A DNA stretch of 64,000 nt from a virus, in the IMG/VR virus record IMGVR_UViG_3300025646_000015, positions 1-64,000 of that record; one strand, written 5' to 3'. Under the pieces are notes generated by a model that saw nothing but the letters and a program-made list of their open reading frames with translations, made no database searches and was not told where the DNA came from. The position numbers were made by a program, and so were the translations under genes. Numbering within the stretch: position 1 is the first letter of the stretch; each line of letters starts with the position of its first letter. Below, piece by piece: positions 1-64,000 of the stretch.

Positions 1-531
1 AATTTCTAATGCGCTTGGCTTAAGTGATACGTTTGGCAAACTAGCTAAATCTTTTAGCGCTTCCAATTGACTTGCTCGTACATATTCACGTGTTGGAAAC
101 CAAAAGCGAATTGTTGGAAAGATTTGGCAAATCCTTTTCCATGCTTTGATATATACAACATTAAATAAATCTCCGCTGTCATGAACTCGAAAAAGTTTTG
201 TGTTTATGTTTTTAAGAGTTTTGCGGGTTCCGTCTTTCTTGTAATACTTTTTAAAGATTGCGCTTGCCATTGCTTTGACAAAAGTTTCTCCTTTGTCATT
301 TCTTAAACTATCTACAACAAAATCTGCTTTTTTCTGCAATGCATTCTTAGTGCCAGGAAATTGATAAAATCCTTTGCAGGCATAACAACTTGAACAAATA
401 AGTTTATCTAAATTATCTTTTGCTTTAGCTAAAAGAATTTTAGCCGCAGGACAAAATTTTAAGGCGGGAAGGTTAAAGCCAACGCAAGGCATCTTGCTTG
501 GTTCCGATAATAGTGTTGGTGTGTCGTTCAT
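1..531 (-). CDS. GP88-like phage protein (radical-SAM-like), partial, runs off the window
   Basis: Not in ORF track; translated by hand: MNDTPTLLSEPSKMPCVGFNLPALKFCP..ICSSCYACKG..FRVHDSGD..FWFPTRE. The Cys cluster plus HDSGD motif is typical of GP88. Confidence 0.75.
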   Translation of the reverse strand, partial: MNDTPTLLSEPSKMPCVGFNLPALKFCPAAKILLAKAKDNLDKLICSSCYACKGFYQFPGTKNALQKKADFVVDSLRNDKGETFVKAMASAIFKKYYKKDGTRKTLKNINTKLFRVHDSGDLFNVVYIKAWKRICQIFPTIRFWFPTREYVRASQLEALKDLASLPNVSLKPSALEI

Positions 532-573
532 AACCTTACATAACCATAAGATATAAATTAAGTCAAATTTTTT

Positions 574-756
574 TTAATCTTTTTTTAATGAATTTAAAAT
601 AGGTAAAATAGTTCTAGATTCATTTTTTTGTTTTGATTGAATAGTTTTGGCTAAAGCTAATGCCTGCGCTTCAGTTTTTACATTATCAATTAATTTATCA
701 AATATTCTAACATCTATCCAATTATCAAAATTTATATTTCTAATTATATGAATCAT
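574..756 (-). CDS. hypothetical protein
   Basis: ORF on the majority strand with an AGGAGG SD upstream. Confidence 0.6.
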   Translation of the reverse strand: MIHIIRNINFDNWIDVRIFDKLIDNVKTEAQALALAKTIQSKQKNESRTILPILNSLKKD

Positions 757-936
757 TTTATTTCCCTCCTATTTAATTTATTTCTGTTCTGCTTATAGTA
801 TAAGGAGAATGCTCTGTCAATCTATTTATTGATTCTTCTAATCCTCTTATTACAATTAGAATATATTCAAAGTTTCCTTGTATTCCCATTGGTTCGCCAT
901 TTTTAAGTATTTGAAACGTTTCCATAATTTTTCCTC

Positions 937-1125
937 CTATTTTATGAATTCTAAATCTTCCTGCATGGTAACAACTTTTGTTACTTGTGCAATTTCAAAC
1001 TCTTCCCATGGATCAAATCTAAGAATTGCTTCATCCTTAGAAAGAGCTTGTATCTTTGTTGAGTATTCATTTTCTCCATCAGAGTAAATAACGAGATAAT
1101 TTTTAATGTCTTGTGTTGTTGTCAT
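937..1125 (-). CDS. small protein of the (I/V)xAxSxxEA family
   Basis: KIQALSKDEA motif; TTGACT 28 nt upstream of the ATG. Confidence 0.65.
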   Translation of the reverse strand: MTTTQDIKNYLVIYSDGENEYSTKIQALSKDEAILRFDPWEEFEIAQVTKVVTMQEDLEFIK

Positions 1126-1167
1126 AACCTACATAACCATAGTAGTTAAACTAAGTCAAATAAAAAT

Positions 1168-1207
1168 GGAAGTTTTTTTGATAACGGAGAAAACTTCTAA
1201 AACTCCG
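1168..1207 (-). ncRNA. predicted H-type pseudoknot in a 3' UTR/intergenic region
   Basis: S1 CGGAG/CUCCG, S2 GAAGUUUU/AAAACUUC, A-rich loop 3. Confidence 0.4.
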
Positions 1208-1233
1208 ATGAACACCAACTAAGAAAACTTCTA

Positions 1234-1476
1234 CTAAATTCCGTACATCCTTTGGTACATATCAACATCCACACCATCTAATCCTCTAGGAATTCCTCTT
1301 TCCGAGTCTTCCATCAATCCATTTATAACGTCTCTAGCATTTTCTGCATCCATTGGCGCTAATTCATTTCTTGATTTAATTAGATTAACTTGTATTCCTT
1401 CTTTATTTATTATTACCTCTTCGTCTTCTTTTAATCTAAATTGTATATATTTAAGTGCTATATCTAAATCTTTCAT
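1234..1476 (-). CDS. hypothetical protein
   Basis: ORF track; TATAAT 7 nt before the ATG. Confidence 0.65.
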   Translation of the reverse strand: MKDLDIALKYIQFRLKEDEEVIINKEGIQVNLIKSRNELAPMDAENARDVINGLMEDSERGIPRGLDGVDVDMYQRMYGI

Positions 1477-1513
1477 ATTATTTATTATAATAAGATTATT
1501 TAGTTTATTCTAT

Positions 1514-1843
1514 TTAAAACTGCTGAATTATTACTCCGCCATTACTTAATCTAGGTAAAACTATTGTTTCATCTCTGAAGAAATCAAGAACCTCGTCATC
1601 ATCCTCAAATTCTTCATCCTCTAGTAAATGAGAATATTCTTGCTTTAATTCATTTAAATTAGAATACTCTGTGAAATCGCAACAAATTGAAATAACATCT
1701 AGCTCGATTTCTGATCCTGTGTCTGATTCTAACTCGGTTAGGAAATCAAATAAAGCGATCCTACCTTCTTCAGAGAAATTGCTTTCTCTATTCATTTCTG
1801 TAAATGCTCTTACGAAATCCCACTGTGATACTGTTTGGTACAT
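1514..1843 (-). CDS. acidic phage hypothetical protein
   Basis: ELDVISICCDFTEY; own TTGACG-17-TATATT-6-ATG promoter. Confidence 0.75.
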   Translation of the reverse strand: MYQTVSQWDFVRAFTEMNRESNFSEEGRIALFDFLTELESDTGSEIELDVISICCDFTEYSNLNELKQEYSHLLEDEEFEDDDEVLDFFRDETIVLPRLSNGGVIIQQF

Positions 1844-1878
1844 AATAATAATATAGTTTAGTTGTTTAGTTACGTCAA
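1844..1878 (-). promoter_or_regulatory. sigma70 promoter with the ATG at +1 (type example of at least 20 copies)
   Basis: TTGACG-N17-TATATT-N6-ATG, no SD. Confidence 0.8.
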
Positions 1879-1881
1879 GAA

Positions 1882-2097
1882 TTATCTGCCATTATTGCAA
1901 ACCACCCTGCTTCCAAGGGTGACAAATGCCTGTTGTAGTTGAAAATTAAAACCTAATGCTTGTAAAGCATCGGCATCTTCTGAGGTTATAGTTTTACGAC
2001 CTGTCAATCTTTGGATTGCATCTTTATGCTCTGATACAATGTAGAAGTGAGTTGTGCCGTAGTTGGTTTTTTCTTTGTAGAATATTGTTTTGTTCAT
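1882..2097 (-). CDS. hypothetical protein
   Basis: ORF track; TTGACT 29 nt upstream. Confidence 0.7.
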   Translation of the reverse strand: MNKTIFYKEKTNYGTTHFYIVSEHKDAIQRLTGRKTITSEDADALQALGFNFQLQQAFVTLGSRVVCNNGR

Positions 2098-2128
2098 AAT
2101 ACTAATAAAGCAAAATTTAATGTGTGAG

Positions 2129-2353
2129 TCAAATTAATTTTAATTTTTTTTTATCCTGCACAAAATACTGAGTAACCTTGCTTGGAAAATTTTCAAGAGC
2201 CATCAATCTCACTCCTTCGTTCTTGTAGATGCTCCACTCTGCTTGATCGTTGCTACCATAGTCTGCCCAACTATGTTCCTCATTGCCAACTAGCAAAAGA
2301 AAAGCATTTCTTGAAATTTCTACGGAATTATTAAAATTTGGTTCAATGTTCAT
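2129..2353 (-). CDS. hypothetical protein
   Basis: ORF track; TTGACG 29 nt upstream. Confidence 0.7.
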   Translation of the reverse strand: MNIEPNFNNSVEISRNAFLLLVGNEEHSWADYGSNDQAEWSIYKNEGVRLMALENFPSKVTQYFVQDKKKLKLI

Positions 2354-2414
2354 AATAGTAATAAAGCATATAGTTTAATCGGCGTCAAATAAAGTTTTAA
2401 TTTTTTTAAAGGCG

Positions 2415-2517
2415 TGCCATACGTGGCAGGAGTCGAACCTGCAAGAGGATAGTTGGCTCTGCAAAGCTCACCTCTCTTATCTCCCCTCAATTGCAGTTAA
2501 GGCAGAACACGTTGGCA
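2415..2517 (-). ncRNA. non-canonical tRNA-like cloverleaf RNA
   Basis: T-arm GCAGG-UUCGACU-CCUGC; terminal helix UGCCAACGUG/CACGU(A)UGGCA; two internal hairpins; promoter (TTGACA 2561-2566) and boxA-like element upstream. Confidence 0.7.
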
Positions 2518-2552
2518 TATATTAAAGAACTAAGATCAATAAACCATATAGT

Positions 2553-2789
2553 TTATTTGATGTCAAATAGTTTTTTCTTTTTTTCTAAATATTCTTCTCT
2601 TGATATTTTCCCACTAGCTAAAGCCATTTCATAACTTAATCTATTTAATTCAATTTCGATCACTAGCATCTTTCCTTCGTGATCTGGAGAAGGATTTATC
2701 ATCTCCAATACTCCATATGATTTAAATTCGTTGTATCTATTTATGAGATATTTCAATCTCTCCCTTGGTGTTATTTCTTCAATCTTCAT
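2553..2789 (-). CDS. hypothetical protein
   Basis: ORF track. Confidence 0.6.
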   Translation of the reverse strand: MKIEEITPRERLKYLINRYNEFKSYGVLEMINPSPDHEGKMLVIEIELNRLSYEMALASGKISREEYLEKKKKLFDIK

Positions 2790-2979
2790 ACCTATACAAA
2801 GGGAGTGAATTCTTATTTTTCCGTATTATTTTATAAAAAAATGAAATAATTTTAATAGTGCCCGCTTACCCGCCCGATACCAACCTGTTATGTACTAGAC
2901 TATTTTAACCAAAGGGTATCAAGTTTTATTTATACAATTTATTACGATTTGTGAAATTTTATTTAGTGTAAATACATTT

Positions 2980-3231
2980 GTGAGGTTATTAATTATTTTA
3001 TTTATTTTTATTTGCTCTTGTAATAATTCAAATAAATTAAAACCTAGCGATACTTTATTTAAAGAAGAAGATAAAAATTGGGAGAAGTTGTATGCTATTG
3101 AATTAGAACGCGCTTTATTTCATGAAGATGATATTGCCTTCTATTTCTTTTGGCCATATTACCTGCGTGAGCGTTATTTAAATAGAAACAAAAAAACCCC
3201 CCTCCCGAAGGAGGGGGGGTACCAACATTAA
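2980..3231 (+). CDS. putative lipoprotein
   Basis: Hydrophobic leader with ICSC lipobox; GTGTAA motif 8 nt before the GTG. Confidence 0.55.
   Translation: MRLLIILFIFICSCNNSNKLKPSDTLFKEEDKNWEKLYAIELERALFHEDDIAFYFFWPYYLRERYLNRNKKTPLPKEGGYQH
3190..3219 (-). terminator. intrinsic terminator
   Basis: CCCCCCUCC-UUCG-GGAGGGGGG followed by a U tract, after the DUF932 gene. Confidence 0.85.
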
Positions 3232-3240
3232 CCAAACAAA

Positions 3241-4122
3241 TTAGTTTAAATTAACCAACTCACTCCAAACTCTGTGCATTAAGTTGGAGTCTTGTCCCAT
3301 AGTTAAAGAAGTTAATCTATTCTCTGAAGAACTAGAACCATCGGTTGAGCGAAATGTCTTACCATGATTTTGATATTCAGTAATGCCATTGAGCAAATCC
3401 CAAGCAGTCTCACCTCTGTTGCCCATACCATTGGTGAAGCGCTGAAGAACATCTTCTCTAGTCTTCTCTGCTTGCTTGGTTTCACCTGCGAATAAGCGAT
3501 TTATAGTTTCCTTGGCTTGAGACCTAGAAACCTTAGTGTCTGCTAAACTATAAATAATTTGTTTAGTTTCTTCGTAGGTTGCTTTAATGTTTTCAATCTC
3601 ACTAGCAATATAAGAATCTAATTTAGATTCCATTTGGGAAGAATGTTTAACCTTTACACTAGATTGAACATCTTTAGCTACCATTCCATTGGTGCAAACC
3701 AATCTTTCTAACATTTTGTTTAAAGTATTCTGAATAGAACCATCGAATGATGTCCAAAAATAAATCAATTCATCCATAGTGTCGCCAACTTTAGGATCAA
3801 TCTCAATAGCATTTTCCTTGCGTAAGGTAAGATACATTCTACGACCACCTTTGGTGAAACCTGCCGTGTCAAACTTCATATCCAACTCTTCGCGAAGATT
3901 ATTTACATAACTAAATGCTTTCGCAGGTTGCATTAATTTATATGTTTTGTTTACAATAGCGACAGGATTATCGTTGCCATCGAATACTCCACGATAGGTT
4001 GGGAAATCATGAATTGGACGAAGAGAGTAATCATTCTCTGCTCCGATTGCGGTTAATACTTCACTTACTGATTCACAACTTGATACGTTCATTTTTATTC
4101 CTTTTGTTTGAGGGTTAATCAT
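3241..4122 (-). CDS. DUF932/DUF945-family phage/plasmid protein
   Basis: WTSFDGS, RLVCTNG, VKH, GETAWDLLNGITEY motifs. Confidence 0.85.
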   Translation of the reverse strand: MINPQTKGIKMNVSSCESVSEVLTAIGAENDYSLRPIHDFPTYRGVFDGNDNPVAIVNKTYKLMQPAKAFSYVNNLREELDMKFDTAGFTKGGRRMYLTLRKENAIEIDPKVGDTMDELIYFWTSFDGSIQNTLNKMLERLVCTNGMVAKDVQSSVKVKHSSQMESKLDSYIASEIENIKATYEETKQIIYSLADTKVSRSQAKETINRLFAGETKQAEKTREDVLQRFTNGMGNRGETAWDLLNGITEYQNHGKTFRSTDGSSSSENRLTSLTMGQDSNLMHRVWSELVNLN

Positions 4123-4176
4123 AATCTATACCAATACCTTAATCAGATAACTAAGTGAAGTCAAATTTTTTTTTAA

Positions 4177-4506
4177 TTAATTTAATTCGGGATCAATATC
4201 TCCCTGTAGTTTATATAGTATATCGTGCTTTAACATTTCATTCTCTTCTCTCAACTCTAGTACCGCCTGTCCCATGCCACCTAATGTAGCGCCAATTAAT
4301 TCAGTTAAAGTAATCGCCAACTGATCGTCTTCTATTTGATCTAATAAATTAATAATAGTATTTGTAACTACTCCAACAAATCTAGCCACTTCTTCATGAC
4401 TTTTGCTTTTTAAATTCTTTGAGTGAAAATCAACAGATTCATCTAATTTTTTATAAAATTCAAGTATTTCATCAGGCTCATCTGATTCTTCATTATCGAA
4501 GTACAT
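4177..4506 (-). CDS. hypothetical protein
   Basis: ORF track; coupled to the upstream ORF. Confidence 0.65.
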   Translation of the reverse strand: MYFDNEESDEPDEILEFYKKLDESVDFHSKNLKSKSHEEVARFVGVVTNTIINLLDQIEDDQLAITLTELIGATLGGMGQAVLELREENEMLKHDILYKLQGDIDPELN

Positions 4507-4754
4507 TATCTAAGTTTATATAATTCTTTATCTATTTCTATTATAGTCTTATTTATCTCAGAAATCAACTTCTTTGATCCTTTTATTTTATTTGCTTCGT
4601 CCAATGCTTTCTTTTGATCTATTCTTTTATCTAATAATTCATTTATTTCACCCAATCGAGTTTTATACTCGACGGGTTCGGGGTAATCATTTTTGCTTCT
4701 TCTTTTTTTCTTGGGCATTCCCCACGCTGAAAAATTTTCTTCTCCGAAATTCAT
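4506..4754 (-). CDS. hypothetical protein
   Basis: ORF track; GGAGG SD. Confidence 0.65.
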   Translation of the reverse strand: MNFGEENFSAWGMPKKKRRSKNDYPEPVEYKTRLGEINELLDKRIDQKKALDEANKIKGSKKLISEINKTIIEIDKELYKLR

Positions 4755-4757
4755 ATT

Positions 4758-5036
4758 TTAACCCTCCATTAACATATTTACAAATTCTTGCATATTTTCA
4801 CAATCTTCGCTATAATATGTATTTACACTATTTTCCATTAATTCTATTTCTTCGTAAATATCTTGTTCATTATAATCAAGAACACAATCTACTTCGTTGT
4901 CAAAATTTTCTGTTTCAACAAAGTTGTCAAAACCTATTTTATCTAAATATAAATCTATATAGTTTTCGGGGGCAGGAGTTTTGCCGTTGATGTTGATCCA
5001 TGATGCCATTGCTTTGATTGCTGTAATATTATTCAT
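4758..5036 (-). CDS. acidic hypothetical protein
   Basis: ORF track. Confidence 0.65.
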   Translation of the reverse strand: MNNITAIKAMASWININGKTPAPENYIDLYLDKIGFDNFVETENFDNEVDCVLDYNEQDIYEEIELMENSVNTYYSEDCENMQEFVNMLMEG

Positions 5037-5108
5037 AATGTATTAAGGTAATGTGGTTGATAATAAGAATATAACTAAAATTATAAGTAAAAGTACCATA
5101 AGTCAAAT

Positions 5109-5498
5109 TTAAAATGAAAAAACTTTTCTACCATCTAAAAGAACTGCATCAGCACTATGAACTGAACTACCACTCTCTTTCTCGTAGAAGAATTCGTTTT
5201 TATATGGGTTGTATGTAACTTCTGTTCCAAAGTTCTCGTTTAATATAGTATTAAACAACTCACTTATGTATCCTTTAATAAAAGCATGAACATTCTTTCT
5301 CCTTTCTTTAATTACTTTTTCCCTGCCCGCTTGATTTACAATAAATTCGCAATCAAATAATTTAATTAGATTAGTGTGAGCTTTAACTAATCCATCCTGC
5401 TGAACACTCCAACATTGTTTATGTAGATTACGATAAACTTTAATTGGTTTATTTGGATTAATTTTATATCTTGGGTCGTTAGCTTTTGTTGATTTCAT
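5109..5498 (-). CDS. conserved phage hypothetical protein (start revised to 5498)
   Basis: VYRNLHKQCWSV..GREKVIKERRKNVHAF; TTGACA 29 nt upstream of ATG 5498. Confidence 0.75.
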   Translation of the reverse strand: MKSTKANDPRYKINPNKPIKVYRNLHKQCWSVQQDGLVKAHTNLIKLFDCEFIVNQAGREKVIKERRKNVHAFIKGYISELFNTILNENFGTEVTYNPYKNEFFYEKESGSSVHSADAVLLDGRKVFSF

Positions 5499-5542
5499 AT
5501 ACCAACTATTACATAGGTAGTGATTCATGTCAAATAAAATAC

Positions 5543-5587
5543 AAAAAAAATCCTCCCCCGAGCCAAAAGGAAGAACTCAGAGGAGGA
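5543..5587 (-). terminator. intrinsic terminator of the ncRNA unit
   Basis: UCCUCCUCUGAG/CUCGGGGGAGGA stem followed by U8. Confidence 0.8.
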
Positions 5588-5617
5588 AGGAGGGGATAAA
5601 CCACGGAATAAAATAGA

Positions 5618-5794
5618 TGTGGGGAGGGACTACTGAATACCCTCAACTTTTGGCGTGAACATCAGTTCAATGTGTAACCTACTCGCACTACACTTGGATT
5701 GGACATCCTACCTCAGACATTTGTCCATCAGCACTCCACCATAGAGAAGCATATACCTTATCTCGAACACGAAGAGACATTCGGGTCACCCACA
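5618..5794 (-). ncRNA. structured RNA, probably manA motif
   Basis: GC-rich, no credible ORF; closing UGUGGG/CCCACA and 3' GAGGG-UAUUCAGUAGU-CCCUC hairpin. Resemblance to manA is from memory. Confidence 0.6.
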
Positions 5795-5878
5795 GGAAGG
5801 ATTATAAGCCCTTCCAAATTGGATGGAGCAAGTCGGCGCCCGATACTCAGTTGCCAACTTATTTGCTCCAAATTAAAA

Positions 5879-5961
5879 TGTTAAAGATCAATTTATTTGA
5901 TTTGATTGAGTTTGTTTCTCAATTATTTATCTATTATATACTATTATTTAATATTTGTCAA
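5879..5961 (-). promoter_or_regulatory. consensus sigma70 promoter plus boxA
   Basis: TTGACA(5956-61)-N17-TATAAT(5933-38); TGATCTTTAACA at 5879-5890. Confidence 0.8.
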
Positions 5962-6162
5962 ATTATTTTTTGAAATATTTTGTTGTTTATTAAATTGATT
6001 TAAATTTGGATCATGGCAAACATAACAGATTCCATGTCCTGCTTCGGGACAACTATGATCTTTATATTTAACATGAGATAATATCGGGCACTCTTTATTT
6101 ATATAATTATTTTTAGTACATCCTATATTAAATAGAATAATTAATATTAAAACACATCGCAC
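5944..6162 (-). CDS. putative Cys-rich lipoprotein
   Basis: NIGC lipobox; C/H cluster. Confidence 0.5.
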   Translation of the reverse strand: MRCVLILIILFNIGCTKNNYINKECPILSHVKYKDHSCPEAGHGICYVCHDPNLNQFNKQQNISKNNLTNIK

Positions 6163-6308
6163 TCTACCGACTCCTCTTCTAATTTTTGTAAATCATATAT
6201 TAAATCGCCTAATGCTTCTAACGCAGATTGAATATCATTTTCTGCCCATTTAATATTTTGTTCGTAAGTATTTTTGATTTCCGCTAATAGTTCTTTATTT
6301 TCTTTCAT
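6147..6308 (-). CDS. 53-aa protein (not in track)
   Basis: MKENKELLAEIK..; TTGACA 29 nt upstream. Confidence 0.65.
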   Translation of the reverse strand: MKENKELLAEIKNTYEQNIKWAENDIQSALEALGDLIYDLQKLEEESVECDVF

Positions 6309-6397
6309 ACCACAACAATACTAGAATAAGTTAGATATGTCAAATCTTTTTAAAATTATTTTAAAATTAATTAAATTATTTTAAATTCTGCTAGATG

Positions 6398-6571
6398 TTA
6401 TAAAAATTTATACAATTTATTTAATTCAGTAATTCCTATATATTTGGCGAAGTACGCACAAAACTCTGCAACTTGTGCGGGATTCCATTCTTCTTTCTCT
6501 ATTGTTTCTCCTACCTCAAGATAGTGTCCGTCTCGCCACATCTCTGTTAATAATACATTTTCTGTTTTCAT
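6398..6571 (-). CDS. 57-aa protein (not in track)
   Basis: MKTENVLLTEMWRDGHYLEVG..; fills the gap after the tRNA. Confidence 0.55.
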   Translation of the reverse strand: MKTENVLLTEMWRDGHYLEVGETIEKEEWNPAQVAEFCAYFAKYIGITELNKLYKFL

Positions 6572-6620
6572 TACTTATTTATTTAGTTTATTTTTGTTTT
6601 CTATTTATTTAATTTAATAG

Positions 6621-6694
6621 TGGGTTCTGAGAGGCTTGAACTCTCGACCTGCCGATTATGAGTCGGATGCTCTAACCAACTGAGCTAAGAACCC
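6621..6694 (-). tRNA. tRNA with CAT anticodon (Ile2-like, or Met)
   Basis: Full cloverleaf GGGTTCT..CT-CAT-AA..TTCAAGC..AGAACCC-A; G1-C72 paired, so not initiator; CCA not encoded. Confidence 0.93.
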
Positions 6695-6700
6695 CTTTAT

Positions 6701-7036
6701 TTATTTAAATATGTATTTATTTATTTCTTCTGTTAATTTATTTGATCTCTCTTCTAATTCTTCTATAAAAAATAATAATATCTTATTTGCTTTGTCTTCT
6801 ATTTCTTTTCGCTCTTGTTTATTTAGTTTCTTATTATTTAGTTTATACTTTAAATCATATATATGATTACCTACATTAGATAGAAAGTTAATATGAATGT
6901 CAAGTAATTTATTTAAGTCTTTTTTATCTTCTGTATTTAAATTAAAATAATCTAAATCTATTTCATTCTTTAATATATTTAATTCTTCTATATATTCTTC
7001 TTTTTCTCTATTAAATTCTTCTAAATTATTTCCCAT
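6701..7036 (-). CDS. hypothetical coiled-coil protein
   Basis: ORF track; low complexity. Confidence 0.5.
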   Translation of the reverse strand: MGNNLEEFNREKEEYIEELNILKNEIDLDYFNLNTEDKKDLNKLLDIHINFLSNVGNHIYDLKYKLNNKKLNKQERKEIEDKANKILLFFIEELEERSNKLTEEINKYIFK

Positions 7037-7044
7037 TTTTTTGC

Positions 7045-7073
7045 TTGACTAATTTATAAATGTGTGATATAAT
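7045..7073 (+). promoter_or_regulatory. orphan near-consensus sigma70 promoter
   Basis: TTGACT-N17-TATAAT with extended TGn; no + strand ORF downstream. Confidence 0.6.
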
Positions 7074-7203
7074 GTATATTTGTATATATTTAAGTCGCGC
7101 ACTACTGCAAATAAACTAATTACTCATAATAACCAACAACTTAATTTGTATATAAACTCTGTATAAATTATTGTATATATTCCCTTATATTCTTTATATA
7201 TAC

Positions 7204-7464
7204 TTATTGTTTATTAGATAATTTTTTCCTCTTGTATTTAGAAAGTTCTTGTAATTTACCATGAAGATGGGTAAAATCATAGAGTAAATGTTCCTTGCGT
7301 TCGTATCGGTGATCTTTGGGAACGATAGTCTCAAAAACTTTCCCTGCACATAGTTTTCCTGTGTGAATTGCCCATTCTCTAATGGTTTTGAGTGGTACAT
7401 TTGGAAAGTTATGTGAATAACTTGCTTGCCAATTTCCATACTTATCGAATACTGAATATCTCAT
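7204..7464 (-). CDS. hypothetical protein
   Basis: ORF track; preferred over the overlapping frame. Confidence 0.55.
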   Translation of the reverse strand: MRYSVFDKYGNWQASYSHNFPNVPLKTIREWAIHTGKLCAGKVFETIVPKDHRYERKEHLLYDFTHLHGKLQELSKYKRKKLSNKQ

Positions 7465-7519
7465 ATATGTTGTAATAATTTATAATATGTTTGTAATATA
7501 CTTTATAATTTATAATTTG

Positions 7520-7747
7520 TCAAGAGTTTTCTTCTATTAATTTTCCTATTTCGTTCATATTAATAATTTCTTTAAATGCAAGTCTTAAATTCATTTTATC
7601 CTTTGTATCTAAATTATACCAATTTGTCAAGTCTTCATTCATTTCAATAAATTGTTCATTTAAATATTGTTGTGTTAATTTGTCTGTTTGTCTTGCAAAA
7701 GATAAAACATTATTTACAAATTCTTCTTGTTTATTCAATATATCCAT
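7520..7747 (-). CDS. hypothetical protein
   Basis: ORF track. Confidence 0.6.
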   Translation of the reverse strand: MDILNKQEEFVNNVLSFARQTDKLTQQYLNEQFIEMNEDLTNWYNLDTKDKMNLRLAFKEIINMNEIGKLIEENS

Positions 7748-8189
7748 CTTCTTTCTTTCTAGTATTTTCTTGATCCGCTTTAATTGATTTTACTAAATCT
7801 TTAATATCTTGTTGTCCTAAACTTTTGAATTGTTTAAAATTCACATATATTCCATTAGCTTCGCTTAAAGTTCTCATGTGTTCTGCCCAATCCCCATCAA
7901 AGTTAGCTATCGTTTTAATTAAAATAATTAATTCTTTTTCTGTATAACTTGCATGAATAGAAGATTTAAATAAAGGTATCGCTCCAAAATGATCTGAAGC
8001 ATATACTTCATAAGTATTTAATTTTTTCTTTCCCACGCAACCTTCCCCTTGTAGGATAGAAAGAACAATACTTCCTATTCTATGCCTTGCCGACCAAGAT
8101 AATTGATCTATTTTATTAATATCCCCTTCTGTTGGAACAAAACTCATATAAATTAATTCTCCCAAAGATGTCTTTGGTATTCTGCCCAA
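7731..8189 (-). CDS. hypothetical protein, paralog of 8153..8434 (true start probably later)
   Basis: LSWSARHRIG..QGEGCVG..NTYEV..WAEH. Confidence 0.7.
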   Translation of the reverse strand: MGRIPKTSLGELIYMSFVPTEGDINKIDQLSWSARHRIGSIVLSILQGEGCVGKKKLNTYEVYASDHFGAIPLFKSSIHASYTEKELIILIKTIANFDGDWAEHMRTLSEANGIYVNFKQFKSLGQQDIKDLVKSIKADQENTRKKEDGYIE

Positions 8190-8434
8190 GTTTTATCTCC
8201 ATGCTTGAAATTTTTAATTAAATTAATTAATTCAATAACCTCACCTTCTGACATATACTCGCCAATGTCATTGAACCCTAACGGAATATTGCCATTCGAG
8301 TCCCATACAAGCACCTCAAAGGTATTTGAATGCCTTCTTCCATAACAACCTTTTCCTTGAATCATTGAGATCATTATATCTCCAATTTGATAAGATGAAG
8401 ACCATTTTAAATCATCTAAATCTTCTACTCTCAT
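8153..8434 (-). CDS. hypothetical protein, paralog of 7731..8189
   Basis: LKWSSSYQIG..QGKGCYG..NTFEV..WAEY. Confidence 0.7.
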   Translation of the reverse strand: MRVEDLDDLKWSSSYQIGDIMISMIQGKGCYGRRHSNTFEVLVWDSNGNIPLGFNDIGEYMSEGEVIELINLIKNFKHGDKTWAEYQRHLWEN

Positions 8435-8619
8435 TTGTTTTTGTTTAATTTGTCTTTTTTTACTTGTTGAAGTATAGCTAATTTTCTTTGAAACTCTCTT
8501 TGTTGTGCAAAGATTGAATCTTCGATTACAGAACCAAAGTTATTCCATTTTCTCTGCATGATATAATTACCATTGATAACATTGTTTGCTATGTTTGATT
8601 TTAAGGATTTACTACTCAT
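8431..8619 (-). CDS. hypothetical protein
   Basis: ORF track; ATGA overlap. Confidence 0.6.
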   Translation of the reverse strand: MSSKSLKSNIANNVINGNYIMQRKWNNFGSVIEDSIFAQQREFQRKLAILQQVKKDKLNKNK

Positions 8620-8699
8620 TTCGCAATATAATTTTTAAGGTTAATGTTTTTGTTATAATTTATAACTTAGCAAATAAATTCAATATTGTCAAATTTTTT

Positions 8700-9098
8700 T
8701 TAAAAATCTTTTTTAAATTTAATATTTGAAGATGTATAATTGCATAAAATCTCTTGCCCTTTAGCTATTTCCTTTGTTGCTATCCATTCATTATCCACCA
8801 ATTTGCAATTTGAATATTTAGAATGATTTATATAATCAGAAAAAACCACAAAGTTAGGAGAACGAATGTGCAATGAATCGTCATCTTGGCGAGATGTTTT
8901 TAATTGCTCAACAATATCCGCGTTAGCCCCATGAGATAAAAGATCAAATATTTTGCAAGCATAAACTTTATAATCTAAATCATTTTTATAAATTAATTCT
9001 CCCTCATATATTTTAGTCGTAGCAAATAACCCGACTCCATGAATATTGGAACTACTTAAATGAACTTTATGTTGATTTACAAAATTTATTACATCCAT
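8700..9098 (-). CDS. SET-domain methyltransferase
   Basis: SNIHGVGLFA, YINHS, ATKEIAKGQEILCNY; start 9098 overlaps the stop (TAATG) of a 50-aa basic ORF at 9098..9250. Confidence 0.88.
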   Translation of the reverse strand: MDVINFVNQHKVHLSSSNIHGVGLFATTKIYEGELIYKNDLDYKVYACKIFDLLSHGANADIVEQLKTSRQDDDSLHIRSPNFVVFSDYINHSKYSNCKLVDNEWIATKEIAKGQEILCNYTSSNIKFKKDF

Positions 9099-9269
9099 TA
9101 CCTGCGACCTCTTTCTTGTGCCTGTCTCACTTTTGGACGCACCATGCAACCCTTATTCGTTAAAGACTCGACAAGTGGTTTTTTTCCACCATGTGAGTTT
9201 TGTTTCTTTTTATATACGCCTTTTGCTCCTTCGATTTGTGTCTTTGCCATATTTATTTAATTAGTTTAA

Positions 9270-9482
9270 TTATTTTAATTCGATTTCGGGATGTTTTCCA
9301 TAATATACTGAATTTTTTACCTCTAAAACATTTAATTTATCTTCAAACTCTGCTTTAATAGAATCTGTATCATATACTTTAGTTCCATTATCTAAATAAT
9401 GATATAATTTAATTGTCATTGCATCATTGTCAAGTTCGTCTTGCATAGACTCTTGTAATTTCTGAAAATATGATTCGCTCAT
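9270..9482 (-). CDS. hypothetical protein
   Basis: ORF track. Confidence 0.65.
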   Translation of the reverse strand: MSESYFQKLQESMQDELDNDAMTIKLYHYLDNGTKVYDTDSIKAEFEDKLNVLEVKNSVYYGKHPEIELK

Positions 9483-9709
9483 TTACTTCCCCCATTTATA
9501 TTATCTAATTCGTTTTGTTTCTCCTGTTCTCGCATTGCATTTACAACTATTGTGTCAAGCATATTGCTAATTGGACTTGTATCTTCAACATATATGTCAA
9601 AATATCGACCTGCTAATTGTGCCATTTGTTCTACACATTCATTAAATCTATAATTATATCCACCATTTGAGGGAACTTGAAATGTAATTGGGTCTGTTTG
9701 ATAATTCAT
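9479..9709 (-). CDS. hypothetical protein
   Basis: TTGACG 29 nt upstream. Confidence 0.7.
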   Translation of the reverse strand: MNYQTDPITFQVPSNGGYNYRFNECVEQMAQLAGRYFDIYVEDTSPISNMLDTIVVNAMREQEKQNELDNINGGSK

Positions 9710-9718
9710 AATAACAAA

Positions 9719-10054
9719 TTAGCATACAAGATTCTGCGCGTCAACACCTTTTTTAATTTTTTCCATTACTTGGTCAAGAAAAACATTTGAATAAGTGTCT
9801 CCATTACCCCCTAAGTTCCAACGAGTTACGAGTTCGGGATCGTTTACGTTGGATTTCCAATCGTAAATAGTTACAATGTCGCCCAAATGATTTTGTAGCA
9901 CCCACTCACATAATGTTTTATCTCCTTTACCAAATGTAGGCGATCCAAATAAATTAATTAAATTAAAATAGCTTGTTTCGATTGTGTCTTGGTAACAGGT
10001 TCTATTTGTTTTATTAAATACTTCGTCCGATCTTAATGTTTTCATATTATTCAT
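9719..10054 (-). CDS. conserved phage hypothetical protein
   Basis: FGSP..DKTLCEW..TIYDWK..WNLGG. Confidence 0.75.
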   Translation of the reverse strand: MNNMKTLRSDEVFNKTNRTCYQDTIETSYFNLINLFGSPTFGKGDKTLCEWVLQNHLGDIVTIYDWKSNVNDPELVTRWNLGGNGDTYSNVFLDQVMEKIKKGVDAQNLVC

Positions 10055-10243
10055 TTTATGCTTGGCAATATTCGTTTAAGTAAATTCCTTCACTAATTAA
10101 TTCATCTTCTGTGACTTCGATATATTCTTCTGCTTCGGTGCAATATACCCAATATGTTCCTGTGTAAGAGTCGTATGTCATTTTTTCTTCCATGTCGATT
10201 TTTTCTCCTTTTGTAAACGTGTGATTAATAATATGTTTATACC

Positions 10244-10456
10244 TTAAACATCTTTGTTGAGATTGTCAAGAGAATTGTCAAACCAATCTTCAATTTCTTT
10301 ATATTTTAATTTAACTTTAATTTTAACTGAATTATTTTCTTCTATTGATAAGAATTCTTGATCTATATCTAATTCTCCATATAATAAGTCATTTAATTGA
10401 TGTTTATCTAACTCAATAACTATATTATATGTAACTACATTATATTGTTTATCCAT
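10244..10456 (-). CDS. hypothetical protein
   Basis: ORF track. Confidence 0.6.
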   Translation of the reverse strand: MDKQYNVVTYNIVIELDKHQLNDLLYGELDIDQEFLSIEENNSVKIKVKLKYKEIEDWFDNSLDNLNKDV

Positions 10457-10682
10457 TTAATTTTTCGTATTCATCAATTAAATCTTCTAATTCCCATTCT
10501 GTATAGTCTTTGAGCAATTTAATGTTCTGAAATGCTCCATCTATATAAGTTGCTCCACCCATACCATCGTTACATATTTCTATACCTTTGATATTTGTTT
10601 GACATTGATAACCAACACCTCTATTCGTTTTAAAATACCTTACTCTTGTTACTTTCATAATTCTAAATTTGTTTGTAATCAT
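10449..10682 (-). CDS. hypothetical protein
   Basis: NDGMGGAT motif; TTGACA 29 nt upstream. Confidence 0.7.
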   Translation of the reverse strand: MITNKFRIMKVTRVRYFKTNRGVGYQCQTNIKGIEICNDGMGGATYIDGAFQNIKLLKDYTEWELEDLIDEYEKLNG

Positions 10683-10809
10683 ATTTCAAATATGATTGAG
10701 GAAATTAAAATTGTCAACACCAAAAATACAAAAAGCTCAAGATAGAAATAGCCATAATCAGAATTAATTCGATTAAATTTTTCAACGATCCAAAATAGTT
10801 TCTTGATTT

Positions 10810-11061
10810 TCATGCTATCTCCAATCTATAATATCCATATTCTATTTGCTCTTCTTCAGTCAAAGATTCAAGACCATTGTAATCTTCATAAATTTCACGA
10901 ATATCATCTAAATCTTTACCAATATAAAGAGTAGGACTATAATCTTCTGATTTATTTAAACCATTTGATCGGTCTGCTTCAAGAATATAATCTAACATTT
11001 TTTGTGGTTCGATATTCCATACTTTTTGTACTCTCATTGTATATAATCCCTTTCTACGCAT
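10810..11061 (-). CDS. hypothetical protein
   Basis: ORF track. Confidence 0.6.
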   Translation of the reverse strand: MRRKGLYTMRVQKVWNIEPQKMLDYILEADRSNGLNKSEDYSPTLYIGKDLDDIREIYEDYNGLESLTEEEQIEYGYYRLEIA

Positions 11062-11077
11062 TGTATATTAATTTTTT

Positions 11078-11209
11078 TCATTTATTCCACTCTATATCTT
11101 CATAAGTGATTTCTTCATTAAATACAAAATTATACAAACTAACTAATTCTTCTATTCCACAATCAGCAATGTAATCTTGTAATTTGACTATAATTTGTGT
11201 TTCCTTCAT
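11078..11209 (-). CDS. 43-aa protein (not in track)
   Basis: MKETQIIVKLQDYIADCG..; TTGACA 29 nt upstream. Confidence 0.6.
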   Translation of the reverse strand: MKETQIIVKLQDYIADCGIEELVSLYNFVFNEEITYEDIEWNK

Positions 11210-11320
11210 GTCGTTAAAGTAGGATAATTTGCATGATATGTCAAGCATTTTAATGGTTTTTTCATAAAAAGTTGATGTTTATATAGTTAAACAATAATTT
11301 TGCATCTTTTATCATGCTTT

Positions 11321-11554
11321 TTATTGCAATCTGCCCCCTGCATCTAATACATTGCGAAGACAACTAGATTGACCTGCTCGCGCGGTAACTTTCTTGGCAT
11401 GAGCAAATGCACTAGGATCAGCAAAAGTTTGCATGACCATAGTAGATTTGTCAAGATAAACATTCATGCCCTTGCGAGGAATAGAGTTGGCAACCTTGAT
11501 GCCATGATCTATTGACTTCTGTATATCTGCTAAAAATGCTTCTGCCGTATTCAT
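11321..11554 (-). CDS. hypothetical protein
   Basis: TTGACA 29 nt upstream. Confidence 0.7.
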   Translation of the reverse strand: MNTAEAFLADIQKSIDHGIKVANSIPRKGMNVYLDKSTMVMQTFADPSAFAHAKKVTARAGQSSCLRNVLDAGGRLQ

Positions 11555-11640
11555 AATTATATCTTCGCATATCCCTTTCTACTTGTCAAATAAAATTTTA
11601 AAAAACTTTATTTAATTATGTTAAATTTAAATTAATTAAT

Positions 11641-12042
11641 TTAAATACCATACAACCATTCAATTACATTTCTATCATCATCTTCTTGCTTTTGAATTGC
11701 ATCATACAAGTTTTCCCAATGTTGTTCTTCAAAAAATTTTATAAAACCTTGATGCTCTTTGTTGGAGTAATCAAATGATTTTTCTGCTTCAAACCAATTA
11801 TTTGTATATTCATCCTTTAATTCAAAATACAATGTTATTTTGTATATCTTGAAGTCTTGAAGTATGGCATAGTCGGGCAAGACATGAGTTCCACCTGCTC
11901 CACCTGTGCAATGAGTCCCTGCATAATCAAAAGAATCATTGTCAATGCACCAATTCGCATCTCCCTCGATATTTGCATAATACTCTATGCCATTTTTATT
12001 AAATTCAAATCCGTCTAGCTCAAATAAAACATTTTCTTTCAT
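11641..12042 (-). CDS. hypothetical protein
   Basis: DSFDYAGTHCT motif; TTGACA-17-TAAGGT-6-ATG. Confidence 0.75.
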   Translation of the reverse strand: MKENVLFELDGFEFNKNGIEYYANIEGDANWCIDNDSFDYAGTHCTGGAGGTHVLPDYAILQDFKIYKITLYFELKDEYTNNWFEAEKSFDYSNKEHQGFIKFFEEQHWENLYDAIQKQEDDDRNVIEWLYGI

Positions 12043-12093
12043 AACTTAACCTTACTTTACTTTTTTTCGCTTGTCAAATATTTTTTAAAAAAA

Positions 12094-13197
12094 TTAATCC
12101 CAACTATACCATTGCTTTGTTTTATATGAATAAAAGTATCTTGGGTTTGCCGAACCTAGCTCATAATAATGCCAAGTTGAGGTTTCATGGACATAAACCA
12201 ATGGATAACGCTCATTATCTGTGTAAATCCAACCCTTATTAGGATCATATATCCAACCATTCACAAAAGTAGTAAGAGAATTTTTCTTTTCATTCGCTAA
12301 TTTTAATTCTAATTCTGTAATAATGTTAGACAATTCAACTACTTCATTTTCAAGATCAGAAACTTGATTGTATAAACTATTTGTGGGCAAATCGGGCAAA
12401 TAGAATTCATCAGACGCGCGATGCAACTCGGATTCATTTAAAACTCTATTATAAACTTTAAAAGAATCTAATAATCCGACAAACCCTTCTGAGTCGCCAC
12501 TTTTACCAATAAAGAATTTTGTGTTATCATAATTAAATTTTCCATAATTTTGAAGACTTGAGGTTCTTAAAAGAACACCATTTACATAAAAATTATAATT
12601 AGAATTTTTTAAGTCCAATGTGAGAACAATATTAGTCCATTCAATATTTGGCAAACTTCCTACTGAATTATATATTAATCCAAGTAATGATGAATTCATT
12701 CTAAAGGTATTTTGCTTCAAGAATAAAGTGTACGGATAGGCAAATATACTTGCGTCACCTACTCCTCTACCAAATACAAAATTATTTCTAGGAATGAATT
12801 GTTCTGTCGAAAATGGATTTGGGTCGGGAAATTGCAAGTCCGCTTTTACCCAAAAATCAAAAGAAAAACCATCTTGAAAATCAAAAACATCAACACCATT
12901 AGAGAATGTATCTACCTCGATACAAGTATCACCATCAAGACTTAAAGCAGATTCAATACTATTAAATCTGTCAGATACAAATTTGCCCCCATGCAATGTA
13001 ACGTCTAAATTAGACGCTAAATCATTTAATTTATTAAAATATGTCAAATCAAAAGGTAAATCAAGAACTAAACCTTCTTTTGAATATTCGGGGACAGAAC
13101 CACCAAAGATAACATCTACTTCGGGCGGAGAAACTCTTTCTGCAAAAACTAAACTAGCAATTAAAGCAGAAGACCACAATGTATTTTTAATTTTCAT
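12094..13197 (-). CDS. secreted LamG/concanavalin-like protein with coiled coil and aromatic C-terminal domain
   Basis: Signal peptide; FSFDFWVK, WTNIVLT, FYVNG, FVGLLDSFKVYNRVL; C-terminal GWIYDPNKGWIY..YPLVY. Confidence 0.85.
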   Translation of the reverse strand: MKIKNTLWSSALIASLVFAERVSPPEVDVIFGGSVPEYSKEGLVLDLPFDLTYFNKLNDLASNLDVTLHGGKFVSDRFNSIESALSLDGDTCIEVDTFSNGVDVFDFQDGFSFDFWVKADLQFPDPNPFSTEQFIPRNNFVFGRGVGDASIFAYPYTLFLKQNTFRMNSSLLGLIYNSVGSLPNIEWTNIVLTLDLKNSNYNFYVNGVLLRTSSLQNYGKFNYDNTKFFIGKSGDSEGFVGLLDSFKVYNRVLNESELHRASDEFYLPDLPTNSLYNQVSDLENEVVELSNIITELELKLANEKKNSLTTFVNGWIYDPNKGWIYTDNERYPLVYVHETSTWHYYELGSANPRYFYSYKTKQWYSWD

Positions 13198-13308
13198 AAT
13201 AATAAATTAACTCACTTTCTAACGTTTGTCAAATTTTTTTTCAAATATCTTTGTTTAGCAAATATGCTCCTAGACACATTAATGCAAATATCAAAAAAAG
13301 CCACATTT

Positions 13309-13515
13309 TCAATCCTCCAATTGATAAATTAAATAATCAACCAAGTCAGCAGATTCTTTTAATGCTCTATTGAATTCATTGTGAACAATAAAAAAACTAA
13401 TGCTTTTAAAATAAATATTTATTTCCTCAAATAAACCTTTATCATCATATCTTTTTTTGAGTTCATCAAACAAGGCATTTGCAGTATTTATATTTTCATC
13501 GAAGTTCATTTTCAT
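13309..13515 (-). CDS. hypothetical protein
   Basis: ORF track. Confidence 0.55.
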   Translation of the reverse strand: MKMNFDENINTANALFDELKKRYDDKGLFEEINIYFKSISFFIVHNEFNRALKESADLVDYLIYQLED

Positions 13516-13748
13516 TTCCTTAATATTAATGCGTCATGTATTAATTTCCTTGTTGGTTTATCTAAATATCTACCATTTTCGTCTTTAGGTAAAACAGATA
13601 AAACTTCATCGGGTTCTACATCTAAAATTTTACAAATGCACATAACTTTTCTTAAAATTCCAATGTTTCGATATTTCAATATTGCCCAAATAGCATCAGC
13701 AGTTACATCATCCGATTTCTTAACAATTTCAAATAATTTAGTTTTCAT
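13512..13748 (-). CDS. hypothetical protein
   Basis: ORF track; ATGA-coupled to rIIB. Confidence 0.65.
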   Translation of the reverse strand: MKTKLFEIVKKSDDVTADAIWAILKYRNIGILRKVMCICKILDVEPDEVLSVLPKDENGRYLDKPTRKLIHDALILRK

Positions 13749-14905
13749 ACTTCTACTTCATATAAATAAAGAGGTTTATCTTCATCAACTCTGACAAAAT
13801 AATGAGTCTCTTGATTAACAATACTCATAATATCAGCGCAAGTCAAGTTTTGTTTTCTTGAAGCTGAAATGTCTGCGAGATGTTTTAATGTTACTTTTTG
13901 ACCATTATTCAAACGATTACCGATATAAACATTATATGCTTCGACTAAATCATTTTCTAATGCGTCATCATCATCTTCAAATTCTTTAGCTACAAAGTCA
14001 CGATGTTCGTCTTCAGTCCAATCAGAATCATCATCATCCCATTCACCTTGATCCACCCAATCATTTTCATCTTCTTCGTCTTCATCGAAGTCGACGTCAT
14101 CATCTGATCCATAAATAGGTTTATTAGCCTCATAGACAGGTCTATTTAGCTCTTTGCGAGTATCTGTAATGTCAGACACAACTCTGTACTTTGAGACACG
14201 TAGCTTTTGAAAGTCACAATCAGTTGGAACTGAAACTGCATCAGCAGGATCAAACTCTACAACAAGCAATCTGCCACTTTCTCCTGCCCAATTATTGGCA
14301 TAATCGTATGAGCCAACATGAAGACCGAAAGAGCAATGGTTATCTTTGTTGTCATCTACACAACGACGTGCAACTTCGATAGTCGCGCCAACCTCATTGA
14401 GAATTTGATGACGCTCGTTAGTTTTGCCTTGCACAACAATAGTATCTGCATTGCCTGTGCTACTCCAATAATCACCTTGAACACCTTTGTATCCAAGACA
14501 AAGACCTTCGGGAGTTGTGGGTAAAGATTTATAACCAAGAAATGTGTACAATTCTGCAACACTATTGGCACTTGGATTGGCTTGCAATCTAGTAATGAAA
14601 TTAACGATTGGAGCAGAATCTTTTGCACCTGCACGAAGCATATCAATTAATTTATCTACAACAACACCATGAAGACGATGCCCCTTGTAATAAACAACTT
14701 CATCTTTGACTTCAATATCGCCTTCGACAAAATCTTCAACTGACTTGGCAATGTCAACTAGATCACCTAAACGATCATATTCACCATCAAGAATAGCTTT
14801 CTTGGCATTGTGGAAGTTAGGATGATCCTTACGCAATGTGTAAGGTTTGCCTTCCCAAAAGATAGTGAGTGAATTTTCGCTTTGTATATAAGGAACTTTA
14901 TTCAT
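13745..14905 (-). CDS. rIIB: rIIB-like protein
   Basis: LGYKGV, CSFGLHVGSYDYA, VSVPTDCDFQKLRVSKY; follows rIIA. Confidence 0.88.
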   Translation of the reverse strand: MNKVPYIQSENSLTIFWEGKPYTLRKDHPNFHNAKKAILDGEYDRLGDLVDIAKSVEDFVEGDIEVKDEVVYYKGHRLHGVVVDKLIDMLRAGAKDSAPIVNFITRLQANPSANSVAELYTFLGYKSLPTTPEGLCLGYKGVQGDYWSSTGNADTIVVQGKTNERHQILNEVGATIEVARRCVDDNKDNHCSFGLHVGSYDYANNWAGESGRLLVVEFDPADAVSVPTDCDFQKLRVSKYRVVSDITDTRKELNRPVYEANKPIYGSDDDVDFDEDEEDENDWVDQGEWDDDDSDWTEDEHRDFVAKEFEDDDDALENDLVEAYNVYIGNRLNNGQKVTLKHLADISASRKQNLTCADIMSIVNQETHYFVRVDEDKPLYLYEVEV

Positions 14906-15000
14906 AATTTTTAGCTTTCTAATTTAATGTTATAATAAAAGTATAGATTGATTTTTTTAATAAGTCAAGATTTTTTTTAAAAAATTTTGGAGAGGGGATT

Positions 15001-17313
15001 TTACTCCCCATCTCCTTTATCACACAAATTTATGTAGTCTTCAAATTTAGATTGGATATTGCCATGTCTATAATGATGGTTGACTGCACCATAGTAAGAA
15101 ATGGAATCAGCAATAAAACTTAGAAGAGAATACTTGTTTGTTACTTTCTCAATAGTTTCAAGCATTGATTCTGAATCAACGTCAACATCTAAAGTATCCA
15201 ATAACCATTGGCGATCATGTAGAGCAATATACATAACTGAAGAAGATGCTTTTTGCTTATGATCTGCGGAATTGATGACTGAGCAGATGTCTTTAACTTG
15301 ATGCAAAAGATGATCTTCAGAGAGAAAATTTAAATTCATATTTGGATTAACAAACACATTTTCAATAGGACTAAGAGAACCCATAATCTTCTGATAATCT
15401 GATTTCGATTCTGAGGTTAATACCCTTCTAAATGTAATAGAACAATCTCTTTTGTTCTCTCTAACATATTCCTTGTAATGGTCAAGCATAAAATCAGCAA
15501 AACTAACCCAATTAGATTTATCTAGTTTAGCAACATCTGCTTTGCGAACACCGAAGACAACTAAATTTGCCAACTCTTCGTTATCTACTGACTTTCCAAC
15601 TGCACGAACTTGACTAGATAAACTATATACTTTATCCAAGTCCCATAATTCATTTTTAGGGCAATCAATTTGATAACGAGTGATTGGAACATAGATTAAT
15701 TTTCCATCAACAGAACCTTCCATATCTCCTGCTTCAACAGAATTGATGGGATCATTGACATTTGACCAATAATCTGCATTTTTATGAGCATAACCTTTTT
15801 TCTTGACCATTTTGAATAATGGTATAGATGCTCTGCTCTCTCCACTTACACGATTGTAGACAGGTTTTTCTTTCTCAATTTTCGATGCGTAACGAATATG
15901 TTTTGAATCAATTAAATTGAAATTCCATTCGTTATTCATATAATCAATACCATCTTGATTGGCAGGATTAATGAAAAAGATTTCTTGTAAATCTTCATCT
16001 TCATTGAACAATGTTCTAGCACGAAGATTGTTGCCATGAGAAGAATCTAAATCTTGATATACGAACAAATAATTGTCTTGACAAAATGCTTTGTTTTGCT
16101 TACTAGAAACAACTTTGTAACCATTGCGAGCATCATTGTCTTTAGTTCTGATTGATCTAGTAATGGTAATGTTATCTGATTCGCCATAAGGAACAGAGAA
16201 ATGAGCGTTTTCAATCTTTATGCCATTCCACTCAAAAGCATTTTCAAAGATATTGCGCATTGAATAGCTTAAACTATTTACAATAACTGCATGATTTCTT
16301 TTAGCTTCCCATAAATCTTCAGAGTCAGCAAGTTTTAACTTTGCAATATCAAGAATTTCTTGACTTGCTTCGTATAATGCTCTGCATAATGCTTTTTGGG
16401 TAGATTGATTGTATTCTAATGATTCACGACTATGATGTAACTTTACAGAACCGATTGGCATACGAAGAAAAAACTTACTTTCGCTCAATAATTCTTCAAC
16501 AATTCTTTTAGCTTTGTCATCTTTAATAAAATTATTGACATTTACAGATGAGCGATCAAGACGATAAGAAACTCTGCCCATAATAACATGACAAGCGGAA
16601 CTATAATGGTAACGATCATCTGAATCATTTTCTAAAATAAACCAATCGTCAGTAGCACTTTCCAATGAAAACTTATTCTTTGGTAAGAAATCTTCTTCTA
16701 CGCCAATAAATTTTGGCATTTCATCTTCGGGAAAAAATTGGAAGAAAGTTTTAACAACTGAACGAAATTCCCCAATGTCACTTTCTGAAACTGCAACCTC
16801 GATGGACAAACCTGTTGGTTCGCTAGTTGGTTCTTCATGTAGTTTAGCAATCTTAGTGTCATCATCATCATTTACAAATACATTGTAGGATGTCTTGAGT
16901 CCACCATGATAAGAAACACAAGTAAAATTATCGCCATAAGACAATGGAGCAAACTTACCAATACCGAATGCGCCAATATAATTGTTTGATGTGCGTTTGG
17001 TGGACTTGCCATACTTGGAATAAAGACCGAACACATCTTCTTGGCTAAGTCCACCCCCGAAGTCACGAACTGCAAAAGTCGGATTCATTGTGGTTGGTAA
17101 CTTGATCTCGATTTGTCGAGTAACTCCTGCTTCCTTGTTTGCGTCAAGTGCATTGGCACTAATCTCACGAACTACCGCAAGACGAGTATTAGAATAATTG
17201 TTACGAAGAAGAGATGCTACATAGCGCATATCTTCGGCATCAATAGTGCAGTTGACTTGTTCAAAGTCATGTGATTGAACTACTTGTTCTTTACTTTTTT
17301 GTGTGATAATCAT
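15001..17313 (-). CDS. rIIA: rIIA-like protein (N-terminal GHKL ATPase)
   Basis: VREISANALDA, VRDFGGGLS, YGKSTK, GAFGIG, SRESLEY. Confidence 0.9.
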   Translation of the reverse strand: MIITQKSKEQVVQSHDFEQVNCTIDAEDMRYVASLLRNNYSNTRLAVVREISANALDANKEAGVTRQIEIKLPTTMNPTFAVRDFGGGLSQEDVFGLYSKYGKSTKRTSNNYIGAFGIGKFAPLSYGDNFTCVSYHGGLKTSYNVFVNDDDDTKIAKLHEEPTSEPTGLSIEVAVSESDIGEFRSVVKTFFQFFPEDEMPKFIGVEEDFLPKNKFSLESATDDWFILENDSDDRYHYSSACHVIMGRVSYRLDRSSVNVNNFIKDDKAKRIVEELLSESKFFLRMPIGSVKLHHSRESLEYNQSTQKALCRALYEASQEILDIAKLKLADSEDLWEAKRNHAVIVNSLSYSMRNIFENAFEWNGIKIENAHFSVPYGESDNITITRSIRTKDNDARNGYKVVSSKQNKAFCQDNYLFVYQDLDSSHGNNLRARTLFNEDEDLQEIFFINPANQDGIDYMNNEWNFNLIDSKHIRYASKIEKEKPVYNRVSGESRASIPLFKMVKKKGYAHKNADYWSNVNDPINSVEAGDMEGSVDGKLIYVPITRYQIDCPKNELWDLDKVYSLSSQVRAVGKSVDNEELANLVVFGVRKADVAKLDKSNWVSFADFMLDHYKEYVRENKRDCSITFRRVLTSESKSDYQKIMGSLSPIENVFVNPNMNLNFLSEDHLLHQVKDICSVINSADHKQKASSSVMYIALHDRQWLLDTLDVDVDSESMLETIEKVTNKYSLLSFIADSISYYGAVNHHYRHGNIQSKFEDYINLCDKGDGE

Positions 17314-17385
17314 TTCGCTTTACTTTCTTTTTTGTGTGATAAAATTTAAACTATGAACTTAGTATTGCATATATAAAATGGTATG

Positions 17386-17847
17386 TCAAACTTTTTTTAA
17401 ATTTTTTTTAAATAAAGTGAATTCGCACTTTGGGCAACGATATGTGGTATGTCTTCTTAACCTGTGCATACCATACTCTATCCCGCAATGGCAAGTATCA
17501 TTATACTTATAATAATTCTTTGGTTTAATTAAATCTGTTTTAGAACAACTTTTGGGAATAGCACCAATTTCTTGACAAACTCTTTTCCATAATAATCCAT
17601 GACCCATGCCTAATTTACCATGACGAACATAAGCTAAACCATGAGCAATTTCATGCAATATAGTATCTTTAACATCTTCTATGTCATTTAACTCAACATA
17701 CCACTTGCTTAATTTAATTAATTTATTTTTAAAACTACAAGTACCAAGGGCATTTTTTTTATTTTGCCAACGAAATAACCATTCATCGGGCAAATCATGT
17801 TTTGCCATATATTTATAAACTAAACTTTCCGCTTCCCTTGCATTCAT
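17386..17847 (-). CDS. SprT-like zinc metalloprotease (start revised to 17847)
   Basis: ILHEIAH, GHGLLWK, C-terminal CxC/CPKC; TTGACA 29 nt upstream. Confidence 0.9.
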   Translation of the reverse strand: MNAREAESLVYKYMAKHDLPDEWLFRWQNKKNALGTCSFKNKLIKLSKWYVELNDIEDVKDTILHEIAHGLAYVRHGKLGMGHGLLWKRVCQEIGAIPKSCSKTDLIKPKNYYKYNDTCHCGIEYGMHRLRRHTTYRCPKCEFTLFKKNLKKV

Positions 17848-18268
17848 AAAAACACAATAATGTAACAATTAGGCAATGTCAAACTTTTTTTATTCTCCAC
17901 CAAAAACCACAAATGCTAAAAACAAAAGAAATGCGATACTACCAAGTAAAAAACAGGAAAGCTCAATAAAATCTGTTATATTCATTTTTGATGAGATGGT
18001 TTATTTCTTGAGGTTAGTTCTTGCTCTATGTCAAGGAGAATCTGATCTGCTAGTTGGATTTGATTGTAATTATGTTTGCTAATTTCAACTCCATTATTTA
18101 GTTCATCAAGAATTAATTCTGCTGAACTAATTATTTGATATAATAAATATTCTTCTTGATTTTGATTTATTTTATTATTCATAACTTTTAATTTATATGA
18201 TTTTGCAAACTCTCTATCCGATCTATGATTGGATGCAATTAATAAATCATCTCTGTAATATATTGGCA

Positions 18269-18895
18269 TTATGCTACCATTAAATCATTTTCAAGATGAT
18301 GTTCGATAGATTCTCCATTATTAAATGGAATAACAACTTCGATAATAAAGTTTAAGACTGCATTTGTTATTTGCGCTATTTCTTCTAAATTTTGAGTGGA
18401 CATATAATTTGAATCTCCTTGTCCACCATAAGCGATTCTATACCCCTCACGAACAGGAGCAATATTGCCTGTCTTGACACTATGCCATTGACCATTATTA
18501 GCTTGACTCCATTGTGTTCTTTGATGAAAACTACCAATATAAACAAGAGCATCTATTGGTGAAAATCTATTGCCTACACTATCATTTTGAGCTACATAAT
18601 CTATAAAATCAATATCGGCAGTTGGGAACGGAGTTTTTAAATCTTTTAATTTAACATGAACCGCACGATATTTGTCCCTATCGTAATAAGTATAGGGTTG
18701 ACCATTCCATGTTGTTTTGTGTTTTGATGTCCCGCCTGTGAGTCTCGCCATATCATGGTCACGATCAGCCTTAGTAGAATAACTTAAATAATTTGTACTT
18801 GGCACTAATTGCTTAACTAATCTATTGCTTTTAAACATAATGTCCGTTGGTTGCCAACGATTCCATTCAACCCTACTTCTTTCAAAGAATTTCAT
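18269..18895 (-). CDS. hypothetical protein
   Basis: ORF track; ends ..DLMVA. Confidence 0.75.
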   Translation of the reverse strand: MKFFERSRVEWNRWQPTDIMFKSNRLVKQLVPSTNYLSYSTKADRDHDMARLTGGTSKHKTTWNGQPYTYYDRDKYRAVHVKLKDLKTPFPTADIDFIDYVAQNDSVGNRFSPIDALVYIGSFHQRTQWSQANNGQWHSVKTGNIAPVREGYRIAYGGQGDSNYMSTQNLEEIAQITNAVLNFIIEVVIPFNNGESIEHHLENDLMVA

Positions 18896-18916
18896 AATTT
18901 TTCGCTTTCTATTTTT

Positions 18917-19048
18917 TTATTGTTTATCTAAGTGTTTTCTGACTATTTCACAAGCCTTTAAAATAACTAAATGTTCATCCGTTCTTTCTCCAATGGCAGA
19001 AACCTCTGCTTCATTGACGACTAATTCTAATGCTTCTTCTAATGTCAT
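18917..19048 (-). CDS. 43-aa protein (not in track)
   Basis: MTLEEALELVVNEAEV..; TTGACA 29 nt upstream. Confidence 0.6.
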   Translation of the reverse strand: MTLEEALELVVNEAEVSAIGERTDEHLVILKACEIVRKHLDKQ

Positions 19049-19101
19049 AATAGTACCCTAACAAATTAATTTACGCTTGTCAAACTTTTTTTAAATTTTT
19101 T

Positions 19102-21052
19102 TTAATTTTCTCCAAACATATTATTCCATTCATCTTTAATTTCAATAGCAGGAACTGCATCTAAACCTTCAGAACCATATAATAATAAATTAATAATTTC
19201 TTCTGTACTCATGTTCATAGCTTCCTGCTCTGCAAGATCATATCTCATCTCGTCTACTGATGGTTCGTGATCTCTAATTTGTCTTTCAGTTGTTCTCATA
19301 ATTTTAATCTCCTTCTCTTGTTGCTACTACCAATAACTTAACATCATCTTCATTTCCTGTCAAACCAAAAAGTTCAATAACATGATGAAAAATCTCGCCA
19401 TCTTCGGGCGAGACACTAATCCATGAGCAGTTTTGTTCTTCGCCATCAATATCATTGACAACAACATCCCATTCGTGTTCAAGTAGTCTAGCTTTTTGAT
19501 ATTTGGTCAATTTCATTTTCGCATTCTAATTTTTCTAATTGTTTATAAAGTGAATCTAATTGTTTATTTACTTTTTTAATCTCAGTAAAATTATTAGGTT
19601 CTTGAGAGTCTAAATAATCTGATTGAATTTCAAGCAATCTAATCTTTTTATTTAATTCTATAATTTCGTCTGTCATATTTATATATTTATTATTCATTAA
19701 TTGAATCCCAATTAATTTCTGTTTGTTTTATTTTCCATGCGATTTCTCCATTTGTGGGGTCAACGTATTCAACATTGAAATCACAATCGTCAAGAGTTTT
19801 ATATGGATCGTACTCACGCACTATTTGCTCTGCTTCATCTCGACTTTCTGCTTCGACATAAAAGCAATTAATTATTTTAATTCCTACGCAATATTCTTTT
19901 TTCATTCTTCTTCCTTTAATACTTTCTTTTTTAATTGTTTTAACGATTCGTAAACTGATTTCCAAGAATCTTTACCTTTCTCCATCTCGGAAATGTATTC
20001 CAAGACTTCATCTATACATTGCGAAACAGGAACTTTAACTCTTAACATTTTCATCTTTTGCTTTGTATTTGAGGGACTCATCACTATTTAAATCACAAGC
20101 AATTTGTATATTAGTAACATTATGCCATGCTTCGTCTGCATAGATAGTTCCATCAGCGTTAAGACTTGGTTGTTTAAACCATTTGCGAGACTTTTTATAA
20201 GAACCAATATGTCTTTCAATTATCTCTATGTCATCTTTAATGCAATCCAAACGATGTCTAAGTTCAAGATTTTCTTTTAGCAATCTCTCTAAATTATCTT
20301 TATGAATTTTATGCTCTTGCTTTGTTAAATAAGTACGTGCGCACATTTCTTCTGAGAATGATTTTTTTTCAGCCAATTTCTTTTTTAGTTTATAATTCTC
20401 TTTTTCCAAATTTTCATTTTCTTTAAGTAAAGATAATTTTTTGTTTACTTCAATTAATTTATTTTCATAAAATTTCTTGATCGAATTTTCGTAAGTTGGG
20501 TAGTCGTCTCCTATTATTTCTTTCATTCTCTTACCTTATATTGATTGTTTTAAGTTGTCAAGTTTTATTTCAAATCTTTTAATATATCATCTAACTGCTC
20601 TAATGTTATTACTTCGCTTTTATCCATATCTTTGCAAAATTCAGAAAATTTAATTTTATTATATTCGAGAATATTGTAGTAGGATTTTTGTGCGTCGTCA
20701 AGCATTAATCTCAATGTTTGCAATAAATCTTCAGCACTTTCTCCAATTATTTCGGGCTTTTCAGTATGAGCGCATATTTCACCATCGTCATTATACATGA
20801 CTTCATAAAGACCATAAGTGTCTTTGTCTTTAATTATACGATAGTTCCACATTACATTTCGTAAGTTTGCTCTAAATCTGCATTAGCATAATCTTCACTT
20901 GTCATGTCGCACAAATCACCAAAGATATTAATTCCACCTTCTTCAACTAATATTTCACGCGCTTCCTCTTCTGTTTCAGCTTGAATCTCATATACCATTG
21001 TTGCAGGTACAGAGAATACAAAATATTTATCTTTTTTCTTTTGAGTCTTCAT
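19102..21052 (-). other. run of eight small hypothetical genes (19102-19299, 19304-19516, 19488-19697, 19690-19905, 19902-20084, 20035-20526, 20565-20852, 20852-21052)
   Basis: Abutting/overlapping ORFs; 20565..20852 starts with the common phage WNYRI motif. Confidence 0.65.
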
Positions 21053-21326
21053 CTTTAATATATTCTGATATTACATTTTCTATCCATTCATTAAAACTTA
21101 ACCCTTGTTCATGAGCGTGTTGCATATATTTAAATAGATCATTGTCATCAAAGTCAAGCTCAATCGTTTCATATTTGACTTTTTTAATCAAAAATCCACC
21201 ATCTTGCTCGACAAATTTAATGTCATCACCTTCTGCCCAACCTAAACGATTGAGTAATTCATCGGGCAAATCAAAATACAATTCACCATCAATATTTTCC
21301 TTAACTTCTAGTTGTGTTTTTTTCAT
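21027..21326 (-). CDS. AbrB/MazE-like domain fused to an RHH-like domain
   Basis: DGELYFDLPDELLNRLGWAEGDDIKF; HAHEQGLSFNEWI. Confidence 0.7.
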   Translation of the reverse strand: MKKTQLEVKENIDGELYFDLPDELLNRLGWAEGDDIKFVEQDGGFLIKKVKYETIELDFDDNDLFKYMQHAHEQGLSFNEWIENVISEYIKDEDSKEKR

Positions 21327-21330
21327 AATT

Positions 21331-22637
21331 TTATACCCTTTTTGATTCTGCTTCTTCTCTTGTCATCTCGCCCCTAATATATGCACCGAAATCATCATCA
21401 TTTAAATGAGAAGTGTCAATAGGTTTGACTCCAAACTCTCCGATTAATTCAAGTTCTTTAACTCTTTGATTGAGTCTTTGATTCATCTGATCTTTTAACT
21501 CAAACATTCGATCTACAATATCTGCAATAAGAGGATACTCTCCAAGTTCATAAAGGCGAGTGTCTAGCCCACTTTCAGAATCGTGGATACTTTTTAACTT
21601 CATTATTTCTTCAGCTTTATTCATTTTCTTTTTCCTTTTCTCTTTCTATTAAGATTTGAATTAATTTCTTTGTATCTTCCTCTGTGAGATCATTCAATAA
21701 ATCATAAATACATTCGTATTCATCTTGAGTTACAATTTCTTCAGATTTATTCATGTCTATACATTATAAGTCTTTATTTAAATTGTCAAGCTCGGAATCA
21801 TTTAATTCCATTGAATCTTCTTCGGATTCTTTTTCTTTCTCTTCTATATGAGTTATTTCTGCATTTTGTTTCCATGCCTTGCTGATTTCCCAATCAGCAT
21901 CTACTTCTTCAAATACTCTTGTTTCTGCTTCGTCTTGCGATTCTGCATCAATAAAGTAAGTGCGGTAAGTTGTGCTTGCTATTTCAATTTCGTATCTTTT
22001 TATTTCTCCCATTGTATTTCTCCGTTTTGATATGTAAAAATATATTCAGAGTCATCCATATCTATTTCGTGATATTTATTATTCTCTGTTGGTGGATTAA
22101 CTCCATAAAGAGAAAGACCAAATGACCAATTACTAGAATCGGTATATTCATATTCACCCGAACCATCTTGCTTGACTTGACAAAAATCATCACCGCAATA
22201 AATATTGTAGTCTATGAAATTTCCATCTTCTAATTCATAACTATTCCAATAATCAAAATTATCTCCATCAGTTTTGACTTCGGGATCAGCAATAACTTTT
22301 TTAATATGAGTTAATGCTAAATCTGCAATCTTTAATTTTACTGCTTTACTTACTTTACTTAGTTCCATAATTCTTCCTCATAGTTTTCGCTTTTATATAT
22401 TGGAGTGTACTCACCCATGTAAGCACCCTTTGTGTTGAATTCAAAAAATTCTATGGCATCATCCATACTCATGCCGTCTTCCATGTATATTTGTATGATA
22501 GCCTCTTCGCTATATACGACTCTTTTATTTTCATAACCAATGATGGCTGAATCAAACCTTGATCTTGGCTCAAGTACGATTGATCTCGGTTCATCTCTAT
22601 TATCACTTTCTATTTGATCTACTAAATCTTGATTCAT
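21331..22637 (-). other. run of small hypothetical genes (21331-21624, 21617-21754, 21764-22012, 22000-22368, 22359-22637)
   Basis: ORF track plus one manual ORF; 22359..22637 has DAIEFFEFNTKGAYMGEYTP. Confidence 0.65.
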
Positions 22638-22732
22638 AAGACAACAATAGCAGAATACTGATTGCCTGTCAATAATTATTTTATTTTTTTTTTAAAAATT
22701 AGATTCTCCTGTATTAATGTGTAATATTAGTT

Positions 22733-23518
22733 GTGAAGGCATACCCAAACATCGCTATAAATAGAAATGCTAGTGTTACATTTAATCATGTTTGGGATAG
22801 TCAGAATGAAGAATGGATTCCAATGTCGCAGAATCCATACGATGTAAATTTATCGCAAGCAAAATCAAGCATCCATAAATTTGGAGCATTACCAACGATT
22901 GCAAGCAAAACATCAGAAGAAACAATATGGGATGGAACGGGGCTATATGAATTTCCATCAAACGATGGAGTAAGTTTAACCATTTCTTCATCAAACGCAA
23001 ACGATACTCAATCTTTTGTTGTTATGGGATTAGATGAAAATTTCCTAGAACAAACTTGGGAAGGAAATTTAAATGGATTGAACGATGTTAGCATAAGTGG
23101 AACTTGGACTAGAGTATTTAGAGCATATAATGATGGATCAAATAATTTGACAGGGGATGTATCTATTAAAAATGGATCAACAATTTATGCTAAAGTATTA
23201 GCTCAACACAATCAAACATTAATGGCGGTTTACACGATACCCGATAATTATACAGGAAAACTATTAAGAATTCATGCTAGTGCAAATAATACAGACACAT
23301 CTAGCGGTTTAAATGTACTTTGCCATCTAAAAACTCGTGAATATAACAAGGTATTTCGGACAAGAAATATATTAAGTTTTTCTGATTCTCAACCATTAAC
23401 AGAAGAACTTACATTTCCATTGACTCTTCCACCAAGAACTGATATTTATATAAATAAAATAAGTTCAAGCTCAACAGGTGGAATTATAAGTGCTGAATTT
23501 GATATAGCTTTATTATAA
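22733..23518 (+). CDS. beta-rich putative virion protein
   Basis: IHKFG..ETIWDG..RVFRAY..QTLMAVYTIP; GTGTAA 8 nt before the GTG. Confidence 0.65.
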   Translation: MKAYPNIAINRNASVTFNHVWDSQNEEWIPMSQNPYDVNLSQAKSSIHKFGALPTIASKTSEETIWDGTGLYEFPSNDGVSLTISSSNANDTQSFVVMGLDENFLEQTWEGNLNGLNDVSISGTWTRVFRAYNDGSNNLTGDVSIKNGSTIYAKVLAQHNQTLMAVYTIPDNYTGKLLRIHASANNTDTSSGLNVLCHLKTREYNKVFRTRNILSFSDSQPLTEELTFPLTLPPRTDIYINKISSSSTGGIISAEFDIALL

Positions 23519-24002
23519 TTGTTTATAATTATCGTATAACCAATTTAATAAGCTATGTAAAGCCTCTCTATATCTAGCAGGATTACCCCTTGATTTCCAA
23601 AAAGACAATTCCTCCATACAAAAATCATGCCTCTCATTGAATTCATTTAAAATTTCAACGGGAAACTCTTCATCAACCAAATGATTTCCGAACATAATAA
23701 TGTATTTAATTATTTCGCTATTTTCTTTAGAGTTGAACATATTTATTATTTATTTAAAGCATTGAATATTTGTTGTGCAATCATTTCTCTTGCACTCTCA
23801 GACTTTAAATTAATTTGTTTGTCTGCTAATTTATTTAGAACTTCTAGTATTTTTTCTTTCATTGTTTTTGCTCCAATTTATCTCATCATAATTTTTTTTA
23901 AATTGATCTGATATATTTCTTGGTTTAGAACCTTTTCCGTTTTGATGAGTTGATTTATTTTTAACCTTTGAATTAGTTTCTTTTTGCTTCATTGCATCAA
24001 TA

Positions 24003-24302
24003 CTATTTTACAAATTTTTTAATTTCATTTTTTTTTAGACTCAATTCTCTTTCTATATTCTCTGCTACATTTTGACCGACAGATATTTCGTGATCTTTAG
24101 ACAAAGAGTTTAATAATTGAGCTAAATTTTTTCCTGTTTTAATCCTATAATCTTCTCCTGCAAGAAATAAATTTTCAGTAGTCATCAAAGTCAAATTATC
24201 TATCTTAATTAAGATATGATTGACTGCATCTGAACTACCTCTGACTCCTATTTTTATCATATCAATACCAACAACTATAATAAACGCGCCACTTCTTGTC
24301 AA
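24003..24302 (-). CDS. hypothetical protein (start probably ~24260)
   Basis: ORF track. Confidence 0.55.
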   Translation of the reverse strand: MTRSGAFIIVVGIDMIKIGVRGSSDAVNHILIKIDNLTLMTTENLFLAGEDYRIKTGKNLAQLLNSLSKDHEISVGQNVAENIERELSLKKNEIKKFVK

Positions 24303-24693
24303 GCATTTTTCTTGCTTCTTCTACGAACATTAAGTCATTCTTCTTGTACCAATAGTCGTTTTCGGGATATGGTTCGTCATTTTCATCGTTCCAAAAATAA
24401 GAATCACTACCCCAAAAGAAACCACTAGCTTCGGGGAACTCAAAATTATTGATAGCATATTCAAGTTCATCTATATCTTGAGAAGTTAATGGCAACTCAA
24501 CACAATTAAATGCACTACCGAAACCTAATTCATCTTCAGTTAAGTCGGGCATATTTGGACAACCCTTGTTTTCCCAAAGTTGTTGCATCCAACCTTGCAA
24601 GCGATTGTGTTTGCGCCATTCCATTATTTGAACATCGTCCTCGCTATTCCTCTTGCGAGGTGGACGAGCGTAACCATATTGATCTAATCCCAT
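24262..24693 (-). CDS. conserved phage protein (MGLDxY..WRKHN..FFxG family)
   Basis: Motifs; GGAG SD. Confidence 0.8.
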   Translation of the reverse strand: MGLDQYGYARPPRKRNSEDDVQIMEWRKHNRLQGWMQQLWENKGCPNMPDLTEDELGFGSAFNCVELPLTSQDIDELEYAINNFEFPEASGFFWGSDSYFWNDENDEPYPENDYWYKKNDLMFVEEARKMLDKKWRVYYSCWY

Positions 24694-24714
24694 GATGCTT
24701 TCTCCCTTTTTTTA

Positions 24715-24987
24715 TTAGTTCCAATTAAAGTCTATATTATAACCTACTGCACGACGCTTGTCAATGTTTTTCGATGGACAAGTAACCTCGATGCAAATAT
24801 CACGCCCAAGAGAATCACCTTCTAATATCGGTGCGCCTTCTTTATCCATTTCTTCTACCCAATCAATATTTAGATCATCAGATGGAAAGAGATCATATTC
24901 TGATTCGTCATCCAACCACATGATTGGTGCAGACCAAATATCTTCATCATCTTCTTGCCTAATTGTGAGCCAACTATTTACTTTCAT
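24715..24987 (-). CDS. hypothetical protein
   Basis: ORF track; promoter upstream. Confidence 0.65.
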   Translation of the reverse strand: MKVNSWLTIRQEDDEDIWSAPIMWLDDESEYDLFPSDDLNIDWVEEMDKEGAPILEGDSLGRDICIEVTCPSKNIDKRRAVGYNIDFNWN

Positions 24988-25150
24988 AATAAATCAAATG
25001 TAGCTGATATTAGCAATAATGTCAATAATAAAAGAAATAAAAATTCAAATAAAAATCCAAAATTCATTTCAACCAACACAGGAAAAGACAAAACAAAGAA
25101 GAAAAAAACCCATTAAAAAAATTAAAAGTATATCTGAAGCCTCTTCCATT

Positions 25151-25414
25151 TTATTCACCTTTCTTTTCGTTATTTAAGTAGTTTTGATCGAAAATATCGT
25201 CTTCATCGAAGGCTCGATGTTCTCGCTTAAAGTTTTCATACTCAACCCATAACTTGTCGTACCAAGTTTGGTGAAGTTGACTCATGCCAATTAACATATT
25301 TAATAACTCGTCATCTGTATATTGTTTGGGAGAATCTCCTATCGCATAGATAACTGCATCAATGTCGTCTTGGATATTATTTAAATTGCCTATTGCTTCT
25401 TCTAAATTATTCAT
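25151..25414 (-). CDS. hypothetical protein
   Basis: ORF track. Confidence 0.65.
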   Translation of the reverse strand: MNNLEEAIGNLNNIQDDIDAVIYAIGDSPKQYTDDELLNMLIGMSQLHQTWYDKLWVEYENFKREHRAFDEDDIFDQNYLNNEKKGE

Positions 25415-25904
25415 GGTATTTAACTATATATGTTTTAAACGATCTGTCAACTAAAATGTCGTGGATCATTGAATTAATTATTCTTTTGCTTCCACCCGCA
25501 AGACCACAAGAGATACCATAAGGTAGGGCGAAAGTAGAAGTTTTATCATCATGCTCATCTTTCCATTCAATGTCGTCAGCAACATTGTATAAAGCCTTGT
25601 AGAATGCTTCATAATCAACTTGTCTACCTTTCCCAATATAACTTTGCGTATACATATTATATATACCCTTAGTTTGAGTGGCATCAGTCCATGCGAAACT
25701 ATACCAACCTAATTGATTGTCCCCTTCCATCATTGCATGGCAATCAGCACTATATGCTTCGGGGTAAGTGTGCTTTATATCAAGAGCAATACCTGCACCC
25801 ATTACATTTTGAGTATTACAAGAATGAGCAATGTAATCAAACCCATGAAAGTGCATCTTGAGCAAATTGCCATCAATTATTTCTATTTTTTCAGTAGCTA
25901 TCAT
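25407..25904 (-). CDS. macro domain (ADP-ribose processing) protein
   Basis: IAHSCN..MGAGIA..IYNMYTQ..PYGISCGLAGG. Confidence 0.9.
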   Translation of the reverse strand: MIATEKIEIIDGNLLKMHFHGFDYIAHSCNTQNVMGAGIALDIKHTYPEAYSADCHAMMEGDNQLGWYSFAWTDATQTKGIYNMYTQSYIGKGRQVDYEAFYKALYNVADDIEWKDEHDDKTSTFALPYGISCGLAGGSKRIINSMIHDILVDRSFKTYIVKYHE

Positions 25905-25925
25905 GTCTATACATTAAATGAGGTT

Positions 25926-26453
25926 TTAAGATTTGTCAACTTTTAATTTTGTTTTTCCATCTTCTTCGTCAATAAAAACATCTACAACCCTGCAATGATG
26001 TGGATCAGCGATGAAAATTTTTGGATCACCCGAATCATTTGTGACTCTAGCCAAACCAACAGGTTTGACTTCAATACATTCTAGCAAGTCTTTTCCGTTA
26101 TGTTCGCGCATATCATAAGAATGTGGGTACAATCCATCTTCTCTATTTAAATAGCAAATAATTCTGCCGTATTTATTTTTGTAAGAAATGTAAGAACTAA
26201 TATCAAAAGATTTCTTGGCGAATAATTTATTACGAGGAATGTAGTATTTGCACTTATCTTTTTTGACATTGAAAATTTTATGTACACCAAAGGCATCTTC
26301 AATAGGTTCTAGTGTTTTATGGTGAACGAGCATACATTCAAACGTGGGATTAGCTTTACTATCCTCTCTGATATTTAGAATTTCACCAATTCGCTTTTTG
26401 AGGCGAAATGATTTTTCTTTGATGTGATCTCCAACTTTAAAAGAATGTTTCAT
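25926..26453 (-). CDS. hypothetical protein
   Basis: TTGACA 29 nt upstream. Confidence 0.7.
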   Translation of the reverse strand: MKHSFKVGDHIKEKSFRLKKRIGEILNIREDSKANPTFECMLVHHKTLEPIEDAFGVHKIFNVKKDKCKYYIPRNKLFAKKSFDISSYISYKNKYGRIICYLNREDGLYPHSYDMREHNGKDLLECIEVKPVGLARVTNDSGDPKIFIADPHHCRVVDVFIDEEDGKTKLKVDKS

Positions 26454-26497
26454 GTAAACAACTTAAACTAAAAATTCTGATTTGTCAAATAAAAATG

Positions 26498-26570
26498 AGC
26501 CACCTGTCAGAATCGAACTGACGACCTACGCATTACAAGTGCGTTGCTCTACCTACTAAGCTAAGGTGGC
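26498..26570 (-). tRNA. tRNA-Thr(TGT)
   Basis: GCCACCT..ACGCA-CTTGTAA-TGCGT..GTCAG-TTCGATT-CTGAC-AGGTGGC. Confidence 0.95.
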
Positions 26571-26678
26571 AAATCATTCTCTACCTGTTAATATATACCA
26601 TATTTGTAAAGATAGCAAGACAAAAAACATTCCAATGAAACAAAAAATATCTTTAATTGCAATTAATTTTTTATTCAT

Positions 26679-27281
26679 TTATTTTTTATTTTCTTTGATT
26701 TGTTGCAATTCTCTTTCTTGAGTATATTTAAATAATGATTCTAAATCATTTTTGGGTAATTGAGTATTTACAAGTTTATTTTGCCAACGCGATTTCATTT
26801 TTCTATTTTGTTTAGTAAATAATATATATTTAGCTTCTGAATGTAAACCATAACCAAAAGTTAAACAAAGTTTAATAATTTTTTTATCAAGTTTAATACT
26901 ATCTTTAAATCTATTATTAGATAAAATGCATTTTCTATCTAGCCCCGCATCTTCGGCATATTTTCTAGCTTTTAACCATTTATTGGTATTCCATTTCTTT
27001 TTAGTGTTATAATTTTTTTGGGTTTTAGTTTTTGTTTGCTTGTCTTGATATATTTTTGGCGGTTCAATTTTATGATGAAATAAACCATGACAATCAGAAC
27101 ACAAAGTAATTAGGTCGTCAAGAGGTTCATTGCCAACATTAAAATAAGTTTTGTGATGAACATGAAGGTTAGATTTAGAGTTACAAAGAGAACAACGAGA
27201 ATTATCTCTATCCCTAACTAATTTAGTTTTTTCACGCCATTCTGTAGATTTTAAATATTTTTTATATTCAGTTTTATCCAT
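26679..27281 (-). CDS. HNH endonuclease
   Basis: YLKSTEWR..CSLC..LHVHH..LITLCSDCH. Confidence 0.9.
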   Translation of the reverse strand: MDKTEYKKYLKSTEWREKTKLVRDRDNSRCSLCNSKSNLHVHHKTYFNVGNEPLDDLITLCSDCHGLFHHKIEPPKIYQDKQTKTKTQKNYNTKKKWNTNKWLKARKYAEDAGLDRKCILSNNRFKDSIKLDKKIIKLCLTFGYGLHSEAKYILFTKQNRKMKSRWQNKLVNTQLPKNDLESLFKYTQERELQQIKENKK

Positions 27282-27711
27282 TAAACTCTCTCAAGAATTT
27301 TTTGTTCTTAATTCTTATCTCCTTATTTAGTTTTCTTTCAAATTCAAATGTGACAACTCCACCTTTAACATGAAAAGTAGAATTTTGATTATTTTTAATA
27401 TATTTAGGATCAACACTTTGAAATATTTCAACACCAAGGAAATGTTTGTGATTTTGTTTTGTGTCGTGAAAATAATATTTCTTGCATGGTTTTCCTTTCA
27501 TAAAGGGGTCAATATGAATTTGATATACATAATATTTACCATTAGGAAATTCGGGATAAGTAGATTTGTAACTATCTCTAGTATGCAGAATGAGTTGCTT
27601 ACCGCGTTCTTTTATTATGCCTTTTTTGTCAAAACTAGACTTTTTACTTACTAAGTAATAAGCACAATGTTCCGATTCGTATGGTTGTGTTTTTGTTTTG
27701 ATTGTTTTCAA
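27274..27711 (-). CDS. hypothetical protein
   Basis: ORF track. Confidence 0.6.
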   Translation of the reverse strand: MKTIKTKTQPYESEHCAYYLVSKKSSFDKKGIIKERGKQLILHTRDSYKSTYPEFPNGKYYVYQIHIDPFMKGKPCKKYYFHDTKQNHKHFLGVEIFQSVDPKYIKNNQNSTFHVKGGVVTFEFERKLNKEIRIKNKKFLREFNG

Positions 27712-27819
27712 AGTTTTCTATCGTTATTCCAAAGATTAAATATACTAATACCTATCCCTACCACTATAAAAACCAAAGCAAGAATACCATCCCATCTTAA
27801 ACCTAAATCGAATAAAAAC

Positions 27820-28071
27820 TCAATCATTATTAAATAATTTATCCCTAACTAATTTGAAAGCATATTCATCTTGGAATCTACAATTTTCAATCATTTCATC
27901 TAATTGTTCTTTTAACATTCTATGGCAATCTTTAATTCCTTGGTCGTACCCCGCGTCACGATCATCCATTATTGTTTTACTCATTTTACGAGACAAACTT
28001 TCTTGAGCGTCAGAGTAACCTTTTTCGTATCCTCTAGTAAAATATATATCTTGTTTTATTTGTTCGTTCAT
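27820..28071 (-). CDS. hypothetical protein
   Basis: GYEKG/GYDQG repeats. Confidence 0.65.
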   Translation of the reverse strand: MNEQIKQDIYFTRGYEKGYSDAQESLSRKMSKTIMDDRDAGYDQGIKDCHRMLKEQLDEMIENCRFQDEYAFKLVRDKLFNND

Positions 28072-28084
28072 TGTATTTAAATAT

Positions 28085-28216
28085 TTGCACGGAGAGTATC
28101 CGTGACTAACTCCGATATAGCAGTAATCGAATTACTTACTAGTCCTTTTCCGCTGATCAGGCATGGTAGATTCGTAGGAATAGAATCAGAAGGAGGTGAA
28201 CCTATATATTTCATTC
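28085..28216 (-). ncRNA. candidate structured RNA/leader with an anti-SD-like segment
   Basis: TTGACA-17-CATAAT promoter; hairpins GAUUC/GAAUC, AGUAAU/AUUACU, CACGGA/UCCGUG; GGUUCACCUCCUU. Confidence 0.45.
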
Positions 28217-28374
28217 GTCAACATTATGCCATATTTTTCCTTCTGTGTCAAGCTCAGAACTCCACAACATCAACTTTTTATAAACAGGATATAAAACTAT
28301 TCCCATCCATTCAAAATACAATAAATTACTAATTGTATCACCAATATAAAAAAGTATTTTGCTTAAAAGTAATT

Positions 28375-28569
28375 TCACTTAAGTGATTTAGATTTAATAG
28401 AAGCAATTATACACATAGCACCATGCTCATTAGCAGTCATTAATGCTTCTCCATTAGTCATCATAATTTTCCACATTTTTTTACCCATGTGGTCGCGTTC
28501 TTTTACATATATCACTTGCTTTGGGTTAATGTGATATTTTTCTTCATTAGCATCTTCTATTAATATCAT
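28375..28569 (-). CDS. hypothetical protein
   Basis: HINPKQVIYV. Confidence 0.65.
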   Translation of the reverse strand: MILIEDANEEKYHINPKQVIYVKERDHMGKKMWKIMMTNGEALMTANEHGAMCIIASIKSKSLK

Positions 28570-28871
28570 TGTTTGTACATATTATTTTGAAATTCGGATA
28601 TTTTTCTGTTTTTTTCTTCTTCTAATTGCTCGTGATATTCAAAAGCCCTTGAATTATCTCTTATATGACCCTGCATATTGCCTTGATTTTCCTCGTCAGT
28701 AAACCATTGGTAGTCTAAATCAAAAATACTATCAACATTAGATGGATGATATCCTGCACTAACAAGCAAACCTTTGAATTGTTCTGCAAGTTCGTAAACA
28801 TCTGTGCCATCAAATGAATCATCTGATTCGACGCTATAAGTTTTATTGTGTAATGTAAGTGATAGTTTCAT
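28566..28871 (-). CDS. hypothetical protein
   Basis: ORF track; coupled to uvsE. Confidence 0.65.
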   Translation of the reverse strand: MKLSLTLHNKTYSVESDDSFDGTDVYELAEQFKGLLVSAGYHPSNVDSIFDLDYQWFTDEENQGNMQGHIRDNSRAFEYHEQLEEEKNRKISEFQNNMYKQ

Positions 28872-29866
28872 AATTTCAATTGTTGTAACAATGCAATAGC
28901 TTTATCTTTCCCCTTTACTTCGCATTCCCACTTGGCAGGTTTATCTGTTTCAATAGCAATGTGAGGTGGGAAATTTCCTAGAGCAAAATATTCTGCATGA
29001 GCGCGAGGCTTTTCGGGAGTTCCTTCTGACCAATGAAATACAGGAGCAATAAAGTTTTCGTCACCATTATCTTGATTGACCCATGTATATGCACAACGTT
29101 CAGCTTGAAATGAGACACTTTCGACTTCTGATGGATTACAAAAATCATGAAGATTGTCGTAACAAACAGGAATATTTATTTTATGTGTTTCAAATAAGTA
29201 GTCGCTAAATTTAATACAATTATCTACATTAAAGAAACCTTTATCTTCGTTCTCGATAGTAAGGCGATTATAAACTCCTGCATTACACATAGCAAGATTG
29301 CGAAAGAATCTATTAGCAACAATTTCCAAAGTTTCATCCATCTTGGGAGTATAATTAACATGAATGTTCATTGGAGCAGTATGATCTTGAGGCAATCCCA
29401 TTTTATCAAGCACACTAGCTTGCATATTTAATTCTCCAATAGTTCTACGAACCGCATCAGTATTCGTTGACGCGAGAACATTGAATTGATCGGGGTGAGA
29501 ACCCATGCTAATACCAAGAGTCTTGGCAACAATACCTACTTGTCGCAATCCTTGGTTAATTTCTTCAATATCGGGCAACTCTTCAAGATCAATTTCCAAA
29601 GTTTCATCGGTAACAAGAGGAAAAAGAGCGCTACTAACACGATAATGCCCAATGTTTGACTTAGCACAATGATGGACAATAGATTCAGTAACAACAACAT
29701 TATGCAAAATTCTATTAGATAACTCTTTAATTGCTTCATCTCTACCTTCTGTATTACACAAATCATTAAAACGTTTGCGTGTCATTGTGCGGAAAGAATA
29801 TTCATTATTGTCTTTGTCTTTGAGTTGCTCGCTAATGCAAGTTAAACCTAGTATTCTATTTGTCAT
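28868..29866 (-). CDS. uvsE: UV damage endonuclease
   Basis: LGLTCI, YRVSSALFP, HPDQFNVLAS, MNIH, LTIENED, YDNLH, HWSE, RAHA, EVKGKDKA. Confidence 0.95.
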   Translation of the reverse strand: MTNRILGLTCISEQLKDKDNNEYSFRTMTRKRFNDLCNTEGRDEAIKELSNRILHNVVVTESIVHHCAKSNIGHYRVSSALFPLVTDETLEIDLEELPDIEEINQGLRQVGIVAKTLGISMGSHPDQFNVLASTNTDAVRRTIGELNMQASVLDKMGLPQDHTAPMNIHVNYTPKMDETLEIVANRFFRNLAMCNAGVYNRLTIENEDKGFFNVDNCIKFSDYLFETHKINIPVCYDNLHDFCNPSEVESVSFQAERCAYTWVNQDNGDENFIAPVFHWSEGTPEKPRAHAEYFALGNFPPHIAIETDKPAKWECEVKGKDKAIALLQQLKL

Positions 29867-29901
29867 ACTTTATGAATCGCACAAAATGTGTGTTTTGTCA
29901 A

Positions 29902-32472
29902 TTATATTTTTCTAATTTTTTGATATATCGGAATAAAATCATTAGCAAATGCACTAAGAGTTTGAGAATAATTACTTGCACTAACAGGGACTACCGAAGA
30001 AGAATTAGACAACTTATTTTGGATAGATTTTTCTTGTATCATAACTCGATGGGTAAGAAAACATACAAATGCGTCTTCTGTGTAATCCTTGTGATCGGGC
30101 AATGCCTTGTCTAGTTTTTGTTTTTGTTCAAGATAAATAGGGCTTTCTATATTTATAGCCCACATTCTACTTCCACCCTCTATCGAAAATCCGATAACAT
30201 CATCCTCTGACATACTGATTCCATTATCATCGCAATCTTTACCGAATCTACAATCAGACTTAAAAGAGGGAGTATCTTTTTTCTCAATTTTCACCAAATT
30301 AAAACCATTAAAATCAGAGCCTTGTTTAGGAAGCCTCTTTTGTGGATTTTTGTTTTTAGGAGAAATATTTAAATACTGAGCTAATTGCACATTTTGACAT
30401 TCAAACTCAAATACAAACTCATCTGCCCCTCTATGTTTCGGTTGGACGACTAATTTTAAATTAAAATATTCGTAATTGTCTAAAGATTTGTCCCTGACGA
30501 CATTGGCTGTTATGACTCCTTCTTTGTTGGGGGTCAAAGAGGCAAAACTTTGCTCTCTCCAATCTTCTGAATCAGGTGCGGAAACAAATAAACTAAAGTT
30601 AACACCATCATATTTGTTATAGTATGAAAGTTTCGCGTCGCCTTTTAATTGAAACCTGTAATTAGTTTTAGCTACATCAACATCCTTGCGCTGAACTTCA
30701 TTTCCATCACCATCAATGATATGAGAAAAATTATCTTTGATTAAATGTAATTGAGTTAATTTGTTTCCCAATTTTATTTTATCAAATTCGGGATTTGGAC
30801 ATCCTGTCCCTTCAAGATTGTCTCCACATGAATTACTAGCATTAGAAGTCTTATTTTTTCCATTAGCTTTTTCTATATCGTAATAATGGCGCATTAACTC
30901 ATTAATGAAGGAAGTATCCTTGCTCTCTTCATCTTTTTTAATCTTCTTAGCCATTTGATGCTTTCTAGCTCTCTCGATCATAGGATCGCTGAGTATTTTC
31001 TTTTGCATCTCTTTTCTTATTTCTTCAAAATCTTTAGCACTTAAATCTTCTCTCGAAACATCTTGATATTCTTCAATGTTGTCAAGATTAGATAAGTCAA
31101 TTATAGCAATGATATAATCTGATAATATACCCAACATCCATCCGTCTTTTCCACCAACAGACAATGAGCTTTTGGGTTCTACTTTAGGGAATTGATTGCC
31201 TATTTTCCAAAAAATTCCTGTAAGCCCACAAAGAAAACCCTTGCCCTCACTATCTTCACCCGCAACATTGTCTTCTAATATATAAACATGGGATTTCACT
31301 TGACCATGTGGGGTATTTAAAGTAACAATACTTTCATCAAAAAACTTGTGATTTCCAGAACCTTGTTTGCCGATAGAATGATCAAGATTCAAATGAGAAA
31401 CTAATCCACAATAAGATTTTAACCCATTATTTCTTCTTCCTTTGTGTTTACTAAGAGGTTGTATGCCACTAAAAGGGCAAGTAACATCACCAACATAAGC
31501 CTTGATAGCAGAAGAAAATTTAGTATTATCTTTTAAATTTTTAAGCCCTCTACCTGCGAGTTTTTGAAAATCTCTATTAATTTGAAGATCAAGAACACGC
31601 ACTAAAGTTCCATGCTCAATAGAATTGAATTGATTATTAGATAAATGTTTATCGTTGCTTTTTAAATCTCCAATATTTAAGTCAAATTTATCTGCGCTAA
31701 AATGAAGAATTCTGCCATTAATGGTTAAATAGCAAAGCGCACCTTGTTTTGGTTTCTGAGAGAAGAAACCTAAATCCAATAACTCTTGAGAGGTAAACTT
31801 CATATTAAAACCAAAAGACCAATCATTTTTAAATGGATCGTTATCGTTTTGACAACTTGGAGCGGTCTTACTGATAATGCCCCTCATTGATCTTTCTGAA
31901 AATCTAGCATAGCCAAAAGCTCCGCGTGAATGTTGACCATGCAAGCATGGATTCGTGAGTTTAATGCTACCCTTATCTGAAAGAATTGTTTTAGCCATAT
32001 CCATATTGGAAATACCACAACCTTTGTCAACAACAGAGAAAGAAGGTTCTGCTCCGTATGTTTTTGTGTCAGTATTTTCCATAATGTATATTATTTCATT
32101 TATGGATTCAATCTGCTCTCTTGAAGCATTGACCCAACTTCCATCGGGTACATTAAAACATTGCTCTCTTACCTCTTTCATATTTTTGGGGTTGAGATTT
32201 TTTTGTTTAATTAATTTTTCTACAACCGCATCTTGAGCATTAGTCAAAAGCTCTATAATAGACCTGCAAGCGATTTGGGAATTGGCGGTAATATTTGTCC
32301 AATTATTTTGATTTTCACCACAATATTCCCATCGAAGCTCATGCCCATCAATAAAAACACTTTGTTTGGTTAAACCAAACTTAACAATTACATTTTCATA
32401 CGCTTCTTTTTCGTTTTTACTAGCAAAAAAGGCGTCGCAAATTTGTTTAGATAATTCTTCTTCAGTTCTCAT
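29902..32472 (-). CDS. large GHKL-family ATPase
   Basis: ELLTNAQDA, VVDKGCGI, GQHSRG, HGTLV. Confidence 0.75.
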   Translation of the reverse strand: MRTEEELSKQICDAFFASKNEKEAYENVIVKFGLTKQSVFIDGHELRWEYCGENQNNWTNITANSQIACRSIIELLTNAQDAVVEKLIKQKNLNPKNMKEVREQCFNVPDGSWVNASREQIESINEIIYIMENTDTKTYGAEPSFSVVDKGCGISNMDMAKTILSDKGSIKLTNPCLHGQHSRGAFGYARFSERSMRGIISKTAPSCQNDNDPFKNDWSFGFNMKFTSQELLDLGFFSQKPKQGALCYLTINGRILHFSADKFDLNIGDLKSNDKHLSNNQFNSIEHGTLVRVLDLQINRDFQKLAGRGLKNLKDNTKFSSAIKAYVGDVTCPFSGIQPLSKHKGRRNNGLKSYCGLVSHLNLDHSIGKQGSGNHKFFDESIVTLNTPHGQVKSHVYILEDNVAGEDSEGKGFLCGLTGIFWKIGNQFPKVEPKSSLSVGGKDGWMLGILSDYIIAIIDLSNLDNIEEYQDVSREDLSAKDFEEIRKEMQKKILSDPMIERARKHQMAKKIKKDEESKDTSFINELMRHYYDIEKANGKNKTSNASNSCGDNLEGTGCPNPEFDKIKLGNKLTQLHLIKDNFSHIIDGDGNEVQRKDVDVAKTNYRFQLKGDAKLSYYNKYDGVNFSLFVSAPDSEDWREQSFASLTPNKEGVITANVVRDKSLDNYEYFNLKLVVQPKHRGADEFVFEFECQNVQLAQYLNISPKNKNPQKRLPKQGSDFNGFNLVKIEKKDTPSFKSDCRFGKDCDDNGISMSEDDVIGFSIEGGSRMWAINIESPIYLEQKQKLDKALPDHKDYTEDAFVCFLTHRVMIQEKSIQNKLSNSSSVVPVSASNYSQTLSAFANDFIPIYQKIRKI

Positions 32473-32516
32473 ATTTTTAGATTATTGATTTAATATAATG
32501 TATATTTAAATATTTG

Positions 32517-33770
32517 TCAAGATTTTTTTACAAACTCTTGAATTTTCTTAACGCAGCTTGGGTCTAATGCAGACATTTTGATGAAAAGAAGTCTTTGATG
32601 CTTCCCATCATCTTTTGATTCAATGAATTGCAAAGATTTCCCAAAGGTATGCTGATCTTTTATTTCAGATAGGTGGTTTAATTGATCCTCTTTTAAATAA
32701 GTATTTTCCAAAACTTTACCATTAACAAGTTTCCAAACAAACTTATGGCTATAAATATCAGAGTCCGAATTATCACTAGTCCACGGGGTAAATCCAACTC
32801 CATGAATTTTATTACATGGTGGCTGAAAAACTCCTTTCTCATATTTCTCAAAAAGACCTTTGATAGAATCTTTTTCTATATAATAAAACTTAGTGAGATT
32901 TAATATTCCAACATTCTCTCCCTCGAAATTTTTAACAAATTCATTTGCAAGATTCAACCATTTGATAAATTTTCTAGACCTATAAAGAGATACTCCTAAT
33001 ATTTCTTGAATGTCTTTTATAAGATGCCAATTTTTACCAAGTTTGTCACGATAAATTTCAAGAGTTTTTGAGTGAACGTCACGATTAATTAATGCTTGGG
33101 TTGTATTTTGAGATTTTTTTCTTTCTGAACGTTTTTTAAGAAAATCATCTCGATCAATTTTATAATAAGGTACTCTGTGTAAAAAAACGAAATGAATGCC
33201 TTTGAGTTTAGGATAAATAGATGTTATTACATTAGAGCTAGGCTTTCTACCAACCCAAGAGCAAATTTCTTTTGTTGAAAAATAACCATTCGGAACTTTT
33301 TTTACAGAAAAAGGATATTTTGTAAAATTATTTACAATATCAATTACATCTTGCCTTGAGCATTCGGCTGAATGTTTGCTTCGCTTGTCCTTAACAACAT
33401 TAATATTAGAGTCTGTTAAGATTTTTTTTAAATTTTTTACGAATTTCCATGTTGATAAGTTTATTTCTTCGTCATCAACAAGAGACTCTAAAGTAGATAA
33501 GCCGAGTAATGTCTTTGGAGTCGGTCTTGTTGTGTGAGTCTGATTTAAATTATTTTGATCTTCAAAAGAAATCTCTGATTGCACCGAAGACCCAATTTTG
33601 CTACCCAATTTGTACATTAAAGAGTTTTGATTTGAAGAAAAAGTTGCAGACTCAAGCTCCGAGTTTTCTTTCCTAAGAAGAAGGTATTTCCTTCTTACTT
33701 CTTCGATTTCAATCATTTGTTTTAATTCTTCTATCTCTTTTTGAGTGTCAAACATTTTTAAATCCTCCAT
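32517..33770 (-). CDS. hypothetical protein, possibly DNA-binding
   Basis: 417-aa ORF; weak HTH-like segments. Confidence 0.65.
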   Translation of the reverse strand: MEDLKMFDTQKEIEELKQMIEIEEVRRKYLLLRKENSELESATFSSNQNSLMYKLGSKIGSSVQSEISFEDQNNLNQTHTTRPTPKTLLGLSTLESLVDDEEINLSTWKFVKNLKKILTDSNINVVKDKRSKHSAECSRQDVIDIVNNFTKYPFSVKKVPNGYFSTKEICSWVGRKPSSNVITSIYPKLKGIHFVFLHRVPYYKIDRDDFLKKRSERKKSQNTTQALINRDVHSKTLEIYRDKLGKNWHLIKDIQEILGVSLYRSRKFIKWLNLANEFVKNFEGENVGILNLTKFYYIEKDSIKGLFEKYEKGVFQPPCNKIHGVGFTPWTSDNSDSDIYSHKFVWKLVNGKVLENTYLKEDQLNHLSEIKDQHTFGKSLQFIESKDDGKHQRLLFIKMSALDPSCVKKIQEFVKKS

Positions 33771-33863
33771 TAATTGTTAATAAGCATAGAATAATATATA
33801 TTTTGAAATAAAGCAAGTAAAAAGTGTAATTATTTTTATAAAAGCAAAAAAAAAGGGGGGGAT

Positions 33864-34103
33864 ATGATAGAAATTACTGAAATTCTGTTTGTTTGTTTGG
33901 GTGTTATGGTTTCTGTTACTGCATTTTTTTTAAAAAAAGAAAGTTCCAAGGTAGACAAAATATCATCCAAATTGAGAGAAATAGAAATAGATTTGGCAAA
34001 AAATAATGCTAGAGATACAGAGAGATGGGTTCAAATACAAAAATTACTAGAAGATCGAAGGCTTGATGTTGTTAAAATATACGAAAAACTAGAAAAACAA
34101 TAA
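33864..34103 (+). CDS. small membrane-anchored coiled-coil protein
   Basis: N-terminal TM; G-rich SD; GTGTAA at 33824. Confidence 0.65.
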   Translation: MIEITEILFVCLGVMVSVTAFFLKKESSKVDKISSKLREIEIDLAKNNARDTERWVQIQKLLEDRRLDVVKIYEKLEKQ

Positions 34104-34368
34104 AAAATCGTGGAAAGAGATTGGTATTGGGTTATAGGATTATTTTTGTTTTTTCTAGAAAGAGAGATGATAATGGAAATATGTTTTGCAATAATTAAAG
34201 TAATCTTGCTTCTAAAGTAAAACATGGATATATCTCTTCGGTTTTTGACAAGAGATAAATGAAAATGTATATTTTTTATTAGGAAATTGTATCAATTTGT
34301 CGCCTTTTTTAAATCCGATTGATTTTAGTATTTCGGGGTCTATTTTTTTTGTATAATTTATCATGGGT

Positions 34369-34407
34369 AAAAAAAACCCCCCACACCAAGAAATGGCGTG
34401 AGGGGTT
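34369..34407 (-). terminator. intrinsic terminator
   Basis: ACCCCUCACGCCA/UGGUGUGGGGGGU followed by a U tract. Confidence 0.85.
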
Positions 34408-34427
34408 GGAGTTATGAAGAAGAAATT

Positions 34428-34688
34428 CTACTTCTTGTTATGTGCGCAAGTTTCATTACCAGATTGCTTTGCAAGCAACCCAACAACGATTAGCAAGGTA
34501 ATAATACCTGCCAAACTTGCTCCCGAACCAACAAAGCCATCAACAATAGCTTGAAGGTTGGCGATGACATTGATACCTACCCCTGCTCCAAAAACTACTT
34601 GGGCAAGAACTAAAAGTCCAATGACTGACGTTAAAATTGTGCTAATACCACAAATGGCGCACTTTACTTTATTTACTACTTCGTTCAT
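34428..34688 (-). CDS. small two-TM membrane protein
   Basis: MNEVVNKVKCAICG..; two hydrophobic helices; start revised. Confidence 0.75.
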   Translation of the reverse strand: MNEVVNKVKCAICGISTILTSVIGLLVLAQVVFGAGVGINVIANLQAIVDGFVGSGASLAGIITLLIVVGLLAKQSGNETCAHNKK

Positions 34689-34710
34689 AATATTATTTAT
34701 TTGTTTATGA

Positions 34711-35352
34711 TTAGAAAGAAAATACGACCGATGCCGATACAATCGATTCTGCGCTGATTAAATCGGAATCGACATAATCATAACCTAATTGCAAAGAAGT
34801 ATTTTCTGACAAAGATTTACTTGCAACCGCGCCTAAAGTATAATAATCTTCATTCTGAGATTCAGTAACATCTGTATTTCCATAAGATGCGGACAATCCT
34901 AATTCGGCAAAATCAAGATTAAAACTATGACCCAAGCCAAGCTCGAATGTATATAGCTCATCGTCTGTATCTCTGAATAAAGATACCGAAGGGCTGAACA
35001 ATGTGTCAAGTGTTGCAGTTACTTCGACCTCAAGGCTGGAAGAAGAAGAACGTTGTTCAAAATGTTGTAATCCAACATAAAGGTCAAGTAATTCTCCAAA
35101 TTGCTTTGATGCTCCACCTTCGATAATATAAGAATCTTCGCCTACTGAAACAGGTTGATTGGTTGATGCTCCTACCGAGAACTCAAAACCTAAAAGGTCT
35201 TTGCTGTAAGAAACGGAAGATTGAACTGCCTCTTCAGAGAGCAATGCCCCTCTGCGAAAATAGTCAGAGGTGTATCCGATACTTGCAGAACCCGCAAGAG
35301 CGACGTTAGAAATTAGACACAAAAGTGCCGTCATATATTTTGTTTTTTTCAT
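34711..35352 (-). CDS. outer-membrane beta-barrel (TorF-like putative porin)
   Basis: Signal peptide, SDYFRRG, amphipathic strands, terminal Phe. Confidence 0.8.
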   Translation of the reverse strand: MKKTKYMTALLCLISNVALAGSASIGYTSDYFRRGALLSEEAVQSSVSYSKDLLGFEFSVGASTNQPVSVGEDSYIIEGGASKQFGELLDLYVGLQHFEQRSSSSSLEVEVTATLDTLFSPSVSLFRDTDDELYTFELGLGHSFNLDFAELGLSASYGNTDVTESQNEDYYTLGAVASKSLSENTSLQLGYDYVDSDLISAESIVSASVVFSF

Positions 35353-35393
35353 AATTTTAGTTTGTTATTAAGAAATTGCTATTCGTTAAGAAA

Positions 35394-35618
35394 TTACTCT
35401 TCGTCAAAAAAATCTTCGTCTACTTCAAATTCGATGTCTTCGCCAATTAATTCTTTTTTCTTATCCTCTATATTACGCAAAATTTTAAGAATTTCCATTT
35501 TTTTTTCTTCCAAAGCTCCGACTTCAGTAAAAACATTAATGTCAAATTCTCCTAAATATCTATCGCATAGATTATCTAAGTCAAATCTAAAGGCATCTGT
35601 TTGTTCATCAAAATCCAT
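35394..35618 (-). CDS. acidic hypothetical protein
   Basis: ORF track. Confidence 0.65.
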   Translation of the reverse strand: MDFDEQTDAFRFDLDNLCDRYLGEFDINVFTEVGALEEKKMEILKILRNIEDKKKELIGEDIEFEVDEDFFDEE

Positions 35619-36126
35619 CTTTTTCCCAAATAGTACAGCGTTTTAATTTTTTAATATCACTAGTTTTTATGAGCGATATTTCTTCTTGATCTCTGCGTTG
35701 ATAAATTCGATACTTAGCATCTGACGATCTTTTTGCAAAATCTTTTGATTTGTCAACCAAGGATTCAGAAAGACGTAATAGAGATATTCTGTCAACCATC
35801 AAGAAGGCACGTTCTTTTTCAAATGCAATATAGTCGGCATCTCCATAAAGCCAACCCTTGAATCCATTTGCATTTTTAAATTCAACCCAAGTCCAATCAT
35901 CATTATATGACGCATCATAAGCTGATAATTTTTTCCTAGCTTTTACATCAACTGATTTAATTACATTTTCTTTTTTAAGAAAAAAATCTATGTGATTTAT
36001 TTTATTTTCAGAAACTTTAGAGGGGGAAACTTCAAAGCCATTTTTGACAGCTAAAGAAATGAAAATTCTTTCTGCCCTAGAACCTATATTTGCCGCGCTT
36101 CTTTTATCGTACTGATGTGTAAACAT
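35608..36126 (-). CDS. PD-(D/E)XK nuclease
   Basis: GSRAE..IDF..VDVK..WVEFKN..GWLYGDADYIAFE. Confidence 0.75.
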   Translation of the reverse strand: MFTHQYDKRSAANIGSRAERIFISLAVKNGFEVSPSKVSENKINHIDFFLKKENVIKSVDVKARKKLSAYDASYNDDWTWVEFKNANGFKGWLYGDADYIAFEKERAFLMVDRISLLRLSESLVDKSKDFAKRSSDAKYRIYQRRDQEEISLIKTSDIKKLKRCTIWEKDGF

Positions 36127-36129
36127 AAA

Positions 36130-37059
36130 TTAAACAAAAGATTTTACAGTGCTTTTACCAAGAGGAGTTAATTTTCTCTTGACATCTATTTCCATTAAAT
36201 TTTTTCTTATGAGATATTTTTCGTGGTCAGACCTTAATGAAGTTGTACTTAAGCCTGTTTTAGCTGCGAGCATAGACAATGTACAAGCGCCACTTTCTTC
36301 CAAAATGGATAAAATTTGTTTTTCTGTACAAGTTAATCCAAAGGGAAGTATGCCTAAAATATCACAAAAATCATGATAGTGAGACATTTTCAATATTTTA
36401 ATTTTATTAGACGCTATATACAAATTCAAATCCTTTGCCCTCATTATAGCATTACGAGCATTGCCACGAACGATTGAACTAATTTGACTTAAGACATCTT
36501 TGTCAACAGGACAATCAATAAACCTAGACATTATTTCACCTAATTGATCCTCTGTATAAGGATCAAAATCAACAGATGTTAATCTATCTTTGAGGGGCGG
36601 AAAGAGTTTATCGCTCTCTGTTGTTGCAAATAAAAAAGATTGCTTTTTGAAATTGAACGGAAATCTAGTTTCTTTCCATGTAAACTCTCTTAAATGAGAT
36701 GCTCTAGTATCTAATATAGATAATAAAGCCATAGTCAAATCTCTTGGCAACTCATGAGCTTCGTCAAATAAGATTGTTATTTCATTGTCTAAGACAAGAG
36801 GGATGAAAATTTGCTCAAAGAAATTATCATTATTTTTTATTGTAGAACAATTTAATTCAAGCAATGGTCTTTTGCTTCCGTTTTGATTGACAAGATTTCT
36901 AGCATAAGCATTGGCAAACTCAGTTTTACCTAAACCTTTAGCCCCAAAGAATCCTAAGAAGGGGCTGACTCCTGTCACATGAAAAGCATTTAGATAAAAA
37001 CCCAACTTTTTCTTAACGTTTTCTTGACCCACAAGATGTCCAAATATATCTTTCTTCAT
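36130..37059 (-). CDS. ruvB: RuvB-like AAA+ ATPase
   Basis: LVGQENVK, GAKGLGKT, FDEAH, ATT, PLKDR, RGNAR, C-terminal wHTH. Confidence 0.88.
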   Translation of the reverse strand: MKKDIFGHLVGQENVKKKLGFYLNAFHVTGVSPFLGFFGAKGLGKTEFANAYARNLVNQNGSKRPLLELNCSTIKNNDNFFEQIFIPLVLDNEITILFDEAHELPRDLTMALLSILDTRASHLREFTWKETRFPFNFKKQSFLFATTESDKLFPPLKDRLTSVDFDPYTEDQLGEIMSRFIDCPVDKDVLSQISSIVRGNARNAIMRAKDLNLYIASNKIKILKMSHYHDFCDILGILPFGLTCTEKQILSILEESGACTLSMLAAKTGLSTTSLRSDHEKYLIRKNLMEIDVKRKLTPLGKSTVKSFV

Positions 37060-37076
37060 AATTTATACTCCTAATT

Positions 37077-37346
37077 TTAATCTTCAAATGTGTTAACTGT
37101 ATATAAGACATTATCAGATTTTTCATCTGATGTCAAATCAATTTTAGGAGTATTTTGAGAAGGCTCTAAAGAAAAACCTAAATTTTCTAACCAAACCCTA
37201 CTGACAGTTATGGGGGTTTTTTCGCCTATGTATTCTTTGAGTTGATCAAAAGATACTTTGACGAAAGAATTAGCTCCTTTTCTCCTTCCACTTCCAGATT
37301 TTCTTGGAGTTCCATCTTTATTTAAAGTAATATTTCTGTTTTTCAT
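37077..37346 (-). CDS. small basic protein with AT-hook-like motif
   Basis: GTPRKSGSGRRKG; TTGACT-17-CATAAT-7-ATG. Confidence 0.65.
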   Translation of the reverse strand: MKNRNITLNKDGTPRKSGSGRRKGANSFVKVSFDQLKEYIGEKTPITVSRVWLENLGFSLEPSQNTPKIDLTSDEKSDNVLYTVNTFED

Positions 37347-37415
37347 AATAATTATTATGCCACAAAAATAACCATTAGTCAAGTTTTTTTAAAAAAAAAT
37401 AAATTTTTAAAAAAA

Positions 37416-37697
37416 TTAAGATAAGAATGTGTCGGGGATTTGGTCGTGATCTATGAATGAACCGCTATTGTTGTCGGAAGATTCATAAATGATAAGATCG
37501 GGAGCTTTATCATTAGATTTCATTTTGTTTAAGAAAACAACGACATTTAATTCCTTCTCTTCGTCAGAGCCTTTATTTAGTTTGATTAATCCTGAATAAA
37601 ACTGTTGAGTCTTACCCTCTTTTCTCCAAAGAGCGCCAAGTTCACGCTTACGCCATTCAGATGTTGATTTATTTTCTGTGCTATGTGTATTATCCAT
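37416..37697 (-). CDS. DUF736-like protein
   Basis: ELGALW..FYSG..KAPD; acidic tail. Confidence 0.65.
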   Translation of the reverse strand: MDNTHSTENKSTSEWRKRELGALWRKEGKTQQFYSGLIKLNKGSDEEKELNVVVFLNKMKSNDKAPDLIIYESSDNNSGSFIDHDQIPDTFLS

Positions 37698-37802
37698 ATT
37701 ATTTATATAATTGTTAATTTCGAAGTATTATAAATGAATTATAAAATAAAGTCAAGTTTTTTTATTTCTATTGATTTTTTTTTAAAAGAACTTATCATAA
37801 GT

Positions 37803-38636
37803 ATGAATCAAAAATATATGCATAGAACAGTCGCAAACTCCTTAGGTAGTGGGTTTTTTTCGTGTTGTGGTAGCTTACTTGAGCTAATATTTAATTACAA
37901 TAGGATGACTGGAGAAATCCCATTATTTGTAGATAACTCTTTTAGTTTTAGAAATTTCAAAACAATAAAAAAAGAAAAAGAAGATATATTTTTTGATTTC
38001 TTTGATGAGCCGAAAGTTAGTAAAGCCAAAGTGGGGAAAATCAAAAACAAGGTTACGAAAAATATATCTGAATTCAAGAAGTTTGAAAAAATTGAATTTG
38101 AGAAAATAAACTTTTTAATAAAAACATTTTTTAACCCAAGCGAAGAGATTAGAAAAATCAAAAAAGAAATAGAAGATAAGTTTAAAATTAATCCTGAAAA
38201 CACTTGTTCTGTTTTATATCGAGGCAATGACAAAATAACCGAGATGGCGGAAACGAAAAAGTCTTGGTATTTGAAAGAAATAAAAAAAATAAATAAAAAA
38301 GAGGAGGATTTAGACTTCTTTATTCAAACAGATGATTCCAGCTTTTTAGCATATGCAAAATCCTTTATTTCAAAAGAAATAAATTATAAAACAGCAGGAG
38401 AATACATCAGATCATTTGATGATAAAACTCACTCTGTTAACACATTTTTTGGGACAGCAGAGGATTCAAGAATTAAGAATTACAAATACGCAAAGAATTT
38501 CTTAGCCATTATGATGATTATTGCCGAAAGTAAATATATTATTTGCAATTCAGGAAATGTAGGACTTTGGGCTTGTTTATTTAGGGGGAATGCAAAAAAT
38601 GTGGTACAAAAGTTGCCCAAAAAAGTATTTTTATAA
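37803..38636 (+). CDS. NodZ/fucosyltransferase-like glycosyltransferase
   Basis: SGFFS, VLYRGNDK, FIQTD, ICNSGN. Confidence 0.75.
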   Translation: MNQKYMHRTVANSLGSGFFSCCGSLLELIFNYNRMTGEIPLFVDNSFSFRNFKTIKKEKEDIFFDFFDEPKVSKAKVGKIKNKVTKNISEFKKFEKIEFEKINFLIKTFFNPSEEIRKIKKEIEDKFKINPENTCSVLYRGNDKITEMAETKKSWYLKEIKKINKKEEDLDFFIQTDDSSFLAYAKSFISKEINYKTAGEYIRSFDDKTHSVNTFFGTAEDSRIKNYKYAKNFLAIMMIIAESKYIICNSGNVGLWACLFRGNAKNVVQKLPKKVFL

Positions 38637-39392
38637 AATATGATTTTTGATTTCTAAATTTCTATTATTAATCCTCATTTGCTTGAGGATATGTTTTTTA
38701 TCTTCTAAGTAATCTTCTTGATTTAAATAAAGATTGGGATTCCATTTTATAAAAATTTTGTTAATTTTTTTGTACAAAGGTGAAGACAACAATGCATTAA
38801 GTAATTTTTTTTCATCCCCCTGCACATCAATTTTCATAACAATATAAGGATTAAAATAATCTTTAAAGACATCAACCAACAAATTATGTATACCTATACA
38901 TTTAACATTTTTAGTATCATACTTTACGCTATGAAAGTTTCCCCAATGATCAATATTTGCTATAGTGGAAGAACCAAATGGTTTGGTTTCGAAATGAGAA
39001 CCTTTTGATCTTTGAACCATTTTAACTAATTTTGCTTCATTAAATCCACTTTGAGCCGAAACCCCTAAATTCTCGTATGTAAAGTTTTTGAATTTTGGCA
39101 ATGTGTTCGTAATGGGATATGATGCAAAAAATACAGATTCATCTAATTCATAACAACGAACATCCCATGAATTATCAATACCAAAATCATTAACATATTT
39201 TTTAAGTCCATTAAAATTGCCAGAACCAATATCAATAAAAACTTTTTGTTTTTCGGTGTATTCAATAATTGAATCTAGTAATTGTTTGCAATCGAATTCT
39301 AAGTTATTTTCATTCTTGAAGGATTCTATTGTTGATAGAATTTGTGATCTAATTGTAGTTTTAGTTTTTTGTATTTTTTGTTTTGTTTTCAT
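38631..39392 (-). CDS. FkbM-like methyltransferase
   Basis: FIDIG, YE, MKIDVQGDE. Confidence 0.75.
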   Translation of the reverse strand: MKTKQKIQKTKTTIRSQILSTIESFKNENNLEFDCKQLLDSIIEYTEKQKVFIDIGSGNFNGLKKYVNDFGIDNSWDVRCYELDESVFFASYPITNTLPKFKNFTYENLGVSAQSGFNEAKLVKMVQRSKGSHFETKPFGSSTIANIDHWGNFHSVKYDTKNVKCIGIHNLLVDVFKDYFNPYIVMKIDVQGDEKKLLNALLSSPLYKKINKIFIKWNPNLYLNQEDYLEDKKHILKQMRINNRNLEIKNHIL

Positions 39393-39984
39393 TGATTTTT
39401 TTATATTGAATTATTTTTTCACATAATTTATAGAGTTCATCTAAGCTCAAATCACCTTTTGCCGTATTTGCCGATTTTATGCATATACCTAAATTGCTTA
39501 GATCATTTGTTCCCCCTTTGGATGTAGGAATGATATGATCGAGGTTATATGTTTCAGGTTTATTTAAATCTATTTTTTCTCCAGTTAAATAACAGACAGG
39601 ATTATCTCCTATTTTATTCAACACATCTTGATAGGAATAATTAGAGGAAATGTTATTTACAAGTCCATGCGTTTTATGCTTATTACTTCTTTTAAAAGTC
39701 TTGACTTTTCCTCTAAAAGATTGGTTGTCAAATTCTTCTTTGGAAGTTCTATTTCTAAATGCAGAAATTTTTCTGAAAATTGATTTTCTGTTTTTAGTTT
39801 GAGACCGAACTCTTTCTTTTTCTGAACCATCTCCACAATGGTAACTAATTGTTGATTTAGAACAATTTAATATTGATTGAATTTCTTTGTAGCTTTTACC
39901 TTCTGATCTTAATTTTAAGATATCTTCCTTTCGCTTTTTATTATTTAAATTTTTTCTTTTTTTTGTCTGGAAAGTTTGGTTCAT
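39361..39984 (-). CDS. HNH endonuclease with N-terminal HTH
   Basis: GKSYKEIQSILNCSKSTISYH; CYLTG..LDHIIPTSKGGTNDLSNL. Confidence 0.9.
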   Translation of the reverse strand: MNQTFQTKKRKNLNNKKRKEDILKLRSEGKSYKEIQSILNCSKSTISYHCGDGSEKERVRSQTKNRKSIFRKISAFRNRTSKEEFDNQSFRGKVKTFKRSNKHKTHGLVNNISSNYSYQDVLNKIGDNPVCYLTGEKIDLNKPETYNLDHIIPTSKGGTNDLSNLGICIKSANTAKGDLSLDELYKLCEKIIQYKKINENKTKNTKN

Positions 39985-40356
39985 TTAAATCATTGATTTT
40001 AAAATATTAAATATAAAAGATGATGCTAGAAAAATTTCTTCTTTATCTGCTTGATTTATTATATCAAGATTACATAAGTTTTCTAAATTTTCTTCGAAAG
40101 CAAAATACTTAATGTTTTCTGAAGGGTTATAAATATAGAAGCAATGAATTCCATGCTCGCAATTTTCTAGCAATAAAAAATAATTAGATTTGGATTCTTT
40201 GATTTTAAATGATGTGATTTTATTATATATATCAAGACATTTTACTGAAATATCATCAATTTCTGATTTTACAAAATTGCCTTTTAAATGATTTTTGTAA
40301 ATTTCATTAAATACTGTCTTAAAATTTAAATTTTGTAAGATTTTAGTAATTTTCAT
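39985..40356 (-). CDS. hypothetical protein
   Basis: GTGTAA 9 nt upstream. Confidence 0.55.
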   Translation of the reverse strand: MKITKILQNLNFKTVFNEIYKNHLKGNFVKSEIDDISVKCLDIYNKITSFKIKESKSNYFLLLENCEHGIHCFYIYNPSENIKYFAFEENLENLCNLDIINQADKEEIFLASSFIFNILKSMI

Positions 40357-40370
40357 CAATATGATTTACA

Positions 40371-40850
40371 CTATATCATATTGTTTGATCCTATAATTTG
40401 ATACTTAATCCCGCTTTGAAATTGACCGAGTTTATTTCTTGCAGGGCAAAATTTTCCATTCTCATTTCTTTTCTCGAAACTAATGCGTAACCCTTTGTTC
40501 CAAGGAGTGTTGTTGGTTGAAAATCTTCCTTGACTGTCTCTGTTATCTGATTTATTTGGGGCAAACCAAGAATCTTTTGATATTTTATACAATTTATGTT
40601 TTGTGTTCGGATAACTTTTTTCCAATATCAACTCCCACTCTTTATCGCTTAAAACCCTTCCCTTATACTTATTTTTATTTAAATGATATATTCTTATATT
40701 GGATATGGATATTTTTTTTAAATCTTTTTTAATTTTTTTTAAAAAAACTTCTCCAGCATGATCTTTATTTGAAGCTTTAATAAAAGATTTCGCATGAAAA
40801 TCAAAAGCTGAATGTATAATATAATATATTATGTATATATTTGAGTTCAT
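40371..40850 (-). CDS. protein with NUMOD-like repeats, paralog of the 44402 N-terminus
   Basis: RDSQGRF/RNENGKF/RNKLGQF, TPWNKG. Confidence 0.6.
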   Translation of the reverse strand: MNSNIYIIYYIIHSAFDFHAKSFIKASNKDHAGEVFLKKIKKDLKKISISNIRIYHLNKNKYKGRVLSDKEWELILEKSYPNTKHKLYKISKDSWFAPNKSDNRDSQGRFSTNNTPWNKGLRISFEKRNENGKFCPARNKLGQFQSGIKYQIIGSNNMI

Positions 40851-41734
40851 TATAAATGTCGTCTTATTAGATATTTAGATAATGCATCCTTTAATGCTTC
40901 CTCTACTGTTCTAATCGGAATATATTTTTCGATTTTCGATGTATCAAGAGTGCAATTTGAGCGAGGAGCAACAACTTCTTGCATAAAATTATCTAAATTG
41001 CTGAAAAATTTAAATTCTTTATTTGGCTTTAAATGTTCTCGCATTAAATCAACTACTTCTTTAGTAGTAATACTACCTTTATTTGTTACATTGTAAATCC
41101 CAAATGGGACGTTTTGCTCGATTAAATCAATAGTATATTTTGCAAAATCAGCGCGATGAGAAAGAGAATTACGCGCATCTAATAATTTATCGTAAGTTAA
41201 TAATTTAGTTAAATAATTGCGTGGAGATTCGAATTCATCAAATGGTATGCGCAGTCTAAAAATATAACTATCTGGAGCATTTTGCTTGATAATTTTTTCT
41301 GCGAGAGCTTTGGTTCCACTATAAAAACTACCATTTTGAAAATCAAAATTAGAAACATCTTCTTCTGAAAATTGTTTTTCATATCCAGTATAAATACAGC
41401 CCGAAGAAATATGAGTATATAAATACCCTTTATTTGCACAAAGTTGAGAAAAAAACGCGGGTAAAACTACATTACCTTCAACTGCATCCGATTTGTTTAG
41501 CTCGCAAGCATCCACATTTGGTTTGCCAATATATCCCGCGCAATTAATGATGGAAACATTATAGTGTTTGACTGTTTTTTTGTATACAGTATTTGACAGC
41601 CAATTATCAAAAACTTTCATATTTGTATAGTCTACATCTGTGCGACTAAGGGCGATATAAGGTAAATCGCGAGACATTAATTCTTTTATTATAGCTTCTG
41701 CTATATAGCCATTTTTGCCTAATATTATATACAT
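40850..41734 (-). CDS. NDP-sugar epimerase/reductase (RmlD-like)
   Basis: ILGKNGYI, NCAGYIGKPNVDACE, SSGCIY, YSGTK, PRSNC. Confidence 0.9.
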   Translation of the reverse strand: MYIILGKNGYIAEAIIKELMSRDLPYIALSRTDVDYTNMKVFDNWLSNTVYKKTVKHYNVSIINCAGYIGKPNVDACELNKSDAVEGNVVLPAFFSQLCANKGYLYTHISSGCIYTGYEKQFSEEDVSNFDFQNGSFYSGTKALAEKIIKQNAPDSYIFRLRIPFDEFESPRNYLTKLLTYDKLLDARNSLSHRADFAKYTIDLIEQNVPFGIYNVTNKGSITTKEVVDLMREHLKPNKEFKFFSNLDNFMQEVVAPRSNCTLDTSKIEKYIPIRTVEEALKDALSKYLIRRHL

Positions 41735-41740
41735 AAAAAA

Positions 41741-42406
41741 TTAAAGATTATTGCGCACATGGTAAACACATTCTCCAAAACCCCCATTATCCAATATACA
41801 TTTATAAGAAAAAACTAATTCTAAAAATGACTCGTCAATGAACTTTATGTCATCAGAAGAAGTTTGAAAAATATTGATTGGTAATTTGAATTCCTGTTTA
41901 ATTGAATATAAAATATTATTTATAATATCTTGATTGACAGAATAGTTGTGATCTGTGTATGAGTATCTATTGTCTAATAAATCATTCGATCCGTAATGCA
42001 TTGCAGCAACTATGGTTATCGAGGAAGTTTGGCTGTCTAAAAAGTTGTCTATTGAATGCATCAACCTATCTCTATTGAAAATAAAACAATCTTGATGAAA
42101 CTCATTATCTGTAGCAATATCCCCACATCTAATATTAACACAAAGATTGTTTTTGGCAGGTTTATAAAATTTTTTTGAAATCGAAGCCAAAGACTCCCAA
42201 TTTATTTCTTCAGGACGATTGATATCAATTGTTTTTAAATATTTAAACAAAATAGAATCTTGATATTTGGGGTCAGATAAAATTATTTTTCGATCATTTT
42301 TCCATCGCATCCCTCGGGCATAAATTAAATCTCCAATTCGATAGTGCTTATTACATTTGAGTAATCTTATTTGTTCAAATAAATTTATTTTTTCAGAAAT
42401 TGTCAT
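41741..42406 (-). CDS. putative glycosyltransferase
   Basis: YRIGD, VNIRCGD, GGFG. Confidence 0.55.
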   Translation of the reverse strand: MTISEKINLFEQIRLLKCNKHYRIGDLIYARGMRWKNDRKIILSDPKYQDSILFKYLKTIDINRPEEINWESLASISKKFYKPAKNNLCVNIRCGDIATDNEFHQDCFIFNRDRLMHSIDNFLDSQTSSITIVAAMHYGSNDLLDNRYSYTDHNYSVNQDIINNILYSIKQEFKLPINIFQTSSDDIKFIDESFLELVFSYKCILDNGGFGECVYHVRNNL

Positions 42407-42409
42407 AAA

Positions 42410-43192
42410 TTAAATTGATGGGTTTTTTAATTTATTAAATATAATATATTTGTATATATCTGATCTTTTTGATTTTTTGCCAAAATCTTCAAGGAAATTA
42501 TTATTCATGTTATTAACTCCTCCATGAATGTGAAAAAGATTATATGACTTTTTTATTTTAGCAAAATTTATATTTTCAGATCTAAATTCAAAGGTGATAG
42601 GTATACGCGAAAACACTTTTAAATGATGACACAAAAATTCAATTAAAAACATGTCATTTAATTTTTTATCCTCCTTGTTTTGTAAGTTTATGTTATAAAA
42701 TTCAGAAAATTTCTTAGATGTAGATTCGAAATCTTTGCTATTAAAAAAATCTTCAAAAAAATCAAGGAGTGTTTCGGAAGATTGTTTTGTCATATAACCA
42801 CAAGATCCTGAGTTAGCCAAAATACATGCTTGGTTTTTAATTACAGAATCCGCCTTTTTAAAATTGAAAGATTGGTTGAATACATCGTAATCACACCATA
42901 AGCAATCCTCTTTGTTTTCTAGAACAAAATTGGTATAGGCATACCACCTTAAATAACAATGCATTAAATATCTAGGATAATTTGGAGAAAATTTGTAAAA
43001 AGGGCTATTGAAATCTTCAATTTTTATATTTTTCAATTTTGAATTGGAGATAGCGTCTTTTTTTGACAAAACGATTGGATTCCAACCTTTGGATTTCCAA
43101 TTTTTTTTCCATATATCAACAAGAACCAGACTGTCTTCAGACAATCTTAAATTATCTATAGGCTCATAATAACAAATAACAGTTCTTTTCAT
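42410..43192 (-). CDS. putative glycosyl/phosphotransferase (DxD)
   Basis: WKKNWKSKGWNPIVL, CYLRW, CDYD; paralog of 51731..52531. Confidence 0.55.
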   Translation of the reverse strand: MKRTVICYYEPIDNLRLSEDSLVLVDIWKKNWKSKGWNPIVLSKKDAISNSKLKNIKIEDFNSPFYKFSPNYPRYLMHCYLRWYAYTNFVLENKEDCLWCDYDVFNQSFNFKKADSVIKNQACILANSGSCGYMTKQSSETLLDFFEDFFNSKDFESTSKKFSEFYNINLQNKEDKKLNDMFLIEFLCHHLKVFSRIPITFEFRSENINFAKIKKSYNLFHIHGGVNNMNNNFLEDFGKKSKRSDIYKYIIFNKLKNPSI

Positions 43193-43197
43193 TTTAA

Positions 43198-43737
43198 TTA
43201 AAAATTGTACCCAAAATGATTAATTACATCTTTATTTTCTTCATGAACTATATCAATCATTTCAGAATTAAAAAAGGGCCGATAATCTGACGTTTTTCTA
43301 GTGCCGTGATGATCAAAATGAGGCATATTTACCTTTGGCAAATCAATATAATTTAATAATTCCTTATAACCTTCTTGCATTTCTTCTAGCTTTATATGAA
43401 AATCGAGCTTCTCCCAATCTTTATATTTAAGCCTAGGCTCATTATAAAAAAAATCTTCAAAATCTTTGTATGGTTTTTTGTGCTTTATGCAATGATAATA
43501 CCATGAAACCAACCTATCCCAGGGGTTTCGTAATACGGCAAATTTAAAATAATCATTAATGTTTAAATTCATAGAGGAGATTTCGTTTTCCATATCAGAA
43601 AAACTTCTGTGAAACCCAGGGTCTTCTGGTTTGTAGCCATGTTTTTTAAGAACCCCCCATTTGATGGCTAAACGCATAGAGGTGCCGCCACATTTTCCGT
43701 AATGTAAAAATAGTATTTTATATTTATGCCATATCAT
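43198..43737 (-). CDS. sulfotransferase family 2
   Basis: KCGGTS, RNPWDRLVSWY. Confidence 0.88.
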   Translation of the reverse strand: MIWHKYKILFLHYGKCGGTSMRLAIKWGVLKKHGYKPEDPGFHRSFSDMENEISSMNLNINDYFKFAVLRNPWDRLVSWYYHCIKHKKPYKDFEDFFYNEPRLKYKDWEKLDFHIKLEEMQEGYKELLNYIDLPKVNMPHFDHHGTRKTSDYRPFFNSEMIDIVHEENKDVINHFGYNF

Positions 43738-43740
43738 AGG

Positions 43741-44412
43741 TTATTTTGATCTAGATTTTTCCCTGCCTCCTCCAAATAAATAATTTATAGCTCTATTGCC
43801 TTTAGCCAAAAATTCTTTATCGCAATCTGCATTTATATCTATTTTGATATAAGATTTGATTCTATCATATATATCCATAATAGAATGAGAGATAGCTTGG
43901 TGAGTAACTCCTAACGCATTACCAAGCTCATCAAGAGTCTTACCTTGTAGGACAAATGGGAAAATATTTTTTTGGCGAGGAGTTAATATGTCACTATAAT
44001 CCAATAACCATTTAATGATATTATTGTATTTTTCTGAATGATTTAATTTTGCGAAACTAGGATCTTCGGCACCTATAGTTTGACACATGTAATCAAAAAT
44101 AGTTTTATCGCCCTCGTCACTTTTGACTAGAGAATCATCTTTTCTTTCGAGATATTTTTTATCTCCATAAGCGAAACCCCCACTAGCAGTCCATTTAATA
44201 AAATTTCGACAAGTCATATGGGTAAATTTTCTAAATTCTGTTTCATTGTCAAACACTTTGTCAAATAATTTGTTTATACAATAGTTGTTAATTTCAGAAA
44301 TAATTTCCTCTACAGTTAACTTATGGTGAGGTCTCCTGTGTTTACTTACGATTTTAATCATGTCGTCTTGATATTCAGACAACCATTTTATATTCTGATC
44401 TTTATTTTCCAT
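43741..44412 (-). CDS. divergent sigma70-like factor
   Basis: Region-4 HTH LTPRQ..GKTLDELGNALGVTHQAIS. Confidence 0.65.
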   Translation of the reverse strand: MENKDQNIKWLSEYQDDMIKIVSKHRRPHHKLTVEEIISEINNYCINKLFDKVFDNETEFRKFTHMTCRNFIKWTASGGFAYGDKKYLERKDDSLVKSDEGDKTIFDYMCQTIGAEDPSFAKLNHSEKYNNIIKWLLDYSDILTPRQKNIFPFVLQGKTLDELGNALGVTHQAISHSIMDIYDRIKSYIKIDINADCDKEFLAKGNRAINYLFGGGREKSRSK

Positions 44413-45289
44413 AATTAAGACATTTTTTAACAGTTTGGTAATTGCATTTTAATTTTTCGCGTATCATATGAAAAGTTGCTCCCTCTGACCTCATCTTTAC
44501 AGCTTGAGGCGCGAGTCTGGCTATGCGAGCTTCTGATTTTTTTTGCCAAGCACTCTTAATTCCAGCAATCCTTCTTTCATTGTTGGCTAAAGCATGAGCT
44601 ATGCTAGGTGGGGGTGGGGGGAATTCTTTTTGCCAATCAACTTCAACAAATTTTTCTTCCATCAATTTATACAAAGATCTAATTGGCATGCCCATTGATT
44701 TAGCTGCTCTAGTTCGATTATTGCCGTTGAGCGATAAATGTAGCTGAATTTTCTCTTTCATGCCTTCACGCTCTTCTTTGGGCCATTCTATCCATTTGCC
44801 TCGCCATAACATATAAGGTTTTTCTTCTTTTTTAGCTGTATGAATGGGTCGAATCTTGTTACCCTTTTGAAAACCCACTCCCTTCTTGGGTGGAGTGCCT
44901 TTGTTAAAGCGGTTATTATAACCTTTAGGTCTAGTTTTATTATATTTAAATAAATGGTTGGCGAAATTAGGGAAAGATGCATCTCTGATGCATTGCCAGT
45001 CTTTAATATTCAATCTCAAGTCATGCATGGCTGTATCATGAGTTAACATAAATATTTGTAATGCCTTGATTTTGTGAGAGGGGTTATCTTCTTTAACTTT
45101 TTTAGTTAAAATTTTTTTTGCTAAGTCAGCAGATCTAGCTTTAATAACAACACGAAAATCTAACTCATTACCCTCGGAGTCATGCTCGGTATAATCTATT
45201 TTCCAATACTGATCGAAAGAGAATTTCTTTTTTCTATATTTAAATTGAGAATTTTGTTTTTTAGGCATATCAATCTTCCAATGAGTCAT
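44402..45289 (-). CDS. DNA-binding protein with Fis-type HTH
   Basis: LSLNGNNRTRAAKSMGMPIRSLYKLM; second C-terminal HTH; start uncertain. Confidence 0.7.
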   Translation of the reverse strand: MTHWKIDMPKKQNSQFKYRKKKFSFDQYWKIDYTEHDSEGNELDFRVVIKARSADLAKKILTKKVKEDNPSHKIKALQIFMLTHDTAMHDLRLNIKDWQCIRDASFPNFANHLFKYNKTRPKGYNNRFNKGTPPKKGVGFQKGNKIRPIHTAKKEEKPYMLWRGKWIEWPKEEREGMKEKIQLHLSLNGNNRTRAAKSMGMPIRSLYKLMEEKFVEVDWQKEFPPPPPSIAHALANNERRIAGIKSAWQKKSEARIARLAPQAVKMRSEGATFHMIREKLKCNYQTVKKCLNYGK

Positions 45290-45500
45290 CGACCTTTTTT
45301 TTGAATTCGGGGTTGCTATCGTATATCCCCATTGATCTGCCAATGGCATGAGAGAATCGATCAATGAAAATCACAACACCTATTATAATATAAAAATATA
45401 TATTATATATACCTATTGAAAAATATAAGCAGGTTAATAAAACTATGTAAGGTAAATATTTATTCAATAAATATTCTATCATTGCTTGCATACTATTCAT
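45270..45500 (-). CDS. small membrane protein
   Basis: Hydrophobic stretch. Confidence 0.55.
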   Translation of the reverse strand: MNSMQAMIEYLLNKYLPYIVLLTCLYFSIGIYNIYFYIIIGVVIFIDRFSHAIGRSMGIYDSNPEFKKKVDDSLED

Positions 45501-46047
45501 TTTTAAATTCTCCATATACTTCATAATAATTAATTTTTGTTTTTGTTGATTTTAACAAATTTTGCCTAATCCTAAATAATGTAGCAGTTATAGATCCAAT
45601 AGGTTTATTTAGCGTTTTTGATATCTTCTTCATAGAGTAATTTTTTTTAAATCTTAAATTAGCTATTTCCTTCATGTGTTCTGGCAAATTTTGGTAAGAT
45701 ATATCCAAAGCTTCTTTTTCGTGCTTATGAGGCTCATAAGTGATAGATTCATCCATAATATCTTGAATCAATTCGCTATCAAAAAAAATTTTATTTCTTT
45801 TCTTTTTGGTGAGAAAGCCCATTACTTGATATCTAGCAATTTTAAATGCCCATGTTTTAAGTTCCGCTTTATTTGGATCAAATAAGTCTTGTTTTTCGCA
45901 AAGAATTAGGTTTGTTTCTTGTAATACATCTTTAGCATCTTCATAATTATGAATTATAGATAATATAAAAGAAAGTAATGAATTTTGAATTTTTGCAACC
46001 TCCAAATCAAAGAAAAAAGGTGGACCTTTATAAGTTTTGTCTTTCAC
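45493..46047 (-). CDS. ECF sigma factor (Rhodopirellula/Verrucomicrobium type)
   Basis: DAKDVLQETNL..FDP..TWAFKIARYQV; region 4 ..ATLFRIR. Confidence 0.9.
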   Translation of the reverse strand: MKDKTYKGPPFFFDLEVAKIQNSLLSFILSIIHNYEDAKDVLQETNLILCEKQDLFDPNKAELKTWAFKIARYQVMGFLTKKKRNKIFFDSELIQDIMDESITYEPHKHEKEALDISYQNLPEHMKEIANLRFKKNYSMKKISKTLNKPIGSITATLFRIRQNLLKSTKTKINYYEVYGEFKNE

Positions 46048-46421
46048 TCCACTTTCCTGAATAAGGATTAAATTTTTCTATATATATATTTTGAACAATA
46101 AGACCCTTTTTCTTTAACATCGATTCGTGCGAATCTAAAGCTTCTTTAGAGTTTTTTGCCATAAAGTAATGATAACTATCCATAACTGAATGATATGATC
46201 CTGCATTATATTTGATGCGATACTCAAAGAGTTTTTCAGCCAATTTTTTCTTCTTCTTCATCCATCCAATAAATGTCATCAAATAAAACGAATTTATATT
46301 CATCTTCTAATTCCAATTCAACCCCAACGGGCTGACCTGCAGAAACAACAATGTCATTTTCTTTATAAAAGAATTCTTCGTAGTCTGATGCAAAAACTAT
46401 TTGACAAGATTTTATATTCAT
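46028..46421 (-). other. two small hypothetical genes (46028-~46243, 46236-46421)
   Basis: ORF track. Confidence 0.55.
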
Positions 46422-46496
46422 ATTTTATATATTGTTTTATTATTATGAAATAATCTTAACCCAAAATTTACAAAATGTCAAGTATATTTAATATTA

Positions 46497-47543
46497 TTAC
46501 AATTGAGATATTATCGCAGAACACAACTTGGGTAGAAAAATTTCACCAATAACTTTTCTAATAAAATTAGGTTGATAATCATATCTGAAGCCCCCGTTTG
46601 AGCCTGAATGAGCAAAACGATCTAAGCAGTTCTCAGGAAGGCCGCATACACAAAGCAATTCCCTTATTGACAGAACTCTTGGGTCAGTTGGATGCACATT
46701 ATTTTGGCTGGATATTGAGCCATTTGTCATTGTTACAGTAGGTGCAGGTTTGTCCCAATACATTCGTTTGTATGTAGTCATAAATCCTTTTATTCTTCTA
46801 CCATCTTTTTGGGGATAATCAATCAAATTATTGAAAGCAGTATCACCCTCAGGTGTAGATGACATCCATTTGACATGATTAGGGTTATGATTAGGTGCAA
46901 AATGCCAAGGTATATCAGAATGCTCTCCATTATTTAAAGAAGGTAGGTGTCCTATCGCATCTCGAAGGGTGTAAGTCTGACGCATGGCTGAAGGATGTTC
47001 CCACTTCCCGTTTGGAGAAATTAAGCAAATAGAACGTTTTCTAGACTGAGGTGTGCCAAAATTTTTTGAGTCAAGCACTAGAAATTTAGCTTTCATGCCC
47101 TTGGGGATATTTAAATTTATGAATTCAGAAATTTTAACAACAGAGTTGTTATAATTTATAAATGTATCAGGCATTTGGGGGACATTTTCAATTAACATAT
47201 ATTTTGCCCCAATCGAATGAAATACATCTAAAGCATAAACTATAAGTTTATTTCTAATATCATCTGGTTTTTTTAAAGCATTTGCTCCACTCATGCCTTG
47301 ACAAGGGGGAGTAGCTATGACTAAATCGACTCCCTCGTCTTGACTTAATGATTTTTGAATTATTTGATTTCTTATTTCAATGGAAGATATATCACCATGA
47401 ATACAATCACATTCTGGATAAAATTTATTATATAATTCACACCTTGATTCAATCAGCTCATTTGCCAGTACTACATTGACTCCTAAATTTTTTAGATAAA
47501 ATTCTCCAAAACCAACATTTGAAAATAAAGATATTGCATTCAT
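46497..47543 (-). CDS. dcm: C5 DNA cytosine methyltransferase
   Basis: SLFS, TPPCQ, ENV, PQSRKR, RVLSIRE. Confidence 0.95.
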   Translation of the reverse strand: MNAISLFSNVGFGEFYLKNLGVNVVLANELIESRCELYNKFYPECDCIHGDISSIEIRNQIIQKSLSQDEGVDLVIATPPCQGMSGANALKKPDDIRNKLIVYALDVFHSIGAKYMLIENVPQMPDTFINYNNSVVKISEFINLNIPKGMKAKFLVLDSKNFGTPQSRKRSICLISPNGKWEHPSAMRQTYTLRDAIGHLPSLNNGEHSDIPWHFAPNHNPNHVKWMSSTPEGDTAFNNLIDYPQKDGRRIKGFMTTYKRMYWDKPAPTVTMTNGSISSQNNVHPTDPRVLSIRELLCVCGLPENCLDRFAHSGSNGGFRYDYQPNFIRKVIGEIFLPKLCSAIISQL

Positions 47544-47584
47544 GAAACGTATATTATATAGTATATATTATATGCATGCGATTA

Positions 47585-48601
47585 TCAAGATTTAAATTTA
47601 CGAATTAAATCACTAAGCTTATTGCAAATATCCCTAAATTCAGAAATTGATAAATTAATTTTATTTGCATTTAAGATTTTGCAAATTATTTCATCATTTA
47701 ATTTAGCATCGCAAAATAAACTTTTATTAATTGGAAAATTTAAATCAATCAATTCGGATTTATTAATGAAATTTTCTGAAGCTTCGTGTGTAAATAAAAG
47801 TTGCCAGGATGACCCTATGTTAGATTTTAAGAATCTACAACAATCCGATACTTTATCAAAATCTGATTTTAAGTTTTCAATTATTTGGTTGGGTGTAAAA
47901 TTAGGTTTTTTGTCCGAAAACACTGTGGTAAAAGTTTTTATTAAATAATTTTCTATAGATCTGCAATGCAAGTGAAGAAGAGCAGATTCTGTATAAGAAG
48001 GTGTTGTTAGTGGAACATTGCAAAAATGAACAGAATTATATTCATCTAAGCTAATATTCTTATATTTAATTCCATTAGACCAGACCGAAGAAGAGTCTTT
48101 GAAATAAAAAAAGTGAGAGCCTAAATTCCTAATACATATAGATCTCCTTATCATAGTTTTGATATGATTAGATCTAAAAAAATTTAAGCCAGAATTTAAA
48201 TCTAATTTTACATCCAAACAATCTGGATAATTTGATATATTATGAGCATTAATCCAATTAAAAAAGTAAACATCAGCTTGGTTTCGGTCTATAAAATCTT
48301 TAAGACTTGAATACTGTTTGTTTAAGAGCAAGAATTCATCACAGTCGATATTTAAAATAAAATCAGAATCAGAGTTAAATTTTTTTAAAAACCGCTCGAA
48401 GAAATCTTGCAATGCCTGATCTCCATTATTTCCAGAAATTGCATCTATTATATTGACGCAACTATTTTTCTTAAATTGATTTAATTCACTATTGCAAATA
48501 TTGATTATATATATTTCATCAACTCCTAAATTTAGGTAATGATCGATAAAATAATCAAGATACTGAGCTTCATGGAAGCATCTTGTCACCAAACGAATCA
48601 T
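47585..48601 (-). CDS. GT-A glycosyltransferase (GT2/GT92-like)
   Basis: EAQYLDYFIDHYLNLGVD, IDCDEFL. Confidence 0.85.
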   Translation of the reverse strand: MIRLVTRCFHEAQYLDYFIDHYLNLGVDEIYIINICNSELNQFKKNSCVNIIDAISGNNGDQALQDFFERFLKKFNSDSDFILNIDCDEFLLLNKQYSSLKDFIDRNQADVYFFNWINAHNISNYPDCLDVKLDLNSGLNFFRSNHIKTMIRRSICIRNLGSHFFYFKDSSSVWSNGIKYKNISLDEYNSVHFCNVPLTTPSYTESALLHLHCRSIENYLIKTFTTVFSDKKPNFTPNQIIENLKSDFDKVSDCCRFLKSNIGSSWQLLFTHEASENFINKSELIDLNFPINKSLFCDAKLNDEIICKILNANKINLSISEFRDICNKLSDLIRKFKS

Positions 48602-49239
48602 AATTTAAAAGATTTATTTACATATATATTATGAAATCCAGATCGAATACGGCTAAACTTTAGATCATTTAATAAAAATTCAAATTTATGATAATTACAA
48701 ATTTTTTCATTATCTTTTTCAAAAAAAACTAATCTTAGCTTTGACAAAAAATCAATCGCTCTTTTTTGTCTACAAAAAAAGTTTAAGCACCCCTCGCAGT
48801 CAGCGAAAAGTACAGTAAAATCAGTATCAACCAAAGATCTAACATGTTGTAGTGAATAAGGTTTTATTGTTAAATCAGGATTACTGGAAGAACCAATCGA
48901 AGTATATCCACCCGTAAATCCAAGTGGATGATCGGGCTGAGGAACGTGTAATAATTGTGGCAAATCATTAATAGAACCATGCACAATATTAAACTCAGAT
49001 TTATGAATGTCTTTATTTTTTGTTAAATCTAAAAATGCAGAATTATTGGGTTCAACAACAACATGATTTTTAGGGATCAATAATTTTTTATTAATTTCAA
49101 CTGCTGTTCGACCTATGCCACCCCCTAATTCAAGTACACAATCGTTTTGATGCACAAATTCTCTAGCAATTAAAACTTCTGGAAACTCATACTTGTTGTG
49201 AGTAAAATCTTTTAATTTATTGTTTATATAAAAATTCAT
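48598..49239 (-). CDS. FkbM-like methyltransferase
   Basis: VLELGGGIG, VEPN, DCEG. Confidence 0.85.
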   Translation of the reverse strand: MNFYINNKLKDFTHNKYEFPEVLIAREFVHQNDCVLELGGGIGRTAVEINKKLLIPKNHVVVEPNNSAFLDLTKNKDIHKSEFNIVHGSINDLPQLLHVPQPDHPLGFTGGYTSIGSSSNPDLTIKPYSLQHVRSLVDTDFTVLFADCEGCLNFFCRQKRAIDFLSKLRLVFFEKDNEKICNYHKFEFLLNDLKFSRIRSGFHNIYVNKSFKL

Positions 49240-49251
49240 GTATATAATATA

Positions 49252-50154
49252 TTATAACCTTAAACATTCTAAATTTTCAGGATCAAAAGAGAAATAATTA
49301 ATAGAATCGGCATTTCCCAAAAACCCCGCCCATGTTGAGAATGCTGATTTTCTTTTGCCAAAAGGAAAATGAGAGACCGATGTTATGTCGCGAGAATAAG
49401 ATAAACAATAGAAGTCAGACAGTGTGTCGGTTAATGATTCCTCTTGATTTATTAAACCTGTATGACATTTATTTTCATTAAATAAAATATGGGGAAATTT
49501 ATTTTTAATAAAATTTAAAAAAAATATATTGTCGCAAGAAACAAAGTCAGCTTCCTTAATTTTGCCCTCGAAATAATTTAATAAAAAATCAAAAACATAA
49601 TCATGTTTTAGCGAATTAGACCAATTTTCAAATGAAAAACTTGGGGGCATGTGATTACGGTAATAATTTAATAAAAAATTTGATGAAACTAAGGATTGAT
49701 CTCCCAATCTAAAATGCAGTGCCTTATGGATTTTAGGTTTTTTATTAAAAAGAGTGTCTTGTATAGAAAAATTTTCAAGAAATATTTGTTTTAAAAAATT
49801 AATTAACGGTTCGGGTGGAGAAAAAGAATCTAATTCCGAGTCACCATTGCTCATAACAAAAACACTATCATTTGAAGAATTTAATGTTAAGAATTTTTGG
49901 AGTTGATGATTATTTCCATCTATATAAGGAATGTGTTCTGGGAAATTGCCCTGATAAACAAGTTCTTCATTTATATTTATAAATGGCTCTAGAGAATGTC
50001 CGCTGGCACAAATAAAAAAATTAATATCGTTATATTTGCATATCATATATGCTTGACTAATGCCACGGATAATATCACCAAGACCAGAAAATGTAGGCTT
50101 GATTTGATTGTTGATAAGACAGTTGTGTCTAAGACAATAGATCAAATTATTCAT
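49252..50154 (-). CDS. fucosyltransferase-like protein
   Basis: GLGDIIRG, LHFRLGD, HTG, DFY, SAFS. Confidence 0.7.
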   Translation of the reverse strand: MNNLIYCLRHNCLINNQIKPTFSGLGDIIRGISQAYMICKYNDINFFICASGHSLEPFININEELVYQGNFPEHIPYIDGNNHQLQKFLTLNSSNDSVFVMSNGDSELDSFSPPEPLINFLKQIFLENFSIQDTLFNKKPKIHKALHFRLGDQSLVSSNFLLNYYRNHMPPSFSFENWSNSLKHDYVFDFLLNYFEGKIKEADFVSCDNIFFLNFIKNKFPHILFNENKCHTGLINQEESLTDTLSDFYCLSYSRDITSVSHFPFGKRKSAFSTWAGFLGNADSINYFSFDPENLECLRL

Positions 50155-51055
50155 CTAGCACCTTTCCTAGTAAAATTTTATGAGTTAATAACTGTATGTT
50201 TTGAATTAATCCATAAAAATCAGAACTATCTTTGTGAAAAATTTGAGAACAGACAGATTGTATTCTCTGAGTCTGATTCTCAGCTTCTAAAATCCAATTT
50301 TCATTGGTCATGATGTCTGAGACAGCCTGCCATGCAACCCTTTTTATCAACCAAGATTTTGTAACTTGATGTTTTTTTAAATAATGTTTTACCGAAAAAC
50401 ACGGGTTGTAAAATATTTTACCACCAGAATCATAAATTTTATTTAATAAATCGTTCTCTTCTGAACTAAGTAGGCCGAGATTATCACCTTTTCTGCCCAA
50501 GGATAAATCAAAGCCGCCAAATTCTAATATTTTAGCCTTTTTGATCAATAGATTTGCTCCAACCAGCCACCTAGCTTGAGTTTTGTAATCTAAAATAGCA
50601 TTGCCAAAATCCAAGATAGATAACATTGGATAAAGCTCTTCAAAAAACCAATCTGGCTTCGAAACAAAAGACCAATCTGGCAAAGCCTTGCCCCCAATGG
50701 CATCTGGGTTATTCATATTTTTGATGGCTTCTTTGACCTTTATTGAGAAATCTCCATAAATAGAGACATCATCATCCAGAAAATGAATATATTCGGTTTT
50801 GCAATAATCAACACATATATTTCTTGAATCAGATAATCCGTTGCATTCAGAATGAAGGTAGAAGAAATTCGGAAAGTTGGAAATAATATTTTTCACGTCT
50901 TCTAAATAAATAAAATTATCATCCTGAATTAAATTAGCAGGAGTGTTGTCATGAACAAATACATTGAAATCCAAATCTTTTTGCATGACCAAGTCTTGCA
51001 TTATCCCTTTTAAATGAAAATAATTATTATATGTAGATATAGCAAAAGTTATCAT
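50147..51055 (-). CDS. GT2 glycosyltransferase
   Basis: ISTYN, GLSDSRN, FLDDD, GAN, GGFD, EE. Confidence 0.9.
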   Translation of the reverse strand: MITFAISTYNNYFHLKGIMQDLVMQKDLDFNVFVHDNTPANLIQDDNFIYLEDVKNIISNFPNFFYLHSECNGLSDSRNICVDYCKTEYIHFLDDDVSIYGDFSIKVKEAIKNMNNPDAIGGKALPDWSFVSKPDWFFEELYPMLSILDFGNAILDYKTQARWLVGANLLIKKAKILEFGGFDLSLGRKGDNLGLLSSEENDLLNKIYDSGGKIFYNPCFSVKHYLKKHQVTKSWLIKRVAWQAVSDIMTNENWILEAENQTQRIQSVCSQIFHKDSSDFYGLIQNIQLLTHKILLGKVLDE

Positions 51056-51158
51056 TGGAGCAAGTGAGGGAATCGAACTAGTAGATGATTTTGTTTTAAA
51101 AAAAATTTTAGTTAACTGGAGTATATATAATATATATTTTTCACACAACTTCTAATTT

Positions 51159-51175
51159 TTGGCAGAATTAATGCA
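51159..51175 (+). promoter_or_regulatory. sigma54 (-24/-12) promoter of hsp20
   Basis: TTGGCAGAATTAATGCA, i.e. GG-N10-GC. Confidence 0.65.
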
Positions 51176-51253
51176 ACAATAATATTGAAGTGCTCAAAAC
51201 GAGGCTTTGATGTAGACAAAATGTCGCATGCAACTAAAAAAAATATAAATACA

Positions 51254-51730
51254 ATGACAAAATTACACATAAGAAGCAATCTTCCTAGTGGAAACTTAAT
51301 TACTAGAGAAGAATTTTTAACACCGTTTGATTCTATTTTCGATAGCATCATACAAAAAACAATACCTTCTTTTTCCGAAGAGTTTGGGATTAGTTTTTTT
51401 GGAAATAACAGCTACCCAAAAGTAGATGTAATCGATCACGAAGATAAAATAACGATTGAAGCAGAAATCCCAGGGCTATCAAAAGAAGATGTATCTGTTG
51501 ACTTAGAAGATAATATCTTGTCTATTACTGGATCAAAAAGAAGCCAGCAAGAAGATAGGGAAAAAAAATACATCAGAAGAGAGCTTAAAAGATCAAGTTT
51601 TAAAAGATCATTTCAGCTTGGAGAAAATTTTAAAACAAAAAATATTAAAGCTGACTTTAAAGATGGTATATTATTAGTAATAGTACCCAAAAAAGAGCCA
51701 GAAAAGCCTAAAAAAATAAAGATATTATAA
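51254..51730 (+). CDS. Hsp20 small heat-shock protein
   Basis: PKVDV, EAEIPGL, RRELKRSSFKRSFQL, ADFKDGIL. Confidence 0.95.
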   Translation: MTKLHIRSNLPSGNLITREEFLTPFDSIFDSIIQKTIPSFSEEFGISFFGNNSYPKVDVIDHEDKITIEAEIPGLSKEDVSVDLEDNILSITGSKRSQQEDREKKYIRRELKRSSFKRSFQLGENFKTKNIKADFKDGILLVIVPKKEPEKPKKIKIL

Positions 51731-52531
51731 TCAAGCCCCTTCGGGGGCTTTTTTGTGCAAAGATAGCTTGTTGTAAATTTTTGCAAATTGAATCCTGCGA
51801 TCATAAGTTGTTAAAGTATGTTCATCACTTGAGTCATGACAGAATTTGTGAGACAAGTGAACCAGCTTGCTTTCAAAAACTAAAGAGGGTATATGTATAT
51901 TATAAGGCTCTTTAGGCAAATTTGGTTCTCCTACATAAGTATTATTAAATTTATAAAATATTCTATCATCCAGTCCTTTTTTAAAAATAGCCATAAGAAA
52001 ATCTTGATCTGTAAAAAATTTCCTGAAGCCATGAACTGGATCTTTTATTAGAGAAACTCGGTGACAATGTTTGATAATATCTTCTTTGTTTTCAAAAAGA
52101 TAATCTATGTAGGAAAAGAAATTGACTGCATTTCCAGACATAAAGCAAGGGCAGGCTCTATGAAACCATGTTAAAGATGATGGATTTGATGTAATGTCAG
52201 AAGGAGAAAGAGAAATATTAAAAATATCACAATCAGAAAAAAGAGAAAAATCCTTGCAAAAATATGCAAAAGCTAAATGCTCCAAGTGTGTTGCCATGTG
52301 ATAGCTATGTTCTTCTACTTTTTGTCCAGAAGCATGAAAGTGGATGTATTTCACAAAATCACAGTACTTTTTATAAAGAGGCTTGTCTTGAATCATGGCT
52401 TTATTTAAGATAATTGGTTCAAACCCTAAATTGCTCCAATTTTTTTGCCAAAGCTTTAAAAAAGACGTAGCCTTTTCAATATAATTTATGTTTTTGAAGT
52501 TAGTGAATTGGTGATATGTATAAATTTTCAT
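51731..52531 (-). CDS. putative glycosyl/phosphotransferase (DxD)
   Basis: WQKNWSNLGFEPIIL, SDCD, TDQD. Confidence 0.55.
   Translation of the reverse strand: MKIYTYHQFTNFKNINYIEKATSFLKLWQKNWSNLGFEPIILNKAMIQDKPLYKKYCDFVKYIHFHASGQKVEEHSYHMATHLEHLAFAYFCKDFSLFSDCDIFNISLSPSDITSNPSSLTWFHRACPCFMSGNAVNFFSYIDYLFENKEDIIKHCHRVSLIKDPVHGFRKFFTDQDFLMAIFKKGLDDRIFYKFNNTYVGEPNLPKEPYNIHIPSLVFESKLVHLSHKFCHDSSDEHTLTTYDRRIQFAKIYNKLSLHKKAPEGA
51733..51754 (+). terminator. intrinsic terminator
   Basis: AAGCCCC-UUCG-GGGGCUU followed by a U tract. Confidence 0.85.
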
Positions 52532-52535
52532 AAAA

Positions 52536-52946
52536 TGGTGGAGGTGGCGGGAGTTGAACCCGCGTCCTGATCGCCTGCAACGATCACATCTACAAGTTTA
52601 GTTGATTTTTTTTATAGTTAAGATATCAACATCCAACTAGCCATTTCAATTATTTACAGTTTATGATATGGATAAATTTTTATCTGTTTTGGCAGATTAG
52701 TGACCCCGCAATCTTAATATCTGCGTCAAAAGTTGCGAGGGGGCAGCTTTCAAGCTACCATCTCAAGCTCTTCAGCTTGCTCGAATTGTACGAGATTGTC
52801 GTACTCTTCACGAGCAGCTTCAAGAAGCTCTTCTATGCTATAATAACCTTCGGCATGTATAGCTTGTGTGTCTTGATATCGGAGCCTGACACATCTCCGA
52901 CTTGCAGTGAAAGAATTCGAACGTCAGTCAAATCCAGAACACCCCC
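52536..52946 (-). ncRNA. ssrA: tmRNA
   Basis: 5' GGGGGUG / 3' CACCUCC-ACCA with G3-U; T-arm GCGGG-UUCAACU-CCCGC; internal tag ORF 52750..52854. Confidence 0.95.
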
Positions 52947-53029
52947 ATAAAATTTTAAAGAACTAAATATAGTTTACACTTTATTTATAGTAACAAAAGA
53001 TAAAATAAAGTCAAGTTTCCCATAGTGTT

Positions 53030-53617
53030 TCATAATTTCTCAGCTATAGTGTTTAAACGGTCTTTCTTTTTTACAGAATAACCATACTGTTTTAATTTTT
53101 CTACACAAGGTTTATATACTTCACCTTTTAGCTCGTTGATTCTTGGATATCCGTCGGCATGTAAATGCTCAAACTCAATATACTTAATATCAAATTTATC
53201 TAAATTAAAGTTTAATAAAATTTCACAATCGGAACCTTCAGCGTCAATATAAAGTCTATCACATTCTGTTATATTATTAAGTTTAAAAAATTCATCTAAA
53301 GTAAAACATTCAACTTCTATTTCAAAAATGCTTTCATGGTTATGTGCTGTTAAATGTTGCCTATTAATTGAAGAGTGCTGGATTTTTGATATATTAGTAG
53401 GAACAAACATCTTAATAACTTTTTTATTCGCTACAGGGGATATAGCTATATTAAAAATTTTAAAGTTTTTTATGTTTTTATATGCCTCTTTAATGTGTGG
53501 GTTACACATGGATAAAGGTTCTATAAGGTAAACCTTTTCAATTTCATCTTTGTGATTTATAACATATTTGTGACAATCATCTAAAGAATTATTAGTGCCT
53601 ACTTGTACTATTTTCAT
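53030..53617 (-). CDS. FkbM methyltransferase
   Basis: VQVG, LIEP, IDAEGSD, IEFEH. Confidence 0.9.
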   Translation of the reverse strand: MKIVQVGTNNSLDDCHKYVINHKDEIEKVYLIEPLSMCNPHIKEAYKNIKNFKIFNIAISPVANKKVIKMFVPTNISKIQHSSINRQHLTAHNHESIFEIEVECFTLDEFFKLNNITECDRLYIDAEGSDCEILLNFNLDKFDIKYIEFEHLHADGYPRINELKGEVYKPCVEKLKQYGYSVKKKDRLNTIAEKL

Positions 53618-53762
53618 ATTAATAATTTATTAAAATTGTTGATTAAAAATTTACTTTTTGTAAATTCAAGTCTATCTTAGGATTACACCGAATTCCATTT
53701 TTTTAACTATATCTATAGTTTATTAAAATTTTTTTATACTATAGATTATTCAATTTTCTAAA

Positions 53763-54377
53763 TTATTCTCCAAATTCATAACCAAAATACTCAATGTCTC
53801 GTGCATACTTTTCTGCGACAATCTCGCGAGTTTCATCATCGTAGTATTCGGTGTAGTGTTTGTGGTTGGTTTTGTTAACATGTGGTAGGCTCTGAAAAGG
53901 AAGTCCAAGCGAAAAGCTTATTTCATCAAAGCTTTTTTGAAGAGATTCGTATTTAAATATTAAATCACATCCTTTCGCAAAATCTATTACATTCATTGAA
54001 ATAGGAGGCCACACGCTAAGATGTTTTTTTACAAATTCCCTAAAAGAGACAGACCCTACATTGAACCTTGAAGTTGAGTTGAAACCATAGCTCCATGCCG
54101 AGACCAAACGTGAATAAGGATTGCGAGAAAAACAGAATTTAAAGTAGTTACCGAGGTTTTTATATGTTTCTGGGAAAAGCTTGCCTAGCTCATGCATTGG
54201 TATATGATGGGGACAATAATTAATATTTGTTTTTGAGTGAATAAAATTTAAAAATTCTCCTTGACTAAGTCCATGATATAAATCTTTTTCTGTCAAACCA
54301 AGTCCAACAATTAATGAAGAACTGCCAGTTTTCGGGTAACGCAAAAATATATATTTATGTTTTTCAGAGATGATCAT
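53763..54377 (-). CDS. sulfotransferase family 2
   Basis: PKTGSSS, RNPYSRLVS, HYTEYYD. Confidence 0.92.
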   Translation of the reverse strand: MIISEKHKYIFLRYPKTGSSSLIVGLGLTEKDLYHGLSQGEFLNFIHSKTNINYCPHHIPMHELGKLFPETYKNLGNYFKFCFSRNPYSRLVSAWSYGFNSTSRFNVGSVSFREFVKKHLSVWPPISMNVIDFAKGCDLIFKYESLQKSFDEISFSLGLPFQSLPHVNKTNHKHYTEYYDDETREIVAEKYARDIEYFGYEFGE

Positions 54378-54379
54378 GT

Positions 54380-55183
54380 TTAAAACCCAAGTAGTTTTTG
54401 AAATTTATTATAATCCACAAAATCTTCTAATGTATTGCTATTAGAATCGTTTTGTGCGATATTAATTAATTGTCGTTTATTTGACATCCATTTCCTTCCT
54501 GTCCAAACTTGTACTCCTTTAATGTAAGATTTGTATTGAGAGGGTGTTTCGCTATACACTCCGATGTATAAGTATTTGAAGTTAAAGCGTTTACAAAGCT
54601 CGACTTCTAAATGGTTGGATAAATTGCCGAGAGATAATTGTGGCTCAGAGTAGTCCCAAAAAAATAAACCCGAAACTAAAGAGTGACCAACTTGAGTCAT
54701 TGCGGTACAGGCAATTATTTCATCGTTTAGATAAAACAAAATGAAATGACTACTATCATCAACAACATATTTAAGAAAATTTTCTTTATCTAATATATCT
54801 TTGTAATTTTTGTGTGTTACATAGTTGTTATATATAGAATAAAGTTTATCTTTTATTTGATCTCTATCTGATTTTATATTTAAATCGCCAATAGTAATGT
54901 ATTTGTAAGAAAAATTATTTAATTTTAATGCTTTTAAGTGCTTACTTTTTGCGCGGAACTTTTCGCATTCGATTCTTGCGCTTCTTAATTGACACCAAAT
55001 TTGTTTATTATTTGCTTCACTTTCGTTCACAAATTCGCAATCGTTGGTATAGAAATATGTGGGTAGCCAACCCGTAGCTAGGGCTTCATCCTCTTCGCCA
55101 CTATCAACCCAAGCAGAAATAAGAGTATAATTAAAGTCTGTATCAGCTTGCTTAGAAATAACATGGTCATAAAATATTTTCAT
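54380..55183 (-). CDS. ATE/Bpt-family aminoacyl-tRNA-protein transferase
   Basis: ALATGW..RSARI; FFWDY..LSLG..EVE..YLYIG..YK. Confidence 0.75.
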   Translation of the reverse strand: MKIFYDHVISKQADTDFNYTLISAWVDSGEEDEALATGWLPTYFYTNDCEFVNESEANNKQIWCQLRSARIECEKFRAKSKHLKALKLNNFSYKYITIGDLNIKSDRDQIKDKLYSIYNNYVTHKNYKDILDKENFLKYVVDDSSHFILFYLNDEIIACTAMTQVGHSLVSGLFFWDYSEPQLSLGNLSNHLEVELCKRFNFKYLYIGVYSETPSQYKSYIKGVQVWTGRKWMSNKRQLINIAQNDSNSNTLEDFVDYNKFQKLLGF

Positions 55184-55199
55184 TCTACATTGATGTTTT

Positions 55200-55802
55200 T
55201 TATTTTTGGTTATTTAATAATGAACCAATTAAATCAAATGTTTTTTCATTCTTTGTAAGAACCCCAAGACCATGAGAATGCTTAAAATTAAAATTATAAA
55301 ATTCATCTTTGATCTCATCAAAAAATCTTCCTACATCCTTTGGAAATGAAATTGTGTCGTGAAATAAAATTAAAGCATCTTCGTTACAATGATCAATCCA
55401 GTTTGTGAAATCTGATTTTACAGCATCGTATGTATGAAGTCCGTCAATGTGTAAAATATCTATTTTTTTATTCCAAGTTTTAGATAGTTCGGTGAAATCA
55501 CTTTTTATAATTTCTACATTATCTATGTCATAGTGTGATTCCATGTCCGATTGTAAATTTTTAACAATTTCATACGTGTTTCTATATTTTGCGTGTTCAT
55601 CACCTTGAAACCAATCGACTCCATAAACTTTTCCAATTTTTGGTTGGGCAAAGCAAAAAGTGGAAAATCCGTAGTCAACTCCAAGATCAACTACAATATC
55701 TGGTTTTAAAATTTCAACCAAATTCATTGCAAATTCTCCGTGACCCATCCATGCAGTTCCATGCACACTTATTAATTTTTTAATGTATTTAACTCTGCTC
55801 AT
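55200..55802 (-). CDS. class I SAM methyltransferase (Methyltransf_24-like)
   Basis: VDLGVDYGFS, IDILHIDGLHTY, FHD. Confidence 0.9.
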   Translation of the reverse strand: MSRVKYIKKLISVHGTAWMGHGEFAMNLVEILKPDIVVDLGVDYGFSTFCFAQPKIGKVYGVDWFQGDEHAKYRNTYEIVKNLQSDMESHYDIDNVEIIKSDFTELSKTWNKKIDILHIDGLHTYDAVKSDFTNWIDHCNEDALILFHDTISFPKDVGRFFDEIKDEFYNFNFKHSHGLGVLTKNEKTFDLIGSLLNNQK

Positions 55803-55832
55803 TATATTTTATATTTTAAATTGTATTGTTTA

Positions 55833-56510
55833 TCAATTGGAGAACAACCAAAACTCAGCACTGTAGAATGGGGACTGCTTTAATTTACAATCTGAATATT
55901 TATTTAATTGTACATACTTAATAGGACAGGGCAGACTTTTTAGATGATCGGAAGTTGACCACCAAAAATTACCGCTGTAATGGTTGCCACGAAAATCTAT
56001 ACCAGTATGGTTTTTGTTATTCAAATCTTTTTGGCACTTTCTCCAATTTGTTATTAAAGTGTTAGACATTGCTAATCTCCAATCCTCTCGGCTGTTGTAA
56101 TACATATGAGCGCCAGAATGCACAGAGCCTTTTCCGTGAAGATATAATATATTCGCAGGATTTTTTAACGCATTAATTTGATCATGCATGAATTTAAGAG
56201 TGTCAGCCTCAAGCCCTGTTTTACCAATTAGAAGTCTGTGATTATTTTCAATCTCAATGGGAGTGAATGAACTTATATACTCCCGCAATTCTTGATTAAG
56301 ATATTGATGCAAATTTATTTTAGACAATTTACTTGCAAATGTTTGTTGAATATTATGCCTATGCTCTTGCATATTTGCCCCAATAATATTAATGTGTAAT
56401 TTGTTTATATTTTCATACAAATCTGACTTTATAATTTCATCTAATGTTCTAGAAAGTATATCGAAAGATTTATCTGTACAAAAGTAATGATAGTAAATTA
56501 TTTTATTCAT
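55833..56510 (-). CDS. putative glycosyltransferase
   Basis: ILYLHGKG, DWR, YSGNFWW, AEFW. Confidence 0.6.
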   Translation of the reverse strand: MNKIIYYHYFCTDKSFDILSRTLDEIIKSDLYENINKLHINIIGANMQEHRHNIQQTFASKLSKINLHQYLNQELREYISSFTPIEIENNHRLLIGKTGLEADTLKFMHDQINALKNPANILYLHGKGSVHSGAHMYYNSREDWRLAMSNTLITNWRKCQKDLNNKNHTGIDFRGNHYSGNFWWSTSDHLKSLPCPIKYVQLNKYSDCKLKQSPFYSAEFWLFSN

Positions 56511-57046
56511 TCTACATTATATATTTCTGTATTGGGTTTAGGTATAAATTTTACACTATCATTTACTATATGATCATCCCATATGATCTTATTTGTTGGT
56601 TGCGCGGCAAAATTGCCCTCGTTTAATTTGATAAAATGAAATGGTTTGTAAAACTTTGGGTCTTCTGCTCGATCTGAGCCATAAGGTTCTAAGGTAAACA
56701 TATATTGACCATGATGAAATTCTTTATTTTCATCAAAAAACTTACAATTCATATATTTGAGATAGTCGTATTCAATAACACTGTTAGAATAGCTAAATGA
56801 ATCATAAGTCATTAAGAATGATAAATCTCTTTGTGGAGCTTCCTTGAGCCAGCAAAAGGCATGTAAGGGTAACTTTGTATATACCGCGCCATTTTCAATC
56901 ATAGCTACAAATGTCATAGCTTGATTTTTGATTGTATGGACGCCGAAAATTACACAATTTAAATGATCGGGTATATCTTCAGAATTAGAAACAAATTCTC
57001 TCCTCAAAAAGCATTTGATTGCTGGAGTGTTATTGCATAACTTCAC
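56507..57046 (-). CDS. conserved phage hypothetical protein
   Basis: ENGAVYTKLPLHAF, GNFAAQPTNK. Confidence 0.75.
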   Translation of the reverse strand: MKLCNNTPAIKCFLRREFVSNSEDIPDHLNCVIFGVHTIKNQAMTFVAMIENGAVYTKLPLHAFCWLKEAPQRDLSFLMTYDSFSYSNSVIEYDYLKYMNCKFFDENKEFHHGQYMFTLEPYGSDRAEDPKFYKPFHFIKLNEGNFAAQPTNKIIWDDHIVNDSVKFIPKPNTEIYNVE

Positions 57047-57744
57047 ACATCTTTAGGTTTTTTTTTCTTTTGCGCTTTTTTATATGCTTCTGGATCTGGG
57101 CGATCTTTATCTCCAGGTTTTGCTGGACGATAGTTTTTACCTTCCCTTTTTTTCTTTTCTCTAATGTTATGCCAAAGGCCTTTGCCTTCAGCCTCTGATT
57201 TCTCTTTAGGTTCTTCTTCTTTTTTGGAATCTTTATCTTCTGCTTTCTTGGGATCTTTGCCCTGTTTTTTTAAAATTTTCTTTTGCATTTCTGGGGGAAG
57301 TTTTTTTTGCTGCTCAGTTAATTCGGCATCAGATTCATCTAAATAATTTAAGAGATCTTCATAAGTTTCTTCGGAACCCTTTGTGACTTTAGTAACACTT
57401 TTCTTGCTCCACATTTTACATGACCAATAGCGGGCTTTTGTTTTTGGTCCTGGATTTTCACAATTATGTCTCGCGCGAAAAGATTTCCTGCGCTCAGGAC
57501 TGTCTCTTTTGATTTCCATATTGGGGTCTCCAAAATTAACTTTAACGACATTACCCTTTTCGTTTTTCACATAGACCGAAAACTTCTTTGGTCCGCCTGG
57601 TGTACGAAAAGGTTTGTTTAAAGTCTTGCCCTTTGTTTTTTCTTCGGCCCAAGCTTCTTCGCCAATTTCTTCTTCGTTCCCAACTTCGGCAGCAAACGCT
57701 TTCTTGATTTCTGAGGAAAAATCTATTTCATGTTTGTAATTCAT
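57043..57744 (-). CDS. conserved basic phage protein (DUF6321-like)
   Basis: KKFSVYVKN..FGDPNM..RRKSFRARHNC..ARYWSC; GLWHNI. Confidence 0.8.
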   Translation of the reverse strand: MNYKHEIDFSSEIKKAFAAEVGNEEEIGEEAWAEEKTKGKTLNKPFRTPGGPKKFSVYVKNEKGNVVKVNFGDPNMEIKRDSPERRKSFRARHNCENPGPKTKARYWSCKMWSKKSVTKVTKGSEETYEDLLNYLDESDAELTEQQKKLPPEMQKKILKKQGKDPKKAEDKDSKKEEEPKEKSEAEGKGLWHNIREKKKREGKNYRPAKPGDKDRPDPEAYKKAQKKKKPKDV

Positions 57745-57760
57745 GTGTAATATATATTGG

Positions 57761-58066
57761 ATGGTAATAATTGATTCAAGATTAACTGCTCCACCTAGTG
57801 AAGTGTGTCTCTTTAGAGAAATTACACTATTCACGCGAGCTTTTCTGCAAGAAAATATAGTTTTAGAATGCAGAAGGGAAGAAAGAGATTTTTACTATAA
57901 ATGGTTGAAAAATAAAGCGGCATGGGATTATGTTGAGGATTTTATACAACCAAAATCTGAAAACGGGAGAATTTCTATAAGAACTAAAGATGGAGATATA
58001 ACCATAGATAGAATTAACTATCAAAATATAAATTTTATATTGCAAAGATTAGGCATATGGACATAG
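57761..58066 (+). CDS. hypothetical protein
   Basis: GTGTAA 10 nt before ATG 57761. Confidence 0.6.
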   Translation: MVIIDSRLTAPPSEVCLFREITLFTRAFLQENIVLECRREERDFYYKWLKNKAAWDYVEDFIQPKSENGRISIRTKDGDITIDRINYQNINFILQRLGIWT

Positions 58067-58257
58067 GCAAAGAAAGATTATTGCATTTTATAGTTTTTTT
58101 ATGTTTCATGCTTATTTATATATGTTATGAAAAAAATAAAGAAAACGAAAAATTAAAAGACATGGTATACGAAGCAGAAAAAACCATTGGCATACAAAAC
58201 CAAGTTATTATTAATCAGAAACATTACATAGAGGCAATTAATAAATTTATAAATTAA
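58057..58257 (+). CDS. small membrane protein
   Basis: TM plus coiled coil. Confidence 0.55.
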   Translation: MDIGKERLLHFIVFLCFMLIYICYEKNKENEKLKDMVYEAEKTIGIQNQVIINQKHYIEAINKFIN

Positions 58258-58790
58258 CGATATTCTTTTTTTAAGAGTCTCCACCTGTCGGAGTCAATTG
58301 GTTTATCTCCTGAATCTATAGAATTAATCATGTTAATAACCTCTTCTATTGAGTTATATATATATTTATGAGGAATCATGCCAAACATCCATAATGGGGT
58401 TTTTACTTTACCGCCTTCGATGCTAATAAAAATTGGTTTTTTCATCCTTACAGCAGTCACAATTTCTTCTGCACTACCCCAACTTGCGACTTCTGGAACT
58501 AAATGAGCAATAATAAAATCACTTCTATCTACTAAATTTAGATCATAAGATCTTATAGTCTTTAGTTTTTCTGAAAGTACATCATATTTTTTATTTTTTA
58601 ATAAAAAGTCCATTTCTGTTCGAGAGTTTTCACTCTCATCAACGTCTTTCACAAAAGGTTTATCGTATGGATTAAAGCATAAAATATTAAGTTTGCTCAA
58701 CTCTTTAGTAACTTCTTTTCTCCAATTTCTTCCATTAAGATACTGCATATGTCCAACCAAATAAACTTTGGTTTTCTGCAATAAATTCAT
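58254..58790 (-). CDS. nucleoside 2-deoxyribosyltransferase-like protein
   Basis: VYLVG, WR, FNP, DLNLVDRSD, SWGSAEE. Confidence 0.8.
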   Translation of the reverse strand: MNLLQKTKVYLVGHMQYLNGRNWRKEVTKELSKLNILCFNPYDKPFVKDVDESENSRTEMDFLLKNKKYDVLSEKLKTIRSYDLNLVDRSDFIIAHLVPEVASWGSAEEIVTAVRMKKPIFISIEGGKVKTPLWMFGMIPHKYIYNSIEEVINMINSIDSGDKPIDSDRWRLLKKEYR

Positions 58791-58793
58791 ACT

Positions 58794-59543
58794 TTAATTT
58801 TTTAAAAGTTTGATTATCTCCCTAGCTATTTTAGGGGGTATATCTTCATAAGAAGACCAAGAAGATGGATCAAATTCTTTAAGATCAATGATATAGATAC
58901 CGTCTTTATGCCATTGCCTTAATTGATCTAGGAAATTTTCAAAACTTGAAAGACCGAATGCCTCCGCACTGGATTTCACGAAACCTTGAGGCGTTAGTGA
59001 TGAAGATGGATTTGATAATGAAGGATTAGATAAACCTGACTTATCAATTTCATCGTCTCCGACAATATGGATATTAAGAAAATTTCTAACACATCTCACA
59101 AAAGCTCGATTACAAGCAATTGTCTCTAAAAACTTAGTGGCAAAACTGCTGGTATTATTTAATGTAGCATTTGCCGCGTCTTGGAATAAAACAGATTCAA
59201 AACTTGTTTCATAATTAGGAAGAAACTCTATAGAGCATAAAACTGAAACATGAAAGTCTTCGCACTTAATAAAGTCATATTTTACACTTTTAAAACCTCG
59301 AAGCTTTGCCAATTCTTTTATGCCTCCTAATTTAATTAACAACTGATGGTCTTCTAATCCATCAATAGATTTAGGCATAGGTTTCTTTCTTAGTTCAAAC
59401 CAACTCTTGTTTGGGAATAAGAATTCATCTTTAACCATCGCTCTCCAATTGACAGAGCCATCTTCAGAAAAATTATAATTATAATCTTTTATTAGCCCCC
59501 TGTCGTCACGCTGGAAATTTAATTTTAATTGATTTTCTTGCAT
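58794..59543 (-). CDS. hypothetical protein, possibly Rad52-like annealing protein
   Basis: ETIACNRAFVRCVRNFLNI. Confidence 0.5.
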   Translation of the reverse strand: MQENQLKLNFQRDDRGLIKDYNYNFSEDGSVNWRAMVKDEFLFPNKSWFELRKKPMPKSIDGLEDHQLLIKLGGIKELAKLRGFKSVKYDFIKCEDFHVSVLCSIEFLPNYETSFESVLFQDAANATLNNTSSFATKFLETIACNRAFVRCVRNFLNIHIVGDDEIDKSGLSNPSLSNPSSSLTPQGFVKSSAEAFGLSSFENFLDQLRQWHKDGIYIIDLKEFDPSSWSSYEDIPPKIAREIIKLLKN

Positions 59544-59548
59544 AATAT

Positions 59549-60649
59549 TTAAGATGTTTTATAAAAAAAGAAAAAATCTTGATCTTCCCACAAGTCAGAA
59601 GCATCAATGATTGATTCTAGTTCACCTGAGGATTGTTGACCAATGACCCAGTGAGCCTTACTGCAAAACTCTCCGTTTTTGGAAAACAAACGTTTAGATG
59701 AAAACATCTTAGTATTATCGCAAAATTCAATAGAATTGTCAATATCTTTTTTTGTTTTTTTAGGGTAGTGAAAAATAGTTTCGTCAATGTATTTTAGCCT
59801 AACATCTTTTAATATATCTTCATTATCAACATACAATTCATATGGAACATTATAGTATTTTAATGTTTCAACAAATGTAAAATCTTGATCTAAAGAGTTT
59901 TTCATGTTGACACAGAATCGTAAATTTCCATGCCTTGCTAAATTAATAAATTCATTAGAAAAAGGTTTGTCCGTAATAATACTCGCGACCCTTTGATTGC
60001 AAAAATTTAAAATTTTATTCTCATCAAAAGATAAATCAGCTCGTATATTTAAACTAGATCTAGGGAAAAAATTTGGAGCAGGATCAAAATCAGGTATAAC
60101 TTCGATTACATCTTGATTAGATAAGTTTCCTCTATAAATGTTATTTAGCTTGTTTAACTCGTGATCAATCCCTAGGATGTTTAAAATTTTAGAAGCAATA
60201 TTTGAAGTACTGATATTAATGTAGTTATTGTTGCATTCTAGGTAATCACCTTTGTATTTGGGCCAACAAAACTGACCAAAGTCTTTGGGGAAAAGACAAA
60301 AGCTTGGAACATTAAAACTATTTGATACATAAGTAAAATGATCGTACTCGGAAATGTGACATAAAGATTTAGATATTAAATAAGAGTTTTGATTGAAAGA
60401 AAGATTTTTTTTATCTACAACGTTATATAAAGAATCTTTACAGTTTCCTATTAATAGAACCTTAATGTCTTGTTTCTCAAGATAGGGTAGGATTAATCTA
60501 ATAACTTCATTCCAGTACTTGTAAAATTTTTCATTATCAAAAGAAATGCTTACATAATTTTCATGCAAATTTGGATAAAAACAAGGGTTTACAGAAATTT
60601 CGTCGAACTTCAATGCAGAATACAGAGAGAATTTTTCCAATTTGTTCAT
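59549..60649 (-). CDS. GT-B (GT9-like) protein
   Basis: YKYWNEVI..VLLIG..LSFNQNSYLISKS. Confidence 0.55.
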   Translation of the reverse strand: MNKLEKFSLYSALKFDEISVNPCFYPNLHENYVSISFDNEKFYKYWNEVIRLILPYLEKQDIKVLLIGNCKDSLYNVVDKKNLSFNQNSYLISKSLCHISEYDHFTYVSNSFNVPSFCLFPKDFGQFCWPKYKGDYLECNNNYINISTSNIASKILNILGIDHELNKLNNIYRGNLSNQDVIEVIPDFDPAPNFFPRSSLNIRADLSFDENKILNFCNQRVASIITDKPFSNEFINLARHGNLRFCVNMKNSLDQDFTFVETLKYYNVPYELYVDNEDILKDVRLKYIDETIFHYPKKTKKDIDNSIEFCDNTKMFSSKRLFSKNGEFCSKAHWVIGQQSSGELESIIDASDLWEDQDFFFFYKTS

Positions 60650-62535
60650 TGAGAAGATAGATTAATTAATTTGTTTTCAATACTGGAAGATGGGGCTTGA
60701 ACCAAATCAAAATTATAATAATAATCAAAATACTGAAGCATAGTTTTCTCTGAAGAAAATTCTTTTTGGTATGGAATCATTTGATATATACAAGGATGTC
60801 CAGACAGGATCGAGTGATGAGTCAATTTTGTAGAAAAATAAACATCAACATTATGAAACTTATTCTTAAAATCTTTGATTAAGGATGAAACTAATAGCAA
60901 ATCTTCTATAGAATTAGTAGAAACAAACAAAGCTTTCTTATTTTCGTTTTTTGGAAAAATATCTTCTATGCCAATTTGAGCATCTTTTTTTTCAATTTTT
61001 GCATTCTCGGAATGAGCTACTGATTTAAAATAATTCAATATATTAGATCTAGACATTCCATTTCTGATTTGATTCATCCAGTGCTTGTGTCCATCATCAT
61101 AATGATCAAGATCAATTTTTAATATATTTTTATATATATCAATCAGCCAAGAAGAATCATCCTGACTGTTATTGGGTGAATATTCTGGGTCGCGTTTCTC
61201 CAGGTCAAAAGAAAAGTCTTCAATATAATCCATGGAATCAAATATTTCTTCAAGTTTTTTGCCGATAACTGGAATAGAATAGTTGTCAATAACATATTGT
61301 CTTGATTTTTCCCCCATCATTTTGCGTTGATTAAAATCCATCTTAAAGACTTTTTTTAAATTTTTAAAAATACTTTGAGGGGATGTACTGGCTTTAATAA
61401 ATTGAGTGCCAGGTTCTCTGTACTCAGACCAATCAAGTGGTAGTCCCCCGCTGTCTTTATTGCAAGAATCTATTCCGCAAGAGTAATTAGTAACTAAAGT
61501 TATAAGTTCTGTAAGCTTAGCTTCTTGTATAGGTATTTCCTGTCCGCCACTAGTGAATGGATGGCAATAAACATCCATTAAATTATATATCTCATTCAAC
61601 TGCTTTTCATTAACACCATGACTTATGTTTACGGTGTTTTGAGATTTAGAAGATCCGCATATAGGGCAATCTTTCTCTTGTCCAGTGAAAGGCTTAATTT
61701 CATAATTAGAACAATTAGGGCAATAATAAGTGCAGAGAATATCTCTTGGATCAATTTGTTTTTCTTTAATTAAAGAAACAATATCCCAACCTTCAGAAAA
61801 ATTAGTGTGCAACAAAAGCTTGGCTTTGCTTTGGGGATAATTTTTTTTAAAAATCCTAAAACCTTCTAGCAAATTAGGAACACTTTTTCTCAATTGATTT
61901 CTAAAAACAAATCCTATAACAAAAGAATCTTCATCAATTTGAAAACGCTCTCTAAGCGATGATCTCTTAACAGAATCAAGCTTAAAAAAGTTAGTGTCAT
62001 CAACCCCGCCATGAAGAGTCTTTACATGATTGATTCCATAATCTTCTTTAAAAGATTGTTCGGCAAAGCTTGACCAAACATAATAATTCTTAATTTTACT
62101 CGCAGATTTTACAGCATCAGGCAAAAGAGGAAGGCTATCAAGAGTAGTCCATACCATGGAATTTATTTTATTCCACCAATCTTTTTGAATAAAAGGGGAA
62201 AGTCCCCATATATCTTCAACACCTAAATATATATCAGGCTTTTCTGTTTTTATTACTTGATCAATCTGGAAATGTCCATATTGAGCAGACCTAGAAAGAT
62301 TAGGGTCAGAAGTTAATCTGTCTAACTCTTCTTGAGAGCTTGGCAATCCACCAATAGCTTTCCATGGTAAAGTTTGTAAAGCTTGGTGTCCATTGGCAAC
62401 CCCATTGCTTAATTCAATTATTTCATACTTGCCAGTTGAGGCCAGATATCTTAGTATATTTTTGGCATTCTTGCCGAAACCAGTAAGGACTCTTGAGTAA
62501 TTACTGTGAAAGATTATTTTTTTCTTTCTTTTCAC
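60646..62535 (-). CDS. GT4 glycosyltransferase with Zn ribbon
   Basis: TGFG, FRNQLRK, CPNC/CPIC, IYNLMDVY..SGGQEIPIQEA. Confidence 0.88.
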   Translation of the reverse strand: MKRKKKIIFHSNYSRVLTGFGKNAKNILRYLASTGKYEIIELSNGVANGHQALQTLPWKAIGGLPSSQEELDRLTSDPNLSRSAQYGHFQIDQVIKTEKPDIYLGVEDIWGLSPFIQKDWWNKINSMVWTTLDSLPLLPDAVKSASKIKNYYVWSSFAEQSFKEDYGINHVKTLHGGVDDTNFFKLDSVKRSSLRERFQIDEDSFVIGFVFRNQLRKSVPNLLEGFRIFKKNYPQSKAKLLLHTNFSEGWDIVSLIKEKQIDPRDILCTYYCPNCSNYEIKPFTGQEKDCPICGSSKSQNTVNISHGVNEKQLNEIYNLMDVYCHPFTSGGQEIPIQEAKLTELITLVTNYSCGIDSCNKDSGGLPLDWSEYREPGTQFIKASTSPQSIFKNLKKVFKMDFNQRKMMGEKSRQYVIDNYSIPVIGKKLEEIFDSMDYIEDFSFDLEKRDPEYSPNNSQDDSSWLIDIYKNILKIDLDHYDDGHKHWMNQIRNGMSRSNILNYFKSVAHSENAKIEKKDAQIGIEDIFPKNENKKALFVSTNSIEDLLLVSSLIKDFKNKFHNVDVYFSTKLTHHSILSGHPCIYQMIPYQKEFSSEKTMLQYFDYYYNFDLVQAPSSSIENKLINLSSQ

Positions 62536-62544
62536 TACGCAAAA

Positions 62545-63114
62545 TTAAAAAGGATCTTCTTCTGTAATTTCTGCCTTAGGGGAATTGTCTGATTGATAAT
62601 TTCGACTTGAATTAATTTGATAATCGATATAGGAATCAATGTATTTAATCAATAGTCTTTTTAGTACTTCAAGTTCTCCAGGTTCAAGCGCTATTTTTAT
62701 GTTTACTGACTTATTTTTAGATAAAGAAAAGCCAAAACAGGGAACAATAACATCTGATTCCTCAAAAGACTTACTAGAAGAATTGTAACTAGAAACTTTA
62801 GAGTTCTTGTCCCAAGGAGTCAACTTGATTGTCGTTGTATTCTCTCCATATGAATGAAAAGAAGAAAACTGAGTTCTATTATTTAGAGCATTAAGGAACT
62901 CTCCTGCTTCATTATGATTAATTTTAGTATTAATCGTTTTTTCTGGGTTTTTAGCGTTACCAGAAAAAGATCCAGTTTTCTTTGAATCGTTCCACCCATG
63001 CTGAGCTATAGAGCTGATATAAAATGAAGGGGCATTATTTTTTTCTTCAGACAAAGAAAATGTAAATGCAGATCCAGAATTCTTGCTGTTAGGTTTGTAA
63101 AATTGAATAGACAT
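62545..63114 (-). CDS. putative ssDNA-binding protein
   Basis: FYKPN..; acidic tail ending DPF. Confidence 0.5.
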   Translation of the reverse strand: MSIQFYKPNSKNSGSAFTFSLSEEKNNAPSFYISSIAQHGWNDSKKTGSFSGNAKNPEKTINTKINHNEAGEFLNALNNRTQFSSFHSYGENTTTIKLTPWDKNSKVSSYNSSSKSFEESDVIVPCFGFSLSKNKSVNIKIALEPGELEVLKRLLIKYIDSYIDYQINSSRNYQSDNSPKAEITEEDPF

Positions 63115-63116
63115 AA

Positions 63117-63710
63117 TTATGAATTGGCTAGTTTTTCTTCGACTTTAAGCAAGATATCTAAAACTTCATGCTCGTAACGAGTGTGTGTCCTCATTTTTTC
63201 AGCATCATCTGAAATATTGGACATTTCTTGAACAAATCTAGCATAAATTTCTTCATATCCATTAAAGAAGCAAACTTCTCCAGAGAAAAATTTTCTAACT
63301 TCTTCATTAGCTTCTTTGGGGGCTACTCCAGCAGTCGGCCTAAGTTTGTGGGTAACAATATAAGATGTCGCATCTTCTTGTTCTTTAAATGTATTTTCAT
63401 TTAGAAGACGTTCTTCTTTTGATGGCATTAATGTGATACTGATAACTTGATTGTCTCGTTCGCAAACCAAGAATTTATAACCTTTAGTGACTTCCAACTT
63501 CTTTTTTGTTAAAAAAGATTTTAATTCTTTAACATCGCTACAATAATTCCATTCCCTTTCTTCATAATTTTCTCCACAAGGATGGAATTCAACTAACCTG
63601 TCCCCAAGATGGGTAACTACAAAATTAGAATTCTGAGGCGAGTCTAGATCATTTACATGAATATCTGCTTCAGCTGCGTTTTCTTTGTCGATTTTATTTT
63701 TATTTTTCAT
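63117..63710 (-). CDS. hypothetical protein
   Basis: ORF track. Confidence 0.65.
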   Translation of the reverse strand: MKNKNKIDKENAAEADIHVNDLDSPQNSNFVVTHLGDRLVEFHPCGENYEEREWNYCSDVKELKSFLTKKKLEVTKGYKFLVCERDNQVISITLMPSKEERLLNENTFKEQEDATSYIVTHKLRPTAGVAPKEANEEVRKFFSGEVCFFNGYEEIYARFVQEMSNISDDAEKMRTHTRYEHEVLDILLKVEEKLANS

Positions 63711-64000
63711 TTTTTTTGATTTGATCTAATGTTATTTTGATATTGGAAGAAGAATCTTTTATAATCATTTTAGATATTATTTTTTCAATATTTTTTTGAA
63801 TAATATTTTGAATTGGTCTAGCCCCCAAGTTTGCATCAAAAGCTTTTTGAGAAAGAAAGTCAATACATTCCGAATCCAAGGTAACTTCAATTTTATACAT
63901 TTTTTTGATTTTTCTAATCAACTTTGATATATTTTTCTTTGTGAGAAATTTAATTTGCTCTAAAGAAAATGTATTGAATAGCAATATATCATCGATTCTA
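63700..64000 (-). CDS. ClpA/ClpB/ClpC-family ATPase, C-terminal fragment
   Basis: RIDDILLFN..LGARPIQNII; frame open to the window edge. Confidence 0.85.
   Translation of the reverse strand, partial: RIDDILLFNTFSLEQIKFLTKKNISKLIRKIKKMYKIEVTLDSECIDFLSQKAFDANLGARPIQNIIQKNIEKIISKMIIKDSSSNIKITLDQIKKNEK

What the first reader, a model, noticed from the sequence alone, without database searches (positions are those of the whole stretch)
529..29901. One-gene-one-promoter leaderless transcriptome: TTGAC exactly 29 nt before at least 20 ATGs
Seen: TTGAC(A/T/G)-N29-ATG on the minus strand at starts 531, 1843, 2097, 2353, 5498, 6308, 9709, 10682, 11209, 11554, 12042, 13197, 17847, 19048, 20526, 21754, 22637, 25904, 26453 and 29866 (28 nt at 1125, 30 nt at 37346). 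The 29 nt parse as a 17-nt spacer, a -10 hexamer (mostly TAnnnT) and 6 nt, with no SD. Known: sigma70 starts ~7 nt after the -10, so the A of ATG is +1. Inference: these early genes are separately transcribed leaderless modules. The rule corrects several starts and reveals ORFs under 60 aa.
Basis: partly seen in the sequence, partly recalled or inferred. Interest (0 to 1): 0.8.

Follow-up and report, generated by a model that had tools for sequence, protein, structure and literature searches.

The report
Leaderless early promoters in uncultured phage
In this uncultured, AT-rich phage about two dozen bacterial-type promoters sit at a fixed distance from an ATG, so the messenger RNAs should begin at the start codon with no ribosome-binding leader; this is a well-supported new example of a known way of expressing genes, with no RNA data yet.

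Summary
TTGACN-N29-ATG occurs 25 times on the minus strand of the window, against 1.45 +/- 1.3 in dinucleotide shuffles. All 20 listed starts are exact. The geometry is -35, 17 nt, -10, 6 nt, ATG.

Promoter logic holds:
- AT-rich upstream tracts.
- An extended -10 TGn wherever TAnnnT is missing.
- A pyrimidine at -1 in 23/24.
- ATG in all cases and no SD.

The spacing is not a copied cassette. The spacers are unrelated, the gene products are not paralogues, and orthologues in related IMG/VR phages keep the exact spacing while the sequence between the boxes diverges. Three related whole records show the same distance peak.

The whole phage family lacks SD motifs. Genes without a promoter mostly overlap the preceding gene.

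"One gene, one promoter" is overstated: about 22 such promoters serve about 77 genes, and strong terminators are rare.

A phage sigma factor and a second motif (GTGTAAT, 5-8 nt before the start codon) suggest that later genes are near-leaderless too.

This is a new member of a known kind (Thermus phages phiYS40 and Lalka27a; Deinococcus-Thermus and Actinobacteria). This scan has noted the same layout in many other phage genomes. The host is unknown and no transcript ends have been mapped.

The parts
529..566 (-). leaderless promoter plus ATG (start 531, 177+ aa ORF running off the window): TTGACT-17-TGG TTATGT-6-ATG
   Evidence: the extended -10 TGn compensates a weak hexamer
1123..1159 (-). 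promoter plus ATG (start 1125, 62 aa), total spacing one nt shorter
1841..1878 (-). leaderless promoter plus ATG (start 1843, 109 aa): TTGACG-17-TATATT-6-ATG
2095..2132 (-). leaderless promoter plus ATG (start 2097, 71 aa), extended -10
2351..2388 (-). leaderless promoter plus ATG (start 2353, 74 aa), extended -10
5496..5533 (-). leaderless promoter plus ATG (start 5498, 129 aa; the longest-ORF start at 5528 lies inside the -35 box); preceded by a hairpin and T-run at 5578-5548
   Evidence: G003 orthologue 93% identical, same spacing
6306..6343 (-). leaderless promoter plus ATG (start 6308, 53 aa)
9707..9744 (-). leaderless promoter plus ATG (start 9709, 76 aa)
10680..10717 (-). leaderless promoter plus ATG (start 10682, 77 aa): -10 CATATT
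11207..11244 (-). leaderless promoter plus ATG (start 11209, 43 aa; the longest-ORF start at 11248 lies upstream of the -35 box)
   Evidence: G003 orthologue 91% identical, same spacing
11552..11589 (-). leaderless promoter plus ATG (start 11554, 77 aa), extended -10
   Evidence: same spacing in G002 and G003
12040..12077 (-). leaderless promoter plus ATG (start 12042, 133 aa)
13195..13232 (-). leaderless promoter plus ATG (start 13197, 367 aa, LamG-like protein)
17845..17882 (-). leaderless promoter plus ATG (start 17847, 153 aa; the TTG at 17868 lies inside the promoter)
   Evidence: G003 and G004 orthologues have the same spacing and different spacer sequence
19046..19083 (-). leaderless promoter plus ATG (start 19048, 43 aa)
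   Evidence: conserved small ORF, same spacing in G003 and G004
20524..20561 (-). leaderless promoter plus ATG (start 20526, 163 aa)
21752..21789 (-). leaderless promoter plus ATG (start 21754, 45 aa)
22635..22672 (-). leaderless promoter plus ATG (start 22637, 92 aa)
   Evidence: G003 orthologue also one nt longer
25902..25939 (-). leaderless promoter plus ATG (start 25904, 165 aa, Macro-domain protein)
26451..26488 (-). leaderless promoter plus ATG (start 26453, 175 aa), directly downstream of tRNA-Thr
29864..29901 (-). leaderless promoter plus ATG (start 29866, 332 aa, UvdE endonuclease)
   Evidence: G004 same spacing; G002 and G003 one nt longer
37344..37382 (-). promoter plus ATG (start 37346, 89 aa), one nt longer here; its G003 and G004 orthologues have the standard spacing
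59705..59742 (-). candidate internal promoter with full features (A-tract, TTGACA-17-TGC GATAAT-6-ATG), in frame inside the 366-aa ORF 59549-60649; status open
45493..46047 (-). phage sigma factor (Sigma70_r2, weak r4; phrog_1740), downstream of a leadered TTGACA promoter at 46481; candidate reader of the GTGTAAT class

Best explanation
These are functional host sigma70-type promoters of the phage's early, small-gene region. Each has an AT-rich UP-like tract, TTGACA, a 17-nt spacer, a TAnnnT or TGn-extended -10, and a 6-nt discriminator. They are placed so that RNA polymerase starts on the A of the ATG. Each such transcript is therefore leaderless, and the first cistron is translated from a 5'-terminal AUG without a Shine-Dalgarno sequence. 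Downstream cistrons, which also lack SD, mostly overlap the stop of the preceding gene and are probably read by termination-reinitiation. Because strong terminators are few, the promoters probably produce nested, co-terminal transcripts rather than insulated one-gene units. Shown here: the geometry, its statistical excess, the promoter-logic features, the absence of SD, and conservation of the spacing in relatives. Inferred: the transcription start position, leaderless translation and early timing.
For: There are 25 hits at the single distance against 1.45 expected, with a maximum of 8 at any distance in 200 shuffles. All 24 starts are ATG, and 16 of the 20 listed are the first start codon of their ORF. 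Position -1 is a pyrimidine in 23/24 against 45/88 at other gene starts (p=3e-5), and +4 is A in 23/24. Six of 7 promoters without TAnnnT carry the extended -10 TG, against 3 of 13 with it (p=0.017). SD-like 4-mers occur in 0/24 leaderless genes and 9/88 other genes, against a background of 8.5%. Across the family the figure is 6-13% against 8-12% internal background. Among strictly defined promoter candidates, the gap from the -10 to the first ORF-opening ATG is exactly 6 nt in 14/32. Almost none fall at 3-5 or 8-10 nt, and there is a separate tail from 11 nt upwards. The 17-nt spacers are 36.5% identical pairwise against 28.6% expected, and the gene products are not paralogues. Orthologues in G003, G004 and G002 keep the spacing while the spacer and discriminator sequences differ. 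The distance peak recurs in relatives: G003 21, G002 20 (plus 15 at +1) and G004 11, against controls of 0-1. Clusters of matches also appear in fragmentary relatives. From established knowledge of sigma70 RNA polymerase, the start site lies about 7 nt after the -10 with a pyrimidine(-1)/purine(+1) preference. Leaderless transcripts have been mapped experimentally in Thermus phages phiYS40 and Lalka27a (PMC3594737; bioRxiv 10.64898/2026.04.20.719267).
Against: No transcript 5' end or translation data exist for this uncultured phage, and the host and its RNA polymerase and ribosome preferences are unknown. Start-site choice can slip by 1-2 nt. Relative G002 prefers a 7-nt gap, so some mRNAs may carry a 1-nt leader. 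The 5' 36 nt are unstructured, but no more so than other gene starts in this phage, so that feature is not specific. About a dozen TTGACA promoters in the same region do have leaders.
Confidence: 0.72

Rival explanations
1. The promoters are real, but transcription starts 1-3 nt away from the A. The mRNAs then have very short leaders, or lose the A so that translation begins at a downstream codon. The fixed spacing would reflect a promoter-clearance or regulatory constraint rather than leaderless translation.
For: Some units have gaps of 5, 7 or 9 nt (1125, 25414, 37346, 24987). G002 favours a 7-nt gap. Start-site selection by sigma70 polymerase is known to range over positions 6-9 after the -10.
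Against: The spike is at exactly 6 nt in G000, G003 and G004, with almost nothing at neighbouring gaps. The pyrimidine at -1 and A at +1 fit the preferred start dinucleotide. The ATGs open the ORFs, and orthologue alignments begin at residue 1.
Confidence: 0.13
2. The constant geometry is inherited, not selected. A promoter-plus-ATG cassette spread by recombination, as PeSL cassettes of T4-type phages do, so identical spacing is common descent.
For: Orthologous genes sometimes have and sometimes lack the promoter in relatives (g12042, g20526, g25904, g26453), which shows modular gain and loss. A few promoter pairs share the -10 and discriminator (21754/25904, 2097/2353).
Against: The spacers are near random relative to each other (36.5% against 28.6% expected) and the gene products are not paralogues. 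Orthologues diverge in sequence yet keep the spacing to the nucleotide. There is no shared stem-loop and no SD, unlike PeSLs (PMC2839356).
Confidence: 0.06
3. The motif is not a promoter but a site for a phage DNA-binding protein, or another signal that merely resembles the sigma70 consensus.
For: None specific. The -10 hexamers are G/T-rich at positions 4-5 (TAAGGT, TATTGT, TAATGT), which departs from TATAAT.
Against: The full two-box architecture, the 17-nt spacing, the A-tract upstream and the TGn compensation are all promoter hallmarks. The orientation always matches the downstream gene.
Confidence: 0.03

Closest known systems
Leaderless transcription units of Thermus phages phiYS40 and Lalka27a
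   Same: Most phage transcripts begin with the A or G of the initiator codon. The -10-type element lies a few nt upstream of the ORF, there is no SD, and the host RNA polymerase is used (PMC3594737; bioRxiv 10.64898/2026.04.20.719267).
   Different: In the Thermus phages the layout was mapped experimentally, mainly for middle and late promoters without a -35, in a host phylum where leaderless genes are common. Here it is inferred from sequence, for full -35/-10 promoters of small early-type genes, in an AT-rich uncultured phage family with an unknown host. No IF3-, S1- or S21-like phage gene was found.
-10 motif adjacent to ORFs in Deinococcus-Thermus and Actinobacteria (cellular leaderless genes)
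   Same: TAnnnT lies about 6-7 nt before the start codon and there is no SD. In silico the signal appears as a positional peak (PMC12340547, PMC3160421).
   Different: Those are chromosomal genes of GC-rich hosts, often with a weak or absent -35. Here a strong TTGACA -35 and an UP-like tract accompany every site, in a phage of about 31% GC.
PeSL (promoter-early stem-loop) cassettes of T4-type phages RB49 and phi1
   Same: Many strong sigma70-like promoters with AT-rich upstream tracts are scattered among small ORFan early genes, with modular gain and loss between relatives (PMC2839356).
   Different: PeSLs contain a stem-loop terminator and end in a Shine-Dalgarno sequence before the ATG, and they are conserved over about 100 bp. 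Here there is no SD, hardly any stem-loops and no conserved spacer sequence.
Lambda cI mRNA from PRM and other single leaderless phage mRNAs
   Same: A 5'-terminal AUG is translated without a leader (own knowledge; reviewed in PMC9031893).
   Different: Those are isolated cases within SD-using genomes. Here about 24 units follow the rule in a genome that is SD-free throughout.

Membership tests
Leaderless genes (-10 element abutting the start codon) | A -10-like element ends about 6-7 nt upstream of the start codon, seen as a positional peak | tested here: met
   The gap is exactly 6 nt in 20 listed sites, and in 14/32 strict promoter candidates, with empty neighbouring gaps
Leaderless genes (-10 element abutting the start codon) | No Shine-Dalgarno sequence, because there is no room for a leader | tested here: met
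   0/24 have an SD-like 4-mer
Leaderless genes (-10 element abutting the start codon) | The transcript 5' end is mapped at the first base of the start codon | not testable with these tools
   No RNA data are available and the phage is uncultured
Leaderless genes (-10 element abutting the start codon) | The start codon is AUG (a strong requirement for a 5'-terminal start in most bacteria) | tested here: met
   24/24 are ATG
Sigma70-type (housekeeping sigma) promoters | -35 TTGACA, spacer of 17 +/- 1, -10 TAnnnT or extended TGn, optional AT-rich UP element | tested here: met
   The alignment and information content peak at the -35, the -10 T/A/T positions and the upstream A-tract. TGn compensates weak hexamers
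Sigma70-type (housekeeping sigma) promoters | Recognition and initiation by the host holoenzyme | not testable with these tools
PeSL cassettes (Arbiol et al. 2010) | A stem-loop terminator is part of each cassette | tested here: not met
   Only 2 strong intrinsic terminators lie on the minus strand in 1-38 kb, plus a few weaker ones; only the 5533 promoter has an adjacent hairpin
PeSL cassettes (Arbiol et al. 2010) | A Shine-Dalgarno sequence lies between the -10 and the ATG | tested here: not met
   Only 6 nt separate them and there is no SD; the PeSL definition was read in PMC2839356
PeSL cassettes (Arbiol et al. 2010) | A conserved sequence of about 100 bp that can serve as a recombination substrate | tested here: not met
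   Spacers are 36.5% identical against 28.6% expected

The most novel reading that the evidence does not exclude
In this phage family the promoter doubles as the ribosome entry signal. With no SD anywhere, a gene would be translated only if it starts at an RNA 5' end (leaderless) or overlaps the gene before it. The phage would exploit or enforce this by biasing host ribosomes towards 5'-terminal AUGs, as phiYS40 is reported to do through IF2 and IF3 levels, so that phage messages outcompete SD-dependent host messages. The second promoter class (GTGTAAT, read by the phage sigma) would extend the same rule to later genes.
Probability: 0.2. Interest if true: 0.6.

Novelty: new member of a known kind. 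Interest (0 to 1): 0.36.

Why it matters
If the mRNAs are leaderless, gene starts in this and related uncultured phages can be set by promoter geometry. This corrects four starts here and validates 43-53-aa ORFs that gene callers drop. It also shows that systematic leaderless expression is not limited to Thermus phages or GC-rich hosts: it also occurs in an AT-rich, wholly SD-free phage family from environmental samples. The sharp split between 0-nt leaders and leaders of 11 nt or more, together with the gene overlaps, gives a testable picture of how an SD-free genome organises translation. It does not reveal a new mechanism, and this scan has already recorded the same layout in many other phage genomes.

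Tried and rejected
- The literal pattern TTGAC-N29-ATG gave only chance-level hits.
- The generic promoter scan is uninformative in this AT-rich DNA: 110 found against 110.7 expected.
- Cultured relatives were not found. Megablast of 20 kb and tblastn of the 856-aa protein found nothing in the phage collection. The DnaE-type polymerase and NrdA gave only distant hits of 47% identity or less, scattered over hosts.
- Host identification failed. The one genome-contig scan, with ClpC, returned three uninformative gut MAG hits. The protein atlas gave mixed phyla. A porin-like protein and the NrdA hits only hint at a Gram-negative host.
- No phage-encoded S21, IF3 or S1 was found.
- The copied-cassette idea was rejected, as was PeSL membership.
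- 5' structure as a specific leaderless feature was rejected. The 5' ends are unstructured, but other gene starts are equally so.
- The 'anti-SD mimic RNA' at 28085-28251 does not fold better than shuffles (z=0.18) and is not conserved in relatives. A 45-aa ORF starts 8 nt after its -10.


Full report
**Setting.** The window is the first 64 kb of a 101,268-bp IMG/VR virus record, classed as linear and estimated 74% complete. It has about 31% GC, and nearly all genes lie on the minus strand. It has no close cultured relative. It encodes a DnaE-type DNA polymerase, DnaB, primase, a UvsX-like recombinase, NrdAB, ClpC, a tmRNA and two tRNAs. It also encodes a sigma factor at 45493-46047.

**The observation.** Counted from the end of TTGAC, ATG occurs 25 times at exactly 30 nt on the minus strand of the window, which equals hexamer + 29 nt.
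- Other distances give 1-10 hits and the plus strand gives 1.
- In 200 dinucleotide-preserving shuffles the count at that distance averaged 1.45 (sd 1.3). No distance in any shuffle exceeded 8.
- Four further d=30 hits (3837, 33716, 36732, 44217) have no -10-like hexamer, lie inside ORFs, and match the expected background.
- 59707 has all promoter features but lies in frame inside a 366-aa ORF.

**Are they promoters?** Aligning the sites shows information peaks at TTGAC(A) and at positions 1, 2 and 6 of the -10, plus an A-rich tract at about -38 to -55 and nothing in the spacer.
- Thirteen of 20 hexamers are TAnnnT.
- Six of the seven that are not carry the extended -10 TG at -15/-14, against 3 of the 13 that are (p=0.017). 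This compensation is expected only if RNA polymerase reads these sites.
- Position -1 is a pyrimidine in 23/24 against 45/88 at other gene starts (p=3e-5).
- The start codon is ATG in 24/24.
- The next base is A in 23/24.

From established knowledge of sigma70 polymerase, initiation lies about 7 nt after the -10 with a Y(-1)R(+1) preference. A 6-nt discriminator therefore puts +1 on the A of the ATG.

**Selected, not copied.**
- The 17-nt spacers are only 36.5% identical pairwise (28.6% expected from composition), and the gene products show no paralogy.
- A DNA-polymerase search retrieved 24 related IMG/VR loci at 41-68% identity.
- Three related whole records show the same peak: G003 21, G002 20 (with 15 more at +1) and G004 11, against reversed-pattern controls of 0-1.
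- Fragmentary relatives show clusters of matches where an early-type region enters the contig.
- Orthologues of g17847, g19048, g11554, g22637, g29866 and g37346 keep the spacing to the nucleotide, or within one nt, although spacer, -10 and discriminator sequences differ. Protein alignments begin at residue 1.
- Several orthologues lack the promoter and sit inside operons, so promoters are gained and lost in a modular way.
- With a strict promoter definition, the gap from the -10 to the first ORF-opening ATG is exactly 6 nt in 14/32 candidates in this record. It is almost never 3-5 or 8-10 nt, and there is a separate tail from 11 nt upwards. G002 prefers 7 nt.

**Translation context.**
- SD-like 4-mers occur upstream of 0/24 leaderless starts and 9/88 other starts, which is the background rate of 8.5%.
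- The same holds for the three relatives: 6-13% against 8-12% internal background. The family is effectively SD-free.
- All gene starts are A-rich and unstructured. The first 36 nt fold at -0.67 kcal/mol for leaderless genes, -1.29 for other starts and -2.99 for internal windows.
- In 1-38 kb my crude gene map has about 77 minus-strand genes. About 22 start at a leaderless promoter, 24 overlap the upstream gene, and the rest follow gaps, some with leadered, SD-less TTGACA promoters.
- Only two strong intrinsic terminators were found there, at 34407-34375 and 3218-3197, plus a few weaker ones.

The picture is therefore nested transcripts with many internal 5' ends, not one insulated promoter per gene.

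**Other promoter class.** GTGTA(A/T) lies 12-17 nt before the start codon of about a dozen larger genes, including NrdA and proteins of 648, 693, 390 and 338 aa.
- Read as GTG + TAATAT, the start codon follows the hexamer by 5-8 nt, so these would also be leaderless or nearly so.
- They lack a -35, and the phage sigma is the natural candidate reader.
I only confirm its position.

**Comparison with what is known.**
- Mapped leaderless transcription is documented for Thermus phages phiYS40 (review PMC3594737) and Lalka27a (bioRxiv 10.64898/2026.04.20.719267).
- The '-10 next to the ORF' architecture is documented for Deinococcus-Thermus (PMC12340547) and, in silico, for Actinobacteria and others (PMC3160421).
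- PeSL cassettes resemble these units in distribution, but they contain a stem-loop and an SD (PMC2839356), and both features fail here.
- This scan already holds many notes of the same layout in other phage genomes, including one genome related to this one.

I therefore file it as a new member of a known kind. It is well supported by sequence and comparative evidence and unsupported by RNA data.

**Limits.**
- The host is unknown.
- My gene calls are crude: longest ORFs chosen greedily.
- 'Early' timing is inferred from promoter type and gene content.

Noticed in passing
window 45493-46047 (-): A phage-encoded sigma factor (Sigma70_r2 at 40 bits, weak r4, phrog_1740) lies downstream of a leadered TTGACA-17-TAAGAT promoter at 46481. 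It is a likely reader of the GTGTAAT promoter class.
   Followed up: partly
window 2966(+), 22719(+), 40371(-), 57745(+); genome 75292, 79245, 84438, 88924, 93113, 98999 (-), 99027, 100240 (+): The GTGTA(A/T) motif lies 12-17 nt before start codons of larger genes. Read as GTG+TAATAT it leaves 5-8 nt to the start codon, so this class would also be leaderless or nearly so. Three plus-strand cases start with GTG.
   Followed up: partly
window 5548-5961 (-): A consensus promoter (TTGACA-17-TATAAT at 5961-5933) is followed by about 380 nt without a convincing ORF, ending at a hairpin and T-run (5578-5548). This is a candidate non-coding RNA, with no Rfam match.
   Followed up: no
window 28072-28251 (-): After the promoter TTGACA-17-CATAAT, a 45-aa ORF (28214-28077) starts 8 nt after the -10, and its codons contain the 16S-tail-like GGTTCACCTCCTT. 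The RNA folds no better than shuffles (z=0.18), and the stretch is not conserved in relatives G002-G004.
   Followed up: partly
window 59705-59742 (-): A complete leaderless-type promoter (A-tract, TTGACA, TGC GATAAT, 6 nt, ATG) lies in frame inside the 366-aa ORF 59549-60649. It could give a 52-aa C-terminal product, or the ORF may be two genes.
   Followed up: no
promoter -10 hexamers, window and relatives G002-G004: Leaderless promoters have G at -10 position 5 (TAAGGT, TATTGT, TAATGT, TAGGGT) in 15/31 cases, against 7/39 for leadered promoters (p=0.009). Leadered ones are closer to TATAAT or TAAAAT. This is unexplained.
   Followed up: partly
window 34711-35352 (-): A 213-aa protein matches Gram-negative porin (Porin_4, 31 bits) and a beta-barrel DUF. 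This is a hint that the host is diderm.
   Followed up: no
window 25407-25904 (-) and 28868-29866 (-): Two leaderless units encode recognisable enzymes: a Macro-domain protein and a UvdE UV-endonuclease. The class is therefore not limited to ORFans.
   Followed up: no
G001 (163 kb, called 100% complete) versus G004: G001 shares sequence with G004 but has only 6 matches to the pattern. G004's cluster of leaderless promoters (86-97 kb) lies beyond the point where G001 ends, so the early regions differ or G001 is not complete.
   Followed up: no

What the first reader, a model, noticed from the sequence alone, without database searches (positions are those of the whole stretch)
2415..2566. Independently transcribed tRNA-mimic with oversized arms
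Seen: a ~103-nt four-way junction with a canonical T-arm and a 10-bp bulged terminal helix. Two long hairpins, both capped by UGCA-containing loops, replace the D and anticodon arms. There is no D-loop GG and no CCA. It has its own TTGACA promoter and a boxA-like element identical to the tmRNA's. It fits neither standard tRNA, SelC nor YrlA geometry. Inference: a novel tRNA-like RNA, perhaps a decoy for anticodon nucleases or tRNA-binding sensors.
Basis: partly seen in the sequence, partly recalled or inferred. Interest (0 to 1): 0.72.

Follow-up and report, generated by a model that had tools for sequence, protein, structure and literature searches.

The report
New tRNA-shaped phage RNA gene
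An uncultured marine phage carries a small RNA gene with its own promoter that keeps only the "handle" of a tRNA and replaces the rest with two hairpins whose tips are complementary to each other; it is real, conserved and in no catalogued family, but its job is unknown.

Summary
On the minus strand, 2416-2516 encodes a ~101-nt RNA. It folds into a four-way junction: a 9-bp closing helix with one bulged base, two hairpins and a tRNA-type T arm. Twelve distinct homologues from related marine phage contigs keep this fold, and six base pairs show compensatory changes. ARAGORN and Rfam find nothing here.

The gene has its own TTGACA-17-TTTATT promoter. Its 15-nt leader is nearly the same as the one that abuts the 5' end of the phage's tmRNA. 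That leader matches the rrn-operon boxA of a marine Cellvibrionales genome whose tmRNA is ~80% identical to the phage's. The RNA is therefore most likely made as a stable RNA, protected by antitermination and trimmed by RNase P.

The two hairpin hexaloops, CUGCAA and UUGCAG, are invariant and exactly complementary to each other. There is no 7-nt anticodon loop, no D loop and no CCA, so this is not a decoding tRNA.

Sister phages carry a clearer cloverleaf-shaped tRNA-like RNA, fused to a further conserved domain, at the same position. Function is unknown; the anticodon-nuclease decoy idea is untested. I read it as a new tRNA-derived phage RNA family of moderate to high interest.

The parts
2561..2566 (-). 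-35 hexamer TTGACA of the RNA gene's promoter
   Evidence: Read from the sequence. Same TTGAC-N17-T(A/T)TA(A/T)T class as 9 other minus-strand sites, three of which sit 6 nt before an ORF's ATG. Conserved in homologues.
2538..2546 (-). Extended -10 element: TG, one base, then TTTATT
   Evidence: 17-nt spacer from the -35. The block TGGTTTATTG is conserved across form A and form B loci. It was not called by the strict consensus scan because position 2 is T.
2517..2531 (-). Transcribed leader, starting at the inferred TSS A2531. Contains the boxA-like motif GUUCUUUAAUA (2520-2530). Probably removed by RNase P.
   Evidence: Conservation begins at this A in all homologues. The same leader directly abuts the 5' G of the phage tmRNA and of a Cellvibrionales tmRNA. 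The motif equals the rrn-leader boxA of that genome, 209 nt before the 16S start.
2508..2516 (-). 5' strand of the closing (acceptor-like) helix P1, GCCAACGUG
   Evidence: 9 pairs, all paired in 12/12 sequences, with one U-A to A-U compensatory change.
2481..2507 (-). Hairpin 1. Upper 6-bp stem is 2497-2502 with 2485-2490. Invariant hexaloop CUGCAA is 2491-2496. The lower part is poorly conserved.
   Evidence: Three of the six upper pairs show changes on both sides, and the loop is invariant in 12/12.
2443..2476 (-). Hairpin 2. Outer 6-bp stem, internal loop AACUAU, inner stem, and invariant apex UUGCAG (2459-2464).
   Evidence: The inner stem has two pairs changed on both sides (C-G to G-C, U-A to A-U). 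The apex is invariant. The apex is the exact reverse complement of the hairpin 1 loop. The 6-bp duplex is about -6 to -8 kcal/mol, and the chance of an exact match is about 1/4096.
2426..2442 (-). T-arm-like hairpin: 5-bp stem GCAGG/CCUGC and 7-nt loop UUCGACU
   Evidence: The stem is invariant. The same 22-mer occurs in genuine phage tRNA genes. The loop is UGCAACC or UGCAAUC in subtype A2.
2416..2425 (-). 3' strand of P1, CACGU-A-UGGC, with bulged A2420
   Evidence: The bulged base is C in L059. Bases after 2416 vary among homologues, and no CCA is encoded.
2389..2415 (-). A/U-rich trailer with no intrinsic terminator. It is followed by the next promoter (-35 at 2383-2388), which drives the leaderless ORF 2129-2353.
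   Evidence: No terminator-like site in 2000-3000. The trailer is conserved as an A/U-rich tract. Next promoter.

Best explanation
This is a gene for a small stable non-coding RNA of a marine phage. The RNA derives from a tRNA-type scaffold but does not decode.

Shown:
- It has its own sigma-70-type promoter.
- The conserved transcript starts with a host-type boxA motif.
- The body folds into a four-way junction supported by covariation. An acceptor-like 9-bp helix is adjacent to a T-arm-like hairpin (their coaxial stacking is assumed by analogy with tRNA), and two other arms end in invariant, mutually complementary hexaloops.

Inferred:
- The boxA leader recruits the host NusB/S10 antitermination machinery, so the untranslated transcript is completed as rRNA is.
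- RNase P removes the leader at the U|G junction, exactly as for the phage tmRNA that carries the same leader.
- The 3' end is made by cleavage in the A/U-rich trailer.
- The acceptor/T-arm minihelix then serves as the handle for host tRNA-handling factors. The two hexaloops are the working ends. They pair either with each other (within one molecule, or more easily between two molecules) or with another partner.

The cellular target is unknown. My best guess is a trans-acting tRNA mimic that engages or titrates a host tRNA-binding factor during early infection.
For: - Structure: the same junction appears in MFE folds of three divergent homologues. On 12 distinct sequences 99.2% of cells are paired, six pairs show compensatory changes, and none of 500 shuffles reached this.
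- Conservation: the RNA body is 92-99% identical where flanks are 60-70%. The length differences between subtypes are 1- and 2-nt gaps at several places in the body, as a coding frame would rarely tolerate.
- Promoter: TTGACA-17-TTTATT is the same class that sits 6 nt before the ATG of three adjacent ORFs, and it is conserved in about 35 syntenic loci.
- Leader: it is near-identical before the tmRNA, where it abuts the mature 5' G, and before a sub-threshold manA-like RNA. The identical 18-mer precedes a tmRNA in a Cellvibrionales MAG. The same 11-12-mer lies 209 nt before the 16S start in that genome, which is the rrn boxA position.
- tRNA ancestry: sister phages carry, in the same slot and behind the same leader, an RNA with a 7-bp acceptor, a D arm with GG and a UUCGA T arm. 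There, 14 of 24 pairs show compensatory changes, and ARAGORN in intron mode accepts it as tRNA-shaped.
- Not a known family.
Against: - The TSS, the RNase P cut and the 3' end are therefore inferred.
- The acceptor-like helix is 9 bp with a bulge, not 7 bp, so RNase P recognition is plausible but unproven.
- The -10 lacks the usual A at position 2.
- Covariation comes mainly from one split (subtype A1 against A2) plus a few single changes, and it was counted on a model-fitted alignment.
- The T stem and both hexaloops never vary, so the loop-loop pairing has no covariation support.
- In subtype A2 the T loop loses UUCGA.
- No partner protein was found. The 101-kb contig, about 74% complete, has no Ro60/TROVE and no SmpB.
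Confidence: 0.72

Rival explanations
1. It is a processing or punctuation element rather than a trans-acting RNA. On this reading, the tRNA-like fold exists mainly to be cut by RNase P (and by RNase E or Z) so that the early polycistronic transcript is divided or stabilised. The excised piece would have no further job.
For: - There is no terminator after the element.
- In several homologues (L031, L053, L056, L087) the RNA is followed directly by a Shine-Dalgarno-led ORF with no promoter in between.
- In L084 and L090, tRNA-like units alternate in tandem with another conserved domain, like tRNA punctuation.
Against: - Two hexaloops and an internal loop are invariant while the stems beneath them change. 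A mere cleavage signal does not need that.
- The element has its own strong promoter, and in the window the downstream ORF has its own promoter too.
Confidence: 0.14
2. It is a self-associating RNA. The result would be a dimer, or larger assembly, with a tRNA-like handle at each end.
For: - The two loops are exactly complementary over 6 nt, with a chance of about 1/4096 and about -6 to -8 kcal/mol.
- Both loops are invariant in 12/12 sequences across two subtypes whose stems differ.
- The two arms are of similar length. My inference is that a short 4-nt linker makes a straight intramolecular kiss hard.
- The form B RNAs carry conserved palindromic loop motifs, ACUAGU and UGAUCA.
- Large phage-borne RNAs (ROOL, GOLLD) are known to form homo-oligomers (PMC12286853).
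Against: - There is no covariation between the loops because both are invariant.
- Invariant loops could equally be protein-binding sites.
- In subtype A2 the T loop also contains UGCAA, which could compete for pairing.
Confidence: 0.18
3. It is a non-canonical but functional (aminoacylated, decoding or suppressor) tRNA, or a tRNA with an intron.
For: - It has a T arm and an acceptor-like helix.
- The phage's own tRNA-Met and tRNA-Thr genes also lack an encoded CCA.
- The hairpin 1 loop resembles a Cys (GCA) anticodon loop minus one base. This rests on my own knowledge of tRNA sequences.
Against: - ARAGORN finds nothing with default, intron, lowered-threshold or mitochondrial settings.
- The Rfam tRNA model gives no hit even at E<=10.
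- There is no 7-nt loop and no D arm.
- The acceptor helix is 9 bp with a bulge.
- Bacterial tRNA introns are group I and far longer (established knowledge).
Confidence: 0.03
4. It is a decaying tRNA pseudogene, or the tRNA-derived half of a phage attachment site.
For: The 22-nt T arm plus the start of the 3' acceptor strand is identical to that of real tRNA genes in unrelated viral contigs.
Against: - It is more conserved than its flanks.
- It shows compensatory changes.
- It has a conserved promoter and leader.
- The whole-element pattern is absent from one genome for each of 185,579 bacterial and archaeal species.
- The model hit in the candidate host lineage genome is a chance match inside coding sequence.
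Confidence: 0.02
5. It is a drastically shortened derivative of the phage tmRNA: the tRNA-like domain only. It would act on SmpB or on stalled ribosomes.
For: - It has the same leader and the same junction to the mature 5' G as the tmRNA.
- It has a similar T arm.
- The motifs ACUGCAA and UUG(C/U)AG occur in the same order as the two strands of tmRNA helix P2 (my reading of the sequences).
- The window's tmRNA also has a hairpin loop UUGCAGG just before its T arm.
Against: - There is no G3:U70 pair and no tmRNA-type D-loop analogue.
- The model R1 scores only 14.9 bits on the tmRNA.
- No SmpB gene is present in the contig.
- The alternative RNA in the same slot of sister phages is cloverleaf-shaped with a true D arm.
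Confidence: 0.06

Closest known systems
tRNA, and the tRNA-like domain of tmRNA (Rfam RF00005, RF00023)
   Same: - A 5-bp T stem with a 7-nt UUCGA-type loop placed next to a helix formed by the 5' and 3' ends.
- A precursor leader ending in U before a 5' G.
- The same leader as the phage tmRNA gene.
   Different: - The closing helix is 9 bp with a bulge.
- There is no D arm, no anticodon loop, no G3:U70 pair, no CCA and no reading frame.
- Neither model detects it.
Bacterial Y RNA YrlA (tRNA-mimicking partner of Ro60/Rsr; PMC4201824)
   Same: A small non-coding RNA that reuses tRNA-like modules, including a T arm, to engage host RNA-handling proteins. It is also found in some phages.
   Different: - In YrlA the RNA ends lie in the Ro-binding stem, opposite the tRNA-like part. 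Here the ends form the acceptor-like helix next to the T arm.
- No TROVE/Ro60 gene is in the contig.
rrn-operon boxA antitermination leader (NusB/S10 site; PMC3177189)
   Same: The leader motif equals the boxA found 209 nt before the 16S start in the likely host lineage. It lies at the start of an untranslated transcript.
   Different: Here it precedes a ~100-nt phage RNA gene rather than an rRNA operon. No boxB or boxC was identified for this gene, and function was not tested.
phi29 pRNA and ROOL/GOLLD RNAs (phage-borne RNAs that assemble through loop-loop contacts; PMC12286853)
   Same: It is phage-encoded, and two loops of one molecule are complementary to each other.
   Different: - There is no sequence or fold similarity.
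- It is much smaller than ROOL or GOLLD.
- Oligomerisation here is only a hypothesis.
Form B RNA of sister phages
   Same: Same genomic slot, same promoter and boxA leader, and a similar T arm. The RNA ends form the acceptor helix.
   Different: - Form B has a 7-bp acceptor and a real D arm.
- A three-way junction replaces the anticodon arm.
- A ~85-nt conserved 3' domain is present. This domain is absent from the window's genome.

Membership tests
tRNA (RF00005 / ARAGORN) | Detected by covariance or heuristic tRNA models | tested here: not met
   ARAGORN gave no call with default, intron, lowered-threshold or mitochondrial settings. Rfam gave no tRNA hit at gathering or at E<=10.
tRNA (RF00005 / ARAGORN) | 7-bp acceptor stem, D arm with GG, and a 7-nt anticodon loop | tested here: not met
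   The helix is 9 bp with a bulge. No D arm is present. Both candidate loops are hexaloops.
tRNA (RF00005 / ARAGORN) | T arm with a 5-bp stem and a UUCRA loop | tested here: inconclusive
   Met in the window and in subtype A1. In subtype A2 the loop is UGCAACC or UGCAAUC, which keeps only the first U and the fifth A.
tmRNA (RF00023) | G3:U70 in the acceptor stem, a tag reading frame, and pseudoknots | tested here: not met
   The acceptor pairs are G-C, C-G, C-G, A-U. The body is only 101 nt, and the 1- and 2-nt gaps between subtypes argue against a conserved frame. ARAGORN in tmRNA mode found nothing.
Y RNA / YrlA | Encoded with a Ro60 (TROVE) gene, with the RNA termini in the Ro-binding stem | tested here: not met
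   No TROVE match in the 101-kb contig, while the controls did match. The termini form the helix adjacent to the T arm. The contig is only about 74% complete.
tRNA-Sec (selC) | 8+5 acceptor/T stack, 6-bp D stem, long variable arm, UCA anticodon | tested here: not met
   The stack is 9+5 with a bulge. No UCA-containing 7-nt loop is present. ARAGORN made no call.
rrn-type boxA leader | Sequence match to the boxA in the rrn leader of the host lineage | tested here: met
   GTTCTTTAACAA lies 209 nt before the 16S 5' end in genome G001. The window leader matches 10 of 11 positions, and form B and tmRNA-type leaders match 11 of 11. Assignment of G001 as the host lineage rests on ~80% tmRNA identity.
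rrn-type boxA leader | Binding of NusB/S10 and antitermination activity | not testable with these tools
   This needs biochemical or reporter assays.
manA RNA (RF01745) and other Rfam families | Score at or near the gathering threshold | tested here: not met
   No family scored at E<=10 on 2200-2800, apart from one 19-nt noise hit outside the element.

The most novel reading that the evidence does not exclude
The RNA is a tRNA-handled connector. Alternatively, it could pair with the phage tmRNA, which carries both matching hexamers, one of them in a hairpin loop next to its T arm. Either way the complex would present two tRNA-like minihelices, able to bridge, sequester or re-target a host tRNA- or tmRNA-handling factor during infection.
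Probability: 0.15. Interest if true: 0.78.

Novelty: new variant of a known kind. Interest (0 to 1): 0.56.

Why it matters
Phages are known to carry tRNAs and tmRNAs, but tRNA-shaped RNAs that cannot decode are barely explored. This one is small (~100 nt) and well defined by covariation. It has two invariant, mutually complementary loops that invite direct tests.

It is also part of a wider, uncatalogued set. The same slot in sister phages holds modular RNAs headed by a tRNA-like unit. Several stable-RNA genes of this phage (the tRNA-like RNA, the tmRNA and a manA-like RNA) share a host-type boxA leader. This suggests that marine phages borrow the rRNA antitermination route to express a toolkit of non-coding RNAs.

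If the RNA titrates or hijacks a tRNA-binding factor, or if it self-assembles, it would add a new mechanism to phage-host conflict over the translation apparatus. It would also link an uncultured phage group to a streamlined Cellvibrionales-like host.

Tried and rejected
Searches that found no known family or close relative:
- ARAGORN with default, intron, lowered-threshold, mitochondrial and tmRNA modes found nothing for form A.
- Rfam at gathering threshold and at E<=10 found nothing.
- blastn against 50,697 phage records matched only generic T arms.

Searches for more homologues:
- IMG/VR scans by protein, by T-arm 22-mer, by leader pattern and by whole-element pattern found only four related viral contigs.
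- The T-arm scan also pulled in an unrelated tRNA-like class.
- The leader pattern gave four chance hits, L022-L025.
- The whole-element pattern had no hit in one genome for each of 185,579 bacterial and archaeal species.

Tests against specific ideas:
- Model R1 on the candidate host genome gave only a chance hit inside a coding region.
- Model R1 on the rest of the phage contig found no second copy.
- Neither a Ro60/TROVE gene nor an SmpB gene is in the contig.
- The ~85-nt form B domain is absent from the phage contig.
- I considered a small ORF (2350-2490, 46 aa, TTG start). I rejected it because the subtypes differ by 1- and 2-nt gaps at several places in the body.
- I considered an intrinsic terminator role. 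I rejected it because no terminator-like site is present.

Tools and literature that gave nothing usable:
- Literature searches found no description of this RNA.
- A 2023 catalogue of 8,495 candidate structured RNAs from IMG/VR (PMC10690425) could not be checked for overlap.
- The E. coli boxA sequence could not be found verbatim in the papers I read. It rests on my own knowledge plus the position-wise description in PMC3177189.

Full report
**What the window is.** The window is the first 64 kb of a 101,268-bp IMG/VR virus record, estimated about 74% complete. It is about 31% G+C, and nearly all genes are on the minus strand. The flagged element lies on the minus strand in the 199-nt gap between ORFs 2553-2789 and 2129-2353.

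**Known-family checks.** ARAGORN finds only tRNA-Met, tRNA-Thr and a tmRNA in the window. Rfam finds only the same three genes at gathering thresholds. Rfam also finds nothing relevant at E<=10 on 2200-2800. Extra ARAGORN modes (introns, lowered thresholds, mitochondrial, tmRNA) still give nothing for this element.

**Homologues.**
- An upstream DUF932 protein (3241-4122) served as a synteny anchor.
- It led to four related IMG/VR contigs and 61 marine metagenome loci.
- About 35 of these carry, 0.4-1.5 kb downstream of the protein, the same promoter block and a conserved initial transcribed sequence, AGTTCTTTAA followed by an A/T-rich run.
- Behind that leader there are two kinds of RNA.
- Form A is the window's type: 17 loci and 13 distinct sequences. 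It includes a diverged subtype A2 (L051, L053, L055), about 80% identical in the body.
- Form B is a longer RNA of 232-500 nt.

**Structure of form A.**
- MFE folds of the 101-103-nt bodies of the window, L003 and L051 independently give the same four-way junction.
- I built a covariance model from the alignment with this structure and realigned 12 distinct sequences.
- 99.2% of cells form standard pairs, and six pairs change on both sides: one in the closing helix, three in hairpin 1 and two in the inner stem of hairpin 2.
- None of 500 shuffles reached these values, and sliding the partners by 1-3 columns dropped pairing to 35-50%.
- Caveats: the alignment is fitted to the model. Most covariation comes from the A1/A2 split, although L059 has an independent U-A to C-G change. 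The T stem never varies.
- The conserved closing helix is 9 bp with one bulged base (A, or C in L059).
The bases after the helix vary, and no CCA is encoded.
- The RNA body is 92-99% identical among A1 members, where neighbouring DNA is only 60-70% identical.
- The two subtypes differ by 1- and 2-nt gaps at several places in the body. This argues against the 46-codon ORF that overlaps the element.

**The loops.**
- The hairpin 1 loop CUGCAA and the hairpin 2 apex UUGCAG are invariant in all 12 sequences, although the stems under them change.
- The two loops are exact reverse complements. The chance of that is about 1/4096, and the duplex is about -6 to -8 kcal/mol.
- Because neither loop varies, the pairing is a hypothesis without covariation support.
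- My geometric argument is inference only. The two arms are of similar length and are joined by a 4-nt linker, which suits a reciprocal two-contact dimer better than a straight intramolecular kiss.
- In subtype A2 the T loop is UGCAACC or UGCAAUC rather than UUCGACU. So the "canonical T arm" is not a fixed property of the family, although the first U and the fifth A of the loop are kept.

**Transcription and processing.**
- The promoter is TTGACA (2561-2566), a 17-nt spacer, then TTTATT (2538-2543) preceded by TG.
- A strict consensus scan misses it because position 2 of the -10 is T.
- Ten minus-strand sites share the TTGAC-N17-T(A/T)TA(A/T)T architecture. Three of them lie exactly 6 nt before the ATG of ORFs starting at 2353, 2097 and 1843, which implies leaderless mRNAs starting at the A of the ATG.
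- By the same spacing, the RNA starts at A2531, which is exactly where cross-species conservation begins.
- The 15-18-nt leader is nearly identical to the sequence that directly abuts the 5' G of the phage tmRNA (52947-52964). It also recurs before a sub-threshold manA-like RNA (RF01745, 49 bits against a cut-off of 55.2, E 1.7e-11).
- A scan of one genome per bacterial and archaeal species for the 18-mer gave mostly chance hits. One hit, in a Cellvibrionales MAG, lies directly before a tmRNA gene that is ~80% identical to the phage tmRNA.
- In that 1.7-Mb genome the same motif, GTTCTTTAACAA, lies 209 nt before the 16S 5' end, downstream of a TTGACT site. That is the position of the rrn boxA.
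- The motif differs by one base from the E. coli rrn boxA as I know it. This is consistent with the position-wise description in PMC3177189.
- I therefore infer that the leader is a host-type boxA and that it gives this untranslated transcript rRNA-style antitermination.
- I also infer that RNase P removes the leader at U2517|G2516, as it must for the tmRNA.
- No terminator follows the RNA. The trailer is A/U-rich and the next promoter starts about 25 nt later, so the 3' end is probably made by processing.

**Relation to tRNA.**
- Form B begins with a much more orthodox tRNA shape: a 7-bp acceptor, a D arm with GG and a UUCGA T arm.
- In form B the anticodon arm is replaced by a three-way junction with conserved loops that contain the palindromes ACUAGU and UGAUCA.
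- RNAalifold finds 14 of 24 pairs with compensatory changes.
- ARAGORN with introns allowed accepts form B as tRNA-shaped, but it calls inconsistent anticodons.
- Form B continues into a ~85-nt conserved domain with no Rfam match. That domain is absent from the window's genome.
- In L084 and L090, two units of tRNA-like RNA plus domain stand in tandem.
- Form A thus looks like a reduced member of a tRNA-derived RNA cassette that occupies the same slot in this phage group.
- An origin from the tmRNA's tRNA-like domain is an alternative. In its favour are the shared leader, the motifs ACUGCAA and UUG(C/U)AG in the order of tmRNA helix P2, and a UUGCAGG hairpin loop in the window's tmRNA.
- Against a tmRNA origin, form A lacks G3:U70 and the tmRNA D-loop analogue.

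**Function.** Nothing here identifies a partner.
- The contig has no Ro60/TROVE and no SmpB gene.
- The whole element has no counterpart in bacterial genomes.
- It is single-copy in the phage.
- The anticodon-nuclease decoy idea is neither supported nor excluded. The display loops are hexaloops rather than 7-nt anticodon loops, which weakens it.
- I commit to this reading: a stable, RNase-P-matured tRNA mimic whose acceptor/T-arm minihelix is the handle for host tRNA-handling factors, and whose two invariant loops are the working ends.
- A processing-signal role and a self-associating role are the main rivals.

**Novelty.** Literature searches found no description of this RNA. A large 2023 catalogue of candidate structured RNAs from IMG/VR (PMC10690425) could not be checked for overlap. 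Earlier notes of this scan report boxA-type leaders before phage tRNA arrays, before a stand-alone manA RNA, and before another tRNA-shaped phage RNA on other genomes. These are leads, not evidence, but they fit the picture found here.

Noticed in passing
L005:5490-5989; L036:3982-4363; L039:3873-4127; L084:2299-2700; L090:653-1100: Sister phages carry a modular 'form B' RNA in the same slot. It consists of the boxA leader, a cloverleaf-like tRNA-shaped unit whose anticodon arm is a three-way junction, and a ~85-nt conserved domain with GNRA and UUCG loops and no Rfam match. L084 and L090 have two such units in tandem, and some members have an extra 5' domain.
   Followed up: partly
L008, L010-L012, L014-L020 (positions): Unrelated viral contigs carry 80-130-nt tRNA-like genes. 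They start with GGGCGUG, have a G3:U70 pair and a tmRNA-like D-loop analogue, and end in CACGUCCA. ARAGORN mostly does not call them. They may be miniature RNAs consisting only of the tmRNA tRNA-like domain.
   Followed up: partly
window 5614-5815 (-), promoter at 5933-5961, leader copy 5875-5890: A sub-threshold manA RNA (RF01745, 49 bits against 55.2, E 1.7e-11). It has its own perfect TTGACA-17-TATAAT promoter, a hairpin and a boxA-like leader, so it looks like a free-standing RNA gene.
   Followed up: partly
window 2353, 2097, 1843 (-): Three consecutive small ORFs start exactly 6 nt after the -10 hexamer of TTGAC-N17-T(A/T)TATT promoters. This implies leaderless mRNAs in the phage's early region.
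   Followed up: partly
window 52536-52946 (-); L094:2010-2373 (-): The phage tmRNA is ~80% identical, leader included, to a tmRNA in a 1.7-Mb Cellvibrionales MAG, which is a host clue. ARAGORN missed that bacterial tmRNA. The phage tag peptide is acidic and ends in MVA rather than the usual LAA.
   Followed up: partly
window 52575-52591 (-): The window's tmRNA has a hairpin (GAUCG stem, loop UUGCAGG) just before its T arm. The form B phage and the bacterial tmRNA have UUGAAG at that place. The loop is complementary to the hairpin 1 loop of the form A RNA. Only one data point exists.
   Followed up: no

Follow-up and report, generated by a model that had tools for sequence, protein, structure and literature searches.

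The locus and its promoter

The window – the whole stretch of DNA analysed, 64,000 nt – covers the first 64 kb of IMG/VR virus record IMGVR_UViG_3300025646_000015, which is 101 kb long and judged 74% complete. Its GC content is ~31%, and the minus strand carries nearly all genes. On this strand a 64-aa gene, a 55-aa ORF and an 83-aa gene follow one another, and between the latter two lies a segment that very probably encodes a non-coding RNA, with a 45-aa ORF running across it (Table 1). The 55-aa ORF, the 45-aa ORF and the neighbouring small genes belong to no Pfam or PHROG family.

Table 1. Features of the window discussed in the text. Handles beginning with L denote related loci.
Feature	Position	Strand	Remarks
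Upstream 64-aa gene	28569-28375	minus	
55-aa ORF	28378-28211	minus	conserved, hydrophobic; homologues in L004, L005, L002, L006
Sigma-70-type promoter TTGACA-17-(TG)CATAAT	28251-28223	minus	11/12 match, TG upstream
-35 element TTGACA	28251-28246	minus	17-nt spacer
-10 element CATAAT	28228-28223	minus	17-nt spacer
45-aa ORF over the entire RNA	28214-28077	minus	not a conserved gene
Non-coding RNA core	28203-28076	minus	128 nt, medium size class; covariance model R1
Anti-SD-like segment GGUUCACCUCCUU (DNA GGTTCACCTCCTT)	28202-28190	minus	12/13 to 16S tail
Motif loop UUCACCUCCU	28200-28191	minus	
P1 5′ strand AGGU	28203-28200	minus	
P1 3′ strand ACCA	28167-28164	minus	closes the motif-bearing loop
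Variable hairpin GAUUC-loop-GAAUC	28187-28169	minus	pair 66-82: UA 15, CG 8; pair 64-84: GC 11, AU 5
P2 small hairpin UG.CU-GAUC-AGC.G	28163-28151	minus	pair 99-107: UA 19, CG 13, other 17
A-rich linker	28150-28142	minus	between P2 and P3
P3 hairpin UAG..AGUAAU-UCG-AUUACU.CUA	28141-28118	minus	99% of cells paired; pair 129-190: AU 45, GC 5
Conserved single-stranded linker UAUCGGAGUUAGU	28117-28105	minus	GGAG at 28113-28110
P4 3′ hairpin CACGGA-UACUC-UCCGUG	28104-28088	minus	terminator-like; pair 214-226: UA 28, CG 27, never broken
RNA tail CAAAUAUUUAAA	28087-28076	minus	
Downstream 83-aa gene	27820-28071	minus	no SD; ATG 4 nt past the RNA tail
85-aa homologue of the usual downstream gene	24003-24260	minus	same promoter cassette, no RNA
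Promoter cassette TTGACA..GGCGCGTTTATTATAGT + TGTTGGTATTGAT	24260-24310	minus	also in L153, L164, L163 and others
HNH homing-endonuclease gene	26679-27281	minus	
tRNA-Thr(UGU)	26497-26570	minus	
tRNA-Met(CAU)	6620-6694	minus	
tmRNA, one-piece	52536-52946	minus	

The initial annotation had placed a TTGACA-17-CATAAT promoter ahead of the RNA, and this assignment held on closer inspection. We add that the promoter does not lie in spacer DNA: it sits within the 3′ end of the conserved 55-aa ORF, in its last 40 nt. This ORF begins with GTG in the window and ATG in relatives, its start overlapping the stop of the upstream gene (GTGA in the window, ATGA in relatives); at the other end, its TGA shares bases with the ATG at 28214. 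Differences from two homologues are biased towards third codon positions (5/1/8 and 7/3/11 at positions one to three). Transcription is predicted to start at ~28216-28214 on the minus strand. The same promoter element is kept both in relatives that have the RNA (L179, L196) and in one that does not (L004). The start codon of the downstream gene, at 28071, indeed lacks an SD, as had been noted.

Among 91 full-length copies of the RNA (see below), 33 lie behind TTGACA-17-TAnnnT, while another arrangement, seen in 20 of the 91, has a tRNA-Cys gene whose 3′ end lies 4-18 nt ahead of the RNA. Judged by sequence alone, the 5′ end of the RNA is thus accounted for by its own promoter or by adjacency to tRNA-Cys. 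The window has no tRNA-Cys, the upstream neighbour of the RNA in relatives; it encodes a one-piece tmRNA and tRNAs for Thr and Met (Table 1).

Homologues, structure and mobility of the RNA

Our first homologue search covered 18 related viral contigs gathered via neighbouring proteins. Most of these have the 55-aa gene and its internal promoter, but with another gene directly behind, and the segment 28206-28076 was present in just one contig (L019). Homologues were collected in three steps, using a 20-nt pattern from the conserved 3′ half, the covariance model R1, and a 23-nt pattern describing the 3′ hairpin P4 with both variable positions left free. A looser pattern, GGTTCACCTC-N-TGATCA, was rejected: its matches were mostly chance, and the model retained three loci, one already known (L027) and two new (L041 and L045).

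These searches identified the RNA in 10 of 21 related virus records, as a single copy at differing map positions, and in 20 viral and 64 marine metagenome contigs. Covariance model R1 matched 87 viral and marine metagenome loci at E < 1e-6, the window copy scoring 146 bits (E ~1e-30), and the 91 full-length copies reduce to 51 distinct sequences. No Rfam 15 family overlapped the RNA in the window or in six homologous loci, either at the gathering threshold or at E up to 10, and ARAGORN placed no tRNA or tmRNA at its position. A DNA search of 50,697 phage records returned no match to the RNA, and the 3′ pattern had no match in 185,579 prokaryote species genomes. The family is previously undescribed, absent from Rfam and new among phage small RNAs. 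As far as these searches show, it is confined to large (~140-205 kb), AT-rich marine phages that are uncultured and form a clade; it is widespread in coastal and open-ocean metagenomes.

The initial annotation had proposed three or four hairpins in this segment. Comparison of the 51 distinct homologues supports four helices, although the single-sequence fold of the window copy is no better than that of shuffles (z = +0.78). In the model alignment, 91% of cells at paired positions are able to pair, versus 29-55% when the partners are slid, and the covariation score of 0.091 exceeds that of shuffled alignments (0.059 +/- 0.003) and was reached by none of 500. Compensatory changes were found in P1, P2, P3, P4 and the stems of the inserts. 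RNA position p, used below, corresponds to window coordinate 28204 - p.

The homologues fall into three size classes of ~105, ~127 and ~173 nt that share one architecture. The GG/CC pairs of P1 are kept in 49 of 50 alignment rows, and its first pair is variable (GC 15, AU 12, GU 4, unpaired 19), being A.A in the window. The hairpin that follows the motif loop in the window is absent from the short class, is replaced by different 5-bp hairpins at the same position in other medium-class variants, and gives way in the long class to a branched domain of ~65 nt. The two stems of this domain each show several pair types (pair 35-65: A-U 5, G-C 17; pair 47-57: U-A 14, C-G 6, U-G 2). P2 has an extra nucleotide in one subgroup, where it forms a perfect 5-bp stem with a GACG loop. 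The single-stranded linker before P4 is invariant apart from a C/U alternation at one position and, in L191, one U-to-C change.

In several homologues (L181, L230, L232, L236, L187) a U-run (CAAUUUUUUUU and similar) comes after P4. We take the hairpin to be a candidate intrinsic terminator, but a weak one in the window, whose tail lacks a U-run and where a terminator scan gave no hit.

Two additional pairings were considered and rejected. A pseudoknot between CUCY of the 5′ motif and GGAG of the linker would comprise 4 bp only and shows no covariation. In the long-class insert (L160, L170 and L180 types, RNA positions ~17-43) we observed GUGA twice (in AAUGUGAG and in UUCGUGA), in each case complementary to the UCAC in the motif loop. 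These could mask UCAC in the long class, but the pairing shows no compensation and two natural variants break it. We also observed a 66-nt deletion form (L187:365-521) that, besides the terminator and its U-run, has kept only the 5′ motif and the AUAUCGGAGUUAGU GGAG linker, and that may mark the minimal functional core.

We next consider whether the segment might act through a peptide, as the initial annotation had allowed. The 45-aa ORF begins at an ATG 8 nt past the -10 element, and the L019 type has its ATG at exactly TTGACA-N29-ATG spacing; in that type the frame, 61 aa from the ATG at 4574, remains open over a 48-nt insertion. Such a leaderless-type start could give a functional product, at least in the subgroup of the window. 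However, the frame is open from the ATG in only 7 of the 51 distinct variants, namely those of the window and L019 subgroups. In the other 44, either a stop, commonly AAC-TAA, interrupts it 5-68 nt from the beginning of the RNA or the start is missing, the tRNA-adjacent copies lacking the ATG. The size-class insertions generally do not respect the reading frame, and the ORF matches no protein family. Between the window and L019, the 3′ hairpin differs by two substitutions, which compensate each other exactly so that pairing is kept, although each is non-synonymous in the 45-aa frame. Stems thus covary where codons are not kept, the comparison the initial annotation had proposed, and its preference for an RNA over a 45-aa peptide was upheld. 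A functional small protein strikes us as highly improbable, and the open frames of the window and L019 subgroups are probably due to chance, though the RNA might have a dual function in these subgroups. We conclude that the flagged stretch is very probably a conserved, structured, mobile, non-coding RNA gene.

The mobility of this gene is apparent from its surroundings. It behaves as a unit of ~144 nt that is present or absent at two loci, fitting exactly into the junction of a promoter or stop codon with the ATG that follows. At the locus described here, the 55-aa gene of L004 abuts its neighbour through an ATGA overlap, whereas the window and L179 have the RNA at this point with ATGA duplicated on both sides. 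At the other locus, a conserved promoter cassette drives the 85-aa gene in the window and the RNA together with that gene in relatives, where the RNA is placed precisely between the GAT of the cassette and the ATG. Across phages the commonest order is promoter cassette or tRNA-Cys, then the RNA, then a gene of an 86-aa family that follows ~60% of copies; the remaining contexts bring to at least six the number of different genes that the RNA precedes.

These arrangements bear on a reading in which the RNA has no trans function and serves as a structured 5′ leader or insulator for whichever gene follows, adding a leaky terminator, processing site or stabilising structure between promoter and start codon. 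Its exact insertion between promoter or leader and ATG at two loci would suit such a role, as would the preponderance of the 86-aa family downstream. The RNA also always ends 2-15 nt before the start codon where its tail is AAAUAUUUAAA, and in the window, with no U-run after the 3′ hairpin, transcription could continue into the next gene, which would allow a cis role. But a nearly invariant RNA stands ahead of at least six unrelated genes, and the usual downstream gene works without it in the phage of the window. L181, L230, L232 and L236 have a full U-run with the start codon distant or absent, and a mere insulator has no need of 8-10 conserved loop nucleotides and a 15-nt conserved linker. 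The presence/absence pattern at two loci likewise argues against a leader dedicated to one gene, a cis leader having been one of the alternatives named in the initial annotation. We consider a purely cis-acting cassette unlikely, though it is the foremost of the alternatives.

The anti-SD-like motif

The feature that had first drawn attention to the segment is a 13-mer near the 5′ end of the RNA resembling the 3′ tail of 16S rRNA. Both its position and its 12/13 match proved correct, GGTTCACCTCCTT differing from GGATCACCTCCTT by one mismatch. A 13-mer with at most one mismatch is expected 0.07 times per window and was present in 7 of 100 shuffles; the 8-mer CACCTCCT taken alone is not significant, with 0.6 expected in the window. 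On the plus strand, as noted previously, the reverse complement AGGAGGTGA has no usable start at SD spacing, the only candidate being a GTG inside the motif.

Within the RNA structure, GG(U) of the motif forms the 5′ strand of P1 and UUCACCUCCUU forms the loop. The motif might have been buried in a stem, which would have refuted the initial proposal; instead, none of the covariation-supported stems includes it, and folding predictions leave most of it unpaired. Its mean unpaired probability is 0.76 in the short class, 0.64 in the medium class (0.63 for the window-type RNA) and 0.55 in the long class. In the short class it forms the 12-nt apical loop of a GGG/CCC hairpin, with unpaired probabilities of up to 0.95. 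The motif is thus displayed by a loop on a short closing helix, whereas no free 3′ end presents it.

The motif is conserved, but not in the form that first suggested an anti-SD. GGUU(C/A)ACCUC is present in 91 of 91 full-length copies – found via a pattern at the other end of the RNA, in P4 – with C6 replaced by A in two distinct sequences. The base after CCUC (position 12) is C in 5 and U in 45 of 50 motif-bearing alignment rows, so that the CCUCC core is nearly confined to the subgroup of the window. Its five holders among the 51 distinct sequences (L179, L196, L212, L215 and L174) are that subgroup plus L174. The family consensus, GGUUCACCUCUU, matches the 16S tail at 11 of 13 positions. 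Given this consensus and the predominance of CCUCU, the anti-SD core as such is, judging from the alignment, not under selection.

What is conserved could still be a protein-binding surface. The loop or the GGA-containing linker might titrate a host or phage protein, candidates being a factor or nuclease that recognises the 16S tail, S1, or a defence toxin. The 12/13 identity of the window copy to the 16S tail would favour such a decoy. So would the strong conservation of loop and linker in an RNA with no detectable RNA target in the phage genomes, and the 66-nt L187 variant retains just the motif, the GGAG linker and the terminator. On the other hand, the CCUCC core is not conserved, the motif is internal and presents no 3′ end, and the RNA carries a single site in a single copy, in which known sponge RNAs differ. 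No candidate partner gene is linked to the RNA, and the phage encodes no bS21. A decoy or sponge for a protein is therefore, in our assessment, rather unlikely, and ranks below the cis-acting cassette.

Translation context, host and candidate targets

The initial annotation had assumed that messages of this phage are SD-poor or leaderless, and we found this to be so. GGAG-type motifs precede only 3-8 of 134 phage gene starts. TTGACN-N29-ATG occurs at 26 minus-strand sites (e.g., 1878, 12077, 26488 and 29901) versus 2.6 expected, which points to numerous leaderless or near-leaderless genes that each have a separate promoter.

Phage start signals usually mirror those of the host, and it is more likely that the SD-poor phage reflects an SD-poor host. 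On the identity of this host, a protein search with the DnaE-type polymerase gave best matches near 30% identity and no cultured relative, and neither a phage bS21 nor a T9SS sorting domain, both sought as host clues, is present. The large subunit of the phage class Ia RNR (L238 6676-9099, genome 90676-93099; L240) has 79% identity to a gene on a 7.7-kb contig binned with an uncultured MAG of the Flavobacteriaceae; other cellular matches, led by SAR86 and other Gammaproteobacteria, reach ~48%. The Flavobacteriaceae-binned contig is a weak hint of host and probably a mis-binned phage fragment. Flavobacteriaceae make little use of SDs, and sigma-70-type promoters are untypical of their phylum; the hint is consistent with the SD-poor translation observed here, though the sigma-70-type promoters are not.

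This context bears on the proposal with which the analysis began, that an abundant mimic of the 16S tail pairs with host SDs in general while SD-less or leaderless phage mRNAs escape. The near absence of SDs from phage genes and the excess of leaderless-type starts speak for such a decoy. The loop is moreover conserved and exposed, and by sequence reasoning CCUCU could pair with GGAGG through one G.U wobble. Yet an SD-poor host is the simpler explanation of the gene starts, the sole hint of host being the Flavobacteriaceae-binned contig, and in an SD-poor host a general SD blocker would be left little to block. At two positions the family consensus is not that of a true anti-SD. The RNA is missing from half of the related genomes, including five judged 100% complete, although those genomes belong to the same clade and share the same gene-start style. 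Finally, we know of no case in which one small RNA titrates all SD-led mRNAs stoichiometrically. We regard a global anti-SD decoy as very unlikely. Only marginally less remote is the broader claim that the RNA imitates the 16S 3′ tail, occupying SDs or a factor that holds or reads the tail, and so tilts translation towards SD-less or leaderless phage messages; if true, this would be an RNA-only translation-takeover device on a mobile cassette.

We instead tentatively favour, as a reading somewhat short of probable, a trans-acting phage small RNA whose loop makes contact with purine-rich, RBS-like sequences, most likely by pairing, or with a protein. Our readings accordingly run, in descending order, from trans action via the loop to a cis cassette, a protein decoy, a global anti-SD decoy and a peptide. 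Under trans action, the RNA of the window would be transcribed from the TTGACA-17-CATAAT promoter at the end of the 55-aa gene, and in other phages might be released from a tRNA-Cys co-transcript. The predicted transcript of ~130-140 nt would end at the conserved 3′ hairpin, acting as a terminator that is leaky in the window. Its short helix NGGU/ACCN would close a loop displaying the conserved UUCACCUCYU, followed by the optional variable hairpin or branched domain. Two small hairpins separated by the A-rich linker would come next, and then single-stranded AUAUYGGAGUUAGU ahead of the terminator hairpin. The exposed CU-rich loop would be the contact surface in trans, most likely pairing with purine-rich RBS-like sites of the GAGGUGAA type in host transcripts and thereby changing their translation or stability.

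Loop-to-RBS pairing is suggested by the architecture of the RNA – a pyrimidine loop, an A-rich linker and a terminator hairpin – which is like that of RBS-pairing small RNAs. In transcripts of the phage's own genome, the best duplexes with the loop were no better than those with shuffled loops, and across 16 related genomes AGAGGTGAA was no commoner than its reversed control. With no site above chance in the phage genomes, any RNA target is likely in the host.

Base-pairing small RNAs of this general kind include S. aureus RNAIII and RsaE and B. subtilis RoxS, whose C/U-rich loops target SD regions. The RNA described here resembles them in its length of 100-200 nt, in the pyrimidine-rich, seed-like stretch of its loop and in its terminator-like 3′ hairpin, but differs in being phage-borne and cassette-mobile. 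To the 16S rRNA 3′ tail itself the likeness is one of sequence: UCACCUC is identical, and the window copy matches GGAUCACCUCCUU at 12 of 13 positions. The differences are that the motif sits in a 5′-proximal loop, that most family members have CCUCU and not CCUCC, and that outside the motif the RNA matches nothing in Rfam, not even the rRNA models.

Few small RNAs of virulent phages are understood in function, and to our knowledge none has been described for these large marine phages. The proposed action most resembles that of c4 of phages P1 and P7, a small structured antisense RNA whose exposed loops pair around an RBS and block translation (PMC12197685). c4 is released from a longer transcript, as the tRNA-adjacent copies of our RNA might be, and loop-to-RBS pairing is what we propose here. 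The two share no sequence or structural similarity, however, and come from unrelated hosts and phage types; the target of c4, the ant mRNA, is known and encoded nearby, whereas no complementary site stands out in the present phage genomes. RNAC and RNAD of phage T4 are small RNAs from the phage tRNA gene region whose role is still unknown (PMC3014915). The 20 copies directly after tRNA-Cys invite comparison with them, but the analogy is positional only. The cassette described here moves from locus to locus, and in most copies the RNA has a promoter to itself.

The compact, well-supported structure and its three natural size variants, including a minimal 105-nt form, make this RNA tractable for experiments. 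An anti-SD-like loop in phages that almost never use SDs poses a testable question about how they handle host translation. The precise insertion between promoter and start codon, in turn, has a bearing on the movement of regulatory modules within large phage genomes. PeSL cassettes of T4-type phages, which consist of a promoter and a simple stem-loop located between promoter and next gene, are apparently shuffled by recombination. Like them, the RNA is part of a short regulatory module in variable regions of large phage genomes with homing endonuclease genes nearby; unlike them, it is a multi-helix RNA of 105-175 nt with conserved loops and covarying stems. HNH homing-endonuclease genes lie <1 kb from the RNA locus in two genomic contexts, in the window (Table 1) and at 741-1337 on the plus strand of L029, and are possibly linked to the mobility of the cassette.
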